Positions 1-64,000 of a stretch of 64,000 nucleotides of DNA are shown here, one piece after another. How positions within the stretch are numbered: position 1 is the stretch's first letter; each line of letters opens with the position of its first letter. The notes below the pieces were generated by a model. That model was not told where the DNA came from. It ran no database searches and saw nothing but the letters and a program-made list of their open reading frames with translations. A program made the translations under genes and the position numbers. The DNA is taken from positions 32,001-96,000 of the forward strand of contig OY970332.1 in NCBI GenBank assembly GCA_963717435.1, written 5' to 3'. Origin of the DNA: an uncultured bacterium. GTDB lineage: Bacteria; Babelota; Babeliae; Babelales; Babelaceae.

Positions 1-65
1 TATACTAAGTATAAAATTGTTTAAAAAAAATTAACAAACAGAATATACAACCATTAAAGCTCTTT

Positions 66-1139
66 ATGAAGACTTATTTTAATAAATTAAGATACATTAT
101 TTTAGTAGCATTATTAATCAATCCCGTCATATTTTCAATGGAAAGCGCTGATAATAGTAATTTAGATCCTGAAATTAAAGAGCAACTAGAACTTCGTAAA
201 AATATTTTAAGTTTGCCAAAAGATATGCAAATGCTGATATTGCAATATTTTTGGTGGAATCTAATAAATTATAAAGATTTTAAGAATGAACAAGAGTTAA
301 TAGACGCTCTTAATGAGTTTAACTGCGCAAGTAAGTTATCTAATACTGTTGTTAAAGATCACCTTAAAAAATCTTTTTATCGAAATTGGCAGTTTACGTT
401 TACGGATTTAAAAGAGAGAATAATCCATCTTAATGTTTGCAAGACTCCTATAAATTCAGAGCTTGATTTTGCCAGACAAGTGTTTGATTTTAGAGCATTT
501 AAACTTTCAAAAATGCGTCTTCTTTCAATAGCTGGTGAACCTTATAAAGAAGCCATTAATGTGCTTTTCATTGAAAAATATGAAGAATATTATGATTCGT
601 TTTCAAATCCTAAAGACGATGACAAAAGAGTTGAAGTTGTTGTAGAATTTTTAAAAATGGGGGCTAATCCAAATTATAAAATCTATTTCTACATTACGGG
701 ATGTGCTCACCGGTTTGAGCGCTCAGTAATGATTAGGGCTATTTTCGGTTGTGATATACCAGTAATTCAACTATTTTTTGAATCCAAGATAGCTGTTGAA
801 TTTAACAATCAAGAAAGTGCCGTAACACCTGCCTTAAGAGAATTTTTTAGAACTGATAAAGAAAAATGGGGCGATTTTTTAATACTTTTATTAAAAAATG
901 GAGCTGCCCCGATTATTGATCATTCGAATGATGTAAATGTTTGGAGAGGGTTCATCCAAAGATTAAATGTAAGCGGTGAGGCTGAAGTAAGCGAATATAC
1001 GTATAATTGCTTATCAGAAGAAAGAAGTTTATATACGCTTAGAAAATATTTAGCTATTGTCTTTAAAGCTAAAAGAATACGAAGTTTATTAAAAGCAAAT
1101 TTAGAATTCCAAACTAATCCAATTACCTCTTTGCATTAG
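66..1139 (+). CDS. Secreted putative effector with F-box-like N-terminal module and degenerate ankyrin repeats
   Basis: Signal-peptide-like start ending FS-MES; LSLPKDMQMLIL motif; ankyrin-like FLKMGANPN and LLLKNGAAP; N-terminal ~75 aa clearly homologous to 5441..6727. Confidence 0.65.
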   Translation: MKTYFNKLRYIILVALLINPVIFSMESADNSNLDPEIKEQLELRKNILSLPKDMQMLILQYFWWNLINYKDFKNEQELIDALNEFNCASKLSNTVVKDHLKKSFYRNWQFTFTDLKERIIHLNVCKTPINSELDFARQVFDFRAFKLSKMRLLSIAGEPYKEAINVLFIEKYEEYYDSFSNPKDDDKRVEVVVEFLKMGANPNYKIYFYITGCAHRFERSVMIRAIFGCDIPVIQLFFESKIAVEFNNQESAVTPALREFFRTDKEKWGDFLILLLKNGAAPIIDHSNDVNVWRGFIQRLNVSGEAEVSEYTYNCLSEERSLYTLRKYLAIVFKAKRIRSLLKANLEFQTNPITSLH

Positions 1140-2211
1140 CAACATGTTCTTTTATTATTACCAATAAATCTTTAAGTGATTTTCTTTTCAATAGAGTCGT
1201 TGGAGTTGGATAGATCGTAAGTCTTCCATTAACAAGAAGACCAAAATATGTCCCTTGTTTATTAAACTTTTTAGCAAAAATATTATTAGCCGGTTCAAAT
1301 TGACATACGCGGCTTTTCTTACTTATTTGACCATCAGGTTTGCATTTAATTATCGATGGGAAAACGATAAGACCCCCGTTTTCGCCATATTCTTTATCAT
1401 CATCTTGGATCAATTTAAACTGATTTTTTTCACTAAGTTTATATTTGCTCGTGCCTGTATTAAATGGATGGAAGGCTCGATCTTCCGGCAAATATTCATC
1501 CAAATCCATAGACGTATATTGTTCTCGCGAAACGCTTTTTAAAATTTTACCAGTTTTTAAACTTAATAATAATATTGTGTCATAACTGCCCTGCAACAAA
1601 ATTTTTGTTCCTTTTTTATTAAATTTTACGTGGGGCCAAAAAGTTGGGCAAATATCTGTAACATCGAAGCGTTTAATTTCCTCTCCTGTTTTTGCATCAC
1701 ATATGATTATAAATTTATTTTTTATTATACGCTCTTCTAAAACATAGATAATATGTTTCCCATCTGGGCTAAATTCCGCTGCATGTTGAACCTCTTGCCA
1801 CTCATTTATGGGCTTAATTGTAAATACTATGTTACCAGTCTTTTTTTCTATCATATACCCTCTAAAAGGGTTATATTCTTGTACAAAAAGATATTTGCCA
1901 CATGGGCTAAATGTGAAATCATGAGCATAAATGTTTTTGTACTTGAATTTAGAAGTTGTAAATTCTGGACCGGGCTCTTCATAGGGTATTTCGTAAGCCA
2001 CGCCATTTTGTTTACATTTTGCCCAGACTTGAGGGTTGTTCCAATATTTTTCCAATACACCAGATAGTTTGCACAGATTTAGAGCTTCTTTTTTAGTTTC
2101 ATTATATTCTTCTAATTTGTCCAAGCAATCGACGCAGTTCACTCCCCAACCCATGCAGTTACTGATATTAGTATTTATCAGCGCGAAGAATAACAAAATT
2201 AACTTTATCAT
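1123..2211 (-). CDS. Secreted WD40-like beta-propeller protein
   Basis: Signal peptide; repeated propeller-blade motifs FSPCGKYL, FSPDGKHI, FNKKGTKI, FNKQGTYF, DAKTGEEI. Confidence 0.7.
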   Translation of the reverse strand: MIKLILLFFALINTNISNCMGWGVNCVDCLDKLEEYNETKKEALNLCKLSGVLEKYWNNPQVWAKCKQNGVAYEIPYEEPGPEFTTSKFKYKNIYAHDFTFSPCGKYLFVQEYNPFRGYMIEKKTGNIVFTIKPINEWQEVQHAAEFSPDGKHIIYVLEERIIKNKFIIICDAKTGEEIKRFDVTDICPTFWPHVKFNKKGTKILLQGSYDTILLLSLKTGKILKSVSREQYTSMDLDEYLPEDRAFHPFNTGTSKYKLSEKNQFKLIQDDDKEYGENGGLIVFPSIIKCKPDGQISKKSRVCQFEPANNIFAKKFNKQGTYFGLLVNGRLTIYPTPTTLLKRKSLKDLLVIIKEHVANAKR

Positions 2212-2261
2212 CGAAAATCTCCTTAATTAAACTTTTTCAACCCATATTTACTTTGGTGTGC

Positions 2262-3044
2262 TTATATCTTCTTAGCAACCGTAAGTATTCTATCAGTTTT
2301 GCCTTCAACAAATTTTGACCCATCAATGCCTAATTGTTCAAGCACTTCAAAACCATTTCTTTCTAACATATCTTTAAGCTGCGGCGCCGAATAAACTTGT
2401 AAAGTTTGGAAACTTTGGGATATTTTGGGTTTCTCAGAATCTTTTTGTTCATGTGAAATTGTATAAGATGCCAAAATTCCATCTGCGCTTATCGTGCTAT
2501 ATTGAATATCTCGAATTTTGATATCCCCAGTAATCTTTTGCCAGTCGATAGTCAGCGTGGTTATATTATTGTCTTTTAATAGATAATCTAAATTGTTTAT
2601 GTCGAAAATATAAATGCCACCAGGTTTTAGGTTGCTATTTATATTTCGCATGGCTTTTTCAAAATCCAATTTAGTAAGATGGCCTACTGAATTAAATATT
2701 GTGATAACTGCATCAAATTTACCCACGTAAAAATTTCGCACGTCACCTTCAAGAAATTTTATATCTAACTTTTCTTGTTTAGCTTTATTTTTTGCAACTT
2801 TGAGCATTAGGGTGCTTATATCTGCCCCAGTTATATCGTAGCCAGCTTTTGCAAGCCAGAATACTTGCGACCCTGTGCCGCATGTAAGATCAAGAACAGT
2901 TTTGACTTTGTGATCTTTTAGTATCTTTTCTATTGTGCTGTTTATTACTTTAGAATTTTCTTCATTAAATTCGTCGTAATTTCTAGCATCTTTATTATAA
3001 TGCGATGCTTTTGCGCTAGAGTGAGATAAATTTTCTTTGTTCAT
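2262..3044 (-). CDS. Class I SAM-dependent methyltransferase
   Basis: Motif I VLDLTCGTG, GADIS, FDAVI, LKPGGIYIFD. Confidence 0.9.
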   Translation of the reverse strand: MNKENLSHSSAKASHYNKDARNYDEFNEENSKVINSTIEKILKDHKVKTVLDLTCGTGSQVFWLAKAGYDITGADISTLMLKVAKNKAKQEKLDIKFLEGDVRNFYVGKFDAVITIFNSVGHLTKLDFEKAMRNINSNLKPGGIYIFDINNLDYLLKDNNITTLTIDWQKITGDIKIRDIQYSTISADGILASYTISHEQKDSEKPKISQSFQTLQVYSAPQLKDMLERNGFEVLEQLGIDGSKFVEGKTDRILTVAKKI

Positions 3045-3056
3045 AATTATACGTTT

Positions 3057-4577
3057 TTACTTTTTCTTTAAACTAAAAAAATTTTTTATTTTTTCAAGCT
3101 TAGTTTTAGGCTTTCTAAAAGATTCCATAAATTTTTCATCGGGCTGCCAAAATTCTACAATCTGTTGTGCGATTTCTTCTGGAAATGGTGGGTCCGCACG
3201 AAGCAACATTCTAAGTATAAAACTTTTTAATAAATAAAGCTGTATCGCCTTTTTTACTTCAGGACGAAATAGTTCGTCTTTTGCGACCCAGCTTTTTAAT
3301 AACAGATTGGTCTTGGGGGAAGATAATAATAATTTAAGCAGATCTTGGTATTCTTCTTTGGGGCCGTCAGGTTCATGGGACAACACAAAAAGATATCTGA
3401 AGAAATCTCTTAAGAAAAAAAGTTTTTGGGGACCAGATTCAAATTTATCAAAATTTTGGATTAAATATTTTGCAATAACATTAACGTTATTCAGCTGAAT
3501 CTGATTATTTAGACTATAAGCGTTGTCTTGCATCTCATCCATCAGACAATAAAACACAAGATTGCCAAAATATGCGTTTGCCGACCAAATATTAAATAAG
3601 TTACTAATTCTTTGTCCATCCTGAGAATTCCAGAAAATCAAAAGGGAATATAGTGTGGCCAAAGTATCTAAATCTAGATACTTTTTTTTGTATTTATTTT
3701 CTTTGTCAGATATTACTTTAATAAAGTTTTTACCCAATAAAATTTTCAATTTTAGATCTGGATTTCGAAAACTACCAATTGGAAACTCTCTGAAATTTTC
3801 AATCAATTTGGTATCTATTTCTTGATTATCTTCTATTTCGTAATTGGGAATTATGACATTATCTTGGGCCTGTTCGATATTTTCTTCATGCCATTTTATA
3901 TTTTCTTTAAGGGTTACTACATCCTGCACGCTATACGACTTGCCACCTGTATTTTTTTTATCAAGTTCTACTGCAATATCCAGAGCCAATGCATTTTCAG
4001 CATAGTTTGCCGGTATCCAACCATAAGTTGATCTTCCCGCAAATAACTTATTTTCTATAATAATTTTGGGGTTTTTTATTACTACACCTTCGGGGTTATC
4101 AAATAAGACATCGAAGCTACATTTTTGCCCATTATTTTCTAAATAAAAAATTACGGAATTATCTCCATAATCACGCGCCAATGGATCAGCCCCATTGGCC
4201 AATGCTTGTTGTACAATTTCCAAAGAAGCAATTTCGCAAGCATGCAACAATATATAATCCCAACTTTTTTGTTTCAATTTAGGATCATTAAAGCCAGACA
4301 AAGATTTCAATGTTTTATCGCCAAGTATCGGGCATAAATACATGAACCCTTTAATTTGTTTTTTGCGAAAATAATAAGAAAGCTGGCCTCCTGATTCTTT
4401 TTCTATTAAAAGCAAGCGAACTAGCACACCTCGGGTACTATATCTAACGATCCGGCAACCTGATAATATTTGAAACGTTTTATCAACTGTTTTTGATTCG
4501 GGTTCTTCTATAATTGCACAAAAGCTACTAAAGCAGCTTAAAGCTATAAATAGTAATTTGATAAAATTTTTCAACAT
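3057..4577 (-). CDS. Secreted hypothetical protein with one ankyrin-like repeat and possible C-terminal F-box-like motif
   Basis: Signal peptide; LLHACEIASLEIVQQALANGADP; C-terminal PFPEEIAQQIVEFW. Confidence 0.55.
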   Translation of the reverse strand: MLKNFIKLLFIALSCFSSFCAIIEEPESKTVDKTFQILSGCRIVRYSTRGVLVRLLLIEKESGGQLSYYFRKKQIKGFMYLCPILGDKTLKSLSGFNDPKLKQKSWDYILLHACEIASLEIVQQALANGADPLARDYGDNSVIFYLENNGQKCSFDVLFDNPEGVVIKNPKIIIENKLFAGRSTYGWIPANYAENALALDIAVELDKKNTGGKSYSVQDVVTLKENIKWHEENIEQAQDNVIIPNYEIEDNQEIDTKLIENFREFPIGSFRNPDLKLKILLGKNFIKVISDKENKYKKKYLDLDTLATLYSLLIFWNSQDGQRISNLFNIWSANAYFGNLVFYCLMDEMQDNAYSLNNQIQLNNVNVIAKYLIQNFDKFESGPQKLFFLRDFFRYLFVLSHEPDGPKEEYQDLLKLLLSSPKTNLLLKSWVAKDELFRPEVKKAIQLYLLKSFILRMLLRADPPFPEEIAQQIVEFWQPDEKFMESFRKPKTKLEKIKNFFSLKKK

Positions 4578-4678
4578 AAAATTGGGCTTTCAAATACTTT
4601 TATTATCTTTGTAATTTTGGCCACCATATTGTAAATTATAATAAATCGCCGGGTCAATTATTTGGGAAATTTAAGAAG

Positions 4679-4717
4679 AAAAAAGAGGGATAAGAAATAT
4701 TTCTCATCCCTCTTTTT
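4679..4717 (-). terminator. Rho-independent terminator (potentially bidirectional)
   Basis: AAAAAGAGGGAT...ATCCCTCTTTTT inverted repeat just downstream of 4737..5360. Confidence 0.8.
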
Positions 4718-4736
4718 ATAAAATTATTTAATTAAA

Positions 4737-5360
4737 TTACTTAGTTTTTTCTAAAATCAAATAATTCAAGATATTGACATAAACTCTATGCTTAAATTTT
4801 GCAAAGAATCTGTCATATGCAGCAAGTTTTGATGCCAACCCCAATCCTAGCAAACCGGCACCGACTATTGCCATTTTTTCTGCACTTTTGTCATTTAGAT
4901 TAGAGCTAATTTTTTCGGGTAAAAGCTTATGACCAATAGCCGAAGTTAAAATTCCAGCAAATCCCAGATAATTACCAAGTTTGTTGGCTTTTTGATCTAT
5001 AGCATTAGGTTCTTTTAAAATTTTTTCGATATTCTTATTAACCTGAGGAATAAGATATTTTTCTATAAAAGCAGCTTTATTTTTCTGACCAAATTTATCC
5101 TGAAACTCTTTTAAAGTTGACTTTAATACCTTAAAATCACAATTATCTATAGAATTTAATGCTTGATGCTTTAAATCTACATATTTTTGTCGTTCTTCAA
5201 GCTGTTTAAGACTCCTAAATGCCCAAAGGTATAACATCTCTTTATCTGAATCTGTATATTCTGGCTTAGCCTCACCTGGAAGCGATAGAGCCGCACAGGT
5301 TAGATTCATGGTAAATATTAATGATAAAATTACTGTTTTTTTCATAAAAAATGTCTCCAT
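4737..5360 (-). CDS. Hypothetical exported/membrane protein
   Basis: 207 aa ORF with signal peptide and two Gly/Ala-rich hydrophobic segments near the C terminus. Confidence 0.7.
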   Translation of the reverse strand: METFFMKKTVILSLIFTMNLTCAALSLPGEAKPEYTDSDKEMLYLWAFRSLKQLEERQKYVDLKHQALNSIDNCDFKVLKSTLKEFQDKFGQKNKAAFIEKYLIPQVNKNIEKILKEPNAIDQKANKLGNYLGFAGILTSAIGHKLLPEKISSNLNDKSAEKMAIVGAGLLGLGLASKLAAYDRFFAKFKHRVYVNILNYLILEKTK

Positions 5361-5385
5361 TTTGAAGCTGTTTTACTATAATTTA

Positions 5386-5413
5386 AGTGTATCAAATGGG
5401 ACAGGTTCTTCAA
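5386..5413 (-). promoter_or_regulatory. Putative sigma70 promoter for 4737..5360
   Basis: Minus strand TTGAAG-16 nt-TACACT with a TG extended -10. Confidence 0.4.
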
Positions 5414-5440
5414 CAGCCCTATATTGACTGACAATTCAAT

Positions 5441-6727
5441 TTAACCTTTATACTTCTTCAAAAGCTCTATTATCTCTTTTAAACTCTTAACATTAGAATC
5501 ATTTGAAAGTGTATTACTTCGACCTAATTGCCAATTAGTTTTATCAACCATAGACATATTATTCCAAAGTTCACTTTCACGTTCTTTTAAAAATTTATTT
5601 GCATAATCCAACGCAGATTCGCCATTCCGGTCTTTAAGCTTTGTGTCAGCTCCATTTTTTAACAAGATTTTTAAAATATCTACGGTTGCAGGCATGAAAT
5701 TTGTCAATTTGTGCATCGACATAATTGTATAATGTAATGGCGTGCGACCATTTTGATCCTGAATGTTAGGATCGGCTTTAATTTTGGCATCCTCAAAAAA
5801 ATATTTAATGAGTTCAATGTAATTATTAAGCGAAATGAAACTTAATAGGGGCAGTCCAGATTGCAGTACAAAATTTGGATCGGTTCCATATTTGAGTAAA
5901 AGCTTAACGCGCTTAATATAATCTTGGGCAGCTTCATAAGCCTTTTTTTCACGTGAATTATGATCTATACCTGAGTTTTTATAGTCATAAATAGCATGAA
6001 GACAAATTGTGTGAAATATTAATTTTTGAGAATCATAATTACTTATGACCGAAGCTAAAAACTTTGTGTTTCCATATCCCGCTCGATAGTCTATTATGTT
6101 TGGATTTAACCCAGCCTTAAGAAGCATTTCTAAGTCATCATTATCAATTACTGAAATATTTTTTAATATAAAACTTTTAACTAAATTATTTTGTTCTTGA
6201 AGAAGATATTTTAGCCAATTAAATGCTCCAAATCTTTTTACAAAAGATAAAATTTTAAGCGCGATGTCGATTCGATACGCTTCTACAGATTCAACTGCGG
6301 ATATATCTTCGGTATATACTTCAGATATCAAGTTATCAATTAAATCCCATTTTAACCTTGTAAACTGCTTCGCAAATGTTTTGGTTGAATTTCCAGGGAC
6401 AATCAACTTCTTATATTCAGGATCAATTTTTTCTTTGTTTTTAAGATAATCTTTAACTGCTTCATTTGTAGCTTTGTTCGCAGCATTAAAAGTATTTAAA
6501 GTATCAATTAAATCTTGCTCAGATTTAAAATCAGTACGCTTAATTAATTTATCAAAATAAAGTTTAGCAACTTCTTTGCTCATATCTTTAGGCAATTTTT
6601 TAATATTCAAAGCTAAGTTTTGTTGCTCAGAGTCTAACGGATTAATGTCACTCTCCATTGCGCCGATATTGGCACAAATTACGGCGCTCAAGGCCAGAAT
6701 CCTAAAAAACTTCATAAAAACCTCCAA
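5441..6727 (-). CDS. Secreted ankyrin-repeat protein with F-box-like N-terminal module
   Basis: Signal peptide ending GA-MES; KLPKDMSKEV; canonical ankyrin repeats DPNIQDQNGRTPLHY and LLKNGADTKLKDRNGESALDYA. Confidence 0.85.
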   Translation of the reverse strand: MEVFMKFFRILALSAVICANIGAMESDINPLDSEQQNLALNIKKLPKDMSKEVAKLYFDKLIKRTDFKSEQDLIDTLNTFNAANKATNEAVKDYLKNKEKIDPEYKKLIVPGNSTKTFAKQFTRLKWDLIDNLISEVYTEDISAVESVEAYRIDIALKILSFVKRFGAFNWLKYLLQEQNNLVKSFILKNISVIDNDDLEMLLKAGLNPNIIDYRAGYGNTKFLASVISNYDSQKLIFHTICLHAIYDYKNSGIDHNSREKKAYEAAQDYIKRVKLLLKYGTDPNFVLQSGLPLLSFISLNNYIELIKYFFEDAKIKADPNIQDQNGRTPLHYTIMSMHKLTNFMPATVDILKILLKNGADTKLKDRNGESALDYANKFLKERESELWNNMSMVDKTNWQLGRSNTLSNDSNVKSLKEIIELLKKYKG

Positions 6728-6830
6728 TATTCTATTAAATCTGTAAAGACTCGTAAATTTCCATTTTTAGCATATATTATTATAATATCAGACTTAATCT
6801 CCAAATAGCAATATCAACCCCCTGGGGCTT

Positions 6831-6858
6831 TTGACATAGAATTACCCTGATTTATACT
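6831..6858 (+). promoter_or_regulatory. Putative sigma70 promoter for the 6925-10497 gene cluster
   Basis: TTGACA-16 nt-TATACT. Confidence 0.55.
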
Positions 6859-6924
6859 ATTACTATAAAGGGTTATTATATCTTAACTTATATTTTGAAC
6901 CTGTTTTAACCTGTAATTTAATAA

Positions 6925-7833
6925 ATGGAGAAAATGATGAAAAACAAGCTAATTTTGGCTATTTTGGCCTTAAATTCACTTAATACCCCCGTTTTTGCTT
7001 TAAAGCACTATAATAATGCTCCAACTTGGGCAAATAGGGCTTATACGGCATTTATGGGGTCATTTAAATCAAATAATAGATCAAAAATAGATGGCTTTAT
7101 GAGTAGCAAAGAATATAAAGAGCTAAAAAACAGCTTAGAAAACTCGCTTAAAGCCAATAGTAACTATAGTGAGAATAGACTTTTGAATGGTAACATTAAG
7201 ATTGATCTTCCAGTATTAGCTTTTGCAAAGTCTTTAAAAGCTAAACTTTCTCAAAGAACTACTATGGTTAAAGACCTGAAATCTACTGATAAATTACTAA
7301 TTGATCAGGTTGAAATGGCTACCGTTAATAATTCCGGCTATTTTGAGGTACTTAAAGTTTATAATTTACACCAAGTTTTTTTATATACTCTTGATAACTT
7401 GACTAAAGAACAGTTGGAAATAATTGAGATGGCAAACAAACTAGGTGATATATTAAATAATATGATGTTTATAGAATGTGCGTTTAGAGCAAAAACTAAC
7501 GATCTATTAGCAAAAAATCCAAATTCATTTGAACCATTTGAAACTGAATATAATAAAATTAAATTTTCTGTATTAATGCAAAAATTGAGAGACGAAGAAC
7601 GAGCTGCATCAAAATTTGCCAATACTAACAGTAATGCAAGTTGGGTAGAATGTGAAAAAATGGTGCCAAATTTCAGGCTTTTTGTACAAGCATTAGAAAT
7701 TAAATTAACTTATGAAGAAGAAGTTATAAGAAAATTTAATCTTGGAGCATCTAATGGCTTAGGGTACTATAAATACGCTATGAGCTTTTTTAGTATGCCC
7801 CATGTTCTTAAAAGGCTAGGCTTTGACAACTAA
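6925..7833 (+). CDS. Secreted hypothetical protein (paralog of 8837..9727)
   Basis: Signal peptide; full-length similarity to 8837..9727 (EYKELK, LKAKLS, GYFE.LK.YNLH, LMQKLRDEE, YEEE). Confidence 0.8.
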   Translation: MEKMMKNKLILAILALNSLNTPVFALKHYNNAPTWANRAYTAFMGSFKSNNRSKIDGFMSSKEYKELKNSLENSLKANSNYSENRLLNGNIKIDLPVLAFAKSLKAKLSQRTTMVKDLKSTDKLLIDQVEMATVNNSGYFEVLKVYNLHQVFLYTLDNLTKEQLEIIEMANKLGDILNNMMFIECAFRAKTNDLLAKNPNSFEPFETEYNKIKFSVLMQKLRDEERAASKFANTNSNASWVECEKMVPNFRLFVQALEIKLTYEEEVIRKFNLGASNGLGYYKYAMSFFSMPHVLKRLGFDN

Positions 7834-7843
7834 GAGGTAATTT

Positions 7844-8448
7844 ATGATGAAAAAAATAATACTGTTTTTAGTCACTTTAATTCCTGTAGTTAATAGCTTT
7901 GCTTTGGATGAAGCTGAAGCTAAATTTGTGCAAAATCAACAAGTTAATAAGCCGAAATCTGAAATTAAGCAAGAAAAACAATCAGAAATAAACACAGAAA
8001 ACAAGCCCGGCTCTTTGGGTTCTTACTTTAAGGAAAAATTACACCAGATTCGTAATAATCCTAAAATAGTTCCGGTACAATTGCAGCAGCAATTATTATT
8101 GTTATAGGAACTCTTTATACTATCAATAAGTTTAAGAAAGAACCTGAAAAGAACAAATTACGTCATAGTAAAAATCTTTTAGATTTCATAAGAAATTACT
8201 ATGAAGATACTTTTATGAAAACAGATGATCAGTTTCTTGATTATTGGGTAACAAAAAATAAACACAAGTTGGATGCTTTCGCGATTACGGAATATAAAAT
8301 TTTAGCTACGAAGTTGAAAGCAAATAAAGCTAAAGAGGATTTTCAAATAATGTGCGCGCAAATGAGTGGGGACTATACAATGAAGATTGAGCAAGTCAGA
8401 GCGCGTATGGCGGCACAAAATAATATTAACCAACAGGGACATATATGA
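7844..8448 (+). CDS. Secreted/membrane hypothetical protein, frameshifted near 8070
   Basis: Adding one base near 8070 joins 7844..8107 to an open frame GTIAAAIIIVIGTLYTINKFKKE... that runs into 8215..8448. Confidence 0.65.
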
Positions 8449-8792
8449 AATTGAATTTTAAATTATTATCACTACTTTTTGTATTTGCAGCACTAAATAT
8501 TGATGCTCAAGAAACAAAAAACAATGTTTCAAAATACAAATATAGCCCTAAAAAAATTGAAGCATCATCTAAAGAAAATAATCAAGATGATGCGATATTC
8601 AGTAAAGAAAAATTATTAAATTGGATGAAAAACCACAAAAAGACAACTGCTTTAATAGTTGCCTCGCCGGTTATAATCTACGGTCTAAACAAGCTTAAAA
8701 AAGAGATTATTAGAGAAGCAAACGCAGCAGTACCTTTGATATATTTTTTAGCAATAATAGAATGGATTAATAACGGTTATAGATTTAAATAA
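8445..8792 (+). CDS. Small secreted/membrane hypothetical protein
   Basis: Signal peptide; segment NHKKTTALIVASPVIIYGLNKLKKE resembles the repaired neighbouring gene. Confidence 0.7.
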   Translation: MKLNFKLLSLLFVFAALNIDAQETKNNVSKYKYSPKKIEASSKENNQDDAIFSKEKLLNWMKNHKKTTALIVASPVIIYGLNKLKKEIIREANAAVPLIYFLAIIEWINNGYRFK

Positions 8793-8836
8793 AATTTAAA
8801 TTAAAATTAGAAAACATTTAACAAAAGAAATAAATT

Positions 8837-9727
8837 ATGAAAAATAACCTATTTTTAGCCATATCAATGGCCTTAAATCTAACTATATTGCCTGTATTTG
8901 CTCTTGATAATAATAAGCTGCCTGAAATTGCAGATAAAGCTTATTGGGCCTATATCCAGTTTTGTAAGGTGTCCAGTAACAGAGCTATAGATCCCTTCAA
9001 GAATTCTAGCGAATATAAAGAACTTAAGGGGATGCTTGAGGATTCTCTTAAGGCTAATAATAATTATAAGATTAACAGACTATTAAACAGCGATATTAAA
9101 ATGCCAGAGCAGTTGTTAACATTTGGCAAGCTATTAAAGGCTAAGCTTTCTGATAAAACCCAAATGCTTAAAGATTGTGAGTCTACTAATCCATGGACAA
9201 CTAGCACGATTAACAGGGCGTCATTTAATAATTATGGATATTTTGAGGCACTTAAGGCTTACAATTTACACGCACTCTTCTTTTATACTTTAGGTGATTT
9301 AACACAAGAACAAAAAGATGTTATTGAGATGGCATATAAATTGGGAGATCTTTTCACTGTGTTACTAATTGAAGGATGTCAATATCTGAGTGGTGTTGAA
9401 TTAAACACTAAATTAATAACAGAAGAAGAGTGTAGAAAACAGCATGAAGAGATCAAAAACTCGCCATTAATGCAAAAATTAAGAGATGAAGAATTAGCAG
9501 GAATAAAATTAAATTCTAGTTGGTTCAAGGCTGAATCAGTTGCGCCTAATTTAAGACTGTTTATTCAGGCATTTGATATTGCAATAACTTATGAAGAAGA
9601 GATATTCAGAAAATATAATCTTAACGGACCTGTTGCCAGGGTTTATAGCTGGCAAATAAAAAAAGAATTCCATTTTGCTAATGTTGTGCTTCAAAGATTA
9701 GGCTATCTTACAAATTTGATGTTATAG
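8837..9727 (+). CDS. Secreted hypothetical protein (paralog of 6925..7833)
   Basis: Signal peptide ending PVFAL; collinear similarity to 6925..7833. Confidence 0.8.
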   Translation: MKNNLFLAISMALNLTILPVFALDNNKLPEIADKAYWAYIQFCKVSSNRAIDPFKNSSEYKELKGMLEDSLKANNNYKINRLLNSDIKMPEQLLTFGKLLKAKLSDKTQMLKDCESTNPWTTSTINRASFNNYGYFEALKAYNLHALFFYTLGDLTQEQKDVIEMAYKLGDLFTVLLIEGCQYLSGVELNTKLITEEECRKQHEEIKNSPLMQKLRDEELAGIKLNSSWFKAESVAPNLRLFIQAFDIAITYEEEIFRKYNLNGPVARVYSWQIKKEFHFANVVLQRLGYLTNLML

Positions 9728-9729
9728 CT

Positions 9730-10497
9730 ATGCGTATAGAATCATTTATGATGAAAAAAATAATATTGTTATTAATTACTCTAACAAGCATTTGTAATAG
9801 TTTTTCTGAAGATTTATTATTTAAGCCTACAAAAGTAAAATATCACATTGCAGAAGAATTAAAGTTGAAAGAAGAATATATACAGGCAATTATTGATAAT
9901 AATTTCGATAAAATAAAAGAGTTTATTGAAAGAAAACTTTGTCTTAGCAAAGATTATACTCTGCAAAAACCCAAGAGAACCCCAGAACAAGCGCAGCTGG
10001 AAAAAGATTTTGCTAAATTGATTTATGGTTATGATTTTGATGTAAATACAGTCAAAGAATTTATCAAAAATCATAAACTGATTCCTGAAGCACAATATAT
10101 TATGTTTAATGGCGATACCTGCTTGAAAGAACATCTTAAGTTTTTGAAAAAAGCTAATAAAATATCAAATGCTGCTCTTGCAGAAATCAGAAATAATAAA
10201 CTTGGGATAGCCTTTTTGACGATTGTGACACCAATTTGTTTATATATGGGTTGTGATACAATCAAAGCTATGATTAAAGAAAAAAAGTTTTTTGATCACC
10301 TTCCTGCATTTACTGGATCTTTTGTATTCTTGTATTGTGATGCTTTATTTGGTTATAAATGGTATAAAGGTGACTTAGTTATCAATAAACCAAAAGAACC
10401 AATCTTAGAAGTTAAGAAAGTTATCGAAACTAAAATTAATCGACTTAAAGAAATTGAAGCTTTTTTGAATCAAGAATTTAAGCAAGCGCCTAATTAA
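9730..10497 (+). CDS. Hypothetical exported protein with two TM segments
   Basis: MMKKIILLLITL...NSF leader resembling that of 7844; two hydrophobic segments; true start probably at the MM. Confidence 0.7.
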   Translation: MRIESFMMKKIILLLITLTSICNSFSEDLLFKPTKVKYHIAEELKLKEEYIQAIIDNNFDKIKEFIERKLCLSKDYTLQKPKRTPEQAQLEKDFAKLIYGYDFDVNTVKEFIKNHKLIPEAQYIMFNGDTCLKEHLKFLKKANKISNAALAEIRNNKLGIAFLTIVTPICLYMGCDTIKAMIKEKKFFDHLPAFTGSFVFLYCDALFGYKWYKGDLVINKPKEPILEVKKVIETKINRLKEIEAFLNQEFKQAPN

Positions 10498-10530
10498 CAG
10501 TTTTGCACAATACATGAAAAAATAGATTTT

Positions 10531-10558
10531 GATCCGCTTAATCGCGGGTCTTTTTTTT
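10531..10558 (+). terminator. Rho-independent terminator
   Basis: GATCCGC/GCGGGTC stem followed by a T8 run. Confidence 0.7.
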
Positions 10559-10678
10559 ATAAACTCTTACAAGATAATTGAGATAACTGAAATATAATAA
10601 AAGCTTTACTTTTATATTTTTATTTTGTTAATTTAATTTTAGTCGAGTAAAAAAACCAAAAAAAGAGGAAGAGTTTTT

Positions 10679-12115
10679 ATGAAGAAATTATCTTTATTGC
10701 TTGCACTTTCTGTTGCAAATGCAGCGAATATCTCTGCTGCAAGCCACACGTTTTTGTCTCCAAGACAAATAACCACAGATCCAACTTATGAACTTGCGCT
10801 AACAGATTATAATATTTATCACGCACATGATGATAAAAGATTTCAGTTGTATATAAAGCCGTTTTATCAACAATCAACACAAGAAAAAAAGATCGCTGAA
10901 TATTTCTTGCCAAACAATAAATCTTTCGCAAACGTTTCTGAAGCAGGAACAGGGGATATCGACCCATTATGGTTCAATGTTATCTCAGCAACAGGGACAT
11001 CTTATAGTTCTAATATGACATTCAGACCTGTTCACAGAGCATTTGGTGGCGTAATAACATTTTATGCTGATTTAGACTGCCTGTGCAGCAGCTTTAACAG
11101 ATTCTGGTTGTTAATTAACACAGCTGCTATGGGCGTTGAAAACAAAGTTAACGTATGTGAATCTAATTCGTCTTTTGTAGGGACAATAACTGGCTTTACA
11201 AATATGGCTCAAGGGTTAGACAACCCTGCGTTCTGTTACGGCAAAGTTAGCTGCAAAGCTCAAAAGAAGGGCGGGCTTGATGATATTCAAGTTAAGCTAG
11301 GATATAACGCATATCTTTGTGATAACGAAGCTGGCCATATTGCGCCATACTTTGTGTTCACTATCCCAACAGGAACAGGACCTAAAGATCATTATCTTTT
11401 TGAGCCGCTTGTTGGATCAAAACATGCAAGTGCCGGTGTTGGTTTAAATGCTGATTATGTATTCTGTGATTCAGGTGATAATCACTTTTCAGTTCTTGGC
11501 GATTTGAAATACCGCTATGTATTTAAAGCAAAAGAAAAAAGATCATTTGATCTTTTGAACAATGGTGACTGGTCACGTTATCTTTTAGTTGTGACACCGG
11601 ATCAACCATTAAATAGCTTGCCTGGTATTAATTACTTTACCCAGTGTGCTGAAGTAACCCCAAAGAGCACAATCGATTTCTGGTTAGCAGGACACTACGC
11701 TCGCTGCAATTGGGATGTTGAATTTGGTTATACACTGTGGTGGAGACAAAGAGAAAAAGTTGCTCTTAAATGCAAAAATGCTTCACTTGGAGTTGGAATC
11801 TATGACCTGGGACAAGTTGGTTCACAAATTATCTCAAGCGCGAGCCAAGCAGAAATCTTCGAATCTATTGCAAATAACTCAGTTCCAACTGACGGGCCGT
11901 TTGTAACAGAAACAACAGCAAATCTTAATCTTTGTTCAGCAGAACAACCAGCTGCGCTATCAAACAAAATCTATCTTGCTGGTGCTTGGCATCATGACTC
12001 ATTCTGCAACAACCATCCGTTACTTTTAGGTCTTGGTGGATCTTATGAGTTTGGATCTAAGTGCAGCGCGTTGAGCAACTGGGGCGTTTGGTTTACCGCT
12101 GGTATAGATTTTTAA
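10679..12115 (+). CDS. Putative Cys-rich outer-membrane beta-barrel protein
   Basis: Signal peptide; alternating amphipathic strands (DIQVKLGY, VEFGYTLW, LGLGGSYEF); C-terminal ...WGVWFTAGIDF ending in Phe. Confidence 0.65.
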   Translation: MKKLSLLLALSVANAANISAASHTFLSPRQITTDPTYELALTDYNIYHAHDDKRFQLYIKPFYQQSTQEKKIAEYFLPNNKSFANVSEAGTGDIDPLWFNVISATGTSYSSNMTFRPVHRAFGGVITFYADLDCLCSSFNRFWLLINTAAMGVENKVNVCESNSSFVGTITGFTNMAQGLDNPAFCYGKVSCKAQKKGGLDDIQVKLGYNAYLCDNEAGHIAPYFVFTIPTGTGPKDHYLFEPLVGSKHASAGVGLNADYVFCDSGDNHFSVLGDLKYRYVFKAKEKRSFDLLNNGDWSRYLLVVTPDQPLNSLPGINYFTQCAEVTPKSTIDFWLAGHYARCNWDVEFGYTLWWRQREKVALKCKNASLGVGIYDLGQVGSQIISSASQAEIFESIANNSVPTDGPFVTETTANLNLCSAEQPAALSNKIYLAGAWHHDSFCNNHPLLLGLGGSYEFGSKCSALSNWGVWFTAGIDF

Positions 12116-12154
12116 AGCTTATAACTTAGTTATTAATAATAACTATAATAAATT

Positions 12155-12180
12155 GGGCCCGACAAAATCGGGCCCTTTTT
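12155..12180 (+). terminator. Rho-independent terminator
   Basis: GGGCCCGA-CAAAA-TCGGGCCC-TTTTT. Confidence 0.85.
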
Positions 12181-12207
12181 ATTACAAAATTTGTCCTAAA
12201 ATTAACT

Positions 12208-12309
12208 CGCTCGTGGTGAGTGCCCGGCACCCTTCGATACATTTTTCTCACTCTGTTCGAAAAACACTCAGGGCGAGCGCGGGATCGAGTGACGGGTGTA
12301 TCGAACCAT
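12208..12309 (+). repeat. Palindromic element, outer copy, containing a nested inverted copy
   Basis: CGCTCGTGGTGAGTGCCCG...CGGGTGTATCGAACCAT; ends match the 15851 copy. Confidence 0.85.
12230..12279 (-). repeat. Palindromic element, inner nested copy
   Basis: Minus strand reads CGCTCGCCCTGAGTGTTTTTCGAACAGAGTGAGAAAAATGTATCGAAGGG. Confidence 0.9.
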
Positions 12310-12327
12310 AAAAAAATTACTTTTCGG

Positions 12328-13416
12328 TTAAGCTCTAATTCTATCACTACTATCGATAATATTATCTTGCATGTCCATAGAAATTGTAACAGATTTTTTG
12401 GAACTTAAATTAAGTTTATTTAACTCAGCTTTTTGCAACTGAAAGTTTGCGTGGGGTCGATAGTAAACTATTTTATTTCTCATGTCTATCGCACTTGTCC
12501 AAAGTGTAAACTCACTAGTAGTTGACGTGCCAGACTTATCAATAACTGAACCTAACGGGATATCGAAATTATTGAGTATACGAAACGCGTGATAAACTGC
12601 ATCAAGTTCTGTTTTTAATTTAGGTGCGGACTGACTAAAATAAACTGCGCGAACAAATCTTGAAGGTGGCGTAAAATCTCCCGGAAGACCCAGCATACCC
12701 GAACCCTGACCCAACTGCGAAATAGTGACCCCGCCCAAAACTTTGCTTTTTGAATTTATTGGCGAAAGATTTATGTAATTTCTCAAATTTGTCATGTGCC
12801 AATCAAAGCCCGGAGAATTTGTTATAACCCCAAGTGGATTATCATGAATATTAAGTTTGCCGTTAATATATTCTATAACTATAGATTTTCCATAACTATC
12901 ATGAACAATCAAATGGGCCGGTGGATTTTCTCCCATCCCAGGAAATTCTGTTTTTGAAACATATATTTTTTTAAGTTCTTTTTTTACTTCTTCTGTTGTT
13001 TTAAAACTTGTTAAGATCCAAGTTAATAATGACCACATCGGGATAGATTTACTGTAATTTTCTACTGTTACATCTTGATATTGCGCAAAATCTGGGAAAT
13101 AAAATAATCCACCAGCCAGACCTGCGCTGTTTACACCGTCAACAAAGTTTTCTGAATCGAATGCATTTATTCCCAGCACCGGATATTTCGATGTCCATTT
13201 TAGGCCCTGCGGCTTTTGATCGGGAGATATTGCGACTAGATTATAATTTTTCGGTACAAATAAAATTTTTGATTTCAAATCGAGCCCAAATTCTAAAGTA
13301 CGCGCGTAAATACAGCTATTATTTGTAGTTTTTAGCAAAATCCCAGTACAAGCAAATATATTTGTAAACAAACTCGAAACTAAAAAAGCATAAAAAATAT
13401 TTTTGATTTTTTTCAT
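12328..13416 (-). CDS. Choloylglycine hydrolase / penicillin V acylase family (peptidase C59) with signal peptide
   Basis: Catalytic Cys directly after the leader (FA-CTGI), ARTLEF, DGVNSAGL, ITNSP, GLPGDFTPPSRFVR. Confidence 0.92.
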   Translation of the reverse strand: MKKIKNIFYAFLVSSLFTNIFACTGILLKTTNNSCIYARTLEFGLDLKSKILFVPKNYNLVAISPDQKPQGLKWTSKYPVLGINAFDSENFVDGVNSAGLAGGLFYFPDFAQYQDVTVENYSKSIPMWSLLTWILTSFKTTEEVKKELKKIYVSKTEFPGMGENPPAHLIVHDSYGKSIVIEYINGKLNIHDNPLGVITNSPGFDWHMTNLRNYINLSPINSKSKVLGGVTISQLGQGSGMLGLPGDFTPPSRFVRAVYFSQSAPKLKTELDAVYHAFRILNNFDIPLGSVIDKSGTSTTSEFTLWTSAIDMRNKIVYYRPHANFQLQKAELNKLNLSSKKSVTISMDMQDNIIDSSDRIRA

Positions 13417-13562
13417 AAAACTCCCAGATTTATTAAAATTAAATTTTGTTAACTAAAAAATATATATTTATCAAGATAACTGCAACAGTTTTTACTTTAA
13501 AGATTTGTAGGTTTATAATTATTAGTAGTTAAAATATTAATAATCGAAAGAGAAATAACAAT

Positions 13563-14495
13563 ATGTCAAAATTAACAACACTTCTGAAAAATATATTTTT
13601 TATATTACTTATATTACAGTTTACGCCCCCTATAATTCAAAACTTGATAGACAGATATAACAAGCTTTATGAGAACAAAACCCAAGTTGGCGTTATCGAA
13701 ATTAAGGGCGGGCTATACAGCGCCAAAAAACATGTAAAGCATATAAAAGAGTTTTTTGAAAACAAAGACATAAAAGCGATACTTTTAAAAGTTGAATGCC
13801 CAGGCGGCGCGGCAGGAACATCGCAGGCGATATATAGCGAAATTCTGGCGCTAAAAGAAAAAAATGGCACAAAGCCTGTTGTTGCACTTGTTGAAAATAT
13901 ATGCGCATCTGGTGGATATTACGTTGCGGCAGCTGCCGATTATATTGTTGCAAGCCCTTCGGCTATGGTTGGAAGTATAGGCGTTTATATAGCGCACCCG
14001 CAGTTTAAAGATTTTATTGAACAGTTTAAAGTTAAGTATACAGTAACAAAATCTGGTTTATATAAAACTGCAGGTGACCCACTGACAGAACTTACAGACG
14101 AAGCAAAAGCAATGTTCCAGAATTTAACAAACGACGTTTACAATCAGTTTGTTAACGACATAAAAGCAAGAAGATCTAAGCTTGCTGCAATAGATGAAAA
14201 ATCATGGGCAGAGGGACGAGTATTTACAGGCAACGAGGCATTTAGGCTTGGCTTAATAGATGAAGTCGGATCTTATAGCAATGCAGTGAAAGCAATAAAA
14301 GACAAAGCTATAATTGAAGGCGAAATCGAATGGGTAAAACCACCGAAGAAGAGCAATATTTGGAAAGTATTGGTTGGCGATGATGAAAATGGTGGTGAGA
14401 CAAAATCTCTTAGTGATAGATTTATCTCAAGTCTGGTAAATAAGTTTATTAATCAGTCTGGAGCTGAAGAGACATCGCCACGTTGTAATATATAA
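13563..14495 (+). CDS. sppA: Signal peptide peptidase A (peptidase S49)
   Basis: CPGG, CASGGYYVAAAADYI, VGSIGV, GLYK, GRVFTG.EA..LGLIDEVG. Confidence 0.93.
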   Translation: MSKLTTLLKNIFFILLILQFTPPIIQNLIDRYNKLYENKTQVGVIEIKGGLYSAKKHVKHIKEFFENKDIKAILLKVECPGGAAGTSQAIYSEILALKEKNGTKPVVALVENICASGGYYVAAAADYIVASPSAMVGSIGVYIAHPQFKDFIEQFKVKYTVTKSGLYKTAGDPLTELTDEAKAMFQNLTNDVYNQFVNDIKARRSKLAAIDEKSWAEGRVFTGNEAFRLGLIDEVGSYSNAVKAIKDKAIIEGEIEWVKPPKKSNIWKVLVGDDENGGETKSLSDRFISSLVNKFINQSGAEETSPRCNI

Positions 14496-15283
14496 CAGTA
14501 ATCTATTTTTGAAAGTTCTATTTCGGGCTCGACGGTAATTAAGTAATTTAAGCCGGAGAGCCTGAAATCTTTTATTTTGCCCAACGAAAACCCCTGCGGA
14601 AAAACTGTCCCTTCACCAGAAGATACAACTGAATCACCTATATTTATTTTTTCAAGATGGCTCACAAAATTAAGATTTATATTTTTAGAGTCGCCGTAGC
14701 CCTCACAAATACCCTTAGCGCTTGTGTTATTTGGGCTGATCACTAGCGCAGACACTTTGCAAAATTTATCGGTAATTAAAGTAACTTTGGACCAGTTTGG
14801 GTAAACTTCTGTTATTTTGCCGATTAAGAAATTTTTATATACAACTGCCATATCTGGCTCTATCCCAGATTTGCTGCCCAAGGAGACTAGAAAAAATTGG
14901 GAGTTCTCAGAAAAATTTTTTTGAATAATTTGCGATAATTTAAAGTTTAAATTTGTATATTGCTTTGAAAAATCTATAATCTCTCTTGTTTGTTCAACAA
15001 AACTTAGTGTAGATTTTAATGCGATATTTTCGTTTTTTAAAGTCCCACACTCTTGAATATATTGCTCAAGCTCATGGACAAGCTCTCTATAATTTTTTTT
15101 ACGCTCAAAATAAGAAGTTATAGATCCAGAAATTTTATTTTGAATAACAATAAATGGATATGCAAAATTTGAAGCTATATTTTTTAGCGAAGATAAATCA
15201 GAAAATCTAGACGCAATTAAAATAAAAAAGAGCGCTGATACTAAAATTAAATAATTCAGCGCTCTTTTATTAACTATCTCCAT
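14453..15283 (-). CDS. mreC: Rod shape-determining protein MreC
   Basis: N-terminal TM, coiled coil, GSKSGI..DMAV, LIGKITEV, GDSVVSSG...FPQG. Confidence 0.9.
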   Translation of the reverse strand: MEIVNKRALNYLILVSALFFILIASRFSDLSSLKNIASNFAYPFIVIQNKISGSITSYFERKKNYRELVHELEQYIQECGTLKNENIALKSTLSFVEQTREIIDFSKQYTNLNFKLSQIIQKNFSENSQFFLVSLGSKSGIEPDMAVVYKNFLIGKITEVYPNWSKVTLITDKFCKVSALVISPNNTSAKGICEGYGDSKNINLNFVSHLEKINIGDSVVSSGEGTVFPQGFSLGKIKDFRLSGLNYLITVEPEIELSKIDYCYILQRGDVSSAPD

Positions 15284-15313
15284 AATTTATTTATTACTTT
15301 AAATATTTATAAT

Positions 15314-15796
15314 TTAAAATGGAAGCTCATCTTCAAATGGGGGCTCGTCTTTAAACGCAGCTGCACCAGCCGCAGAATTACTGCCAACTCCTGACAAACT
15401 AGAAGCGCCTGAGAAGCTCTCAGAATCTAGCGTTGCACCAGAAGTTCTATCAGCTTGTGCACCATTACCTGAGCCCAAGAAAACAACTTTATCTGCAACA
15501 ATGGAGTGCTTGCTGCGCGCTACGCCATCATTATCTTTCCAATTGCCAAATTTTAGATGACCTTCCACAAGAACCGGTTTACCTTTTTGCAGATACTGCT
15601 TGCAGCTTTCTGCCTGTGCGCCCCAAACGTCGACGTCTATAAAACAAACTTCTTGGACCATTGCGCCCGTTTGTCTATTCTTAAATTGCCTATTTGCTGC
15701 GACGCCAAGTCTGCATACTTGACCGTTACCTAGCTGCTTTAACTCCGGATCTCTTGTAAGATTTCCTATCATGATGATACGGTTATACCCCGCCAT
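15314..15796 (-). CDS. ssb: Single-stranded DNA-binding protein
   Basis: NRIIMIGNLTRDPE, KGKPVLVEG, C-terminal DELPF. Confidence 0.97.
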   Translation of the reverse strand: MAGYNRIIMIGNLTRDPELKQLGNGQVCRLGVAANRQFKNRQTGAMVQEVCFIDVDVWGAQAESCKQYLQKGKPVLVEGHLKFGNWKDNDGVARSKHSIVADKVVFLGSGNGAQADRTSGATLDSESFSGASSLSGVGSNSAAGAAAFKDEPPFEDELPF

Positions 15797-15850
15797 TTTG
15801 GACCTTTCAGTATTTACTAAAGTTATTTATTAATTTTTTGTAATTTTTTA

Positions 15851-15896
15851 CCCGCTCGTGGTGAGTGTTTTTGCGTAGAAAAAATGTATCGAACAT
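15851..15896 (+). repeat. Palindromic element, shortened copy upstream of ssb
   Basis: CCCGCTCGTGGTGAGTGTTTTT...AAAAAATGTATCGAAC. Confidence 0.85.
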
Positions 15897-15935
15897 AAAA
15901 AATTTTCTTGATAATTAAAAAAATATACTTAAAAA

Positions 15936-16381
15936 CTAATTTATACAACCAGATTTGAAAAATTTCTTTGTTTCGTTAAGTTTTTCAAGCTCAATTTGCC
16001 ACTCGCAACTTATTTTTTCGATATCTTCTAAGCACTTTTGTAGCTCTTTTGCGTTCCCGTTATAAATTTTGCTACTTTTATCTTGTTCGACAAGATCTTG
16101 AATTTCTCTGAATATAGTTTGGCAGATTTGGGAATTAAGTTCCATTTTTTTGTGAAGCATTTGCATGAGATCTGCCAGTTCGTTGCCTATATTTTCTTTA
16201 AGTTTTTTTGTATTTTTTTCTGGTTTCTTTTTAGGTTTGGCCAAATAACTTTCTTTGACCCAGCCGCAGCCTGAGAATAGGGCTCGCAAGCTGATTCAAC
16301 AGAATTATTAGTTTTTAAAGATAAATATGTGACTATAACTACACAGAAAAAAATTAACGATACGAATCTTTTGCGAACCAT
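15936..16381 (-). CDS. Hypothetical membrane-anchored coiled-coil protein, probably one gene frameshifted between ~16295 and ~16190
   Basis: 16187..16381 supplies an N-terminal TM and 15936..16289 a coiled-coil body; one added base fuses them. Confidence 0.5.
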
Positions 16382-17019
16382 AATTTGAAACCCTTGTAAC
16401 CAATATGTAGATATTGCAAGAACGAACTGACAACAAGAAGTATAACAACAAAAAATAGTAACGAGTAGGTTTTTACTGGGGCCCAGTTAAAAAACATGCA
16501 CAAAAATATCCAGTTAATAAAAACAGACTGTGCAAATGTTGTGAATTTGCCAAAAAATGTTGGCTTGACGGGAATTAAACTAGCAAAAATCCCAAGATAA
16601 GAGATTCCTAAAAGTATAGAAAGTTCCCGAAATAGCACAAAATAAACAAACCATAACGGGATCTTCAAAAATGGAATTTTTATAAAAGCCAAAGTTGCAT
16701 AACATGAGACCATTAAAATTTTGTCGGCAATTGGATCAAGACATGCGCCCAAAAAAGTTTCTTGATTAAGTAATCTTGCAAAAAGACCATCAAGAAGATC
16801 TGTTAGCATCGCTATAAAAAAAATTATTGAGGCAAGCCCCCAATAACCAAACAACATGGCGCCGATAACTACTGGCGTTAAAATTATTCTTAATAAAGTA
16901 AATAACGTGGCTATAGTAATTTCACGAGTTATTTCCTGTGTTTTTTCTCTAGAAGTTATATTTCTAGCAAGTTTTTTAAAAATATTAATTAACAACTTAT
17001 TACTCCTGATCCCAAACAA
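16354..17019 (-). CDS. pgsA: CDP-alcohol phosphatidyltransferase (PgsA-like); true start probably downstream of 17019
   Basis: TDLLDGLFARLLNQETFLGACLDPIADK signature; multiple TMs. Confidence 0.85.
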   Translation of the reverse strand: MFGIRSNKLLINIFKKLARNITSREKTQEITREITIATLFTLLRIILTPVVIGAMLFGYWGLASIIFFIAMLTDLLDGLFARLLNQETFLGACLDPIADKILMVSCYATLAFIKIPFLKIPLWFVYFVLFRELSILLGISYLGIFASLIPVKPTFFGKFTTFAQSVFINWIFLCMFFNWAPVKTYSLLFFVVILLVVSSFLQYLHIGYKGFKLWFAKDSYR

Positions 17020-18068
17020 ATTTCACCGTCATATAGTACCGCAAACTGTCCAGGACTTATGCCTTGATCATGACTGGAAAGTTTTAACTCTAGGCGCCCA
17101 TTCCCAAATTTATAATATTACATGATGTATTTTGACTCGCCATGTCTTAATTTGACAAAAAATTGCTTAACTTCGCCAGACTCTTTTAATATAGGGTCGC
17201 CCGAGATCCAATTGCAGTTTTCAATAATCAGACTATCACGTTGCATATTACCCGTGTAATAGTTTCGGGATATAAATACAGTATTTGTGTCAGTATTCTT
17301 GCTAACTACATACCAGGGGCCACCTGAAAGACCTGTTCCTTGGCGCTGGCCTATAGTATAAAACCAGAAGCCTTTATGGGTGCCCAACTTTTTCCCAGTT
17401 TCGAATTCGACCAAATCCCCAACTTTTTCACCAACATGAAATTTAATAAATTCTGAGTATTTTAGTTTACCCAAGAAACATATCCCCTGACTATCTTTTC
17501 TGTTTTTTGTTGGCAAATCAAACTGATTTGCAAGCTCCCGCAGTTCGGGCTTTGTTAAATGCCCTATAGGAAATAACGCACGAGATAACTGATCTTGGCT
17601 CAAACGGGCTAAAAAATAGGTCTGATCTTTTATCAAATCCGGGGATGTTTTTAGGTAAAATTTATTATCTTGCTCGATAACTTGGGCATAATGGCCAGTC
17701 GCAATCTTGTCAAAATTTTCATTTAATTCTGATATCTTCTCATAAAACGCGCCAAACTTTATGTGCTGGTTGCATAAAATATCGGGGTTTGGGGTACGTC
17801 CCGCTTTAATTTCTGCAATAACATAAGATACTATTCTGTCATGGTACTCTTTTTGAAGTGAAACCACTTCTAGCGGCACACCCAATTTTTCGCATACAGC
17901 AGTAACATAGCTAAGATCTTCCTGCCATGGGCAGTCACCCAAATAGGCAAGCTCGTCTTCGAGCCATATCTTCAAATAGAATGCTTTTACGTCATGTCCC
18001 TGATCTTTTAGTAGCTTTAAAGCTACCGAGCTGTCAACCCCACCAGAGACCAATACCGCTATTTTCAT
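16989..18068 (-). CDS. mnmA: tRNA 2-thiouridylase MnmA, interrupted by an in-frame TAA at 17118-17120
   Basis: SGGVDS, GRTPNPDILCN, ATGHY, KDQTYFL, KDSQGICF; the same frame resumes after the stop with ...DQGISPGQFAVLYDGEICLGSGVISC*. Confidence 0.92.
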
Positions 18069-18219
18069 GAGTTTTAAATTTTATTATTTAAGTAGTTTTT
18101 AAGCTTATTTATCACATTTTAGCATGTTTTAATTAGTTTGTAATTAATCTGTAATGGCTGGCAATTTAAATTACTACTGCTAAAATAGTATTAATAAAAT
18201 TTAATATTACGAGAAACTC

Positions 18220-19948
18220 ATGTCAGAAAAAAATATTATAGAATCGGTCCAGCAAAGCTTATTAGAACATATACAAAACAAGTTTAATCTGGACAAAATT
18301 CACCTGAAAAACATAGAAATTACCCTGTCAACTGATGCGACAAAGCAGCAGTTTGGGGATATTACCACTAATGCAGCCATGGTTCTTGCAAAAGTTATTG
18401 GAAAAAATCCACGTGAAATAGCTGCAAATATAGTAGATTTTAAGCATGAATATATAGAGAAAGCTGAAATAGCAGGTCCTGGGTTTATTAACCTGTTTTT
18501 GACAACTCTGGCTATACAGAAGCTTGCTCAACAGATTTACCTGGAAAAAGACAGTTTTTTTAGCGGCCCGATAATCATCTCGAGAAACCCTATCGGGCAC
18601 TCCCAGGCTTCGCGTAAAGCTTCGCCGGACACGGCGGGACGAGCGGGAGAAAAACACAAAATTCGACTGCGAATTTGTAAGCGCAAATCCAACGGGCCCG
18701 CTGCACCTGGGCCATGGCCGCGGCGCGATTATAGGTGACGTTCTTGGTAATATTTCAAGATTTATAGGTAATAATTTTACCAAAGAATTTTATATTAACG
18801 ACGCGGGGAACCAGATTCAAAAGCTGGGAAATAGTTTTAAAATAAGATGCCAACAAGAATTAGGTGAAACTATAGAAATACCGGAAGACGGGTATCACGG
18901 TTCTTATCTTGTTGATTTGGCAAAAAAAGCGATACTCGAGTTTGGCAAAGATATTTTAAAAAAACCAGATAGCTGGTTCTCTAGTTATGCCAAAGAACTG
19001 ATGCTAGATAACATTAAGGGTACGCTAGAAGATTATGGCGTCTTTTTTGATGTCTGGTTCTCGGAGAAAACTCTACATGATAGCGGAGCAATAGAAAAAG
19101 CTTTAAACAAGCTTAAAGAAAACGGACATACTTACGAGTCTGAAGGTGCGGTCTGGTTCAGATCAACAACATTTGGTGATGATAAAGACAGGGTTCTTAA
19201 AAAAAATACTGGCGAATATACTTACGCTGCAGCCGATGTCGCATACACAGAAAATAAATTTTCTCGCGGCTTTGATAAGCTAATTATAATTTTGGGTCAA
19301 GATCATCACAGTTATTTGCAAAGACTTAAGGGAATAACTCAGGCTCTTGGACATAACCCTGATAATTATGACGTAATTTTGTATCAGCTTGTTACGCTGA
19401 AAGAGTCTGGCGCCGTGCTTAGAATGTCAAAACGTGCAGGACGCGGGATCACACTTCAGGATGTTATAGATGAAGTTGGCAAAGACGTAGCAAGATTCTT
19501 CTATCTAAACAGAAAAGCTGATGCACATTTAGAATTTGATATAGACCTGGCTCTAAAACATACTGACGAAAATCCGGTTTATTATATTCAATATGCGTAT
19601 GTTAGAACAAAAAGTATCTTAGAAAAATCTCTTGATATTAAAGATCTTAATAATATCACAGAACAAGATATAGAGCTTATCGGTGCTCAAGATGCAATTT
19701 TGATAAAAAAAATAACGCATCTAAAAACACTTTTAAATTCTATAGCGACAAATTATCAAACACATTTATTGACATATTATTGTCTGGATCTTGCCCAAGC
19801 TTTTCATGCGTATTATAGCGCAAACCGGGTTATTGACGAGAATAATATTAAATCTAGCAGATCAAGATTATTAATTATAAAAATAGTTAATGAAAATCTA
19901 AAGCGTTGCTTTAAATTATTGGGCATCGAAGCTCCCGAAAAAATGTAA
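18220..19948 (+). CDS. argS: Arginine--tRNA ligase, frameshifted within an inserted palindromic element
   Basis: N-domain FGDITTNAAM..AK and IAGPGFIN in frame 1; EFVSANPTGPLHLGHGRGA from 18671, RMSKR, NPVYYIQYAYVR and APEKM in frame 2. Confidence 0.93.
18566..18648 (-). repeat. Truncated composite palindromic element inside argS
   Basis: Plus strand GCCCGATA...TATCGGG-CACTC-[33 bp insert]-GGGACGAGCGGGA; CACTCGGGACGAGCGG is the family end. Confidence 0.8.
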
Positions 19949-20041
19949 AATTGTATTAATCTATTGCAATTACTAGCCAGAATGTGACACCATTAAATAG
20001 GTAGGTAAAATTTAACTTATTATTTAATCTTGAGGTGGTCC

Positions 20042-20464
20042 ATGGGCAAATTTAATAGAGTGCTTATTTTTGCTGTTTTATGCTGTCAATTACCAATGAT
20101 ATTTTCTGCAACCATAACGGTCATGACCCCTTCCTTTGGGGGACCAAAGTGGGTGTCTGCAAAAATTGAATATGATGGGAAAACAAAAACCGTATTACAG
20201 CTGAAGAGTCTCATTCAAGATAAAATGGTGCCAAGTAACGATACAAGAACAATAGTGTTTACAAACGTAAGTATTAAAGACAATGCCCCAATTAAAGAAC
20301 TTGAAAAACAACTGACCCCTTACAATCCAGGAAACCCTTTAAGTCGCAGTCTATCTCCTCTAGAATTTAAACTTGTAGATACGGGAAAACCTGCCGATTA
20401 CACTGATACGACTCCTGCCGGACTTACAGAAACTCTAGAAGACTGGTATAGCGGTGGAAAATAA
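20042..20464 (+). CDS. Small secreted protein with a ubiquitin-like N-terminal segment
   Basis: GAGGTGG RBS before ATG 20042; signal peptide; TITVMT...TVLQLKSLIQDK. Confidence 0.55.
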   Translation: MGKFNRVLIFAVLCCQLPMIFSATITVMTPSFGGPKWVSAKIEYDGKTKTVLQLKSLIQDKMVPSNDTRTIVFTNVSIKDNAPIKELEKQLTPYNPGNPLSRSLSPLEFKLVDTGKPADYTDTTPAGLTETLEDWYSGGK

Positions 20465-20515
20465 TTTTAGAATTAGTTTGTATTAATTATATTATTTTTA
20501 TTTTAGGGAGATAGG

Positions 20516-21271
20516 ATGAAAAAAAGTCTAAAAACAAACTCATATTTATTAATTTCACTGATATTTTCTACGGTTATATTATTACAGTCAGAATTGCATG
20601 CTTTCACAAATTATATTATAAATTCGTCTAACTCGCCTGTAAAATTGAGAATAAGATATGGGGGAGGAAGTGGAGAAGGTGTTTATCTACCCGTAAATTC
20701 TACAGATAACTCAGAATTTTTTCTTCTTAATCCAAATGAAATTTTAGAGATAGAAGCGAAAACAGATCCTAAATGGCTCGCTATACATAGCCCACTGAAA
20801 ATTAGAATTACTCAGCAAGCTAGTGATTTGAAAATGGATATAGATTTTGCCAAAAATATAGCTCTGGCAACGAGCGTAGAAAATCAACCTTTTTTTGCCC
20901 CAAAAGATATAGATTTTACTGAGTACAACGAAAACTATGTTTTTGTTTTCAATATCTCACGGGTATACACAGAAAATTTTAAGAATGAAAAGAATGAAAT
21001 TAAGACTAGAACAGTATGCGAAAGCAAGTTTAATATTGCATCAACTAAAAAGTCCACTAAAACCCCGGGCAGACGGTCAAATAATACTTATGTTGACTTA
21101 AGCTCATTTCATGAGCAAAATTCTGTAGCTTTAGAAGGAATATTAGAGTCCGAGGAGAACAGAGACAAGACCAGAGTTAAAACAAAAACGATTAGTTATA
21201 AAGATTTAATTGAAAATATAAAAAGGGATCGTAACAAATCTTGGAGAACTTCAAAAAGTTTTAACTCTTAG
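20516..21271 (+). CDS. Secreted hypothetical protein
   Basis: GGGAG RBS; signal peptide ending LHA; 251 aa. Confidence 0.7.
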   Translation: MKKSLKTNSYLLISLIFSTVILLQSELHAFTNYIINSSNSPVKLRIRYGGGSGEGVYLPVNSTDNSEFFLLNPNEILEIEAKTDPKWLAIHSPLKIRITQQASDLKMDIDFAKNIALATSVENQPFFAPKDIDFTEYNENYVFVFNISRVYTENFKNEKNEIKTRTVCESKFNIASTKKSTKTPGRRSNNTYVDLSSFHEQNSVALEGILESEENRDKTRVKTKTISYKDLIENIKRDRNKSWRTSKSFNS

Positions 21272-21286
21272 ATTTTCGGTCAATAA

Positions 21287-23731
21287 TTATTTTTCTAGAC
21301 TCGTGAGTATTTCTTTGGCTCGGGCAATTAAAGATTCGGGCAGCTTTGCAAGTTTTGCAACTTCAAGACCGAAGCTGCCCTGCGCAACTCCAGGCTCGAT
21401 CTTGTGAAGCAATATTATTCCCGAGTCTGTTTTTTTGACAACTGCGTGATAGGCAACTATGCCTGAGTAATTTTTAGTTAACTCTGTAAGCTCATGATAA
21501 TGTGTAGCGAATAAGCAGCGGGCGCCTAAATTAGTGTAAATATACTCTATTACCGATTGAGCTATTGCAAGACCGTCATATGTACTTGTTCCACGGCCGA
21601 CTTCGTCTAAAATTACAAGACTGTTTTTCGTTGCCTGATTACAAATTAAAGCAGTTTCTTCCATCTCAACCAAAAAAGTACTTTTGCCTTCAGCAAGATT
21701 ATCACCGGCGCCGATACGCGTAAAAATTCTATCAAGAATAGATAAATTTGCGGATTTTGCAGGAACAAAGCTGCCAATTTGTCCCATTATTGATATTAGA
21801 GCAACCTGGCGCAGATAAGTTGATTTACCCCCCATATTAGGGCCAGTAATTATCCACAGAGATTCTTGATCAGTTAAGTTTACAGAATTTGGAATAAAAT
21901 CATGTTCAAGTCTTGCGGCAACTATTGGGTGTCTGCCCTCATGAATTAAAATCTCTCTGTTATTATTAAATTTGGGGCGCGTATATCCAAAAGTATAAGC
22001 GGTTTTACTTAGCCCCAGAATACCATCCAAGTTTGCAAGAACTTGTGAATATTTTTTTATTTCAGAAAGTTGTGACTCTACTTCAGATTTTATAGTCTCA
22101 AAAATCTGCTTTTCAAGAGCAGTTATTTCGTTGCGGGATCTTGAAATTTCATATTCTAACTCTTTAAGCTCTGTTGTTGTATACCGTTCTTTTGCAACAA
22201 GTGTTTGAAGTCTTATATAATGCGCCGGCACAGAAGACAAATTTGTTTTTGTTATCTCTATTGTGTACCCGTGAATTAAATTAAATCTTACTTTTAAGCT
22301 TGAAATTCCGGTGCGCTCCTGCTCTTTTCTTTCAAACTCTAAAATCGCTTGAGAGCCGTTTTGGACAAGCACTCTTAATTTATCAAGTTCTTGATTATAA
22401 CCAGATTTTATTAGCCAATCTTGTTCCGAATCAGTATTTAAAGAAATTGTAAGTAAATTATATAAAAAACTAAAATCTGAGATTTTGCTTGTATAAAATT
22501 TAATCAGCCCAGAGCTTATCCCCGAGAGTAAATTTGTTATGTCACCTGAGTAATTTAAAGAATTGGCAAGCGATAAATAATCTTGAAGTTGTGCACGCTT
22601 TAATGCAATTCTGCCAACAACACGCTCAATATCACCTATATTTTTTAAAATTTCTTCAAGCTTTTCGCGCAAAATTAAATTATTTAACAAAACTTCTACG
22701 GCATCGAGTCTTTGTTCGATAAGTTCTTGTTTTATTAGGGGCCTCAGGATCCATTTTTTTATTATACGTGACCCCATAGAAGTAGCAGAAAAATCGAGCA
22801 TTCCAAACAAAGTATTTGCACGTCCCCCGTCATAATTATTTTTAACAAGTTCAAGATTTTTTTGGGTAGAAGCATCTAAGATTAAAAAATCTTCTGGCTT
22901 AAATATCTGTAAAGTTTTAATTTGATTAACTGCTTGTGGCTGGTTAATTTTTAGATAATTATAAATTAACCCAATAGCACAAAGCAGCGCAAAGTTTTTT
23001 TCAATATTTAAATATATATTTTGGCCAAACTGCTCTATTAGCCAATTTTTGAGTAAATTAAGATCTTGAAAATCTGAATCTCGCAAAACTGTAACTTGAT
23101 AACCAGAAAGTTTTAATTTTAAGTCAAGACCATGAATATTACCCTCGATTAGTAATATTTCGTCGGGCAAGAATCTTGCAAGTTCTGACTCTAAGCTTTT
23201 TGAATCTTCTTGGTTTATTACTGTTGCAAATATATTTCCCGTTAAAATCTCAGTAAATACTATAGCTTGATCCTGAGAACCAGAAATTGTGTATATCGAA
23301 CACAAATAAGATGGGGATTTTGAATCTAATAACTTACTATCTGTTAGTGTCCCGGGAGTTAGAACTTGTGTAACTTTACGTTCAACAATTTTACCCTGCT
23401 GTGGCAGTTCTATTTGATCGCATATTGCAACATGAAAACCACCGCGCACAAGTTTTGCAAGATAATGATCAAGTGAAGAAATGGGAACACCGCAAAGTGG
23501 TATAGACTCACCATTCATGAGGGTCCCACGTTTTGTTAACGTGATCCCCAAATAGCTCGAAGCGCTTAGCGCATCTTCGCAAAACATTTCGTAAAAATCG
23601 CCTACCTGAAAAAATAATATAGTATCCGGGTACTGCTTTTTAATTTCAAAATATTGGCGCATTAACGGCGATATGCCACCTGAACTGTTTTTTGTATTAT
23701 CTTGCGCATTTTGTTGATTTTCTAAGCTCAT
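21287..23731 (-). CDS. mutS: DNA mismatch repair protein MutS
   Basis: SPLMRQY, GDFYEMF, TPGT, ITGPNMGGKSTYLRQ, DEVGRGTSTYDG, FATHYHEL. Confidence 0.98.
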   Translation of the reverse strand: MSLENQQNAQDNTKNSSGGISPLMRQYFEIKKQYPDTILFFQVGDFYEMFCEDALSASSYLGITLTKRGTLMNGESIPLCGVPISSLDHYLAKLVRGGFHVAICDQIELPQQGKIVERKVTQVLTPGTLTDSKLLDSKSPSYLCSIYTISGSQDQAIVFTEILTGNIFATVINQEDSKSLESELARFLPDEILLIEGNIHGLDLKLKLSGYQVTVLRDSDFQDLNLLKNWLIEQFGQNIYLNIEKNFALLCAIGLIYNYLKINQPQAVNQIKTLQIFKPEDFLILDASTQKNLELVKNNYDGGRANTLFGMLDFSATSMGSRIIKKWILRPLIKQELIEQRLDAVEVLLNNLILREKLEEILKNIGDIERVVGRIALKRAQLQDYLSLANSLNYSGDITNLLSGISSGLIKFYTSKISDFSFLYNLLTISLNTDSEQDWLIKSGYNQELDKLRVLVQNGSQAILEFERKEQERTGISSLKVRFNLIHGYTIEITKTNLSSVPAHYIRLQTLVAKERYTTTELKELEYEISRSRNEITALEKQIFETIKSEVESQLSEIKKYSQVLANLDGILGLSKTAYTFGYTRPKFNNNREILIHEGRHPIVAARLEHDFIPNSVNLTDQESLWIITGPNMGGKSTYLRQVALISIMGQIGSFVPAKSANLSILDRIFTRIGAGDNLAEGKSTFLVEMEETALICNQATKNSLVILDEVGRGTSTYDGLAIAQSVIEYIYTNLGARCLFATHYHELTELTKNYSGIVAYHAVVKKTDSGIILLHKIEPGVAQGSFGLEVAKLAKLPESLIARAKEILTSLEK

Positions 23732-23828
23732 TATTATCGCCCGTTTTATTTACTAGTTTAAGCTCTAAGTTATATAATATATATAAGTAATTTTTTACAA
23801 TTTAATTATAAATTAATTATAAGCCCTT

Positions 23829-24602
23829 ATGCGAAAATTCACAAACTTTGCAGTATTATTTTTGAGCCTATTTTTTATGCCAAATTACTGCATGGAATCC
23901 AGCAATCAGCAAGTTAGCATAAATATCCCAGCTGATATCTTAAAGTATATTATCGAACAGTACTTAATTAATCTTGAAAATCATCCCGAAGATATCTTTA
24001 AAAATGCGATTGCTCTTTCCAGAACAAACAAACAATTTAATACACTAGTTAAAGAAGTTATTAGCAAGATTATTAAAAAAGCAAAATATGTAAATATACA
24101 AGATTTTATAAAAGCAGCACAAATTCAAGAAGAAGCAGCTTATGAGAATCTAAAAGCTTCTGCTATTAGCTCAAATAACAATAACCCAGACGCTTTATTT
24201 GCTCTGAAATTTTGGAAAAAAATCGAGCTTGAAGATAAATACAAGAACAAAAATATAATTTCTAATGCCAGATTGCTTTTAAATCTAAGGAGCAATTTCT
24301 GGGCGACTGACTACTACGGCAAAGACGCAGAACTTAAAAGCATAATCTTGGAAATACTCAAAGAAGAAAGCTTAGACGAACGCACCGTTAAATGGCTCAG
24401 TGAAATCAATCACACTCTGAGAGACGCGATATTCAAAATTTTAGAATCACAAAATAACGAAAAATTTCAAAATTTTGTGGCAGCATACGTTTTCCAAAGA
24501 CGCTGTGGTCTAACCCTCCTGGGTTTCATAGCACTTATTTATGTGGGCGTGGCCGCTGTAGGTGTAATAAATGAAATAATTAAACAAAATCATCTGTACT
24601 AA
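23829..24602 (+). CDS. Secreted F-box-like protein with C-terminal TM (paralog of 26448..27236)
   Basis: Signal peptide YC-MES; NIPADILKYIIEQYL...LSRTNKQFNTLV; C-terminal hydrophobic anchor. Confidence 0.7.
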   Translation: MRKFTNFAVLFLSLFFMPNYCMESSNQQVSINIPADILKYIIEQYLINLENHPEDIFKNAIALSRTNKQFNTLVKEVISKIIKKAKYVNIQDFIKAAQIQEEAAYENLKASAISSNNNNPDALFALKFWKKIELEDKYKNKNIISNARLLLNLRSNFWATDYYGKDAELKSIILEILKEESLDERTVKWLSEINHTLRDAIFKILESQNNEKFQNFVAAYVFQRRCGLTLLGFIALIYVGVAAVGVINEIIKQNHLY

Positions 24603-24616
24603 ACTTTTTTTAAAAT

Positions 24617-26296
24617 CTAAACTTTTGTCCTGCTAGCGGGCTTTCTCAAACTCAACTTTGATATTTGTTTGTTACCGGTACCAGTTAAAATATTTTCAAT
24701 ATTAACAAATTTTTTATCGCGTGCTAAATCTAAAGCAGTTTCGCCACCTTCATCCTTTAAGCTCAAATCGGCACCTTTATCTTTTAAAAGCTGAACAATA
24801 TCTTTTGAACCTGTAAGAACTGCCAAATGCAAAGGTGTTCGTTTATATGGCCCAACCAAATTCACATCGGCGCCAGATTTGAGTAATATATCAATTATTT
24901 CTTTATTTTTTGAAACTACGGCCAACGGCAATGGCGCACTCAACTTTATTTTATCGGTAATTTTATTATTAAGATTGGCACCGTTTTGTATGAGAAGCCC
25001 TAGCATTTCTGTATTCGGGCTTAAAACGACTATACAAACGGGCGCTAGCCCAGATTTATCTATGGTATTAACGTTAGCTTTGTATTTGGATATAATATCT
25101 TTTGCCAATGGATAATTCTTTGCGGCAAGGGCAACTGCCAATGGAGTTCTTCCTTCTTTATCGGCAAAGTTTACATCCGCGCCCAACTTCACAAGCTTAT
25201 CAAATAAATCTTGGCTCCCAGCTTCTGCCACATATATCAAATGGGTTTTTCCATTTTTGTCATCGTATATATTTGGATAATTTAAAGTTGCATCACGATC
25301 CATAACTAATGACTTATTAAGAAAAAATTTGATTGCCTCAAAACTATTTACAAAATCAAAAGGCGTCTGGCCGCCATTACTTTTTGCATTTAAATCAGCG
25401 CCGGCGAACAATAACAGTCTTATAATATACGGGTCAAAATTTTCAGCGGCCTCGTGCAATGGCGTATATCCATACTTATCAACGGCCTTAACATTTGCAT
25501 GGTGCCTAACAAAAAAAAGTGCCCAATCCCTACTTTTTAGTTTAGCTGCGATATGTAATGGGGTCTCCCCTTGTGTGTTTTTTGCCTCTAGGCGACCGGC
25601 TGAAACCATGTCTTCTGCTGATTCTAAAGTTTGATGCAATTGATCTATTTTTGAAAAATCTGGATTTTTTATCACTAAATTATGTAAAAATGAGTTCCCG
25701 GCTTTATCTTTAAGTGAAGCAGCTTCATCCTGTTTTTTAAGAGTATCTGCAAGTGACTTGTCTATGGGCTTATTAGCTATATATTTTATGTCTATCTGCC
25801 CACCCTTTGCCTGCTCCTCCATAAGTTTACTTTCATCTGATGCCTTCTTTAAAATTGGCTGATTTCTTTCGTAATCTGTCCTTTCGGGATTTTCATCAAC
25901 CCTATATCCGGCACTTGTGCTATGAATATAAAAACTTTTGTTTCCTAATTCAGGATCATTTGTATATCTATTGTTATAATCACCTATATCAATTTTTCCT
26001 ATACCGCAATATCCAGTTTCCACAGAAAATGATTGATGGGCAGCTAAATGTTTAGGATTGCCATACAAATAACTACAAGCCTCAAAAGCGCCTATTGGCG
26101 AAAGGTACGTGAACCAGTCACTCTGATCAGTCTGATCAAGCGTCTCTTGCGTAGCATTTGAGGCTATAAATGTGACATCAAATTCATGATCAGTTAAATT
26201 AGTAATATCGTATTGATAAGAAAACAAGTTTGTCGAAAAAAATAAAAGACAGCTATACGCATATATATTTAAATTTTTTTTCATAAAAAACCCCAA
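24617..26296 (-). CDS. Secreted multi-ankyrin-repeat protein
   Basis: Signal peptide; many ankyrin repeats (GETPLHIAA, GYTPLHEAA, GRTPLAVA, KRTPLHLAV, GETALDLA). Confidence 0.93.
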   Translation of the reverse strand: MGFFMKKNLNIYAYSCLLFFSTNLFSYQYDITNLTDHEFDVTFIASNATQETLDQTDQSDWFTYLSPIGAFEACSYLYGNPKHLAAHQSFSVETGYCGIGKIDIGDYNNRYTNDPELGNKSFYIHSTSAGYRVDENPERTDYERNQPILKKASDESKLMEEQAKGGQIDIKYIANKPIDKSLADTLKKQDEAASLKDKAGNSFLHNLVIKNPDFSKIDQLHQTLESAEDMVSAGRLEAKNTQGETPLHIAAKLKSRDWALFFVRHHANVKAVDKYGYTPLHEAAENFDPYIIRLLLFAGADLNAKSNGGQTPFDFVNSFEAIKFFLNKSLVMDRDATLNYPNIYDDKNGKTHLIYVAEAGSQDLFDKLVKLGADVNFADKEGRTPLAVALAAKNYPLAKDIISKYKANVNTIDKSGLAPVCIVVLSPNTEMLGLLIQNGANLNNKITDKIKLSAPLPLAVVSKNKEIIDILLKSGADVNLVGPYKRTPLHLAVLTGSKDIVQLLKDKGADLSLKDEGGETALDLARDKKFVNIENILTGTGNKQISKLSLRKPASRTKV

Positions 26297-26447
26297 TAAA
26301 AAAAATAATTTAGGATAACAAAACTATTTTAAAAAATTGGGACACGAATTATCAAGAATATTATTTACTAGTTTAAGCCCTAAGTTTATAATATATAAGT
26401 TTTTATTAGTATTTTTTTTATAACTTAATTACAATTAATAAGCACTT

Positions 26448-27236
26448 ATGCGAAAATTCACAAAGTTTGTAATATTAGTTTCGAGCCTCTTTTTTATGCC
26501 AAATTACTGCATGAAATATGTCCCCTTTGGGAAAAGAGCAAGCGCGCAGCAAAATACCTCTAATATCTTAAATATCCCAGCTGATATCTTAAAGTATATT
26601 ATCGAACAGTACTTAATTAATCTTGAAAAGCATCCCGAAGATTTTTTTAGAGATGCTATTGTGCTTTCCAGAACAAACAAACAATTTAATACACTAGTTA
26701 AAGAAATTATTAGCAAGATTATTAAAAAAGCAAAATATGTAAATATACAAGATTTTGTGAGAGCAGCACAAATTCAAGAAGAAGAAGCTTATGAGAAGAT
26801 AAAAGATTCTGCTATTAGCTCAAATAGCAACAACATTGATCCTTTATTTAATCTGAAATTTTGGAAAAAAATCGAGCTTGAACATAAATACAAGAACAAA
26901 AAGATAATTTCCGATGCCAGGTTATTTGTAAAAAAAACCGATTTGCAGCTGATCCTCTACGATGGGAAATCTGTAGAATTCGAAATTATACTTTCGAAAC
27001 TACTCAAAGAAGAAAATTTAGATGAGAGTACAGTTAAATGGCTCAGCAAAATTAATCAAATTTTTGAAGTTACTATATTCGAAATTTTAGAGTCCAAGGG
27101 TAATGTAAAATTTCAAAATTTAGTAAAAGAACGAAATTTCCGCAACAACTGTGATCCGATCATACTGTGTCGCATCGGAATTTTTTATATGTGCATTATG
27201 GGTGTAGCAATTATTATTGTACGTGGTATAGCTTAA
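26448..27236 (+). CDS. Secreted F-box-like protein with C-terminal TM (paralog of 23829..24602)
   Basis: Near-identical DNA to 23829 gene over the central-5' part. Confidence 0.7.
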   Translation: MRKFTKFVILVSSLFFMPNYCMKYVPFGKRASAQQNTSNILNIPADILKYIIEQYLINLEKHPEDFFRDAIVLSRTNKQFNTLVKEIISKIIKKAKYVNIQDFVRAAQIQEEEAYEKIKDSAISSNSNNIDPLFNLKFWKKIELEHKYKNKKIISDARLFVKKTDLQLILYDGKSVEFEIILSKLLKEENLDESTVKWLSKINQIFEVTIFEILESKGNVKFQNLVKERNFRNNCDPIILCRIGIFYMCIMGVAIIIVRGIA

Positions 27237-27245
27237 CAAAATAAT

Positions 27246-28142
27246 CTATACCAAAATTTTTTTTAAAACCTGAGCAGAATTAGCTAAAAGTTTTTGTTCA
27301 GATTCAGACAAATTTAAATCGATATATTTTTCTATCCCGGAAGAACCCAAAACTACCGGCAGACCCATGCAGATATTATATTCTTTTGAGTAACAAGATA
27401 TCGGAAATATATTTTTCTGATTTAAAATTATAGACTCGCATAAAGCTTCAACGCAAGAGGCTACACCATAGCAAGTATAGCCCTTAGAATTTATTATCTC
27501 GTAGGCTTTATTTTTCGCTTGTTGGGCCAAGCTATTGAATTCTTCTTGGGTAATAAAATTAGAAACCGGCTTGCCCGAAACTGTGCTTGAAGAATAAAGT
27601 GCAACTTGAGAGTCGCCATGTTCTCCAATAACCCAAGATTTAATATTTTTTTGTTCCGTATTTAATTTTTTTGAAATTAAACTTGAAAGTCTCAAAGAGT
27701 CTAATAGCGTACTTGAACCAATTATTTGACTTTGTGGTAGATTGACCAGATTCTGAACAAAACAAGTTAAAATATCTACAGGATTTGTAACCATAATAAT
27801 TATGCAAGTTGGCTTAAGATTTTTAAGTTGATCAAAAATAGATTTAATTACTGTTTTGTTTACATCTATTAATGCCGCCCTGGTTTGACCAGGCTTTTGA
27901 CGAGCACCTGCCGCGATAATTATTATATCTGAAAATTCAAGATCTAAAATTTTACCCAGTTTTATGGATTTTATTTCGGAAAAACTTTGTGCATCCTGAA
28001 GATCCGCAACCTCGCCCCCACACTTTTTTTCGTCGATATCTATTAGACAAATCTCCGAAACCAAATTTTTCAAAACTAAACTATACGCAATTGTAGAACC
28101 GACCGAACCCGAACCAACTATCGAAATTTTTGCTTGCCTCAT
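27246..28142 (-). CDS. ldh: L-lactate dehydrogenase
   Basis: GSGSVG, AGARQKPGQTR (Gln at the specificity site), TNPVD, LDSLR, GEHGDS. Confidence 0.88.
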   Translation of the reverse strand: MRQAKISIVGSGSVGSTIAYSLVLKNLVSEICLIDIDEKKCGGEVADLQDAQSFSEIKSIKLGKILDLEFSDIIIIAAGARQKPGQTRAALIDVNKTVIKSIFDQLKNLKPTCIIIMVTNPVDILTCFVQNLVNLPQSQIIGSSTLLDSLRLSSLISKKLNTEQKNIKSWVIGEHGDSQVALYSSSTVSGKPVSNFITQEEFNSLAQQAKNKAYEIINSKGYTCYGVASCVEALCESIILNQKNIFPISCYSKEYNICMGLPVVLGSSGIEKYIDLNLSESEQKLLANSAQVLKKILV

Positions 28143-28180
28143 AACTTCTTCTTAATATTTTTATTATTAAAAAATAGAAT

Positions 28181-29080
28181 CTAAACTATATTTTGTACCT
28201 GCTCGCGGGCTTTTTCAAGTTCCACTTTAATATTAATCGCCGCGTTACTTATCTGAGAATCAGCACATTTGGCCGCCATAGTGTTAATTTCACGGAAAAG
28301 TTCCTGCAAAATAAAGTCTAATTTTTTTCCATGTTCAGGTAGATCTTTTTTCAAAGTAGATTTTAAATTATCGATATGGCTCTTTGCGCGTACAATTTCT
28401 TCATGGATATCGATTTTTTCAAGCTGAGAATATAAAAACGCATGGGGATTAGTCTCTCCAGACTGTGCATTTTGTTCTTTTGCCAAAGTCTCAAATGAAC
28501 TAATTAAAGCCTCTTTGCGAGCCTGAGCAACAGCTGGAGCCCTCTTTTCGATCTCTTTAACATCCGATTCTATATTATTAACACGCGCTTCTATATCAGC
28601 CAGTAAAACTTGCCCCTCTTTTTTTCGAACCTCGAGCAAATCTTTAACTAGCTTTTCAAAGGCATCAAAAACCAAATTTGCGGTTTCTTCATCGATGGGT
28701 TCTTCGGGCAACTCAAATACATGGGGCAAGCTTATTAATCTATCAACTGAAAGTTCACCAAAGAGATTAAACTTTGTTTTTATTTGGTTAATAGCTTTTA
28801 AGTATCCATCAACTATGGACATAGACGGCAAAACCTGCGTAGTTAATTCACTGCTATTTGTCATGTGAACGGTGCAAAAAATATTCCCACGATGCAAATT
28901 AGTTTTAAATAACTTAATTAGTCTAGTTTCAAGGTGTGATAATGCATATGGCAGCTTGCAATTCACTTCAAAAAATCTTGAATTTAAAGATTTTAAAGTT
29001 ATGGTCATCTGTATTTTGCCAATATTTTTAAATGGCAAAGATAAGATACTTGAACTAAAACCTGTCATACTTGAAAGCAT
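28181..29080 (-). CDS. yicC: YicC/YloC family endoribonuclease
   Basis: SMTGF, KSLNSRF, DIHEEIVR, GKKLDFILQELFREINT, EKAREQVQNI. Confidence 0.93.
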   Translation of the reverse strand: MLSSMTGFSSSILSLPFKNIGKIQMTITLKSLNSRFFEVNCKLPYALSHLETRLIKLFKTNLHRGNIFCTVHMTNSSELTTQVLPSMSIVDGYLKAINQIKTKFNLFGELSVDRLISLPHVFELPEEPIDEETANLVFDAFEKLVKDLLEVRKKEGQVLLADIEARVNNIESDVKEIEKRAPAVAQARKEALISSFETLAKEQNAQSGETNPHAFLYSQLEKIDIHEEIVRAKSHIDNLKSTLKKDLPEHGKKLDFILQELFREINTMAAKCADSQISNAAINIKVELEKAREQVQNIV

Positions 29081-29111
29081 TTTTTCACCCTATATATATA
29101 AATAAATTTAA

Positions 29112-29828
29112 TTAGCCCAAATTTGTATAAACATTTTGGACGTCATCCAAGTCTTCAACGGCCTCAAGGAACTCATGGGCACGCGTTTCTTCTTCACCAG
29201 ATAAATTTATCAAATTTGACGGCACAAATTCAACTTCCGAGTGCTCTATTTTAAAGCCCAAACTTTGAATTTTCTTTTTTATTTCTTCTAAAGCTTTAGG
29301 CGCACAAGTTATTTCAAAATCAGAATTTTCTATATTAATATCTTTGATATCAAAATCTAATAGAGCCTCAAGAAGCTCATCTTCTGTTGTCTTTTTACCA
29401 GAGGCACGTAAAACTCCAAGACGTTCAAACATCCAATTAACAGCTCCACCTTCGGCCAATATTCCGCCTTTACGAGAAAATATATGACGAAGTTCAGCAA
29501 TAGCCCTATTTTTATTATCTGTCAAAACTTCGACAATAACAGCTATTTTGCCGGGCCCGTACCCTTCATAAGTGTAAGCTTCGTAGGCCATACCAGGAAG
29601 TTCTCCTGTGCCTTTCTTGATTGCGCGAAGCATATTGTCTTGTGGCATATTAGCTTCTTTTGCTTTTTCTACCAAAGTTCTCAATCTTGGATTTGCGTTT
29701 ATATCCCCGCCGCCGCTTCTTGATGCGACAGTTATTTCTTTAATAAGCTTTGTAAATACCTTGCCACGCTTTGCATCCTCTTTAGCTTTTTTATGTTTAA
29801 TCGTGGCCCATTTTGAATGACCTGACAT
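29112..29828 (-). CDS. yebC: YebC/PmpR family protein
   Basis: MSGHSKWATIKHKK, YEGYGPG, TDNKNR, DDVQNVYTN. Confidence 0.97.
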   Translation of the reverse strand: MSGHSKWATIKHKKAKEDAKRGKVFTKLIKEITVASRSGGGDINANPRLRTLVEKAKEANMPQDNMLRAIKKGTGELPGMAYEAYTYEGYGPGKIAVIVEVLTDNKNRAIAELRHIFSRKGGILAEGGAVNWMFERLGVLRASGKKTTEDELLEALLDFDIKDINIENSDFEITCAPKALEEIKKKIQSLGFKIEHSEVEFVPSNLINLSGEEETRAHEFLEAVEDLDDVQNVYTNLG

Positions 29829-29840
29829 GCGTAAAGCTCC

Positions 29841-30863
29841 TCAAAAAACTGTTAGTTGTCCAAAATATTTATTTTTTAAATAGGGTAACGTTTTCTGTGG
29901 AATCTGTCGACCCCTAGCGCTCTTTTCCAGATAACCTTTTCTCATCAAAAAAGGTTCATAAACGTCTTCAAGTGTTTCACGATCCTCTCCAACGAGCGCT
30001 GCCAGTGTCTCTACGCCGACCGGGCCGCCAGAAAAAGATTTGATTATTGTTTTGATAATCATATTATCAACTTTAGTAAGACCATCTGAGTCTATAGATA
30101 AAAACTGCAGAGCCTGCTCGACTATACTATCGTCTGCGATATTATTGTTTCTAACTTGGGCAAAATCGCGAACCCTGCGTAAAATCTTTTTTGCGATTCT
30201 TGGCGCGCCCCTTGAAGATTTTGCTATACTTAAAGCTGCCCGATCTGAGATGTTTAACTTTAAAAATTTGGCGCTTTGCAAAACAATTTCAGCCAAGTCT
30301 TGATCATCGTAAAAATCTAATCTTTCAGAGATACCAAATCGACTTCGTAGTGGCGCAGATATGGCACCGCTTTTTGTTGTTGCGCCTATTAATGTAAATG
30401 GGTTTAGCGGCAGACTCACAGACTTTGCGCCAACTCCCTGGCCAATAATAACGTCAACCCTAAAATGTTCCATCGCGCTGTATAAAACTTCTTCGACGCT
30501 TGTTGCCATTCTATGGATCTCGTCAATAAATAAAATCTCTTTTGGTTCTATCCCGGACAAAATCGATACTAAATCCCCAGTTCGCTCAAGCATCGGGCCG
30601 CTGCAAATTTTAATTCCGACGCCCATTACATTTGCCATTATTTGACTTAACGTAGTTTTTCCAAGGCCAGGAGGCCCAAAAAGCAACATATGATCAAGCG
30701 GCTCATTGCGCATTTTTGCAGCCTGTGTATATAAAGCGAGTTTTTCTTTAAGTTCTTTTTGTCCCAAATATTCATCAAATGTTTTGGGGTGAAAGTCGTA
30801 AAGTTCTGCTTCTGCTGGTTCGTTAAGTGTCAGTATCGATATCGGGTCCTGAATTTGATTCAT
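29841..30863 (-). CDS. ruvB: Holliday junction branch migration helicase RuvB
   Basis: GPPGLGKTT, FIDEIHR, FTLIGATT, PLRSRFG, GGPVG, YEPFL; start moved to ATG 30863. Confidence 0.97.
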   Translation of the reverse strand: MNQIQDPISILTLNEPAEAELYDFHPKTFDEYLGQKELKEKLALYTQAAKMRNEPLDHMLLFGPPGLGKTTLSQIMANVMGVGIKICSGPMLERTGDLVSILSGIEPKEILFIDEIHRMATSVEEVLYSAMEHFRVDVIIGQGVGAKSVSLPLNPFTLIGATTKSGAISAPLRSRFGISERLDFYDDQDLAEIVLQSAKFLKLNISDRAALSIAKSSRGAPRIAKKILRRVRDFAQVRNNNIADDSIVEQALQFLSIDSDGLTKVDNMIIKTIIKSFSGGPVGVETLAALVGEDRETLEDVYEPFLMRKGYLEKSARGRQIPQKTLPYLKNKYFGQLTVF

Positions 30864-30885
30864 AATTTTTTTTAAAACTTTTAAA

Positions 30886-32103
30886 TTAGAAACTAATATT
30901 TTTAAGCGCCTGACACAACAAATCGACATCTTGGGTATTATTATATGCGGCAAAACTTACTCTAACAGAACCGTTTATATTAAGTTTTTTATGTAGTGGC
31001 TGTGCGCAATGATGACCGGCCCTTACGCAGATTCCAAACTTATCCAGATATGCCGCCATATCATGCGGGTGAATTTTCTCATGAACAAAACTTACAATAT
31101 GGCCAGTAGTTTTTAACTGTTCTATTGGCCCCAATATTTTTATTTCTGGGATGGTTAACAAATTATCTATAAGTTTTTTGGATAAACTTGCTTCGTGAAT
31201 TTTTAACTGCTCATAATCTATATTATTATCTATATAATCTATTGCCGCGCCCAGGCCAATTACACCCGAAACGGGCTGACTTCCGGCCTCCAATATTCTT
31301 GGAAATTTTAAATAACTTGTTTTATTTATATCAACATCAAATACCATACCGCCACCAACACGATTTGGGGTGATTTGATCGTGCAGTTCAGAATTCACAT
31401 ATAAAACACCAACGCCATCGGGACCAAACATTTTGTGGCTTGAAAATACTAAAAAATCTGCCCCTAAAGCTTTTACATCTATTTTTTTGTGTGCAGGAGT
31501 TTGCGCCGCATCGACAAGAACTTTGGCGCCAAAAGATTTAGCTATTTTTGAGATAGCCGCAATATCAACATGGGTTCCCAATACATTAGAAATATGGGTG
31601 ATACTTACAAGCTTGGTTCTGGAATTTATTAGCTGCTTAAAATTATCAAGATCTATTAGCCCATTATTATCTATATTTATAACTTTTAAATCTAGCTTTT
31701 TTTGTTCAGCAAGTTGTTGCCAAGCTACTATATTAGAATGATGCTCTAGCCCTGATATAATTATACTATCGCCAGATTTTAAATTATTTGCTGCCCAACT
31801 TTGCGCAACTATATTGATCCCGTCTGTTGCGCCATAAGTAAATGCTATTTCAGATTTATCGGCGCCAATAAATTTAGCAACCCTTTCACGAACTGATTCA
31901 AACATGACAGTGGCATGCTCTGCCAAATAATAAACGCCCCTATAAACCGGTGCATTAAATTTGCTATAAAATTCTGAAATCGCATCTATTACAAATTTTG
32001 GCTTTTGTGTTGTTGCGCTATTATCAAGATACACAAGATCGTGGCCATTAATTTTTTTTGATAATATCGGGAAATCTGGTCTTAAATTTTTCATTTTTAA
32101 CAA
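30886..32103 (-). CDS. sufS: Cysteine desulfurase SufS
   Basis: YLDNSATTQKP, EHHSN, SSHKMFGP, VRAGHHCAQP. Confidence 0.96.
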   Translation of the reverse strand: MLKMKNLRPDFPILSKKINGHDLVYLDNSATTQKPKFVIDAISEFYSKFNAPVYRGVYYLAEHATVMFESVRERVAKFIGADKSEIAFTYGATDGINIVAQSWAANNLKSGDSIIISGLEHHSNIVAWQQLAEQKKLDLKVINIDNNGLIDLDNFKQLINSRTKLVSITHISNVLGTHVDIAAISKIAKSFGAKVLVDAAQTPAHKKIDVKALGADFLVFSSHKMFGPDGVGVLYVNSELHDQITPNRVGGGMVFDVDINKTSYLKFPRILEAGSQPVSGVIGLGAAIDYIDNNIDYEQLKIHEASLSKKLIDNLLTIPEIKILGPIEQLKTTGHIVSFVHEKIHPHDMAAYLDKFGICVRAGHHCAQPLHKKLNINGSVRVSFAAYNNTQDVDLLCQALKNISF

Positions 32104-32125
32104 TTTAACTTTTAATTATTTTTAA

Positions 32126-33421
32126 CTATTTAAAATAACGGTCAAGATATTTTGACATAAAATTATAAAATTCACGATAATTTTCGTCTGCGAAAATATT
32201 TCCTGACCATTCAGAATTTTCTTTCAAAATTTTAAGAAAATCTATCTGGACCAAAAATTCGATAAAATCTTCGTCATAATCTATCCCGAGTGCACTTTTC
32301 TTCCAGCTACCTAGCATATTATTAATCATAATTACAGGAATTCTAATTTGCACATATTTCACAACAGTTTCTTTAAATTTATTTTTGTCTTCTCTAAGTA
32401 TTCGAGTGCCATTTAACATATAACATAAAATTGCCGCTGCATATGGACTTTTGGTTTTTGTAAATAACAACTCGAACTGATCAATCAAGTCAGAGTCAAA
32501 TATAGTGTCATCTAGATTTATTAATTTAAACCTGAAAAAATTTAGAATATCTTGGTTGTTATATTCAGAAATATTTTTTTGATCCAACTTGTTTTTTAAA
32601 ATATTTAATTCGTCCCAATGGATCGTTGCCTCAATAATGCCATTTTCGCAAGCATTTGATAAATACCGGTACGCAGCTTTATAATTTTTTAACTGCAAAT
32701 TTATTAAGCCGCCAATTAAATATGCAGGAAAATATGGTGGTACCAAATTGTCTTTTATCCCAAGGGCGATATCCATATATTCTTGGGCCTCTTTGAAGTC
32801 GCCGGCCTCCAATTTTATACGGGCCAAAATATTAGCCGCCGGTATATAATATTGCTGAAAAGATCTCTTTGCCCAAAGTTCTGCCATCTCTAAATTTCGA
32901 GCAACATAAATACCTTTATATAACATATATGCAAGTAAATATTGGGCAACAAGATTATTACTGCCATCAGGCGCAGAAGATGCCATCAAAAAATTATGAA
33001 TAATTTTAATTGTTTTAATAAAAATCTCAGATTTTTGATCAGAAGTGATTATTTTAGCTGCTTTCATACAAGCATTAAGATTAGTGTTTTCACTCAATAA
33101 TTTATTAAAAAATAAATTACCAAAATCTCTTGCCAAAGTATCTGCATTATAGCCTCGCAAATATTCAAGACAATAATAAGCCAGACCGTCGAGATTATGT
33201 TGTGTTTGCCGATATAGCATTTGTGCTGCCACCCCAAACTCCCTATGCTGACACAAGCTATTTAATTTTGACAAATAATCGCGTCTTGTGTTGTCTATGA
33301 AAAAATTGCTACTATCAAGATCTTGTAAATCAGTTGCGGAAAATTCTTGGTATTGAGCTAAAATATTGTGTTCAAAAATAAACACAAATAATATAAAATA
33401 TTTTGGCTTTTTTACGTTCAT
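32126..33421 (-). CDS. Sel1-like/TPR repeat protein, possibly exported
   Basis: AQYLLAYMLYKGIYVARNLEMAELWAKRS, YKAAYRYLSNACENGIIEA. Confidence 0.75.
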   Translation of the reverse strand: MNVKKPKYFILFVFIFEHNILAQYQEFSATDLQDLDSSNFFIDNTRRDYLSKLNSLCQHREFGVAAQMLYRQTQHNLDGLAYYCLEYLRGYNADTLARDFGNLFFNKLLSENTNLNACMKAAKIITSDQKSEIFIKTIKIIHNFLMASSAPDGSNNLVAQYLLAYMLYKGIYVARNLEMAELWAKRSFQQYYIPAANILARIKLEAGDFKEAQEYMDIALGIKDNLVPPYFPAYLIGGLINLQLKNYKAAYRYLSNACENGIIEATIHWDELNILKNKLDQKNISEYNNQDILNFFRFKLINLDDTIFDSDLIDQFELLFTKTKSPYAAAILCYMLNGTRILREDKNKFKETVVKYVQIRIPVIMINNMLGSWKKSALGIDYDEDFIEFLVQIDFLKILKENSEWSGNIFADENYREFYNFMSKYLDRYFK

Positions 33422-33465
33422 AGTTGTTTTTTGCTGCTCTTTTTTAACACTACAAATTAAAAAAA

Positions 33466-34359
33466 CTATTTTAGTTTAGCTTTTATATTATCTTTTATAT
33501 TATCGACGTCTAGTAAATTATAATCGCAAATATCTTCTATAAAAGCTGTTAGAGCAGCCTGCTTTATTTGCAAATTATCAAATCCGCGGGATTTTAAATA
33601 AAATTTTTGTTGCTCATTAATATTATAAACTGCAAACGCGTGCTTGCATTTTACGTCATTGTTTTTTATTTCAAGCGCAGGCACTGACAAGTTTTTCGCA
33701 TTATCGCCCAATATTAAAACCGTATCATGTTGAGAAGCATCAGAATTTTTAGCTTGATTATCGATTAAGATATTCCCCCAATATTTCCCCGAGCTCAAGC
33801 TACTTAAAATTCTCTTGGTTACTATAGAACTTTTGGTATTTTGTCCAATATGATTCTGAGAAGTTTTTATCGAGCAAGAACTGTTAATATCAGAATAAGA
33901 TAAAATTTTTAGGGCAAATTCAGAATTATTTTGCAATAAATTACAGTTAAATTCGATATTAATATTATTGGCGGAAGAAAAAACAAATGCATGTAATTTT
34001 GCCCCGAAATATAACTGCGCGTTAATAATAATATTAATATTATTGCTGTTAATATTATCTAGATTATCTAGATCTAGTTTAAATAGCAGCTCAGAGTTAT
34101 CTTGCAAATTTATGTCTATAGTAAAATCATAAGTTAAATTCTCGCCATTTTTACAAGAAACGTCTTTACCGGACCGCTCGTCCCGAGTGTTTTTCGATGG
34201 CAAAGCCGAGAAAAAAGTATCGAGGGATGGCGGCAACCCAAAAACATCTTGCGCAGTTAAGTTTATATTTTTTTTTGAAAAACTATCACAACTTATCCCA
34301 ATTTTATTATTAAGTTCTAGTTTATTATCCAACAGAGCCCTCCATTTCAAGTAGCACAA
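33466..34359 (-). CDS. sufD: Fe-S cluster assembly protein SufD (divergent; carries an in-frame palindromic insert)
   Basis: [49 protein letters not shown]; operon position. Confidence 0.88.
34174..34233 (+). repeat. Palindromic element inserted in frame in sufD
   Basis: CCGCTCGTCCCGAGTGTTTTTCGATGGCAAAGCCGAGAAAAAAGTATCGAGGGAT, translated from the minus strand as [18 protein letters not shown]. Confidence 0.92.
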
Positions 34360-35710
34360 GTCTATTAAGCTCGACTGCGTACTCCATTGGCAAGCTTTTT
34401 ATAAATGGCTCAAGAAACCCGTTAACAACCATGCTGGCTGCCTGGGTTTTGGATAACCCCCTTGATGTTAAATAAAAAATCTGGTCGTCGTTAAGTTTGC
34501 TGACGCTTGCTTCATGGGCAACATTTGCGTCATCTTCTGAAAGAACAATTTTAGGGTAAGTATCAGAACGAGAGATCCCGTCAAGTAAGAGTGCATCGCA
34601 CTGCACACGGGATTTTATATTTTTTGCATTCTTTACAGCTTTCAAAAGACCCCTATAGCTTGCCCGTCCCCCATTTTTGCTTATAGACTTTGAAACAATT
34701 ACAGAACTTGTATTGCTAGCAAGATGTATAATTTTGCCACCAGAATCTTGATGCTGATTTTTGCCCGCAACAGCGACCGACATGATCTCGCCATAAGCAC
34801 CCTCTTCTTTTAAAACAACGCATGGGTATTTCATCGTTACTTTGCTGCCAAAATTTCCGTCGATCCATATAACTTGCGAATTTTTATAAGCAATAGCGCG
34901 CTTTGTGACAAGATTGTAAATATTATTGGACCAGTTCTGAATCGTAGAATATCTTACGTTTGAATTTTCAAGACCTATAATTTCAACAACGGCACTGTGC
35001 AACGAATTGGATTGATATTTTGGCGCGCTGCAGCCCTCAACATAATGCACGGCCGAACCCGGTTCAGCTATAATTAAAGTTCTTTCAAACTGCCCCATCT
35101 GTTTGGCATCAATTCTAAAATAAGCTTGCAGGGGCTGGTCAATCTTTACAGAACTTGGAACATAAACAAAACTGCCTCCGCTCCAAACTGCAGAGTTAAG
35201 TGCAGCAAATTTATTGTCATGCGCAGGTATAACAGTCGAAAAATATTTTTTAAAAATTTCAGGATAGTTTTTGAGCGCGCTGCTCATATCAGAAAAGATT
35301 ACGCCCTTATCCTGCCACTCTTTTTTTAAACTTTTATAAACGAACTCAGATTCAAACTGGGCGCCCACACCTGCAAGAAACTGCCGTTCTGCCTTTGGGA
35401 TTCCCAATCTTTCAAAAGTGTCTTTTATTTTTTCAGGGACATCTTCCCAACTTTTTTTTTGATTTTCTATTGGCTTTACATAATAAAAAATATCTTGTGG
35501 ATCCAAATCAGAAAGATCGGCGCCCCATGTAGGCATCGGCATATTCTCAAACAGCTCTAAAGATTTTAGCCTGAAGTCTGTCATCCAACCAGGTTCGTTT
35601 TTCTCTTCAGAAATTTGTGTAACTATTTCTCTGTTTAAGCCAATTTTTGTTTTAAATAACGGCTTAAACAAATTTTTAGACCTGCTAATAACCAACGCAT
35701 AACCCCGCAT
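34325..35710 (-). CDS. sufB: Fe-S cluster assembly protein SufB
   Basis: [55 protein letters not shown]. Confidence 0.98.
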
Positions 35711-36464
35711 AACCCAAATTGTCTATTCTTGTTGCAAGATCTATCGATCCAGTTTTTATAATTTTTCCAGATAGCATAACATGCATAGTTATATTATTTA
35801 TATTATCTGCTGTATCTACTGATAAATATTTAAGTATTTTTGTATTATGAGTTATTAAAATAATAGACATATCTGGATTATCTTTTTTTGCCTGCAAAAT
35901 AGCTTCCGCTACAGTTTTAATTGCATCGACGTCTAGCCCGGAATCTATCTCGTCGAGTATAGCAAGTTTTGGCTTCAAGATAAGCATCTGTAATAACTCA
36001 AGCTTTTTCTTTTGTCCGCCAGAAAATCCGTCGTTAAGATATCTATACGCAAAGCCATGATCAAGACCAATTTGATCCATAAATTTATATAAAATATTCT
36101 GAAATTCTTGCACAGAAATATTTCCAAATCTGTTTTGATAAAGATCTTTTAAGAAATTAAATATCTGAACGCCTGGAATTTCGACAGGAGTTTGGAACCC
36201 CAAAAATATCCCCAACCGTGCCCGTTTTTCTGTTGGCATATCTAATATATTTGTTTTATCAAATATAATATCACCAGAACTTATTTTGTATTTTTCATGG
36301 CCCAAAATACTATAAGCAAGAGTACTCTTGCCGCAGCCGTTGGGCCCCATAATTACGTGCAATTCTGACTTATTAATATTAATATTAAAGCCTGAAATTA
36401 TAATTTTGTCGCCAGTATCTGAGATGTCTGAGATTTTAACTGACAGGTCGGTTATTTGAAGCAT
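35685..36464 (-). CDS. sufC: Fe-S cluster assembly ATPase SufC
   Basis: [41 protein letters not shown]. Confidence 0.97.
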
Positions 36465-37650
36465 CTGTGTTTAAAGTAACTTTCTTTGTTGGCACATAAA
36501 ATCTGTGCTCGTAATTTTTTAAATTGTTTGCATTAAATCCACCATTTTTCAACAATGCAGTAGCGTTTAAGCCCGCTATTGTTCCTGTTGCTGTTGCGAT
36601 AACGGCTTGTCTAAATATTGCATCAGAAACATCGCCTGCTGCAAATACTCTCGGCTTTGATGTCTCTTGATGTCTGTCTGCTATTATGTAGCCATTTTGG
36701 TTTAGCGCCAAATAATCATCAAACAAACTAGAATTTGGATTGGTTCCAATTGCCAGAAATATTCCAGAAACTTGCTTGGTGATTATTTCGTCAGGGTTTT
36801 CACTATCAAGATCTTTATATTTTAGCCCGGTTACAACGTTGTCATCCCCAACTATCTCAACCGGAATTTTATTATATACAACACTGATATTTGGGTAATC
36901 AGATAGTCTATCTTGCATTTTAGGCGCCGCGCGCATTCTATCTTTTCTCACGAATATTGTAACGCTACTTGCGTAATTTGAAAGCAGTATCGCTTCTTCA
37001 ATTGCGGCATCGCCACCGCCGACAATAGCTACATTTAAGTTTCTAAATAAAGTACAATCACAAAGTGCGCAAACTGCGACACCCCTGCCCCAATATTCAT
37101 CTTCGCCCGGGATCCCCAATCTTCTTGCAGAAGAGCCTGTTGCAATAATCACAACAAGTGCGTATAACGTTTTGCCGCTAGCAGTAATTAATTTATATGG
37201 CTTACTAGAATCAGAAAAATCAACTTCAATTATGCTATCTTCAACTATAGTGGCACCAAACTTTATCGCCTGTTCTGTCATAGTGTCAATAATATCTGCG
37301 CCCCATTGTCTTTTTACACCCGGAATATTTTCCACAAAGCTTGTATCCATTAGCTGACCGCCCGGCTTATCTCCTGTAAATACTATGGGCTTAAGATTTG
37401 AGCGCCCACAATACACAGCCGCTGCAAGTCCTCCTGGCCCGCTACCAAGTATCGCAACATCAACAAGATTTTGATAATTTGCTAGTTCGCCGATTTTGAA
37501 ACCAGGTATCTTTGAGTAATTTGTAACTTCATGCAGTTGCACAAAATTTTGGGACTCCGGACATTCTTTTTTTACAGATTCTGCTCTATCTATAAAACCA
37601 AAAACAAATAAAGTTGCTAAGTTAAATCTGTTAAAAACCAAATTTTTCAT
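36436..37650 (-). CDS. trxB: Thioredoxin reductase with N-terminal extension
   Basis: GSGPGG, GGQL, IIATGS, CALC active site, GGGDAAIEEA, FAAGDV. Confidence 0.92.
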   Translation of the reverse strand: MKNLVFNRFNLATLFVFGFIDRAESVKKECPESQNFVQLHEVTNYSKIPGFKIGELANYQNLVDVAILGSGPGGLAAAVYCGRSNLKPIVFTGDKPGGQLMDTSFVENIPGVKRQWGADIIDTMTEQAIKFGATIVEDSIIEVDFSDSSKPYKLITASGKTLYALVVIIATGSSARRLGIPGEDEYWGRGVAVCALCDCTLFRNLNVAIVGGGDAAIEEAILLSNYASSVTIFVRKDRMRAAPKMQDRLSDYPNISVVYNKIPVEIVGDDNVVTGLKYKDLDSENPDEIITKQVSGIFLAIGTNPNSSLFDDYLALNQNGYIIADRHQETSKPRVFAAGDVSDAIFRQAVIATATGTIAGLNATALLKNGGFNANNLKNYEHRFYVPTKKVTLNTDASNNRPVS

Positions 37651-37754
37651 AAATACCCTCTTAAATCTTTAATAAATAAAATATTTAATTTATATAAAAA
37701 CTTTAGCAGTTATTCTGATCAAATGACAATAATTTAAGCAAAGCCAAAATTTAA

Positions 37755-38210
37755 TTACTCATTAATGACAAATTTTTCGTGATGCTTTCTGCTTTTGACA
37801 TACATTTTTTTTGTTTCTTGCCAGCTCAATGGAAATTTCTTGAAATACAACCTTCTATTAAGATCCAATTTAAGCTCAGCCATTTTGCCCATAATATATT
37901 CAGTAGTTAAATCACAAAGAGCCTGCTTTCTCGGTTTTTGTTCTTCAACACAGCTACTTTTTAGATTAGATTTTATTTTTTTCTGTTCCGGTAGTTTACT
38001 CGCTGCTGCACAGTTCAATGCAGCAATAACTGCCGATTCTTGTTGCTCGAACATTTCAAGCAAACCCGTAGGGTTATTACTTCTTGGCGGCAGGACCATG
38101 AAGGAAATCACGCTAGACTCTTCTTCTTCCATAGAAAAGCATGAATTTATAGTTAAAAAACAAATTATTAATAAGTTTGATTCAAGATTAAATTTGAAAA
38201 ATCTAGACAT
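37755..38210 (-). CDS. Small secreted hypothetical protein
   Basis: Leader ending CFS-MEEE; basic C terminus. Confidence 0.6.
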   Translation of the reverse strand: MSRFFKFNLESNLLIICFLTINSCFSMEEEESSVISFMVLPPRSNNPTGLLEMFEQQESAVIAALNCAAASKLPEQKKIKSNLKSSCVEEQKPRKQALCDLTTEYIMGKMAELKLDLNRRLYFKKFPLSWQETKKMYVKSRKHHEKFVINE

Positions 38211-38382
38211 TAAAATACCCTAAAATTAAACAGCCCCGCAAAAGAACTTTATATTACTAAGTGCTAATAATTTTACCATGCGAAGCAAAATAGGGCAAAC
38301 TGGCAATTGTAAAAAAGCCCAAGTTTGGTAATAAATCCTAAACTCGAGGCTAATTTACATTCTTGTCGTATATGTCTAGATA

Positions 38383-39360
38383 TTAACTATTATACAGGTC
38401 ATAATCATCAGTCACAACTGAAATTCTTCGTCTTTTGGAAAAATTCTCAGGCAGTTCCTCAGCATTTCTCTTTTTGCCCACTGAGTTAAAAATTACATCC
38501 AAAAAGTCAAAGTCATAACCGGGACGAGTTTGACGCAACTTATTTTTAATAATGACCCCTAAATTTTCTGCTTCAGGATGTCCGTGCCGCTTGAAAATAT
38601 CAACTAATAACTTGACCAGACCAAAACAATTTTCGGGTAACGGGTTGGGCCACTCCAAAGTTCCACTTACAAAAAGTATAAATAATATATTTTTTATGTC
38701 TTGCGACCAAATAGAATTTACGATGACATAATCCTGATGATATCCGCCATTAATAATACTGCTATGCGTTAGTTGCCACTTCATAAATTTTAGGGCCAAA
38801 TCAAGATCGGCTTTGATTTGCACATCTCTGTCTTGACTTGAAAAAAGCGAATCCTGCAAACGATTTGTAGCTATAGTTCCAAAGCGCCTGTTGCTTATGG
38901 CGGCCAAAAACATTCCCATATAGCTACGTGCTTCGGCGGTTTTGTGGTTCGCATAGAATATATCTATTCTACAAACTGAATCTAAAAAGTTTTGCCAGTT
39001 GCCAAACAAAGTGGCATGCAATAAATCCTTGAGCGCCGGGTCAACTTTCGGTTGTCCCAAGTCTTCTTTTGAGTAACCACGGCATGCAGCTGCCGACAAA
39101 ATAGAAAATTCCTGGCTTAATTCACGTTGGGTCGAGTTGGAGAATTGGTCACTGTCCGATAGAGTTCCCTCTAACCTATAGCCTCTTGTGTTATCAAGAT
39201 TATTTCTGTCAACGCGGGCGCGAAAATCAGTTGGAACTCGGGCTAGCCAATAACTTAGCGCCTGATCATGTTCGCCGTCTATCATCGCAAAAACAGTACT
39301 CGTAAATATCGATATAAAAAAAGTTAATAATAATTTTGTAGAAATAAATTTTGTGTTCAT
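38383..39360 (-). CDS. Secreted putative effector with C-terminal bipartite NLS (paralog of 39378..40268)
   Basis: Start at ATG 39360 (MNTKFIS); leader ending FA-M; KKR-x10-KRRR. Confidence 0.75.
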   Translation of the reverse strand: MNTKFISTKLLLTFFISIFTSTVFAMIDGEHDQALSYWLARVPTDFRARVDRNNLDNTRGYRLEGTLSDSDQFSNSTQRELSQEFSILSAAACRGYSKEDLGQPKVDPALKDLLHATLFGNWQNFLDSVCRIDIFYANHKTAEARSYMGMFLAAISNRRFGTIATNRLQDSLFSSQDRDVQIKADLDLALKFMKWQLTHSSIINGGYHQDYVIVNSIWSQDIKNILFILFVSGTLEWPNPLPENCFGLVKLLVDIFKRHGHPEAENLGVIIKNKLRQTRPGYDFDFLDVIFNSVGKKRNAEELPENFSKRRRISVVTDDYDLYNS

Positions 39361-39377
39361 GAATAAATCTTTTTTGT

Positions 39378-40268
39378 TTAAAATGTTACAGTTTTTCGCC
39401 ATTTTTTTATCTTTTTATCCAGTAAGTCGAAGTTATGCTTTGGATGAATTTGGACCAACTTATTTTTAATAATGGCCCACAAGTTTTCTGTTTCAGAATA
39501 ATTGTAACTCTTGAAAATATTGGCCAATGCCTTGACGAGATCTAAGTAATTCTCAGGCAAATTGTGATTCACAAAAAGTATAAACAATATATTTTTTATA
39601 TCTTGCGACACGATAGAATTTACAATCACGTAATCCTGATGGCATCCGCCATTAATAATATTTCTATGCGTTAGTTGCCACTTCATAAATTTAACTGCCA
39701 GATCAAGATCAGCTTTGATTTGCGTTTCTCTGTCTTGCACCCCAAAAATCGGCTCAGGTAAAGAATTTATGGTTATAGTTCTAAAACGATTATTGCTTAC
39801 TGCGCTCAACAACATTCTTACGCAACTATGTTCTATTGGAGTTTGGTGAAGCGCAAATAACTTGTCCATATCAGAACAGGCCGAATCGAAATCTTCTTTA
39901 TTCAAATTAAATAAAATAGAATCTAATATATTTTTAATTTTTCCAGCTTCCAGCTGGTGAAAAAATTTTAAATAATTCTTGTTACAGCCTACATATGCTG
40001 CCAAAATGGTAAAAGCTCGCGTGAGCTCAAGTTGCATCGGTGTATATTCATCTGTGCCCTCATCTGAAAGTAATCCTATTAGCTTATACCCCCTAGTATT
40101 ATCAAGATTATCTAGGTCAACGCGCGAACGAAAATCCGCATCAACATGCTTCTCGTCTTGAGCAGAATTTGTGATTTTTGCGGGCAATGCCATAGCAAAA
40201 ATAGAACTACTAAATATTGACAGAAAACAAGAAAATAATAATTGTGTAGAAAGAAATTTTGTATTCAT
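39378..40268 (-). CDS. Secreted hypothetical protein (paralog of 38383..39360)
   Basis: Shared NLDNTRGY, QIKADLDLA.KFMKWQLTH, HQDYVIVNSI.SQDIKNILFILFV. Confidence 0.8.
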   Translation of the reverse strand: MNTKFLSTQLLFSCFLSIFSSSIFAMALPAKITNSAQDEKHVDADFRSRVDLDNLDNTRGYKLIGLLSDEGTDEYTPMQLELTRAFTILAAYVGCNKNYLKFFHQLEAGKIKNILDSILFNLNKEDFDSACSDMDKLFALHQTPIEHSCVRMLLSAVSNNRFRTITINSLPEPIFGVQDRETQIKADLDLAVKFMKWQLTHRNIINGGCHQDYVIVNSIVSQDIKNILFILFVNHNLPENYLDLVKALANIFKSYNYSETENLWAIIKNKLVQIHPKHNFDLLDKKIKKWRKTVTF

Positions 40269-40294
40269 AGATTAGCCTTTGTGCCGCCCCCTGC

Positions 40295-40337
40295 AAGAAA
40301 GAGCCCGAGTCAAAGATTTTTATCTCACGACTCGGGC
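40295..40337 (-). terminator. Probable intrinsic terminator after 40366..42039
   Basis: GCCCGAGTC/GACTCGGGC stem with pyrimidine-rich tail on the minus strand. Confidence 0.65.
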
Positions 40338-40365
40338 GTTATTTTATTTAACTAAATCAATCTAA

Positions 40366-42039
40366 CTATGCAACTTCTTGCATGTCTGAAATAGTTGCTT
40401 CACAATCTGCCAACTGTTCCATTGTTAGCATATCGCGATACTCATCCATGATTGTTCTCAAAGCATTTACATCGCGACAAGATATAGCTGCAGCAATTTT
40501 TGTCTGTAGCATAACAAGATCTTGGCTCATTTCACACGGATTACCCGCTGAATCGCAGTTATTGTCTTCGAAAGAAACCAACAGACGAACTGCCGGAGCT
40601 TCTTGCTTCTTTGCACGATACTTTTGAGCCAACTTATAAATTGCATATACAGCGCCAAAACCAATAAGGGCTTTATATGTATTTGTATAATCTCTATTTA
40701 ATGCTGTACCAGTAAAGAATTTCCTAAATTTACCGGCAAGTTTAACTGCTTTAAAGGCCTTATCTTCGGATTTGATGGAAGAAGATGTTGCATGTTTTTT
40801 TGCTGCTCCAAATAACTTGCCTTTCAACAACATTGTTGCACTATTGTATAATCCGGCAATGCTCTGTCTACGACTAACACCATAAACAACCGCCGCCGTT
40901 CCAGCAACCCCTACAGCTACTTCTTTTTTGCTCAAGTTCCCATTTTTCAAATCAACTGCTTTATCTTTCAAATAAATAGCACTTGTGACCACCGCGTTTT
41001 TTGTACCAACAGCAACTTTGCGAAGACCGTTATAAGTACCACTCGCAAGTTTACTTAGTCCATCGCTTGCAGCATAAACGGCTGCAGCAGCCCCAAAACT
41101 TGCGCCAATTTTTAACCCGTTATTATTATTTTCAAGAGCCTTCTTTATTTTTGTTGCATGCCCTTCTTTTGTAGATTTATGGTCTACAGTTTTTTTGCCA
41201 TCTCCCTTATGATTAAACAGGTTAGAGATTCGTCCCTTTGAAGGCTCTAGCTTTTCATGAATTATATTTTCGAAGTCGACGTTTTCACAGTCTTTTTTAG
41301 CTCTCAACCTTTTAGCTAACTCCGAAATTGCAGCCTCTCTTTTGCTTAGATTTTCGTCTGTATATTCAGTATCAAATACTGCCACTGAAAGCTTAAGTAT
41401 TTCTGGATTTTGAATTTTGGTTAAATGACCTATGCCTGACTCGACTTTGTCACCGTTAAGGTAAGAAATTATCGCATCAAGATCATTTTCAGCTTGCTGT
41501 TCCGGCGAGATAAACATATCGTTTGTAGAACCTGATCCGGGTTTATCTTCGCTCTTTGTACCAGAACCCGATTCTTCCTCTTCTTCTGTGTCAGACTCCT
41601 CTTGTGTTCCCGGCTTTGGTTTGGAATCTGGCACTTGGTTTTCGCCTTCGAGCCTAGAACCTTGATCTGTTACATCTCTTCCCAGTTTTTTAAAATCTTC
41701 TTCAATCATAGACTTAATATCTTCTGGACGACCTTGCTCTTTAAAAATTGCAGCCAATTTTTCAATCGCATTTTGTATTTGGGATTTATCACTGTCTTTT
41801 CCATATATCACATCTAAAAGATTAGATAATTCACGAACAACTTTAATATCTTCGCTATTTTCTGCATCTGCCCGTATATACCTAACTACAACATCAAGTT
41901 GTTCTTGTGAATATTTTCCCTGCGCGGAATTAGTAGCAGCGATTCCTGCCCCTTCTTTGCCTTCCATGGCAAAAATAGAACTGTTAAATGTTGACGTCAG
42001 ACAGAGTAATAGTGATAAAGACAAAAACTTTTTATACAT
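40366..42039 (-). CDS. Large secreted/membrane protein with acidic low-complexity linker
   Basis: Leader ending FA-MEG; EESDTEEEEESGSG linker; three Gly/Ala-rich hydrophobic segments. Confidence 0.8.
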   Translation of the reverse strand: MYKKFLSLSLLLCLTSTFNSSIFAMEGKEGAGIAATNSAQGKYSQEQLDVVVRYIRADAENSEDIKVVRELSNLLDVIYGKDSDKSQIQNAIEKLAAIFKEQGRPEDIKSMIEEDFKKLGRDVTDQGSRLEGENQVPDSKPKPGTQEESDTEEEEESGSGTKSEDKPGSGSTNDMFISPEQQAENDLDAIISYLNGDKVESGIGHLTKIQNPEILKLSVAVFDTEYTDENLSKREAAISELAKRLRAKKDCENVDFENIIHEKLEPSKGRISNLFNHKGDGKKTVDHKSTKEGHATKIKKALENNNNGLKIGASFGAAAAVYAASDGLSKLASGTYNGLRKVAVGTKNAVVTSAIYLKDKAVDLKNGNLSKKEVAVGVAGTAAVVYGVSRRQSIAGLYNSATMLLKGKLFGAAKKHATSSSIKSEDKAFKAVKLAGKFRKFFTGTALNRDYTNTYKALIGFGAVYAIYKLAQKYRAKKQEAPAVRLLVSFEDNNCDSAGNPCEMSQDLVMLQTKIAAAISCRDVNALRTIMDEYRDMLTMEQLADCEATISDMQEVA

Positions 42040-42205
42040 AAAACACCTTATTTTGATTTTTGTACGGCTTTCTAAATAGCACTGTGCTATTTATATTTGC
42101 TTATTACTACTTTGAAAATTTTGGAGCCACGAACATAGCTAGAAAAAGATCTCTCCGTTTTATTACCTGAAAATTTATGTTCCTGTAAATTTGCAAGTCC
42201 AGTAA

Positions 42206-42233
42206 AGATTACTAAAGTGGTGTTTGTTGTCAA
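42206..42233 (-). promoter_or_regulatory. Putative sigma70 promoter for 40366..42039
   Basis: Minus strand TTGACA-16 nt-TAATCT. Confidence 0.45.
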
Positions 42234-42348
42234 TAGATAGATTTATTCGGGAAGGGATTAACTTAGAAGTGCTTGTAAAAAGAAAAAGATTATCAGCACT
42301 AAATATAAATTTAAAAAAAAATTAATTTTTAAATTTAATTTTAAAATT

Positions 42349-42582
42349 TTAATCTTGGGCGACAACTTCTTTAATTTCGGGAAAAATTTGTTGCAGGCGA
42401 TTTTCTATGCCCAACTTAAGAGTATAAAACGACATGGCACAGCCTACACATGCGCCGTGCATTTTTATCGTGACGACGCCATCTTTGAAATCGATAAACT
42501 CTACGTCGCCTCCGTCAGACTGAACAGCAGGGCGAATTTCTTGTTCGAATATGTCTTTGATGGCTTGAATTTTATCTTGCAT
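42349..42582 (-). CDS. NifU C-terminal (Nfu) domain Fe-S carrier
   Basis: IRPAVQSDGGDVE, GACVGC. Confidence 0.93.
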   Translation of the reverse strand: MQDKIQAIKDIFEQEIRPAVQSDGGDVEFIDFKDGVVTIKMHGACVGCAMSFYTLKLGIENRLQQIFPEIKEVVAQD

Positions 42583-42654
42583 GATTTTTTCTCAGTAAAA
42601 TTTAAAAAAATTTAAATTTATTAAAGTTCTTTTGAAACTAAATAAAGTTAATTG

Positions 42655-42721
42655 TTGGCCGGATCCCTCGATACATTTTTCTTAGCTTCGCTTTCGAAAA
42701 ACACTCGGGACGAGCGGCCAA
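42655..42721 (-). repeat. Intergenic palindromic element
   Basis: Plus strand ATCCCTCGATACATTTTTC...GAAAAACACTCGGGACGAGCGG (42663-42717) closed by TTGGCCG/CGGCCAA. Confidence 0.92.
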
Positions 42722-42758
42722 TTAAAGTTGTTTTAGAGTTTTGGAAGAGATCTATTAT

Positions 42759-42811
42759 AAAAAATATAGCTAATCGCCCGAAGATATAAATATGCGGGGA
42801 GATTAGCTATA
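42759..42811 (-). terminator. Terminator of the ribosomal superoperon
   Basis: TATAGCTAATC...GATTAGCTATA stem with T tail on the minus strand, downstream of rplQ. Confidence 0.7.
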
Positions 42812-42908
42812 AAAAATTTAATTTTAATTAACTTAAAATATTTAAAAATAAAATAATTAAATAATTTAATTAATTGTTATTAAGTTATTTTAAAATAAGT
42901 TATGCAAT

Positions 42909-43268
42909 TTATGCAACCCATTCAAGACGAGCTATAGTAGCCGTATCGCTAACTCTACGTCCCATAGGAATTATTCTTGTATATCCGCCAGGACGTTGGA
43001 CGTATTTTGGCGCGATATCAACAAACAATTTTTCAATAGACTCTTGTTTATATGGCATTAAAGATAAAACTTTACGACGATTATTAAAATCGTTGCCAGA
43101 ACGAGCTATTGTTACAAGTTTTTCAACAAAGCGACGAACTTCTTGGGCACGCGCTTTTGTTGTTACCAAATGACCGTTGTCAATAAAAGATATAGCTTGG
43201 TTACGGATCATAGCTTTTTTATGAGCAGAGCCCATATTAAGCTTTACCCTACCGTTTTGATGTTTCAT
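42909..43268 (-). CDS. rplQ: 50S ribosomal protein L17
   Basis: MKHQNGRVKL, TTKARA, RPGGYTRI; start at ATG 43268. Confidence 0.96.
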   Translation of the reverse strand: MKHQNGRVKLNMGSAHKKAMIRNQAISFIDNGHLVTTKARAQEVRRFVEKLVTIARSGNDFNNRRKVLSLMPYKQESIEKLFVDIAPKYVQRPGGYTRIIPMGRRVSDTATIARLEWVA

Positions 43269-44331
43269 TCTCAGATCCTCTGTTTTGTTGCTCAAGCAAT
43301 TTTTTCACATCTTCTTCTTTAATGTCCATCCCGAAAGATAAACCAAAAGACTTCATGCTCTCTTTAACTTCTGTTGAAGACTTACGACCAAAGTTTTTAA
43401 TTCTAAGTACGTCATCTTCTGACAAATTAACAAGATCGATAATTCTCTTGATCCCTGCGTTAATTAGACAGTTATGTGCACGAACAGAAAGTTCAAGCTC
43501 ATCTATTGGCTTTAAAAGAAGTTCAACTGGAACGCCTTTAAGACCAAATTGAGAAGGCTCAAGTGGCTTCTCTTCTTTTTCTTCGACAGGGTGAACAGAT
43601 ATCTCGTTAAATGGAATCTCTGTTGCTATCAAGAAATGCTCTAACTGCGTTCTCAAAACAGAAACTGCATAATGAAGAACATCGACAGGCGTCTCAGATG
43701 CATCTGTATGTATTTGTAGTATAAGCTTATCAAAATCTATATCTCTACCAACACGCGTCTTTTCAACTTCAAATGTAACTTGTCTTACAGGAGAAAATGT
43801 AGCGTCTATATAAATCTTGTCGTCTTCTTGCAAAGCTTGCCCGATTGGCCACTTAGCAGCCTGATAACCACGACCAGATTCTACAAAGAATTCTATGTCG
43901 AGTGAGCCGCCTTGTGAGACATTTGCAATTACATGATCAAGATTTACTAGCTCAAGATGCTCGTCTGCAACTATATTGGCTACAGTTGCAACAGATTTGC
44001 CTTGAACAGACAGCTTCATTTTGCCGGGCTTGCCCGTTTTGTTTTTTATAACTATCTGCTTAATATTAAGGACAACCTGCATAGCGTCTTCTTCTACGCC
44101 AGGAAGCACAGAAAATTCGTTATTGACACCTTTTATAATAACAGCAGTAACAGCAGAACCTTCAACTCCACCAAGCAAAATACGTCTTAGTGCGTTCCCT
44201 AAAGTTATACCGAACCCAGGCTCAAGCGGCTGCGCCACAAGCTCACCAAAAAAGTTTTTAAGAGTTTTGGTGGTCCAGCTAATTTTAGGAATAGTTAAAG
44301 ATTGATACTCCCTATTAACAGTTTTAGACAT
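43249..44331 (-). CDS. rpoA: RNA polymerase alpha subunit
   Basis: PLEPGFGITLGNALRRILL, LELSVRAHNCL, NFGRKS. Confidence 0.98.
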   Translation of the reverse strand: MSKTVNREYQSLTIPKISWTTKTLKNFFGELVAQPLEPGFGITLGNALRRILLGGVEGSAVTAVIIKGVNNEFSVLPGVEEDAMQVVLNIKQIVIKNKTGKPGKMKLSVQGKSVATVANIVADEHLELVNLDHVIANVSQGGSLDIEFFVESGRGYQAAKWPIGQALQEDDKIYIDATFSPVRQVTFEVEKTRVGRDIDFDKLILQIHTDASETPVDVLHYAVSVLRTQLEHFLIATEIPFNEISVHPVEEKEEKPLEPSQFGLKGVPVELLLKPIDELELSVRAHNCLINAGIKRIIDLVNLSEDDVLRIKNFGRKSSTEVKESMKSFGLSFGMDIKEEDVKKLLEQQNRGSENETSKR

Positions 44332-44348
44332 AATAATCCCCCTAATGT

Positions 44349-44933
44349 TTACTTGGAGTATAACTCAACTACCAAGTGCTCTTCGATTGGAACTTGAATA
44401 TCAGAACGGACAGGATTACGCAAAACTATACCTTTGCGATTTTTCTTGTCCAACTCTAGCCATTCAGGGACCTTAGCACCTGTATTCATACGTTTTTCAA
44501 TAACAGTTTGCAAAAATTCAGACTTAGCTTCTACGTTAGGAGCAAGTGTAATTTGGTCGTTAACAGAAACCAAAAACGACGGCGAGTAAACTCTTGAGCC
44601 ATTAACAAAGATATGTCCATGGACTATAATTTGACGCGCTTGGGTTCTTGTTGTCGCAAGCTTTAGGCGATAAACCACGTTATCAAGTCTTCTTTCAAGC
44701 AAGCTTAATAAAGCTTCACCCGTAGCTTCTCTTGAAGTTGTAGCTATATCAAAGAAACGAACGAATTGGCGCTCGCGCATACCGTACATCTCTTTAACTT
44801 TTTGTTTTTCTTCTAATTGACGCCCATACTCACTTACTTTTCTGGAACGCTTTTTTTGCGCCGGAGCAGCTTCTGAACCAGAACGTGAAGATGCAGGATT
44901 TGTTGATTTTTTTTCGACAGTTTTCTTTTCCAT
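44349..44933 (-). CDS. rpsD: 30S ribosomal protein S4
   Basis: [39 protein letters not shown]. Confidence 0.96.
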
Positions 44934-44962
44934 CGTTAAACTTTCTTAAAACTTTTTAGCTA

Positions 44963-45346
44963 TTAAACGCGACGCTTCTTAGGAGCACGGCAACCATTAT
45001 GAGGAAGCGGTGTCACATCGCGCAATATGGAAACATTGATACCAGAAGATTGAAATGCTCTAGCGATAGAGTCTCTTCCAGCACCTGGTCCTTGAAGATT
45101 AACTTCAATTTGACGAACACCCAAAACGGCCATTTCTTTAGCTAGAGCAGCACCGATTTGAGAGGCAGCGAAAGGAGTACCTTTTCTTGCACCCTTAAAG
45201 CCCAATTTTCCTGCACTTGAACGTAAGACGACATCGCCTTCTACTGTTGTGATAGAAACAAGTGTATTGTTAAATGTAGCTTTTACATGCGCGACGGCTG
45301 TATCTAGCTGCAGCTTGCCTTTTTTAGCTTTTTTCTTATATACCAT
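44963..45346 (-). CDS. rpsK: 30S ribosomal protein S11
   Basis: TFNNT, KGTPFAA, DVTPLPHNGCRAPKKRRV. Confidence 0.98.
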   Translation of the reverse strand: MVYKKKAKKGKLQLDTAVAHVKATFNNTLVSITTVEGDVVLRSSAGKLGFKGARKGTPFAASQIGAALAKEMAVLGVRQIEVNLQGPGAGRDSIARAFQSSGINVSILRDVTPLPHNGCRAPKKRRV

Positions 45347-45405
45347 ACCAATTAATTCCCAGTTACTTCCAGTTAATTTCTAGAACTATTTTTTATTATT
45401 TAGAA

Positions 45406-45795
45406 TTATTTCTTAGTTACTTTACGCTTTAATGCAACAGCGGACCCAGCTTTACGAGGACCTTTTCTTGTTCTTGCATTAGTCTTAGTTCTTTGACCTC
45501 TTACTGGAAGAGATTTTTTATGACGGGTACCTCTGTAAGAACCAATACGTACCAATCTATCTATATCTGCCCTGATGGTTTTACGAAGTTCACCTTCGGT
45601 AAGATAATTGCTAGATACTTCTTTTTGAATCGCCCCAACTTCATCGTTGGTCAAATCTTTGACACGCTTGTCAAAGCTAATTTTCAACTTGGTTAGAATA
45701 TCTTGAGATCTCTTCAAGCCTATTCCAAAAACATAGGTCAATCCGTATTCGATACGTTTATTGTTCGGTAAATTGACGCCTTCTATTCGTGCCAT
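45406..45795 (-). CDS. rpsM: 30S ribosomal protein S13
   Basis: [24 protein letters not shown]. Confidence 0.98.
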
Positions 45796-45837
45796 ATTAT
45801 CCTCTTAGACTGATTAATTTTTAACCCCAAATTACCT

Positions 45838-45954
45838 TTATCCTTGACGCTGTTTATGTCTTGGATTCTTTTTGCATAGTACGCGTACAACTCCAGCGCG
45901 ATTTACTATGCTACAGTCACGGCAAATTGGCTTAACTGATGTTCTTACTTTCAT
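45838..45954 (-). CDS. rpmJ: 50S ribosomal protein L36 (absent from ORF track)
   Basis: Manual translation [38 protein letters not shown]. Confidence 0.97.
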
Positions 45955-46008
45955 AACCTGTACCCTATATATTAATTATTAATATTATTTATATTTTTAT
46001 AATAAATT

Positions 46009-46236
46009 TTAATTTTTGTATCTCAACACAATTCTACCGCGCGTTAAATCGTAGGGCGAAAGCTCCAACGCAACTTTATCGCCAGGCAAAATTCTAATAT
46101 AGTGCATACGCATCTTGCCTGATACATGACCAAGCACTATATGACCACCTTCAATTTCAACTCTAAACATAGCGTTTGGCAAAGTTTCTTTAACTATGCC
46201 ATCAACTCTTATAACGTCATCTTTAGATTGTTTCAT
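46009..46236 (-). CDS. infA: Translation initiation factor IF-1
   Basis: [33 protein letters not shown]. Confidence 0.98.
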
Positions 46237-46246
46237 ACAACCCTTT

Positions 46247-47002
46247 TTAAAATCTTGTTAAAATTCGCGGACCATTTTCAGTAACTAAAATGGTATCCTC
46301 TACATGGGCAGCCAAACTTCTATCAGTCGTTCTTGCTGTCCAACCATCATTTTCTACTATAATTTTATAAGAACCCATTGTTATCATGGGTTCAAGAGCA
46401 AATGTCATTCCGGAGGTAAGCTTTACGCCTCTGCCAGGTTTGCCATAATTTAATATTTCAGGATCTTCGTGCATAGACTTGCCAATCCCGTGACCAGCAA
46501 AATCTCGTACTACACCAAAACCATTTTTCTCAACAACTTGCTGTATTGCAGCAGATATATCTGACAAAAAATCACCAGGTCGCATCATGCTTATTCCAGC
46601 ATCTAACGACTCGTAGGCAACATCTACCAGCTTTTTTGCAGAGTCTGACGGGGCGACCCCATCAACAAAAAAACATCTTGTCATATCAGCGCAGTAGCCG
46701 CTGTAAGAGGCGCACACGTCGATCTTAACAAGATCTGATTTTTTAAGTTTTTTCGCTTCTTGCGGAACTCCGTGAACAACTTCGTCATTTATTGATATAC
46801 AACTTGAATGTCGATATGTTCCGTAACCCTTAGTTGCAGAAACAAGCTTATTTTCCTGAAGTTTTTTTGAGATCCAAGTATCGATATCTAATGTACTAAT
46901 CCCAGGTTTTATAACATCGGGAATTTCTAAAAATATTTGCGACAAAAGTCTTCCGGCAGTTGCCATTTTTTCTATCGCCATTTTATTTTTTATAGTAATC
47001 AT
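46247..47002 (-). CDS. map: Methionine aminopeptidase type I
   Basis: [30 protein letters not shown]. Confidence 0.97.
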
Positions 47003-47697
47003 AAACTCTGCTTAGACCCAATCAACTCCATAAATTGTCCAAATACATTTTCAAGAGGCTGTTCAACGATTAAATCGCCTTTAAACATACCAACCGACTT
47101 GTAAAATTCTACTAGATCGTTGGCGTGCTTATGATAAACAACAAGCCTATTTTTTACCGCTTCTTCACTATCATCTGCTCTTCTAATCAATGGACTTGTG
47201 CAAGATTCACAAAGATCGCCCCTTGTTGATGTCAAATTAGAATTCTTGCTAGCAGAATAAACCATCTGACAGCTACTATTTTGACAAATCAATCTTGATG
47301 ACAATCTAGAAACCACAGTTTGATCTTCTACTTTTAACTTTATAACGTTAAGTTTTGCAGCAAGCTTCAAATCAGAATGTAATGCATCATGAAGGGCCTG
47401 TGCTTGAGCCAAAGTTCTTGGAAATCCGTCCAATATAACTGAGTCCAAATTTGTATTTTGGGAACTTAACCATTCAACAACCATCGAAGTTATAAGACTA
47501 TCAGGTATAAGTTTACCAGATTTTATAGCAAAATCTATATCTTTACCTATGGAAGTTTGTTCAGAAATATGTCTTCTGCAAAGGTTTCCTGTGGATAATT
47601 GGCTCCATCCAAGGCGCTTAACGCACAGTTGAGAGAGGGAGCCTTTTCCGGCTCCCGGTGGCCCAATAAATATATATACCTGTCTAGTAGTATTCAT
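46999..47697 (-). CDS. adk: Adenylate kinase (Zn-type LID)
   Basis: GPPGAGKG, LDGFPRT, C..C LID, RADD. Confidence 0.96.
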   Translation of the reverse strand: MNTTRQVYIFIGPPGAGKGSLSQLCVKRLGWSQLSTGNLCRRHISEQTSIGKDIDFAIKSGKLIPDSLITSMVVEWLSSQNTNLDSVILDGFPRTLAQAQALHDALHSDLKLAAKLNVIKLKVEDQTVVSRLSSRLICQNSSCQMVYSASKNSNLTSTRGDLCESCTSPLIRRADDSEEAVKNRLVVYHKHANDLVEFYKSVGMFKGDLIVEQPLENVFGQFMELIGSKQSL

Positions 47698-47701
47698 GCT
47701 A

Positions 47702-49027
47702 TTAAGAGGTCCTGCTTTTCAATTTGCTACCAGATGGCAAAAAGCCTTCGTATTTGTTTTCAATTAGATAGGCTTCTATTTGAGCAGATGTCTCAAGCGC
47801 GACTCCAACTACGATCAAAAGCGACGTTCCGCCTACCGGAAATGGTATGCCAAAAGCCAAATTTAATATATTTGGTAATATCGCAAGAAGACCAAGATAA
47901 ATAGCGCCGATTAAGCCTATTCTATTTAAAATATAATCGAAATAATCAGCTGTTTTTTTGCCAGGTCTGATACCTAAGATAAATCCTCCACTCTTTTTCA
48001 TGTTTTCAGCTAATTCCGTAGGATTAAACTGTATAGCGGTGTAAACGTACGAAAACATGATTATAAGTGCAAAATCTAAAGCGTTATATAAAAGACCTTT
48101 GTTAAGAGCTTCGGCTAGCCATTTAAATACACCAAACTTGTCTGACAACGCACCAATTATAAATAACGGGACGTTAAGAACAGAGCTTGCAAATATTACA
48201 GGCATAACACCGGCGGTATTAATCTTAAATGGTATATAAGTACTTTGGCCTCCATAAACACGTTGGCCAATTATTCTTCTTGCATATTGCACAGGAATTT
48301 TGCGGTCGCCTTTTTCAAGAAAGACTATGCAACCTGCGACAAAGATAAATATTGCCAAAATTAATAGAGCAGTAGTTAACCCGATTGACCCTGTTTGAAC
48401 AGAATATATAATACGAATTATACTATCAGGAAACTTCGCTATAATTCCGGCAAAAATTATCATTGAACTGCCTTGCCCGATACCAAAAAGAGATATCTGT
48501 TCAGACAGCCACATGACAAAAATACAACCAACTGTCATAGAAAGAGTAAATATAAACTTAAATCCAAGCCCTGAATAAAGTAGCAAGCCAGGTGTTGATA
48601 CGTTGGCAGCTTCTAAAGAAAAAGCATAAGCCAAACTATAACCAACACTTAAAATAGCAGCCAAATATCTGGTATATTGGTTTATAACTTTACGACCATA
48701 ATCACCTTCTTTTGCAAGTTGTTCCAAAGCAGGAACTGACATGCTCAAAAGCTGCATCATAATCGAAGCAGTTATATAGGGCCCGATGCCGAGTGCAAAT
48801 AAAGTGCAGTACTGTAAAGATCCACCAGAGAATATATCAAGATATCCCAATAACCCACCAAGCATAGTTTGTCTTTTCATGTATTCAGCAAGCAGGTGTG
48901 AATTAATACCTATTACTGGAATATATGACCCAATTCTAAACACTATGAGCACAAAAAATGTGAATAATATTTTCTTAACCAGCTCGGGTATTAAAAAAAT
49001 ATTTTTAAAATTCTTAAGTAGAACCAC
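47702..49027 (-). CDS. secY: Preprotein translocase SecY
   Basis: LGIGPYITASI, KINQYTRY, GVMPVIFAS, GIRPG, GGTSLLIVVGV. Confidence 0.98.
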   Translation of the reverse strand: MVLLKNFKNIFLIPELVKKILFTFFVLIVFRIGSYIPVIGINSHLLAEYMKRQTMLGGLLGYLDIFSGGSLQYCTLFALGIGPYITASIMMQLLSMSVPALEQLAKEGDYGRKVINQYTRYLAAILSVGYSLAYAFSLEAANVSTPGLLLYSGLGFKFIFTLSMTVGCIFVMWLSEQISLFGIGQGSSMIIFAGIIAKFPDSIIRIIYSVQTGSIGLTTALLILAIFIFVAGCIVFLEKGDRKIPVQYARRIIGQRVYGGQSTYIPFKINTAGVMPVIFASSVLNVPLFIIGALSDKFGVFKWLAEALNKGLLYNALDFALIIMFSYVYTAIQFNPTELAENMKKSGGFILGIRPGKKTADYFDYILNRIGLIGAIYLGLLAILPNILNLAFGIPFPVGGTSLLIVVGVALETSAQIEAYLIENKYEGFLPSGSKLKSRTS

Positions 49028-49031
49028 AGCC

Positions 49032-49475
49032 CTACATCTCCTTTGTCAAAAGCGCTTTCCCACCAACTTTTTCAATTGCTTCTTTTGCAGATTTGCTAAA
49101 AGCATCTGCTTTAACGTTAAGCTTTTTATCGATAGACCCATTACCTAAAACTTTAAGTAAAGCTCCAAATTTTCCAGCGATAAGACCAGCTTCGATCAAA
49201 AGATCTCTATTAACTTCTTGATCCGCTTTGAAAACTTCTGAAAGCTTAGATATGCTTATGATCTCATAAGCAGTTTCAAAATTCTTGTTATTAAAACCTC
49301 TCTTTGGAAGTCTTCTTGTCAAAGGGCTTTGTCCGCCTTCAAACACAACACCTAGTGTTGGTCCAGAGCGAGCTTTTTGTCCTTTTGATCCACGACCAGA
49401 TGTACCGCCACGGGCACCGCCGCGACCTATACGTTTTCTCTTTTTTCCCAAAGAGCTTAAATTACTTAGTTGCAT
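49032..49475 (-). CDS. rplO: 50S ribosomal protein L15
   Basis: GRGSKGQKARSG, FEGGQSPL.RRLPKRGF. Confidence 0.97.
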   Translation of the reverse strand: MQLSNLSSLGKKRKRIGRGGARGGTSGRGSKGQKARSGPTLGVVFEGGQSPLTRRLPKRGFNNKNFETAYEIISISKLSEVFKADQEVNRDLLIEAGLIAGKFGALLKVLGNGSIDKKLNVKADAFSKSAKEAIEKVGGKALLTKEM

Positions 49476-49495
49476 AATCTTTTATTTCCTGATTA

Positions 49496-49999
49496 TTACT
49501 GTTCTTTAACCAACTGAGCGATATCCATACCACGCAGCTTAGCTATTCTTGAAGCCGAACGGCATTTAGCTAGTGCATTTAATGTAGCTTTAGCAACGTT
49601 TTGTCCACATTTTGATGTGCCCACACTTTTTGCTAAAACATCTTTGATTCCGCAAGCTATCATAATAGCACGAACGGCACCACCAGCGATAACACCAGTA
49701 CCTTTATAGCCTGGTCTTATTTCAACTTTGCTAGCACCATGTCTACCAGCTACGTTATAGGGAACAGTTGTTCCTCTTAGGGAGACAGGAATCATATTTT
49801 TACGTGCAGAAATTGTAGCTTTGGCTATAGCTGAAGAAACCTCACGGCTCTTACCAAGACCAATACCTACGTTTCCAGCTTGATCACCTGAAACTACAAA
49901 GGCTGAGAAAGAAAATCTCTTACCACCTTTTGTAACTTTGGTAACACGATTGACACTTACAACTGTGTCCACAAATTCTTTTTTCTTCTCTGACATCAC
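49496..49999 (-). CDS. rpsE: 30S ribosomal protein S5
   Basis: RVTKVTKGGKRFSFSA, GTGVIAGG. Confidence 0.97.
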   Translation of the reverse strand: MMSEKKKEFVDTVVSVNRVTKVTKGGKRFSFSAFVVSGDQAGNVGIGLGKSREVSSAIAKATISARKNMIPVSLRGTTVPYNVAGRHGASKVEIRPGYKGTGVIAGGAVRAIMIACGIKDVLAKSVGTSKCGQNVAKATLNALAKCRSASRIAKLRGMDIAQLVKEQ

Positions 50000-50012
50000 T
50001 TTTTCCTAAGTG

Positions 50013-50369
50013 TTAAATCTTAAGTCCACCTTCTCTAATACCTTCAGCTAGCGCCTTAACTCTGCCATGATACAAGAATGACCCTCTATCAAAAGCGGCT
50101 TTTGTTACGCCATGCTTCATAGCTCTTTCCGCTAGAGCTTTTCCAACTTCTTTGGCAATAGCTTTTTTATCACCTTTTAAGTTTTCAAGTTCTAAAGAAG
50201 AACAAGATACTAAAGTTTTTTGAACATTATCGTCTATAATTTGGGCATAAATATGCTTCAAACTTCTAAAAACCGAAACCCTGACGCCTTCACTGCTAGA
50301 AGAGATATTTTTTCTAACTCTTAGAGCACGTCTTTTATTTCTTTGGGCAATTTTTCTTTCTACTGACAC
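50013..50369 (-). CDS. rplR: 50S ribosomal protein L18
   Basis: [29 protein letters not shown]. Confidence 0.97.
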
Positions 50370-50399
50370 ACGTACACCTTCTCGGGGTTATTTTAATAA

Positions 50400-50942
50400 T
50401 TAAGCAGATTTGGTTTTACCAGCCTTGCGCAATATAACTTCGGTCGCGTACTGTACACCGGTGCCTTTATATGGCTCAGGTGGTCTAAACGAACGAATTT
50501 CACTACAAACTTTACCCAACAAATCTTTATCAAAAGATTTGACTGTTAATAATTGTCCAGTTTTATCTGTTTCAATAGTAACATTTTTGGGTAAATTTAA
50601 ATCGATCTTGTGGCTAAACCCAAGAGAGAACTGGACTTTATTTCCAGAAACTTGTGCTTTAAATCCAAGACCGTTAATTTTAATTTGCTTTTCAAATACA
50701 GTATCAGAGCCTTTAATTGCGTTTGACAATAGCGCTCTGTGAAGTCCCCAAACTCTTCTAACGTCTGAGTTAAATTTATCTTCGGCACTGATTCTAAGCT
50801 GTTTGCCGTCTAAAGCTACAGTAAGCTCTTTAGGAAGTATATACACACCAGAAGACTTTTTTCCTGTGTAGTGTACTTCTTGACCTTTGACTTCTACTTT
50901 TGAACCGCCCACATCTATGGGTCTTCTACCAATCTTTGACAT
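50400..50942 (-). CDS. rplF: 50S ribosomal protein L6
   Basis: MSKIG, LGFSH, RPPEPYKG. Confidence 0.97.
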   Translation of the reverse strand: MSKIGRRPIDVGGSKVEVKGQEVHYTGKKSSGVYILPKELTVALDGKQLRISAEDKFNSDVRRVWGLHRALLSNAIKGSDTVFEKQIKINGLGFKAQVSGNKVQFSLGFSHKIDLNLPKNVTIETDKTGQLLTVKSFDKDLLGKVCSEIRSFRPPEPYKGTGVQYATEVILRKAGKTKSA

Positions 50943-50948
50943 AAGTTC

Positions 50949-51344
50949 CTACCACACAGTACAGATTATCTCACCACCAACAGACTGCTGGCGAGCTTTT
51001 TTATTTGTCATTATGCCTTTGCTTGTAGACAAAATAGAAACGCCTAGTCCACCAATTACTGGACTAACGTCTGAAATGCTCTTGTAGACTCTGCGACCAG
51101 GAACGCTGACGCGGTCTATTTCGTGGATAGCGGATTCGCCATCAACATATTTAAGAGCAACTTTAATTTGCTTAAAGCCGGATTCATCATCAACAAGAGA
51201 AACAGATTTAACAAATCCCTCTTGCTCTAAAATTTGCGCGATCTGATATTTCATTTGTGAATGTGGAATCAAAACAAAGCGTTTTGAAGCCATCACTCCA
51301 TTACGAATTATCGTCAAAAAATCGCCGATTGTATCAATTGACAT
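50949..51344 (-). CDS. rpsH: 30S ribosomal protein S8
   Basis: DTIGDFLTIIRN, S.PGRRVY, GLGVSILSTSKG; start at ATG 51344. Confidence 0.97.
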   Translation of the reverse strand: MSIDTIGDFLTIIRNGVMASKRFVLIPHSQMKYQIAQILEQEGFVKSVSLVDDESGFKQIKVALKYVDGESAIHEIDRVSVPGRRVYKSISDVSPVIGGLGVSILSTSKGIMTNKKARQQSVGGEIICTVW

Positions 51345-51363
51345 TATAGTCCCTTTAGAAATT

Positions 51364-51549
51364 CTACCAACTTGTTTTCTTAACTCCAGGCAAAAGCCCA
51401 CGTAATGCCAAGTCTCTAAAACAGAGCCTGCACATCATAAAGGCCCCGATGTAACCTCTTGCTCTACCGCAGAGTTGACAACGATTTTTTTGTCTTGTAG
51501 AAAACTTTGGAGTTTTATTACTTTTTTCTATTAAAGCTTTTCTTGCCAT
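51364..51549 (-). CDS. rpsN: 30S ribosomal protein S14 (Zn-binding type Z)
   Basis: RCQLCGR, CRLCFR, PGVKKTSW. Confidence 0.97.
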   Translation of the reverse strand: MARKALIEKSNKTPKFSTRQKNRCQLCGRARGYIGAFMMCRLCFRDLALRGLLPGVKKTSW

Positions 51550-51560
51550 GCAATATACCT

Positions 51561-52109
51561 TTATTTACCTTTACGAAACGGCATACCAAAACTTTTCAGC
51601 AGCTCAAAACCATGCTGATCATTTTTTGCTGACGTATGAATGGTAATATTAAGACCGTGAACTTTATCTTGAGAAGCTTTTTCAGCTTCAGGAAAAATAA
51701 CCCAATCTTTGATCCCAAGATTATAACTACCACGACCATCAAGTTTAGTTGTTACACCTTGAAAGTCACGAACCTTAGGCAAAGATAGATTAATTAATTT
51801 ATCAAGAAAATTATACATAGCATCGCGACGCAATGTCACTTTAACGCCAATGGGCATACCTTCACGAATTTTGAAAGTAGCAATCGACTTACGAGCTAAG
51901 CATCTGACTGGTGCCTGACCACTTATATTTGCTACAACGTTAGAGATTAGTTGCAAGACTTTGCTATCTGCAACAGCTTCTTTGACACCAACGTTTAGCA
52001 CAATTTTTTCAATCTTTGGCACTTCCATTACGTTTTTTACACCAAGCTTGTCTTTAAGCTCTGGACGTAATTTCTCGAAATATAAATCTTTAAAACGCGC
52101 ACTTGCCAT
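51561..52109 (-). CDS. rplE: 50S ribosomal protein L5
   Basis: VPKIEKIVLNVG, FKIREG, LPKVRDFQG. Confidence 0.97.
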   Translation of the reverse strand: MASARFKDLYFEKLRPELKDKLGVKNVMEVPKIEKIVLNVGVKEAVADSKVLQLISNVVANISGQAPVRCLARKSIATFKIREGMPIGVKVTLRRDAMYNFLDKLINLSLPKVRDFQGVTTKLDGRGSYNLGIKDWVIFPEAEKASQDKVHGLNITIHTSAKNDQHGFELLKSFGMPFRKGK

Positions 52110-52133
52110 TTTTATTAAACCTTTATCCAATTA

Positions 52134-52445
52134 TCAAATAACTTCTTTGCAGTTGTTGCAAACACGCTGGCGCAGACCCGTATCCAGAACTTTTGAGTTT
52201 ACACGACATGGCTCTTTGCAAGATTGGCAGACAGGCATAACTTTGGACACATTAATATAAGTCTCTTGCTTCTTAATACCAGAAGCTTGACCCTGTTTAC
52301 GTGCTTTTAAGTGCTTGGTAACAACAGAAACACCCTGAACCAAAATTTGGTTATCTTTGGGAGAAACGTCTATAACTAAGCCTTGCTTGCCCTTATCTTT
52401 TCCTGCGATAACAACCACTGTATCATTTTTTTTAACACGCATCAT
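52134..52445 (-). CDS. rplX: 50S ribosomal protein L24
   Basis: KOW motif VKKNDTVVVIAGKDKGK. Confidence 0.97.
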   Translation of the reverse strand: MMRVKKNDTVVVIAGKDKGKQGLVIDVSPKDNQILVQGVSVVTKHLKARKQGQASGIKKQETYINVSKVMPVCQSCKEPCRVNSKVLDTGLRQRVCNNCKEVI

Positions 52446-52460
52446 AATAGTAATAACCTC

Positions 52461-52841
52461 CTATAGAACTTCTGGTGCCAATGAAATTATCTTGCTAAGA
52501 TCATGTCCAGACTGTCTCAACTCACGTGCGACAGGTCCGAAAACACGGGACCCTACTGGAGCCGTATCATCAACACTTTTAATTATTACGGCAGCATTGT
52601 CACCAAATCTTATATAACTACCATCAGAACGGCGTTGCTCTTTTTTGGCTCTAACGATAACAGCGGTAACAACGTCACCTTTTTTAACCAATCCACCAGG
52701 TATGGCTTTTTTTACTGCACATCTAATTAGGTCGCCTATGTATGCGATTTTTTTGCCGGTACTTCCAACAACGTGGATACATTGCAGAGCCTGAGCACCT
52801 GAATTATCTGCTACTTCTAAGTAAGTTTCTTTTTGAATCAT
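52461..52841 (-). CDS. rplN: 50S ribosomal protein L14
   Basis: [25 protein letters not shown]. Confidence 0.98.
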
Positions 52842-52862
52842 GATTTATATCCTTAAAAGCAA

Positions 52863-53135
52863 CTATTTGGTGTTGGCAGCAGAACGCACGACTTTATCTA
52901 AGTACATATATTTTGTCTTAGAAACAGGTCTGCCTTCATAGATTGAAACTACATCACCAACTTTGGCTTGTCCAAGCTCATCATGAACTTTATAAGTCTT
53001 TGAAGATCTTGTCACTTTGCCAAGAAGTTTGTGAACACTTGTAAGCTCAACTTCAACCACAACGGTTTTGTCCATCTTATCAGACACAACTTCACCAACT
53101 AGCGTACGCTTTGTTTTCTTTTTAACATCAACCAT
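52863..53135 (-). CDS. rpsQ: 30S ribosomal protein S17
   Basis: [21 protein letters not shown]. Confidence 0.97.
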
Positions 53136-53325
53136 TTAAAGCCCTCAATTTAGTTAATACTCTGGCGATATCAGCGCGCAGTTTTTTAAACTTAGTGTGG
53201 TCCTTAACATGTTCCGTTGCAGAACTTAATCTCAAATTGCACAATTCATGTCTTAATGAATCTCTCTTTGATTCTAGTTCTTTAACAGATAGAGTGTTAA
53301 ATATTTCTTTTTCACTTTTATTCAT
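53128..53325 (-). CDS. rpmC: 50S ribosomal protein L29
   Basis: [10 protein letters not shown]; operon position. Confidence 0.93.
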
Positions 53326-53328
53326 GAT

Positions 53329-53766
53329 TTAACTAACCACATTTTGGTTTGGAACAACTTCTTTCTTTACGAATTTCGTTTTGATTGGAAGCTTATATGC
53401 AGCTAGGCGCAATGCCTCTTTTGCAGAAACTTCATCCAACCCCGAAATTTCACAAATAATACGTTCTCGTTTAACAACAGCAACCCAATACTCGACTCCA
53501 CCTTTACCCTTACCCATACGTGTTTCAGCAGGTTTTTTGGTTACCGGTTTGTCGGGGAAGACTCTTAAAAAAAGCTTACCTTCTTTTTTAAGTCTTCTTG
53601 AAATTGTTACACGAATAGCTTCTATTTGTTGTGCAGTAAGCCATACAGCCTCAACAGCTTGTAGACCATACTCACCAAAGGCTAAGTCTCTAGCCCCTTT
53701 TGAAAGTCCGCCTTTACGGCCTTTTTGGACTTTACGATATTTTGTTTTCTTTGGCATCAATGACAT
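53329..53766 (-). CDS. rplP: 50S ribosomal protein L16
   Basis: [26 protein letters not shown]. Confidence 0.98.
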
Positions 53767-53769
53767 TGC

Positions 53770-54414
53770 TTAATCTTTCTTGTATTCGCCTCTGCAAATC
53801 CAGACCTTAACGCCAATTACGCCATAAGTAGTTCTAGCTTCTTCAAAACCATAATCTACATCAGAGCGCAAAGTATGCAAAGGCACAGAACCTGAACGTT
53901 CCCATTCAGAACGGGCGATTTCAGCTCCACCCAATCTTCCTGAACAACAAATCTTTATTCCACGTGCGCCAGCTTTTAATGTACTCATTACAGCCTTTTT
54001 CATCGCACCTTTAAAGCTAACTCGCTTTTCAAGTTGTTCAGCTATATTTTTAGCAACTAAAGTAGCATTAAGTTCAGGGTTTTTAACTTCTTGAACTGAG
54101 ACTTCTACTGATCCACGTTTAAGCAAATCAGAAAGATCTTTACGTAATGCTTCAATGTCCTGGCCCTTCTTGCCAATAACAACACCTGGGCGAGCAGAAT
54201 GTAATATTATTCTAGCAGTTTCACCAGTTTTTTCTATCTCAACATCAGCAATTTCAGCAAATCCAAGATGCTTTTTTATATATTGTCTGATCTTCAAATC
54301 TTCAAATACTTGGCGAGCATAAGAATTCTTGTTGACTTTTGCAAACCAACGAGAACTCCAAGAGCGGAAGCCTCCGCCTATTCTGAACCCTATCGGGTGA
54401 ACTTTTTGTCCCAT
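53770..54414 (-). CDS. rpsC: 30S ribosomal protein S3
   Basis: MGQKVHPIGFR, RPGVVIGKKG, GRLGGAEIAR. Confidence 0.98.
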   Translation of the reverse strand: MGQKVHPIGFRIGGGFRSWSSRWFAKVNKNSYARQVFEDLKIRQYIKKHLGFAEIADVEIEKTGETARIILHSARPGVVIGKKGQDIEALRKDLSDLLKRGSVEVSVQEVKNPELNATLVAKNIAEQLEKRVSFKGAMKKAVMSTLKAGARGIKICCSGRLGGAEIARSEWERSGSVPLHTLRSDVDYGFEEARTTYGVIGVKVWICRGEYKKD

Positions 54415-54415
54415 A

Positions 54416-54772
54416 TTATACCTTTTTAGTTTCTAATTTAGATATAGATTCCAAGGTAACACTTATATGGCACAGACGTTTGCGTTGTGGCATAGCTCTG
54501 CCCTGCGCACCGGGTCTGAAATATTTATAAATTGGACCTTGATCCACACGTATTTCTTTAACTAACAAATTGCTTGCATCAAGATTTTGCAAATTTTTTG
54601 CATTTGCAATAGCTGATTCAACCAATTTTCTAATGGGACCAGATCTTTGTGTGCCATAGGTTAATAACCAACCCACAGCATGATCCGCGCCCTTTCCTCT
54701 TATCATATTCACAAGCGGTCTAAGCTTATAAGGCGAATATGATATATATTTAGCTTTCGCTACAAATTGCAT
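54416..54772 (-). CDS. rplV: 50S ribosomal protein L22
   Basis: SPYKLR, SAIANA, VDQGP, AQGRA. Confidence 0.96.
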   Translation of the reverse strand: MQFVAKAKYISYSPYKLRPLVNMIRGKGADHAVGWLLTYGTQRSGPIRKLVESAIANAKNLQNLDASNLLVKEIRVDQGPIYKYFRPGAQGRAMPQRKRLCHISVTLESISKLETKKV

Positions 54773-54824
54773 TTTAAGACCTCAATTCACTATTGTATAC
54801 AGTTTTTATAGTATACCATAAAAT

Positions 54825-55115
54825 TTATTTTTCTGCTGGAGCAGCACCAGTTTGTCTTTGACCACTATGCAGTCTAAACGTTCTGGTAGGTGCAAATTCA
54901 CCAAGTTTATGACCAACCATATCTTCAGTGACAAACACTGAAATAAACTTTCGGCCATCATGAACCGCTATGGTCAACCCTACAAATTCAGGAAGAACCA
55001 TGCTTCTGCGTGACCAGGTCTTGATAACTTCTCTTTTGCCAGAAGATTTAGTCTTCTCGACTTTGTTCATAAGAGATTCGTCAACAAAAGGACCCTTTTT
55101 GGTAGAACGAGCCAT
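54825..55115 (-). CDS. rpsS: 30S ribosomal protein S19
   Basis: [25 protein letters not shown]. Confidence 0.98.
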
Positions 55116-55132
55116 ATTATTTGCCTTCTAGT

Positions 55133-55951
55133 TTAAGGTTTTCTTCTTTTAATTATAAGCGGATTATGACGCTTACGTGTTCTGGTACCCTTACAACCCT
55201 TACCCCACGGAGTTACAGGATGTGATCCAGATTTGGATCTACCTTCACCACCACCGTGTGGGTGATCAACAGGGTTCATGGCCATACCTCTAACGTGAGG
55301 TCTAAATCCACGATGTCTTGTACGTCCTGCTTTTCCTAGAGTAATATTCTTGTGATCAGCATTTCCAAGAACACCTACAGTTGCCCAGCAATCCAAATTA
55401 ACCATTCGAATTTCACCAGAAGGCATCGCCAACGTTACGTTAACATCGCCCTTTGCAACTATTCTAACAGAAGTACCTGCACTTCTTGCAAACTTTCCAC
55501 CAGAACCTGGTTTTATTTCAACATTATGAACAATAAAACCAACTGGTATAGAACGCAATGGGAGACAGTTACCAACTTTTGGTTCTACTTGTTCCCCTGC
55601 TGTTATAATAGTCCCTACTGTCAAACCTTCAGGCATTAAAATATATCTTTTGCAACCATTAGCATAAACAACAAGACCGATTCTAACATTACGATTTGGA
55701 TCATATTCTATTGAAACAACTTTTCCAAGAATATCACGTTCACTGCGTCTGAAATCGATAATACGATACTTCTTTTCAGCACCGCCACCACGATATCTAA
55801 CAGTGATACGACCGTAAGCATTTCTACCGCCACTTTTGCGTAAACCCACAACAAGACTACGTTCTGGTGACTTTGTAGTTATATCACTGTTGTCTATAAA
55901 AGTCTGGAAACGCAAAGATGGGTTTCTAGGTTTTCTACTTACTATAGCCAT
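55133..55951 (-). CDS. rplB: 50S ribosomal protein L2
   Basis: IEYDPNR, ARSAG, MNPVDHPHGGGEG. Confidence 0.98.
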   Translation of the reverse strand: MAIVSRKPRNPSLRFQTFIDNSDITTKSPERSLVVGLRKSGGRNAYGRITVRYRGGGAEKKYRIIDFRRSERDILGKVVSIEYDPNRNVRIGLVVYANGCKRYILMPEGLTVGTIITAGEQVEPKVGNCLPLRSIPVGFIVHNVEIKPGSGGKFARSAGTSVRIVAKGDVNVTLAMPSGEIRMVNLDCWATVGVLGNADHKNITLGKAGRTRHRGFRPHVRGMAMNPVDHPHGGGEGRSKSGSHPVTPWGKGCKGTRTRKRHNPLIIKRRKP

Positions 55952-56287
55952 TTATATACCCTTACTAATTTGGTCATGTTGCATTGCTGCATTTTCAGCA
56001 CCTAACCCAGTATTAACCGAATAGCCCTCTTTAAGAGTAACTATAGCTTTTTTTACTGTTTTACCGTAGGTGATTCTACGACCAACTCTGCGAGTTTTAC
56101 CCTTGCGGATACTCGTTCTAACTTTTTCAACTTCTACATTAAATAATTTCTTTAATGCATCTGCAATCATCGGCTTATTCGCCTTAGGATGAACCTTTAA
56201 TGTAATTTGGTTCAAACCGTTTTGTTGCTTATAAGACTTCTCGGTAACCCAAGGGCCTTGAATAATATCATATATTGTTAAATCCAT
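55952..56287 (-). CDS. rplW: 50S ribosomal protein L23
   Basis: [20 protein letters not shown]. Confidence 0.96.
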
Positions 56288-56904
56288 CTTCCAACCATTT
56301 CTTTAAAAGAGTCCGTATCTTTTTTTAGGAAAACCCAAGCTCTTCCATCTGCAAGATCATAAGCATTAGGCTGGTCAAAAAGAAGCATTTTTACATTTGG
56401 TAAGTTCGCAAACGACGCATGAATATTATGGTCATTTGGCGAAACAAACAAAACTATTTTTTCATTATGAAAATTATTGCTCTTTAGAGCTTTGAAAGCC
56501 GCTGATGTTTTTGGTGAATCACTTTCTAGATTCCAGTCTATAGAAAATATTTTTCGATTTTCTAAATACTGAGCCAACAAGTTTCCTAAAACCGTATTCT
56601 TCAACTTTTTTGAAAGCTTTAAGGTTCTAACTCTTTCTTGTGGACCAAAAATAACGCCACCCTTACGCCACAATGGAGATCTTAATGACCCTGCACGTGC
56701 ACGACCGGTACCCTTTTGCTTCCAAGGCTTCTTGTTTGAAAATGCCACTTCTGATCTATCTTTGCATGCAACTGTGCCTTGGCGCCAACCTTGACGCAAA
56801 GCTTTGACATATATAGACAAATTAACAGGTGAGCACTTTAGTGACTCCAAATCTTCCAATCGCAAATCGGAAGCAGTTACTATATTTGATTTTGTTATAT
56901 CCAT
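56278..56904 (-). CDS. rplD: 50S ribosomal protein L4
   Basis: [26 protein letters not shown]. Confidence 0.96.
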
Positions 56905-56909
56905 ACTGC

Positions 56910-57533
56910 TTACCTGCTCTTCTTAACAAAAACTAAAGAACCTGATTTACCAGGAATAGTACCCTTAATAAGTACAACACCTGCGGCAGATTCTGTTTTA
57001 ATAACCTTAAGATTTTGCATGACGCGGCTATCGACACCCATGTGTCCAGGTAATTTTTTACCTTTTATAACCTTACCTTGGCTACGCATAAAACCTAGTG
57101 AACCAGGAGCTCTTCCAAGCTTGGAACCGTGGCTTGCTCTTCCGCCAGAAAAGTCATGTCGTCTCATACCGCCCGCAAAACCAGCACCCTTTGTTATGCC
57201 CCATACGTCGACAGAATCGCCGTTTGACAAAACAGAGTCCAAGTTAGTAATTTGACCAACAGTCAAACCTTCTACTGCGTCGGCTAAACGAATTTCTCTT
57301 AAACAACCAAAATATTTCTTAGGTGCAGAAATCCATTCTTGTGAAAATTCTTTGCCCGAAAATCTTGGCTTAATATATCCCACTTGAATTGCGTCATATC
57401 CGTCATTCTCTTTGGTTTTTATTTGTGTAATATACCAATTTGAGACGTCTATAACGGTCACGGGGACTACTTTATTTTCTGCTGTAAAAACTTGGGTCAT
57501 TCCAATTTTTTTACCCCAGAGACCATTAACCAT
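56910..57533 (-). CDS. rplC: 50S ribosomal protein L3
   Basis: [26 protein letters not shown]. Confidence 0.97.
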
Positions 57534-57562
57534 TGAATGACCTTTCTTTGCTATCTTCTGTT

Positions 57563-57883
57563 CTATTTGATTTCAACGTCGACTCCAGATGAGATACTTA
57601 ATTTCATTAAAGCATCCATAGTTTGATCTGAAGGAGAAACAATATCTAAAAGACGTCTATGCGTTGTCAATTCAAATTGTTCTCTAGATTTTTTGTCAAC
57701 GTGAGGAGATCTCAAAACCGTGAAGCAGCGCTTCTTGTTAGGCAGAGGTACAGGTCCCATAACTTGGGAACCTGTACGCTTAACTGTCAAAACAATTTGA
57801 CGAACAGCTTTATCTAACAGCTGGTGATCGTACGATTTCAAGGTCAAACGAATTTTTTGTTTTTTCATACGTTTTTCGCTCAA
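57563..57883 (-). CDS. rpsJ: 30S ribosomal protein S10
   Basis: [20 protein letters not shown]. Confidence 0.98.
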
Positions 57884-57885
57884 AA

Positions 57886-59076
57886 TTAGTCTAATATTTG
57901 TGTAACGATTCCTGATCCAACGGTCTTTCCGCCTTCACGGATTGGGAAACGTTGATCTTTTTCCATAGCAATTGATGTCATCAAATCAACAGTCAATTCA
58001 ACGTTATCACCAGGCATAACCATTTCGCGGCCAGCTGGAAGTGTTACATCACCGGTAACGTCTGTTGTTCTGAAATAGAACTGAGGACGATATCCTGTGA
58101 AGAACGGACTATGACGTCCACCTTCTTCTTTACTCAAAACATAAACTTGAGCTTTAAATTTCTTATGTGGAGTTACTGAACCTGGTTTAGCAAGAACCAT
58201 ACCACGTTCAATTTCTTCTTTCTTAGTACCACGCAACAAAATACCAACGTTGTCACCAGCTTCACCGAAATCCAGAGTTTTTCTGAACATTTCGATACCG
58301 GTTACTGTTGTCTTTTGTGAAGCACCAAGTCCAACTAATTCGATTTCATCGCCAACTTTGATACGGCCTCTTTCAACACGTCCTGTTGCAACTGTACCAC
58401 GACCAGGGATCGAGAATACACCCTCAACGGCCATCAAGAACGGCTTATCTACTTCGCGAGTTGGTTCTTTAACGTAATTATCAAGAGCATCCGCCAATTT
58501 CAAAATAGCTTGTTCACCAATTTCTGATGTATCGCCATTTAGAGCTTTTAGAGCAGATCCACGAATTACAGGAACTTCTTTTCCAGGGAATCCATATTTT
58601 GAAAGAAGATCACGAATTTCTTCTTCAACCATTTCAACCATGTCTGGATCATCGACCATATCAACTTTGTTCAAGAAAACAACGATTGAAGGTACGCCTA
58701 CGTTTTTAGCCAAAAGAATATGTTCTCTTGTTTGAGGCATAGCACCGTCAGCAGCAGAAACTACCAAGATAGCTCCGTCCATCTGAGCGGCACCCGTGAT
58801 CATATTTTTAATATAGTCAGCATGGCCAGGGCAGTCAACGTGCGCATAGTGACGCTTAGCTGTTTCATACTCAACGTGTGAAATAGCAATGGTAATACCA
58901 CGTGCTTTTTCTTCTGGAGCATTATCGATTTGATCATATTTTCTTGCTTCAGCCCAGCCCTTTTTAGACAAAACTGTTGTTATAGCCGCAGTTAAAGTAG
59001 TTTTACCATGATCAACGTGACCAATGGTACCGACGTTTACGTGAGGCTTTTTGCGCTCAAATACGCCTTTTGCCAT
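57886..59076 (-). CDS. tuf: Elongation factor Tu
   Basis: [35 protein letters not shown]. Confidence 0.99.
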
Positions 59077-59106
59077 GTCATCTCCTAAGTGGAACTATTA
59101 TTTAAA

Positions 59107-61167
59107 CTATTTATTAACACTACCAAGAATTTGTTCTTGGACATTCTTTGCTACTTCTCTGTAGCATGCAAATTCCATGGAATAACTAGCGCGTCCTTTA
59201 GACATCGAACGCAGCTCAGTTGCGTAGCCAAACATTCTTTCAAGTGGAACTTCAGACTCAATAATCTGACTTCCATTTTTAGAATCCATGCTTAATATGC
59301 GGCCACGTCTTGCATTAAGATCACCTATCACATCACCCATATATTCTTCTGGCGTTTCAACTTCGACACGCATTATAGGCTCCAATAGAACCGGATCAGC
59401 TTTTGACATGGCAGCTCTAAATGCCATACCAGCTGCAATCTTAAATGCGATTTCAGAAGAGTCAACGTCGTGATACGACCCATCATAAACACTAGCTTTC
59501 ACGTCAACCACTGGATAACCACCCAATACACCGGTAGCAAGAGACTCTTCAAGTCCTTTTTCTACACCAGGTATATATTCTCTAGGAATGGTCCCTCCAA
59601 CGATATCGTTTTCAAACTCATAGCCTTTTCCTCTTTCAAGGGGCTCTAGCTTGATCCAGACGTGTCCATACTGTCCATGACCACCAGACTGACGGATAAA
59701 TTTACCCTCGGCTTGTGCAGGCTTTTGAATCGTTTCCTTAAAAGCAACTTGCAGCTTTCCTTGTGTCAATTCAACCTTATGCTCACGTTTCAATCTATCA
59801 ACGATAATTTCAAGATGAAGTTCTCCCATCCCTGAAATAACCGTCTGACTTGTTTCTTTATTATAAGAAAAATGAAATGACGGATCTTCTTGCATCATTT
59901 TACGCAATGCAATGGTCATCTTGTCATAATCATTTTTTGTTTTCGGTTCAACAGAAGAGTGAATAACTGGAACCGGTATATCGATTTTTTCAAGAATAAT
60001 TTTATTCTTTTCATCACAAAGAGTATCACCGGTTGTAGCTTCTTTAACTCCAACTATAGCTCCGATATCTCCAGCTTTTAATTCTTGAATTTCTTCTTTT
60101 TTGTTTGCATGAAGCTTAATAAGACGGCTTACGCGCTCAGTTACGTTTCTTGTAGCATTATAAACATAAGATCCAGATTTAATTGTACCTGAATAAACTC
60201 TTATGAAACTTAACACACCAACAAACGGGTCTGTCATAATCTTAAATACTAATGCAGAAAACGGTGCTTCAGGATCAGCTTTTCTTGACTGAAGTTTATC
60301 AACACTTTCTATAGGCGGAATATCTAATGGAGACGGCAAGTAATCAACAACCGCGTCCAACAATAATTGCACGCCCTTATTTTTGAAAGCAGATCCACAG
60401 AACGCAGGAGTTATTTTTCTATCAAGAACACCTTGGCGCAGAGCAGCTTTAATTTCAGGCAAAGATATAGGCTCTTCGTTTAAGAACTTTTCAGCTAAAG
60501 CGTCGTCAAGATCGCAAACTTTTTCTACAACCTTTAAGCGCATCTCTTTAGCTTGTTCTTTATATTCAGCAGGAATTTCTTGCCAAACAACTTTTGTGCC
60601 CTTATCGTCAACACTAAAAGTTGCCATTTTTTCAGTAAGCAGATCTATAATCGCTGCAAAATCTTCAGAAGCGCCAACAGGTATCTGCATAGCTATGGCA
60701 TTACCATTAAGCTTTGTATTAATATCTTTAACTACTTTAAAGTAATCAGCACCGATACGATCAAGCTTATTTACAAAAACAATTCTAGGAACTTTATATC
60801 TATTAGACTGTCTCCAAACGGTTTCTGATTGAGGCTGAACACTACCAACACCACAAAAAACAGCAACGAACCCATCAAGAACACGCAACGATCTTCCAAC
60901 CTCAATTGTAAAATCAACGTGACCCGGGGTATCGATTATATTTATATGATGACCAGCCCAGCTACATGTAACTGCAGCGGCCGTAATGGTAATACCTCTT
61001 TCACGCTCTTGTTCCATCCAGTCAGTAGTTGCCGCACCTTCATGAACTTCGCCAATCTTGTGCACCAAACCCGTATAGAATAGAATACGCTCTGTCAGGG
61101 TAGTTTTACCAGCATCAATATGAGCTGCGATACCTATATTTCTGTATTTTTCTAAACCGTTACTCAT
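59107..61167 (-). CDS. fusA: Elongation factor G
   Basis: [37 protein letters not shown]. Confidence 0.99.
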
Positions 61168-61193
61168 AAAGATTCCTTATATACCAAGAATAT

Positions 61194-61676
61194 TTACCAA
61201 GAATAATGAGAGAACGCTCTGTTAGCTTCTGCCATCTTATGAACATCTAATTTCTTTTTAACAGCAGAACCACGGCCCTCTGAAGCTTCTAAAAGCTCAT
61301 AACCTAATCTCAGTCCCATAGTTTTGTCTGATCTCTCTTTAGCGGCGCCGATAAGCCAACGCATAGCAAGAGCTCTACTTCTTCTTGCAGGAACTTCTGT
61401 AGGTATTTGATAAACACTACCACCCACACGTCTTGCTTTAACTTCTATAAATGGAGCTATTTGTTCAAGCGCTTTATTGAAAAGAGCCAAACCCTTTTCT
61501 TTATCGCCGCTAGACTTCTTTACCAACAAATCAATAGCATCATAAACTATTTCACGCGCAGCATTCTTTTTGCCGCGCCACATAACAACATTAATTAATT
61601 TTTGTACGGTCTCTGAGTTGTATACAGGATCTGTACCGATATCTCTTATAAAATTGACCGATTTACGTCTTGGCAT
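61194..61676 (-). CDS. rpsG: 30S ribosomal protein S7
   Basis: MPRR, RRVGGSVYQIP, HKMAEANRAFSHY. Confidence 0.98.
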   Translation of the reverse strand: MPRRKSVNFIRDIGTDPVYNSETVQKLINVVMWRGKKNAAREIVYDAIDLLVKKSSGDKEKGLALFNKALEQIAPFIEVKARRVGGSVYQIPTEVPARRSRALAMRWLIGAAKERSDKTMGLRLGYELLEASEGRGSAVKKKLDVHKMAEANRAFSHYSW

Positions 61677-61688
61677 CTAGTAACCTTC

Positions 61689-62066
61689 CTACTTTTTAGC
61701 TGGACGCTTAGCGCCATATCTTGAACGACCTTGTCTTCTCTTTTCAACACCAGCAGAGTCCAATGTACCGCGAATAATATGGTACTTTACCCCTGGAAGA
61801 TCGGGCACTCTTCCGCCTCTTACTAGAACAACGGAGTGTTCTTGAAGATTATGGCCTTCACCCGGAATATAAGCGGTAACTTCTATACCTGTAGAAAGCT
61901 TAACGCGGGCAACCTTTCTCAAAGCTGAGTTAGGCTTTTTAGGCGTTTGCGTGAATACTCTTGTGCATACGCCACGAGCTTGAGGAGAGCCTTTAAGAGC
62001 GGCGCTCTTAGATTTGTACTTAGGCTTTCTTCGTGGGCTACGAATCAACTGATTAACTGTGGGCAT
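61689..62066 (-). CDS. rpsL: 30S ribosomal protein S12
   Basis: [25 protein letters not shown]. Confidence 0.99.
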
Positions 62067-62173
62067 CGTAAAAAATCCCTGATTTATTATGTTTAAACAT
62101 TAATTTAATTTACACTAATTTCGTTATTGGCCAGAGATATTCCCTGAAAGACGTCATGATATGTCATGATATG

Positions 62174-62201
62174 ATTTTATCTTTTTTGTCGGAATTTTCA
62201 A
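62174..62201 (-). promoter_or_regulatory. Putative sigma70 promoter of the str operon
   Basis: Minus strand TTGAAA-16 nt-TAAAAT about 110 nt upstream of rpsL. Confidence 0.5.
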
Positions 62202-62356
62202 GTTGAAGCATTTAAGAAACTTAAGAAAACTTCGTTAAGAGGCTTTGTTTTCACAGCTTGCTTTACTTAAAATCTGGTATCTACTAAAATATTTCTGTAA
62301 TTAATTTTAACATATTTTCAAACAGATACAAATTTTATCTTACAAAAAGGACAATT

Positions 62357-63499
62357 ATGAACTATTTAAGCCAAATATTCTGTGGTTTCCAGGCCCCACT
62401 TTTTGTGGCAATAAGCCTACTTGGAATTGGTTTTCTTATCACCTTCCATGAACTTGGCCATTTTTTGTTCTGTAAGTTGTTTAATATAAAAACTCCCTCT
62501 TTTTCTATAGGCTTTGGTCCAAAACTACTAGAAAAAAAGATTGGCGAAACCACATTTTCACTTTCAGCTATACCCATGGGCGGATATGTTGAGATAGCCG
62601 GCGCGGCTGAACCCGGCCAAGGCGATCAGTCTCATGCAAATTCCAGAGCTCATGACTCTTTCGCTGTAAAGCCATATTATCAAAAAATGTTTGTAATATT
62701 TGGCGGTATTACTTTCAATCTATTTTTTGCACTTTTTGCCCTAAGCTGTCTATATTATTTTGGCATGCCCCAATCCCCACTTTTAGCTCTAAAACATGGC
62801 AAAACTATATTAAATAATATAACCCCAGGCTCTCCGGCAGAAAAAGCGGGCCTTAAATCCCAAGACAAAATAATCTCTATAAATAATAATAACCTAAATA
62901 ATAGCATCACAAACCTGCTCGCATCTGTCGCAAAGCTACCCAATCAAGAAGCAGAATTTCTAATCGAACGCAACGGACAAACTCAAAATATTAAAGTTCT
63001 TATAGGCGAACAACAACGTGGTAGCAAAAAAGTTGGCTACTTGGGGGTAGATTTTGTAATAGAAGATCTTAAAAATTTGGGTCTTATTAGTTCTATAAAA
63101 TCTGGAATTAGCTTAACCTGGTTTTTAGTTACTCAAACATTTATGTCTTTCAAGAACATGCTAGCTTCAAAAAGCGCCGACGGCGTATCTGGACCAATTG
63201 GGGTGGTGTCAAACATGTTCACGGCATGCAAACATGGCCTGGGGCAATTTTTACTTATTCTTGCCATGATTAGCATAGGTCTCGCTGTTTTAAATCTAAT
63301 TCCAATACCAATCTTAGATGGCGGCCAAGCACTTATTTATACAATAGAGGCTTTAATTAGAAGAGAATTGCCAGAAAACTTAAAGTATTACGTTCAACTT
63401 TCTTGCTGGCTCGCTTTTATCGCGCTGTTTTTGTTTATTTCTTACAAAGACCTGCTCGCACTTTTAAAGCCATATTTAACTAAATTTATGGGGCAGTAA
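62357..63499 (+). CDS. rseP: RIP metalloprotease RseP (M50 with PDZ)
   Basis: HELGH, FSIGFGP, IPMGGYV, GSPAEKAGL, NLIPIPILDGG. Confidence 0.96.
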   Translation: MNYLSQIFCGFQAPLFVAISLLGIGFLITFHELGHFLFCKLFNIKTPSFSIGFGPKLLEKKIGETTFSLSAIPMGGYVEIAGAAEPGQGDQSHANSRAHDSFAVKPYYQKMFVIFGGITFNLFFALFALSCLYYFGMPQSPLLALKHGKTILNNITPGSPAEKAGLKSQDKIISINNNNLNNSITNLLASVAKLPNQEAEFLIERNGQTQNIKVLIGEQQRGSKKVGYLGVDFVIEDLKNLGLISSIKSGISLTWFLVTQTFMSFKNMLASKSADGVSGPIGVVSNMFTACKHGLGQFLLILAMISIGLAVLNLIPIPILDGGQALIYTIEALIRRELPENLKYYVQLSCWLAFIALFLFISYKDLLALLKPYLTKFMGQ

Positions 63500-63534
63500 T
63501 TTAAAGCTAAAAAAATTTAGTAACATTCAACTTC

Positions 63535-63565
63535 AAAAATAGTGGGCAAATTACCCGCTATTTTT
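63535..63565. terminator. Bidirectional terminator between convergent rseP and pgi
   Basis: AAAAATAGTGGG-CAAATTA-CCCGCTATTTTT. Confidence 0.75.
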
Positions 63566-64000
63566 ATTTCAGTAATTTTCTTGTTTCGACTTTATACAAC
63601 TCAACTTGGGGCTGGTCAAACGGGTTAATATTTAATAATTTCGCAAGATATATAACTTCGAGCATTTTGAACTGCAAAAACTGCCCCAAATAATACTCTG
63701 ATATTTCGGGAAATATTATAGACACATACGGGCGCCCAGAATTTTTATAAGCATTACAGGTGCCTGTAAATATTGCGCCAAGAATATCACCTACTGATTT
63801 ATTTTGAATTTCTGGAACAAGTTTATTTAATTCAGGCAAGTCTGGGATATTAATATCAAGTCCCGCTTGATCCCTCGATACATTCTTCTCGCTCTTACAG
63901 AGCATCGAAGAACACTCGGGACGAGCGGGAGAAAAATCAACTTTATTCAAACAAAAACACCCTACTGATATAAAACTCGTAAACTTGTCATATGGGCCGC
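63564..64000 (-). CDS. pgi: Glucose-6-phosphate isomerase, 3' end (runs off the window)
   Basis: Frame is open to the window edge (GPYDKFTSFI...); C-terminal NPFDQPQVELYK. Confidence 0.88.
   Translation of the reverse strand, partial: GPYDKFTSFISVGCFCLNKVDFSPARPECSSMLCKSEKNVSRDQAGLDINIPDLPELNKLVPEIQNKSVGDILGAIFTGTCNAYKNSGRPYVSIIFPEISEYYLGQFLQFKMLEVIYLAKLLNINPFDQPQVELYKVETRKLLK
63861..63930 (-). repeat. Palindromic element inserted in frame in pgi
   Basis: Minus strand TCCCGCTCGTCCCGAGTGTTCTTCGATGCTCTGTAAGAGCGAGAAGAATGTATCGAGGGATCAAGCGGGA, read as PARPECSSMLCKSEKNVSRDQAG. Confidence 0.92.

Follow-up and report, generated by a model that had tools for sequence, protein, structure and literature searches.

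A genome-wide hairpin repeat of a small Babeliales genome and an Ssn-related GIY-YIG nuclease as its candidate partner

Introduction

Housekeeping genes of an uncultured member of the Babeliales carry a short palindromic repeat, which raises the question of what this repeat is and what has brought it into coding DNA. The window analyzed here is a stretch of 64,000 nucleotides (contig OY970332.1, positions 32,001 to 96,000), in which a sequence-only reading had recorded seven copies and proposed a mobile repeat analogous to the Rickettsia palindromic elements (RPE). Intragenic copies of REP and RPE repeats are already in print (PMC3733652; PMC10969869), and the mover of RPE-like and CGTC-type repeats is an open question on which the present system bears. 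The text of PMC3733652 identifies no dedicated transposase for the CGTC REPs, and in that of PMC11893778 the view of Ssn cassettes as domesticated mobile elements is only a proposal.

According to our analysis, the repeat is probably a REP-like, oriented single-stranded DNA hairpin and the recognition site of a small GIY-YIG nuclease belonging to a sister group of the Ssn nucleases; this kind of system, nucleases with hairpin repeats, has already been described for Ssn (PMC11893778). Because a single genome contains the nuclease gene between its hairpins, some 120 dispersed copies and some 30 modified proteins, the question of the mover becomes testable, and the test material is small (one 94-aa protein and short oligonucleotides).

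Copies in the window and in the genome

All seven copies were present where the sequence-only reading had placed them, and their coordinates were refined. The first (12208..12308, + strand, TGGT/ACCA stem type) is located between two convergent genes, and its inner hairpin holds a second copy (12230..12279, - strand, CCCT/AGGG stem type); this nested arrangement occurs at four sites in the genome. Two more copies are intergenic: one upstream of ssb, whose 3' arm is one base short (15853..15892, + strand), and one whose flanks form an extra outer stem (42664..42716, - strand). The remaining three are within argS (18576..18645, - strand), sufD (34175..34227, + strand) and pgi (63871..63927, - strand). 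With up to two mismatches allowed, the window contained 15 repeat matches vs. 3.4 expected, a number reached in 0 of 100 shuffles.

The repeat is real and genome-wide in this tiny (1.2 Mb) Babeliales genome, as had been foreseen. The searches relied on regular expressions and nhmmer rather than a covariance model. Regular expressions revealed 122 copies, split and partial forms included, with 103 exact left halves and 110 complete units (0 in the reversed genome); nhmmer gave 117 matches, none of them new, and again 0 in the reversed genome. The copies are 36–100 nt long, are divided 67 to 55 by strand relative to the GC-skew origin, and are dispersed across the genome as single copies without a gene, as pairs that face inward and as nested forms.

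Fold of the repeat

The consensus motif proposed earlier was confirmed, except that the four positions written as “N” on either side proved to be mutually complementary. The repeat is an oriented multi-stem hairpin with a covarying 4-bp stem, which is perfect in 96 of 109 copies (35.8 ± 4.1 after shuffling), occurs in seven types, and contains G-T pairs at only 2 of 436 positions. By this covariation, the fold is conserved. The stem adjoins tandem G·A pairs. Among the copies with a simple three-base loop, 15 of 16 have C-GNA-G, with all four N observed, and CGNAG is found on the element strand in 72 of 90 distinct inner parts vs. 25 on the opposite strand. C-GNA-G is described in PMC3201870 as a stable DNA loop. 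The tandem G·A pairs together with the GNA loops point to single-stranded DNA as the folding form.

Tandem G·A pairs are known in RNA folds too, and the repeat might be kept as an RNA structure (a terminator, stabilizer or regulatory hairpin), its link to a nuclease being incidental. The placement of the intergenic copies, which are enriched between convergent genes (31/84 vs. 73/600 gaps) and depleted between divergent ones (10/84 vs. 156/600), would fit an RNA-level role and counts against a DNA-only reading. The three-base GNA loops and the near absence of G-T pairs argue in the opposite direction, as does the low number of UUCG/GNRA-type loops (8 of 90 inner parts). Furthermore, intragenic copies occur on both strands (24 sense, 14 antisense) and in all six frames, and the flanking by the repeat described below is specific to one nuclease group. 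As the sequence-only reading had expected, no Rfam family was found: there were 0 matches at gathering score within the window, and four loci gave no more than weak chance matches. We consider maintenance as RNA to be quite improbable.

Copies inside genes and their target sites

In total, 38 of the 122 copies are located in the open frames of 33 ORFs (pgi, sufD, recR, mnmG, mnmE, valS and others), a small share given that ORFs cover 88% of the genome. Since the repeat is read in all six frames, there is no single conserved peptide. Orthologues without the insertion were found for all nine genes compared; the pgi copy was missing from 5 of 5 orthologues, and the argS copy from 23 of 23 informative ones. 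The comparison was made with genomes of other genera and, because a same-genus genome is lacking, gives the junctions without base-level resolution. sufD stands outside the nine-gene count, its orthologue alignment being too diverged for insertion sizing. The intragenic copies are recent and lineage-specific. The expectation of in-frame insertion into conserved genes was thus borne out; as for the proposed mobility of the repeat, the empty orthologous sites exist, and it is from them that mobility is deduced. Further copies across the genome, the lack of an Rfam family and orthologues free of the insertion are the reverse of the outcomes that the sequence-only reading had named against itself.

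The three genic copies of the window do lie inside genes, as had been read. The copy in sufD (33466-34359, - strand) is in frame, antisense, in the N-terminal part of the gene, and that in pgi, which runs past the window end, is in frame and sense. The antisense copy in argS (18220..19948, + strand) is out of frame: as assembled, the gene occupies two frames (18220-18738, and open from ~18577 to 19948), and the shift coincides with the repeat copy, in a stretch of 100 nt bounded by conserved anchors. A second hairpin of 33 nt (18603-18635), just before the GAG motif, splits the left half in two, and the right half, which had been reported as absent, is present in degenerate form. This frameshifted gene was the single argS match found in the genome, and the shift is probably an assembly error; among contigs from three DNA sequencing runs (5–9% of the words), none extended across the copy.

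Net insertions in genes exceed the repeat core by roughly 20–45 nt. Neither duplication nor donor flank was found as the source of this excess, and the donor-flank search yielded nothing beyond short AT-rich matches and further copies of the repeat. In alignments with solved structures, the matches break off at the inserts, and a single-sequence fold of RecR was uninformative on its insert (mean pLDDT 39.6).

In agreement with the sequence-only reading, target-site duplication was absent from the flanks of 73 single copies, where the longest flanking direct repeat was 2.30 vs. 2.39 in permuted controls. At 14–20 nt, flanking duplication showed no clear excess, the intragenic copies having a slight, non-significant one.

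A GIY-YIG nuclease bracketed by the repeat

The sequence-only reading had suggested looking for a GIY-YIG nuclease flanked by copies, and such a gene was found ~970 kb beyond the window. It encodes a protein of 94 aa, P0001 (G000:C1:1066108-1066392, + strand), and is bracketed by two inward-facing copies (G000:C1:1066027-1066078, + strand; G000:C1:1066414-1066466, - strand). P0001 is a single-domain GIY-YIG protein (PF01541, E 1.3e-16), whose residues Y7, Y17, and E64 match Y6, Y17, and E64 of SsnA (PMC11893778).

An inward copy was found within 200 nt at 56 of 70 loci of close P0001 homologues (on both sides at 35) and at only 1 of 29 more distant GIY-YIG loci, a count that omits 9 duplicate loci, 5 partial or weak loci, and L004 with its UvrC-sized frame. 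The flanked close homologues span several phyla, 30 cassettes from 30 genomes represent 27 neighbourhood groups, and the cassette often occurs in several copies per genome. The nuclease gene lies between inward-facing copies in many neighbourhoods that are unrelated to one another. The abundance of the repeat follows the gene: at least 20 repeat matches were present in 45 of 63 genomes with a close homologue vs. 15 of 137 without, and 31 of the 33 genomes with at least 50 matches carry a close homologue, although p-values for this association are overstated because related genomes are not independent. Twelve genomes have fewer than 10 matches despite a close homologue; part of the mismatch is due to incomplete assemblies and to variants of the pattern.

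These loci also bear on whether the copies derive from a conventional IS (HUH or DDE type), as miniature forms left after its loss from the genome. The inward-facing pairs, with their shared spacers and outer motif, do resemble deletion derivatives of a larger unit. On the other hand, target duplication is absent, no Y1 transposase (PF01797) was matched in the genome (88.8% complete by marker genes), and the gene between the inward-facing copies is, locus after locus, a GIY-YIG nuclease; a lost IS is highly improbable.

We first took P0001 to be “UPF0213-like”; its best PDB matches are UPF0213 proteins (E 1e-14), and NCBIfam gave no family-level name. The more careful tree made this label less likely by placing P0001 closer to the SRM-flanked clade than the YazA-type proteins. 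In this tree, the SRM-flanked proteins (SRM flanks serving as a proxy for the Ssn clade cd10448) form a clade with 100/100 support that does not include P0001, and the P0001 group, which is not one resolved clade, is split together with them from the YazA-type proteins at 95/96. The first tree was a quick version with 97 rows; six further loci are only in the second.

Possible mode of spread

The best candidate for the enzyme that spreads the repeat is P0001, a relative of the Ssn nucleases. By analogy with SsnA, it would bind the hairpin on one strand and cut on its 5' side, at a distance of a few bases. Two copies that face inward would place one cut on each strand, both of them outside the cassette. 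Hairpin-led fragments could then be pasted elsewhere through host repair or recombination, with no fixed target and no duplication. Frame-keeping insertions at tolerant positions would persist as 24–43 extra residues, and the rest would be purged. We tentatively suggest that the ~440-bp unit (hairpin, 94-aa GIY-YIG gene, inverted hairpin) may be an autonomous mobile element that needs no transposase. Its nuclease would recognize a single-stranded DNA fold rich in G·A pairs and, aided by host repair, would both move the cassette and place hairpins without a gene in coding sequences. If true, the unit would form a branch of its own beside Ssn, extending over several phyla, and would directly explain how RPE-like repeats enter proteins. 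Should cutting occur as predicted, the set of site-specific single-strand nucleases would extend to a new target fold, one in which the 4-bp stem is free to vary.

Counting against mobilization by P0001, we know of no strand-transfer step for a hydrolytic nuclease, and 15 of 137 genomes are repeat-rich (at least 20 matches) without a close homologue. Moreover, the text of PMC11893778 does not demonstrate that SsnA mobilizes its own repeats; the only function shown there, in Neisseria, is lowering the integration of repeat-bearing DNA. P0001 might likewise recognize the repeat without spreading it, as a single-strand restriction or recombination modulator, while host recombination, template switching or another enzyme spreads the repeat. 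The same repeat-rich genomes would fit such a role, the existence of mosaic and nested forms suggests that copies recombine with one another, and three other small GIY-YIG genes lie beside a second hairpin family in the same genome. We regard a pure modulator as rather unlikely, given the nearly unique neighbourhoods of the cassette, its frequent multiple copies per genome, and the close homologue in nearly all genomes with at least 50 matches.

Comparison with described systems

By analogy, the system would combine an Ssn-type nuclease and hairpin with Rickettsia-style in-frame insertions, cutting and mobility being putative. With the Ssn nucleases and their NTS/SRM hairpins, as presented in the text of Chenal et al. 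(2025; PMC11893778), it shares a 94-aa single-domain GIY-YIG protein with the same Tyr, Tyr, and Glu positions, a gene bracketed by its own repeat, a hairpin of defined orientation that is tagged on its 5' side and ends in a short 3' tail, and repeat abundance that follows the nuclease gene. It differs in that the published SRM pattern is matched by 0 of 122 copies and at 0 of 70 nuclease loci (its one match in the genome overlaps no repeat copy), tandem G·A pairs interrupt the stem, on which inner hairpins of varying length are stacked, P0001 falls outside the SRM-flanked clade, and ~30% of copies are intragenic vs. 2% for Neisseria NTS.

Like the RPE (Ogata et al., 2000, as summarized in PMC10969869), the repeat is palindromic and stands in frame in metabolic genes that are unrelated to each other, in an intracellular bacterium with a small genome. 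Compared by description rather than by sequence, it is shorter (36–100 vs. ~150 nt), uses all six frames instead of encoding one conserved peptide, belongs to another phylum, and has a candidate partner enzyme.

The CGTC-tagged REPs (Di Nocera et al., 2013; PMC3733652), compared from the text and supplements S3 and S6 without the consensus figure, are similar in their tagged hairpin with a tail, dimers, intragenic copies, and lack of a dedicated transposase, whereas their stems are perfect (8–9 bp) and their loops have 4–5 bases. None of the intragenic CGTC peptides in supplement S3 matches the peptides here, the CGTC-2 peptide from Sulfurovum being nearest. REP/RAYT systems (REPtron, REPIN) also have an enzyme gene flanked by its own hairpins and many gene-less singles and dimers, with a Y1 HUH transposase in place of the GIY-YIG nuclease.

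In the literature covered, which included few subscription papers, no description of this repeat or nuclease group was found, and six 12-base motifs occurred only in ten papers on unrelated subjects. The sequence-only reading, which did not recognize the repeat as described for this lineage, was correct in this respect, but the repeat also occurs outside the lineage, in other phyla. Its variants there have a GTCA-like tag, a further likeness to the CGTC REPs.

Abundance of the repeat in the genome

All seven copies of the GC-rich hairpin repeat reported from the window are present, and the guess of the sequence-only reading that the repeat is abundant genome-wide proved correct: the whole genome (G000), a single contig of 1,198,203 bases with 34.6% G+C, contains 122 copies, including 8 split and 4 partial forms and excluding the copy in argS. 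Exact left halves numbered 103 and complete units 110, versus no complete units in the reversed sequence; an nhmmer profile built from 103 units gave 117 hits, all of them already counted, and no hit in the reversed control. The copies cover the whole chromosome at a density of 5–19 per 100 kb. Fourteen inward-facing pairs were found, one of which is the nuclease cassette described below.

Of 14 genomic matches to a 13-base motif, 10 lie on the 5' side of a repeat copy, at a distance of about 40–55 bases (G000:C1 10868, 193704, 238575, 438246, 444057, 453111, 503750, 898012, 952722, 1167903). Most of these are on inward-facing pairs that also have common spacer sequence, which suggests a larger composite unit.

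Structure of the repeat

In 5'-to-3' order, the repeat is composed of a tag (CGCTCR), a variable block of four bases, GAG, TG, an inner hairpin, GTATCGA, a second variable block of four bases, and a short tail with an initial T. The variable blocks were mutually reverse complementary in 96 of 109 copies picked blind to pairing (35.8 ± 4.1 after shuffling, at most 51), and the stems were of seven types. Because these blocks covary, we infer that the invariant GA of both arms face each other as tandem G·A pairs. The inner stem (6–7 bp) covaries as well and either is closed by a three-base loop or leads through a GNA/GNA internal loop into another stem. Where the loop was a simple one of three bases (16 copies), it was C-GNA-G in 15, with all four middle bases represented. 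Of 90 distinct inner parts, 72 carried CGNAG when read along the element strand and 25 when read along the opposite one; G-T pairs were nearly absent (2/436). The accessible part of an earlier study describes C-GNA-G loops as exceptionally stable in DNA (PMC3201870). Together, the loops, the strand bias of CGNAG, and the near absence of G-T pairs argue for selection on the single-stranded DNA fold of one strand; a role of the repeat as RNA is a poorer fit and seems improbable. DNA folding z-scores ranged from −2.3 to −4.1 for four single-copy folds and reached −0.9 for a nested fold, and the program favored neither strand in the DNA folds of repeat copies.

Base conservation ends about three bases beyond the tag on the 5' side; on the 3' side it fades within about six bases past the stem. 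No target duplication was found in the flank comparison, in line with what had been noted for the window, and the flank complementarity was slightly above that of permuted controls (3.49 versus 2.92 ± 0.10), which may reflect subfamilies. A second hairpin family resides inside the repeat, nine times directly before the left GAG and once before the right GA (window 18603–18635; G000:C1 395948, 404139, 469611, 477126, 509297, 513645, 882093, 1098637, 864285), and other hairpins occupy the same two spots in the repeats of relatives. These spots may be where cutting or insertion preferentially takes place, or the arrangement may be an inherited composite.

The associated nuclease

Two kinds of partner enzyme had been considered in the sequence-only reading. 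For the HUH/RAYT kind, no Y1 transposase match was revealed in the genome; that the repeat is a remnant of a lost IS is likewise a poorer fit, and we regard it as very improbable. The other kind, a GIY-YIG nuclease flanked by copies, was found among five GIY-YIG matches: the 94-aa P0001 (G000:C1:1066108–1066392) is closely flanked by a repeat copy upstream and an inverted one downstream, both with the 3' end toward the gene.

Among 70 loci of close P0001 homologues, none had SRMs (the published hairpin repeat pattern of Ssn nucleases), and an inward-facing copy lay within 200 bases at 56 and on both sides at 35; 56 is a lower bound, since the detector demanded a perfect stem and several missed loci have variant copies by eye. 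At 29 more distant GIY-YIG loci, one inward-facing copy was detected and SRMs were present at eight. The close-homologue loci include Chloroflexota, Zixibacteria, Ignavibacteriota, Bacteroidota, and Alphaproteobacteria, and the motif exceeded the reversed control in four of five genomes from these groups. Thirty cassettes (30 genomes) formed 27 neighborhood groups. In Sphingomonas, the cassette has nrdR on one side and an RNA methyltransferase gene on the other.

In a comparison of 200 genomes of the phylum, which counts related, non-independent genomes as if separate, at least 20 motif matches were present in 45/63 genomes with a close homologue versus 15/137 without, and at least 50 in 31/63 versus 2/137. 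The counter-examples are 15 repeat-rich genomes without a close homologue and 12 carriers with fewer than 10 matches. P0001-like representatives numbered 1,895 at E values up to 1e-10, other GIY-YIG clades included.

Three further small GIY-YIG genes, one cut off by a stop, lie at G000:C1:1023036–1023248, 413544–413759, and 200267–200425, two of them directly behind tRNA-like genes and a second hairpin family. In a Sphingomonas paeninsulae plasmid record (positions 401–766), a P0001-like gene is located between rnc and era, with no recognizable repeat copy in its flanks.

Comparison with Ssn and possible mechanism

The pairing of a nuclease with hairpins is already known from Ssn. According to the accessible text of its description, SsnA of Neisseria is a 94-aa protein that depends on Y6, Y17, and E64 and is encoded between its repeats; its substrate is one strand of single-stranded DNA, which it cleaves a few bases from the hairpin on the 5' side (PMC11893778). 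P0001 retains these key residues, is also 94 aa long, and is also bracketed by repeats, whereas no copy among the 122 fits the SRM pattern published there. In a carefully built tree of 38 proteins, with SRM-flanked proteins standing in for the cd10448 clade, these proteins formed a 100/100 clade without P0001, the P0001 group was an unresolved grade, and both groups were jointly split from YazA-type housekeeping proteins at 95/96. No account of the repeat or of the P0001 group was found in a search mostly of literature outside subscription.

P0001 probably binds the folded repeat strand and cuts it on the 5' side of the tag. The main alternative, recognition without mobilization as in Neisseria, appears clearly less likely. 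If the nuclease cuts in this way, the inward-facing copies would place both cuts outside the cassette, and repair or recombination could bring hairpin-led fragments to other sites as singles, inward-facing pairs, and nested forms, with selection sparing intergenic and in-frame copies. The fold of the repeat, its distribution, the empty orthologous sites, and the link to the nuclease are observations; binding, cutting, and movement are deduced from them.

Insertions in genes

Basic gene calling predicted 1,139 ORFs covering 88% of G000. Of the 122 copies, 38 lie entirely within 33 of these ORFs, one of which merely extends the nuclease frame upstream, while another, a short one, may be spurious; in-frame insertion in conserved genes, proposed from the window, extends to the genome. 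The intragenic copies occupy both strands and all six frames. Pfam domains were found in 25 of the 31 scanned host ORFs, with sufD scanned separately, and from them we take the hosts to be pgi, recR, murB, gpsA, mnmG, mnmE, transketolase, valS, murE, murF, miaA, and others.

Empty orthologous sites were found for nine genes: the segment is absent from the orthologues of mnmG (24/24), argS (23/23 informative, 24 fetched), pgi, recR, mnmE, and murE (5/5 each), murB (4/4 aligned, of five), miaA (4/4), and gpsA (2/2); the sufD alignment was too divergent to size any insertion. The net gain at single-copy sites was about 24–43 residues, above what the repeat core encodes, and no source was found for the extra bases. 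In mnmG of a repeat-rich relative (G018), two extra residues occur at the G000 insertion site. In-frame palindromes are already known from Rickettsia (PMC10969869) and from GTAG and CGTC REPs (PMC3733652), according to the accessible parts of these reports.

Intergenic copies are enriched between convergent genes (31/84 versus 73/600 gaps) and depleted between divergent pairs, as expected if promoter insertions are purged.

The argS copy and frameshifts

The argS copy is antisense and interrupted by the second hairpin. Its position inside argS, the only argS match in the genome, was correctly recognized earlier; the second half said to be missing is in fact present as a degenerate right half, and the conserved anchors are separated by 100 bases, a multiple of three plus one, which is off-frame as assembled. 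The inner loop is one base longer than in two sibling composite copies. The neighboring mnmA (window 17000–17140, minus strand) is broken without any repeat by an early in-frame stop, past which the C-terminal sequence runs on, probably through an assembly error. One further frameshift was detected among about 54 genes matched by proteins of relatives. An assembly error is therefore the likeliest explanation of the argS frameshift; reads from public sequencing runs left this site uncovered. The further frameshift affects a conserved gene at G000:C1 about 532500, away from any repeat.

The window also contains three tandem paralogous gene pairs (6925–9727, 23829–27236, and 38383–40268) with no assigned function, whose N-termini resemble signal peptides.
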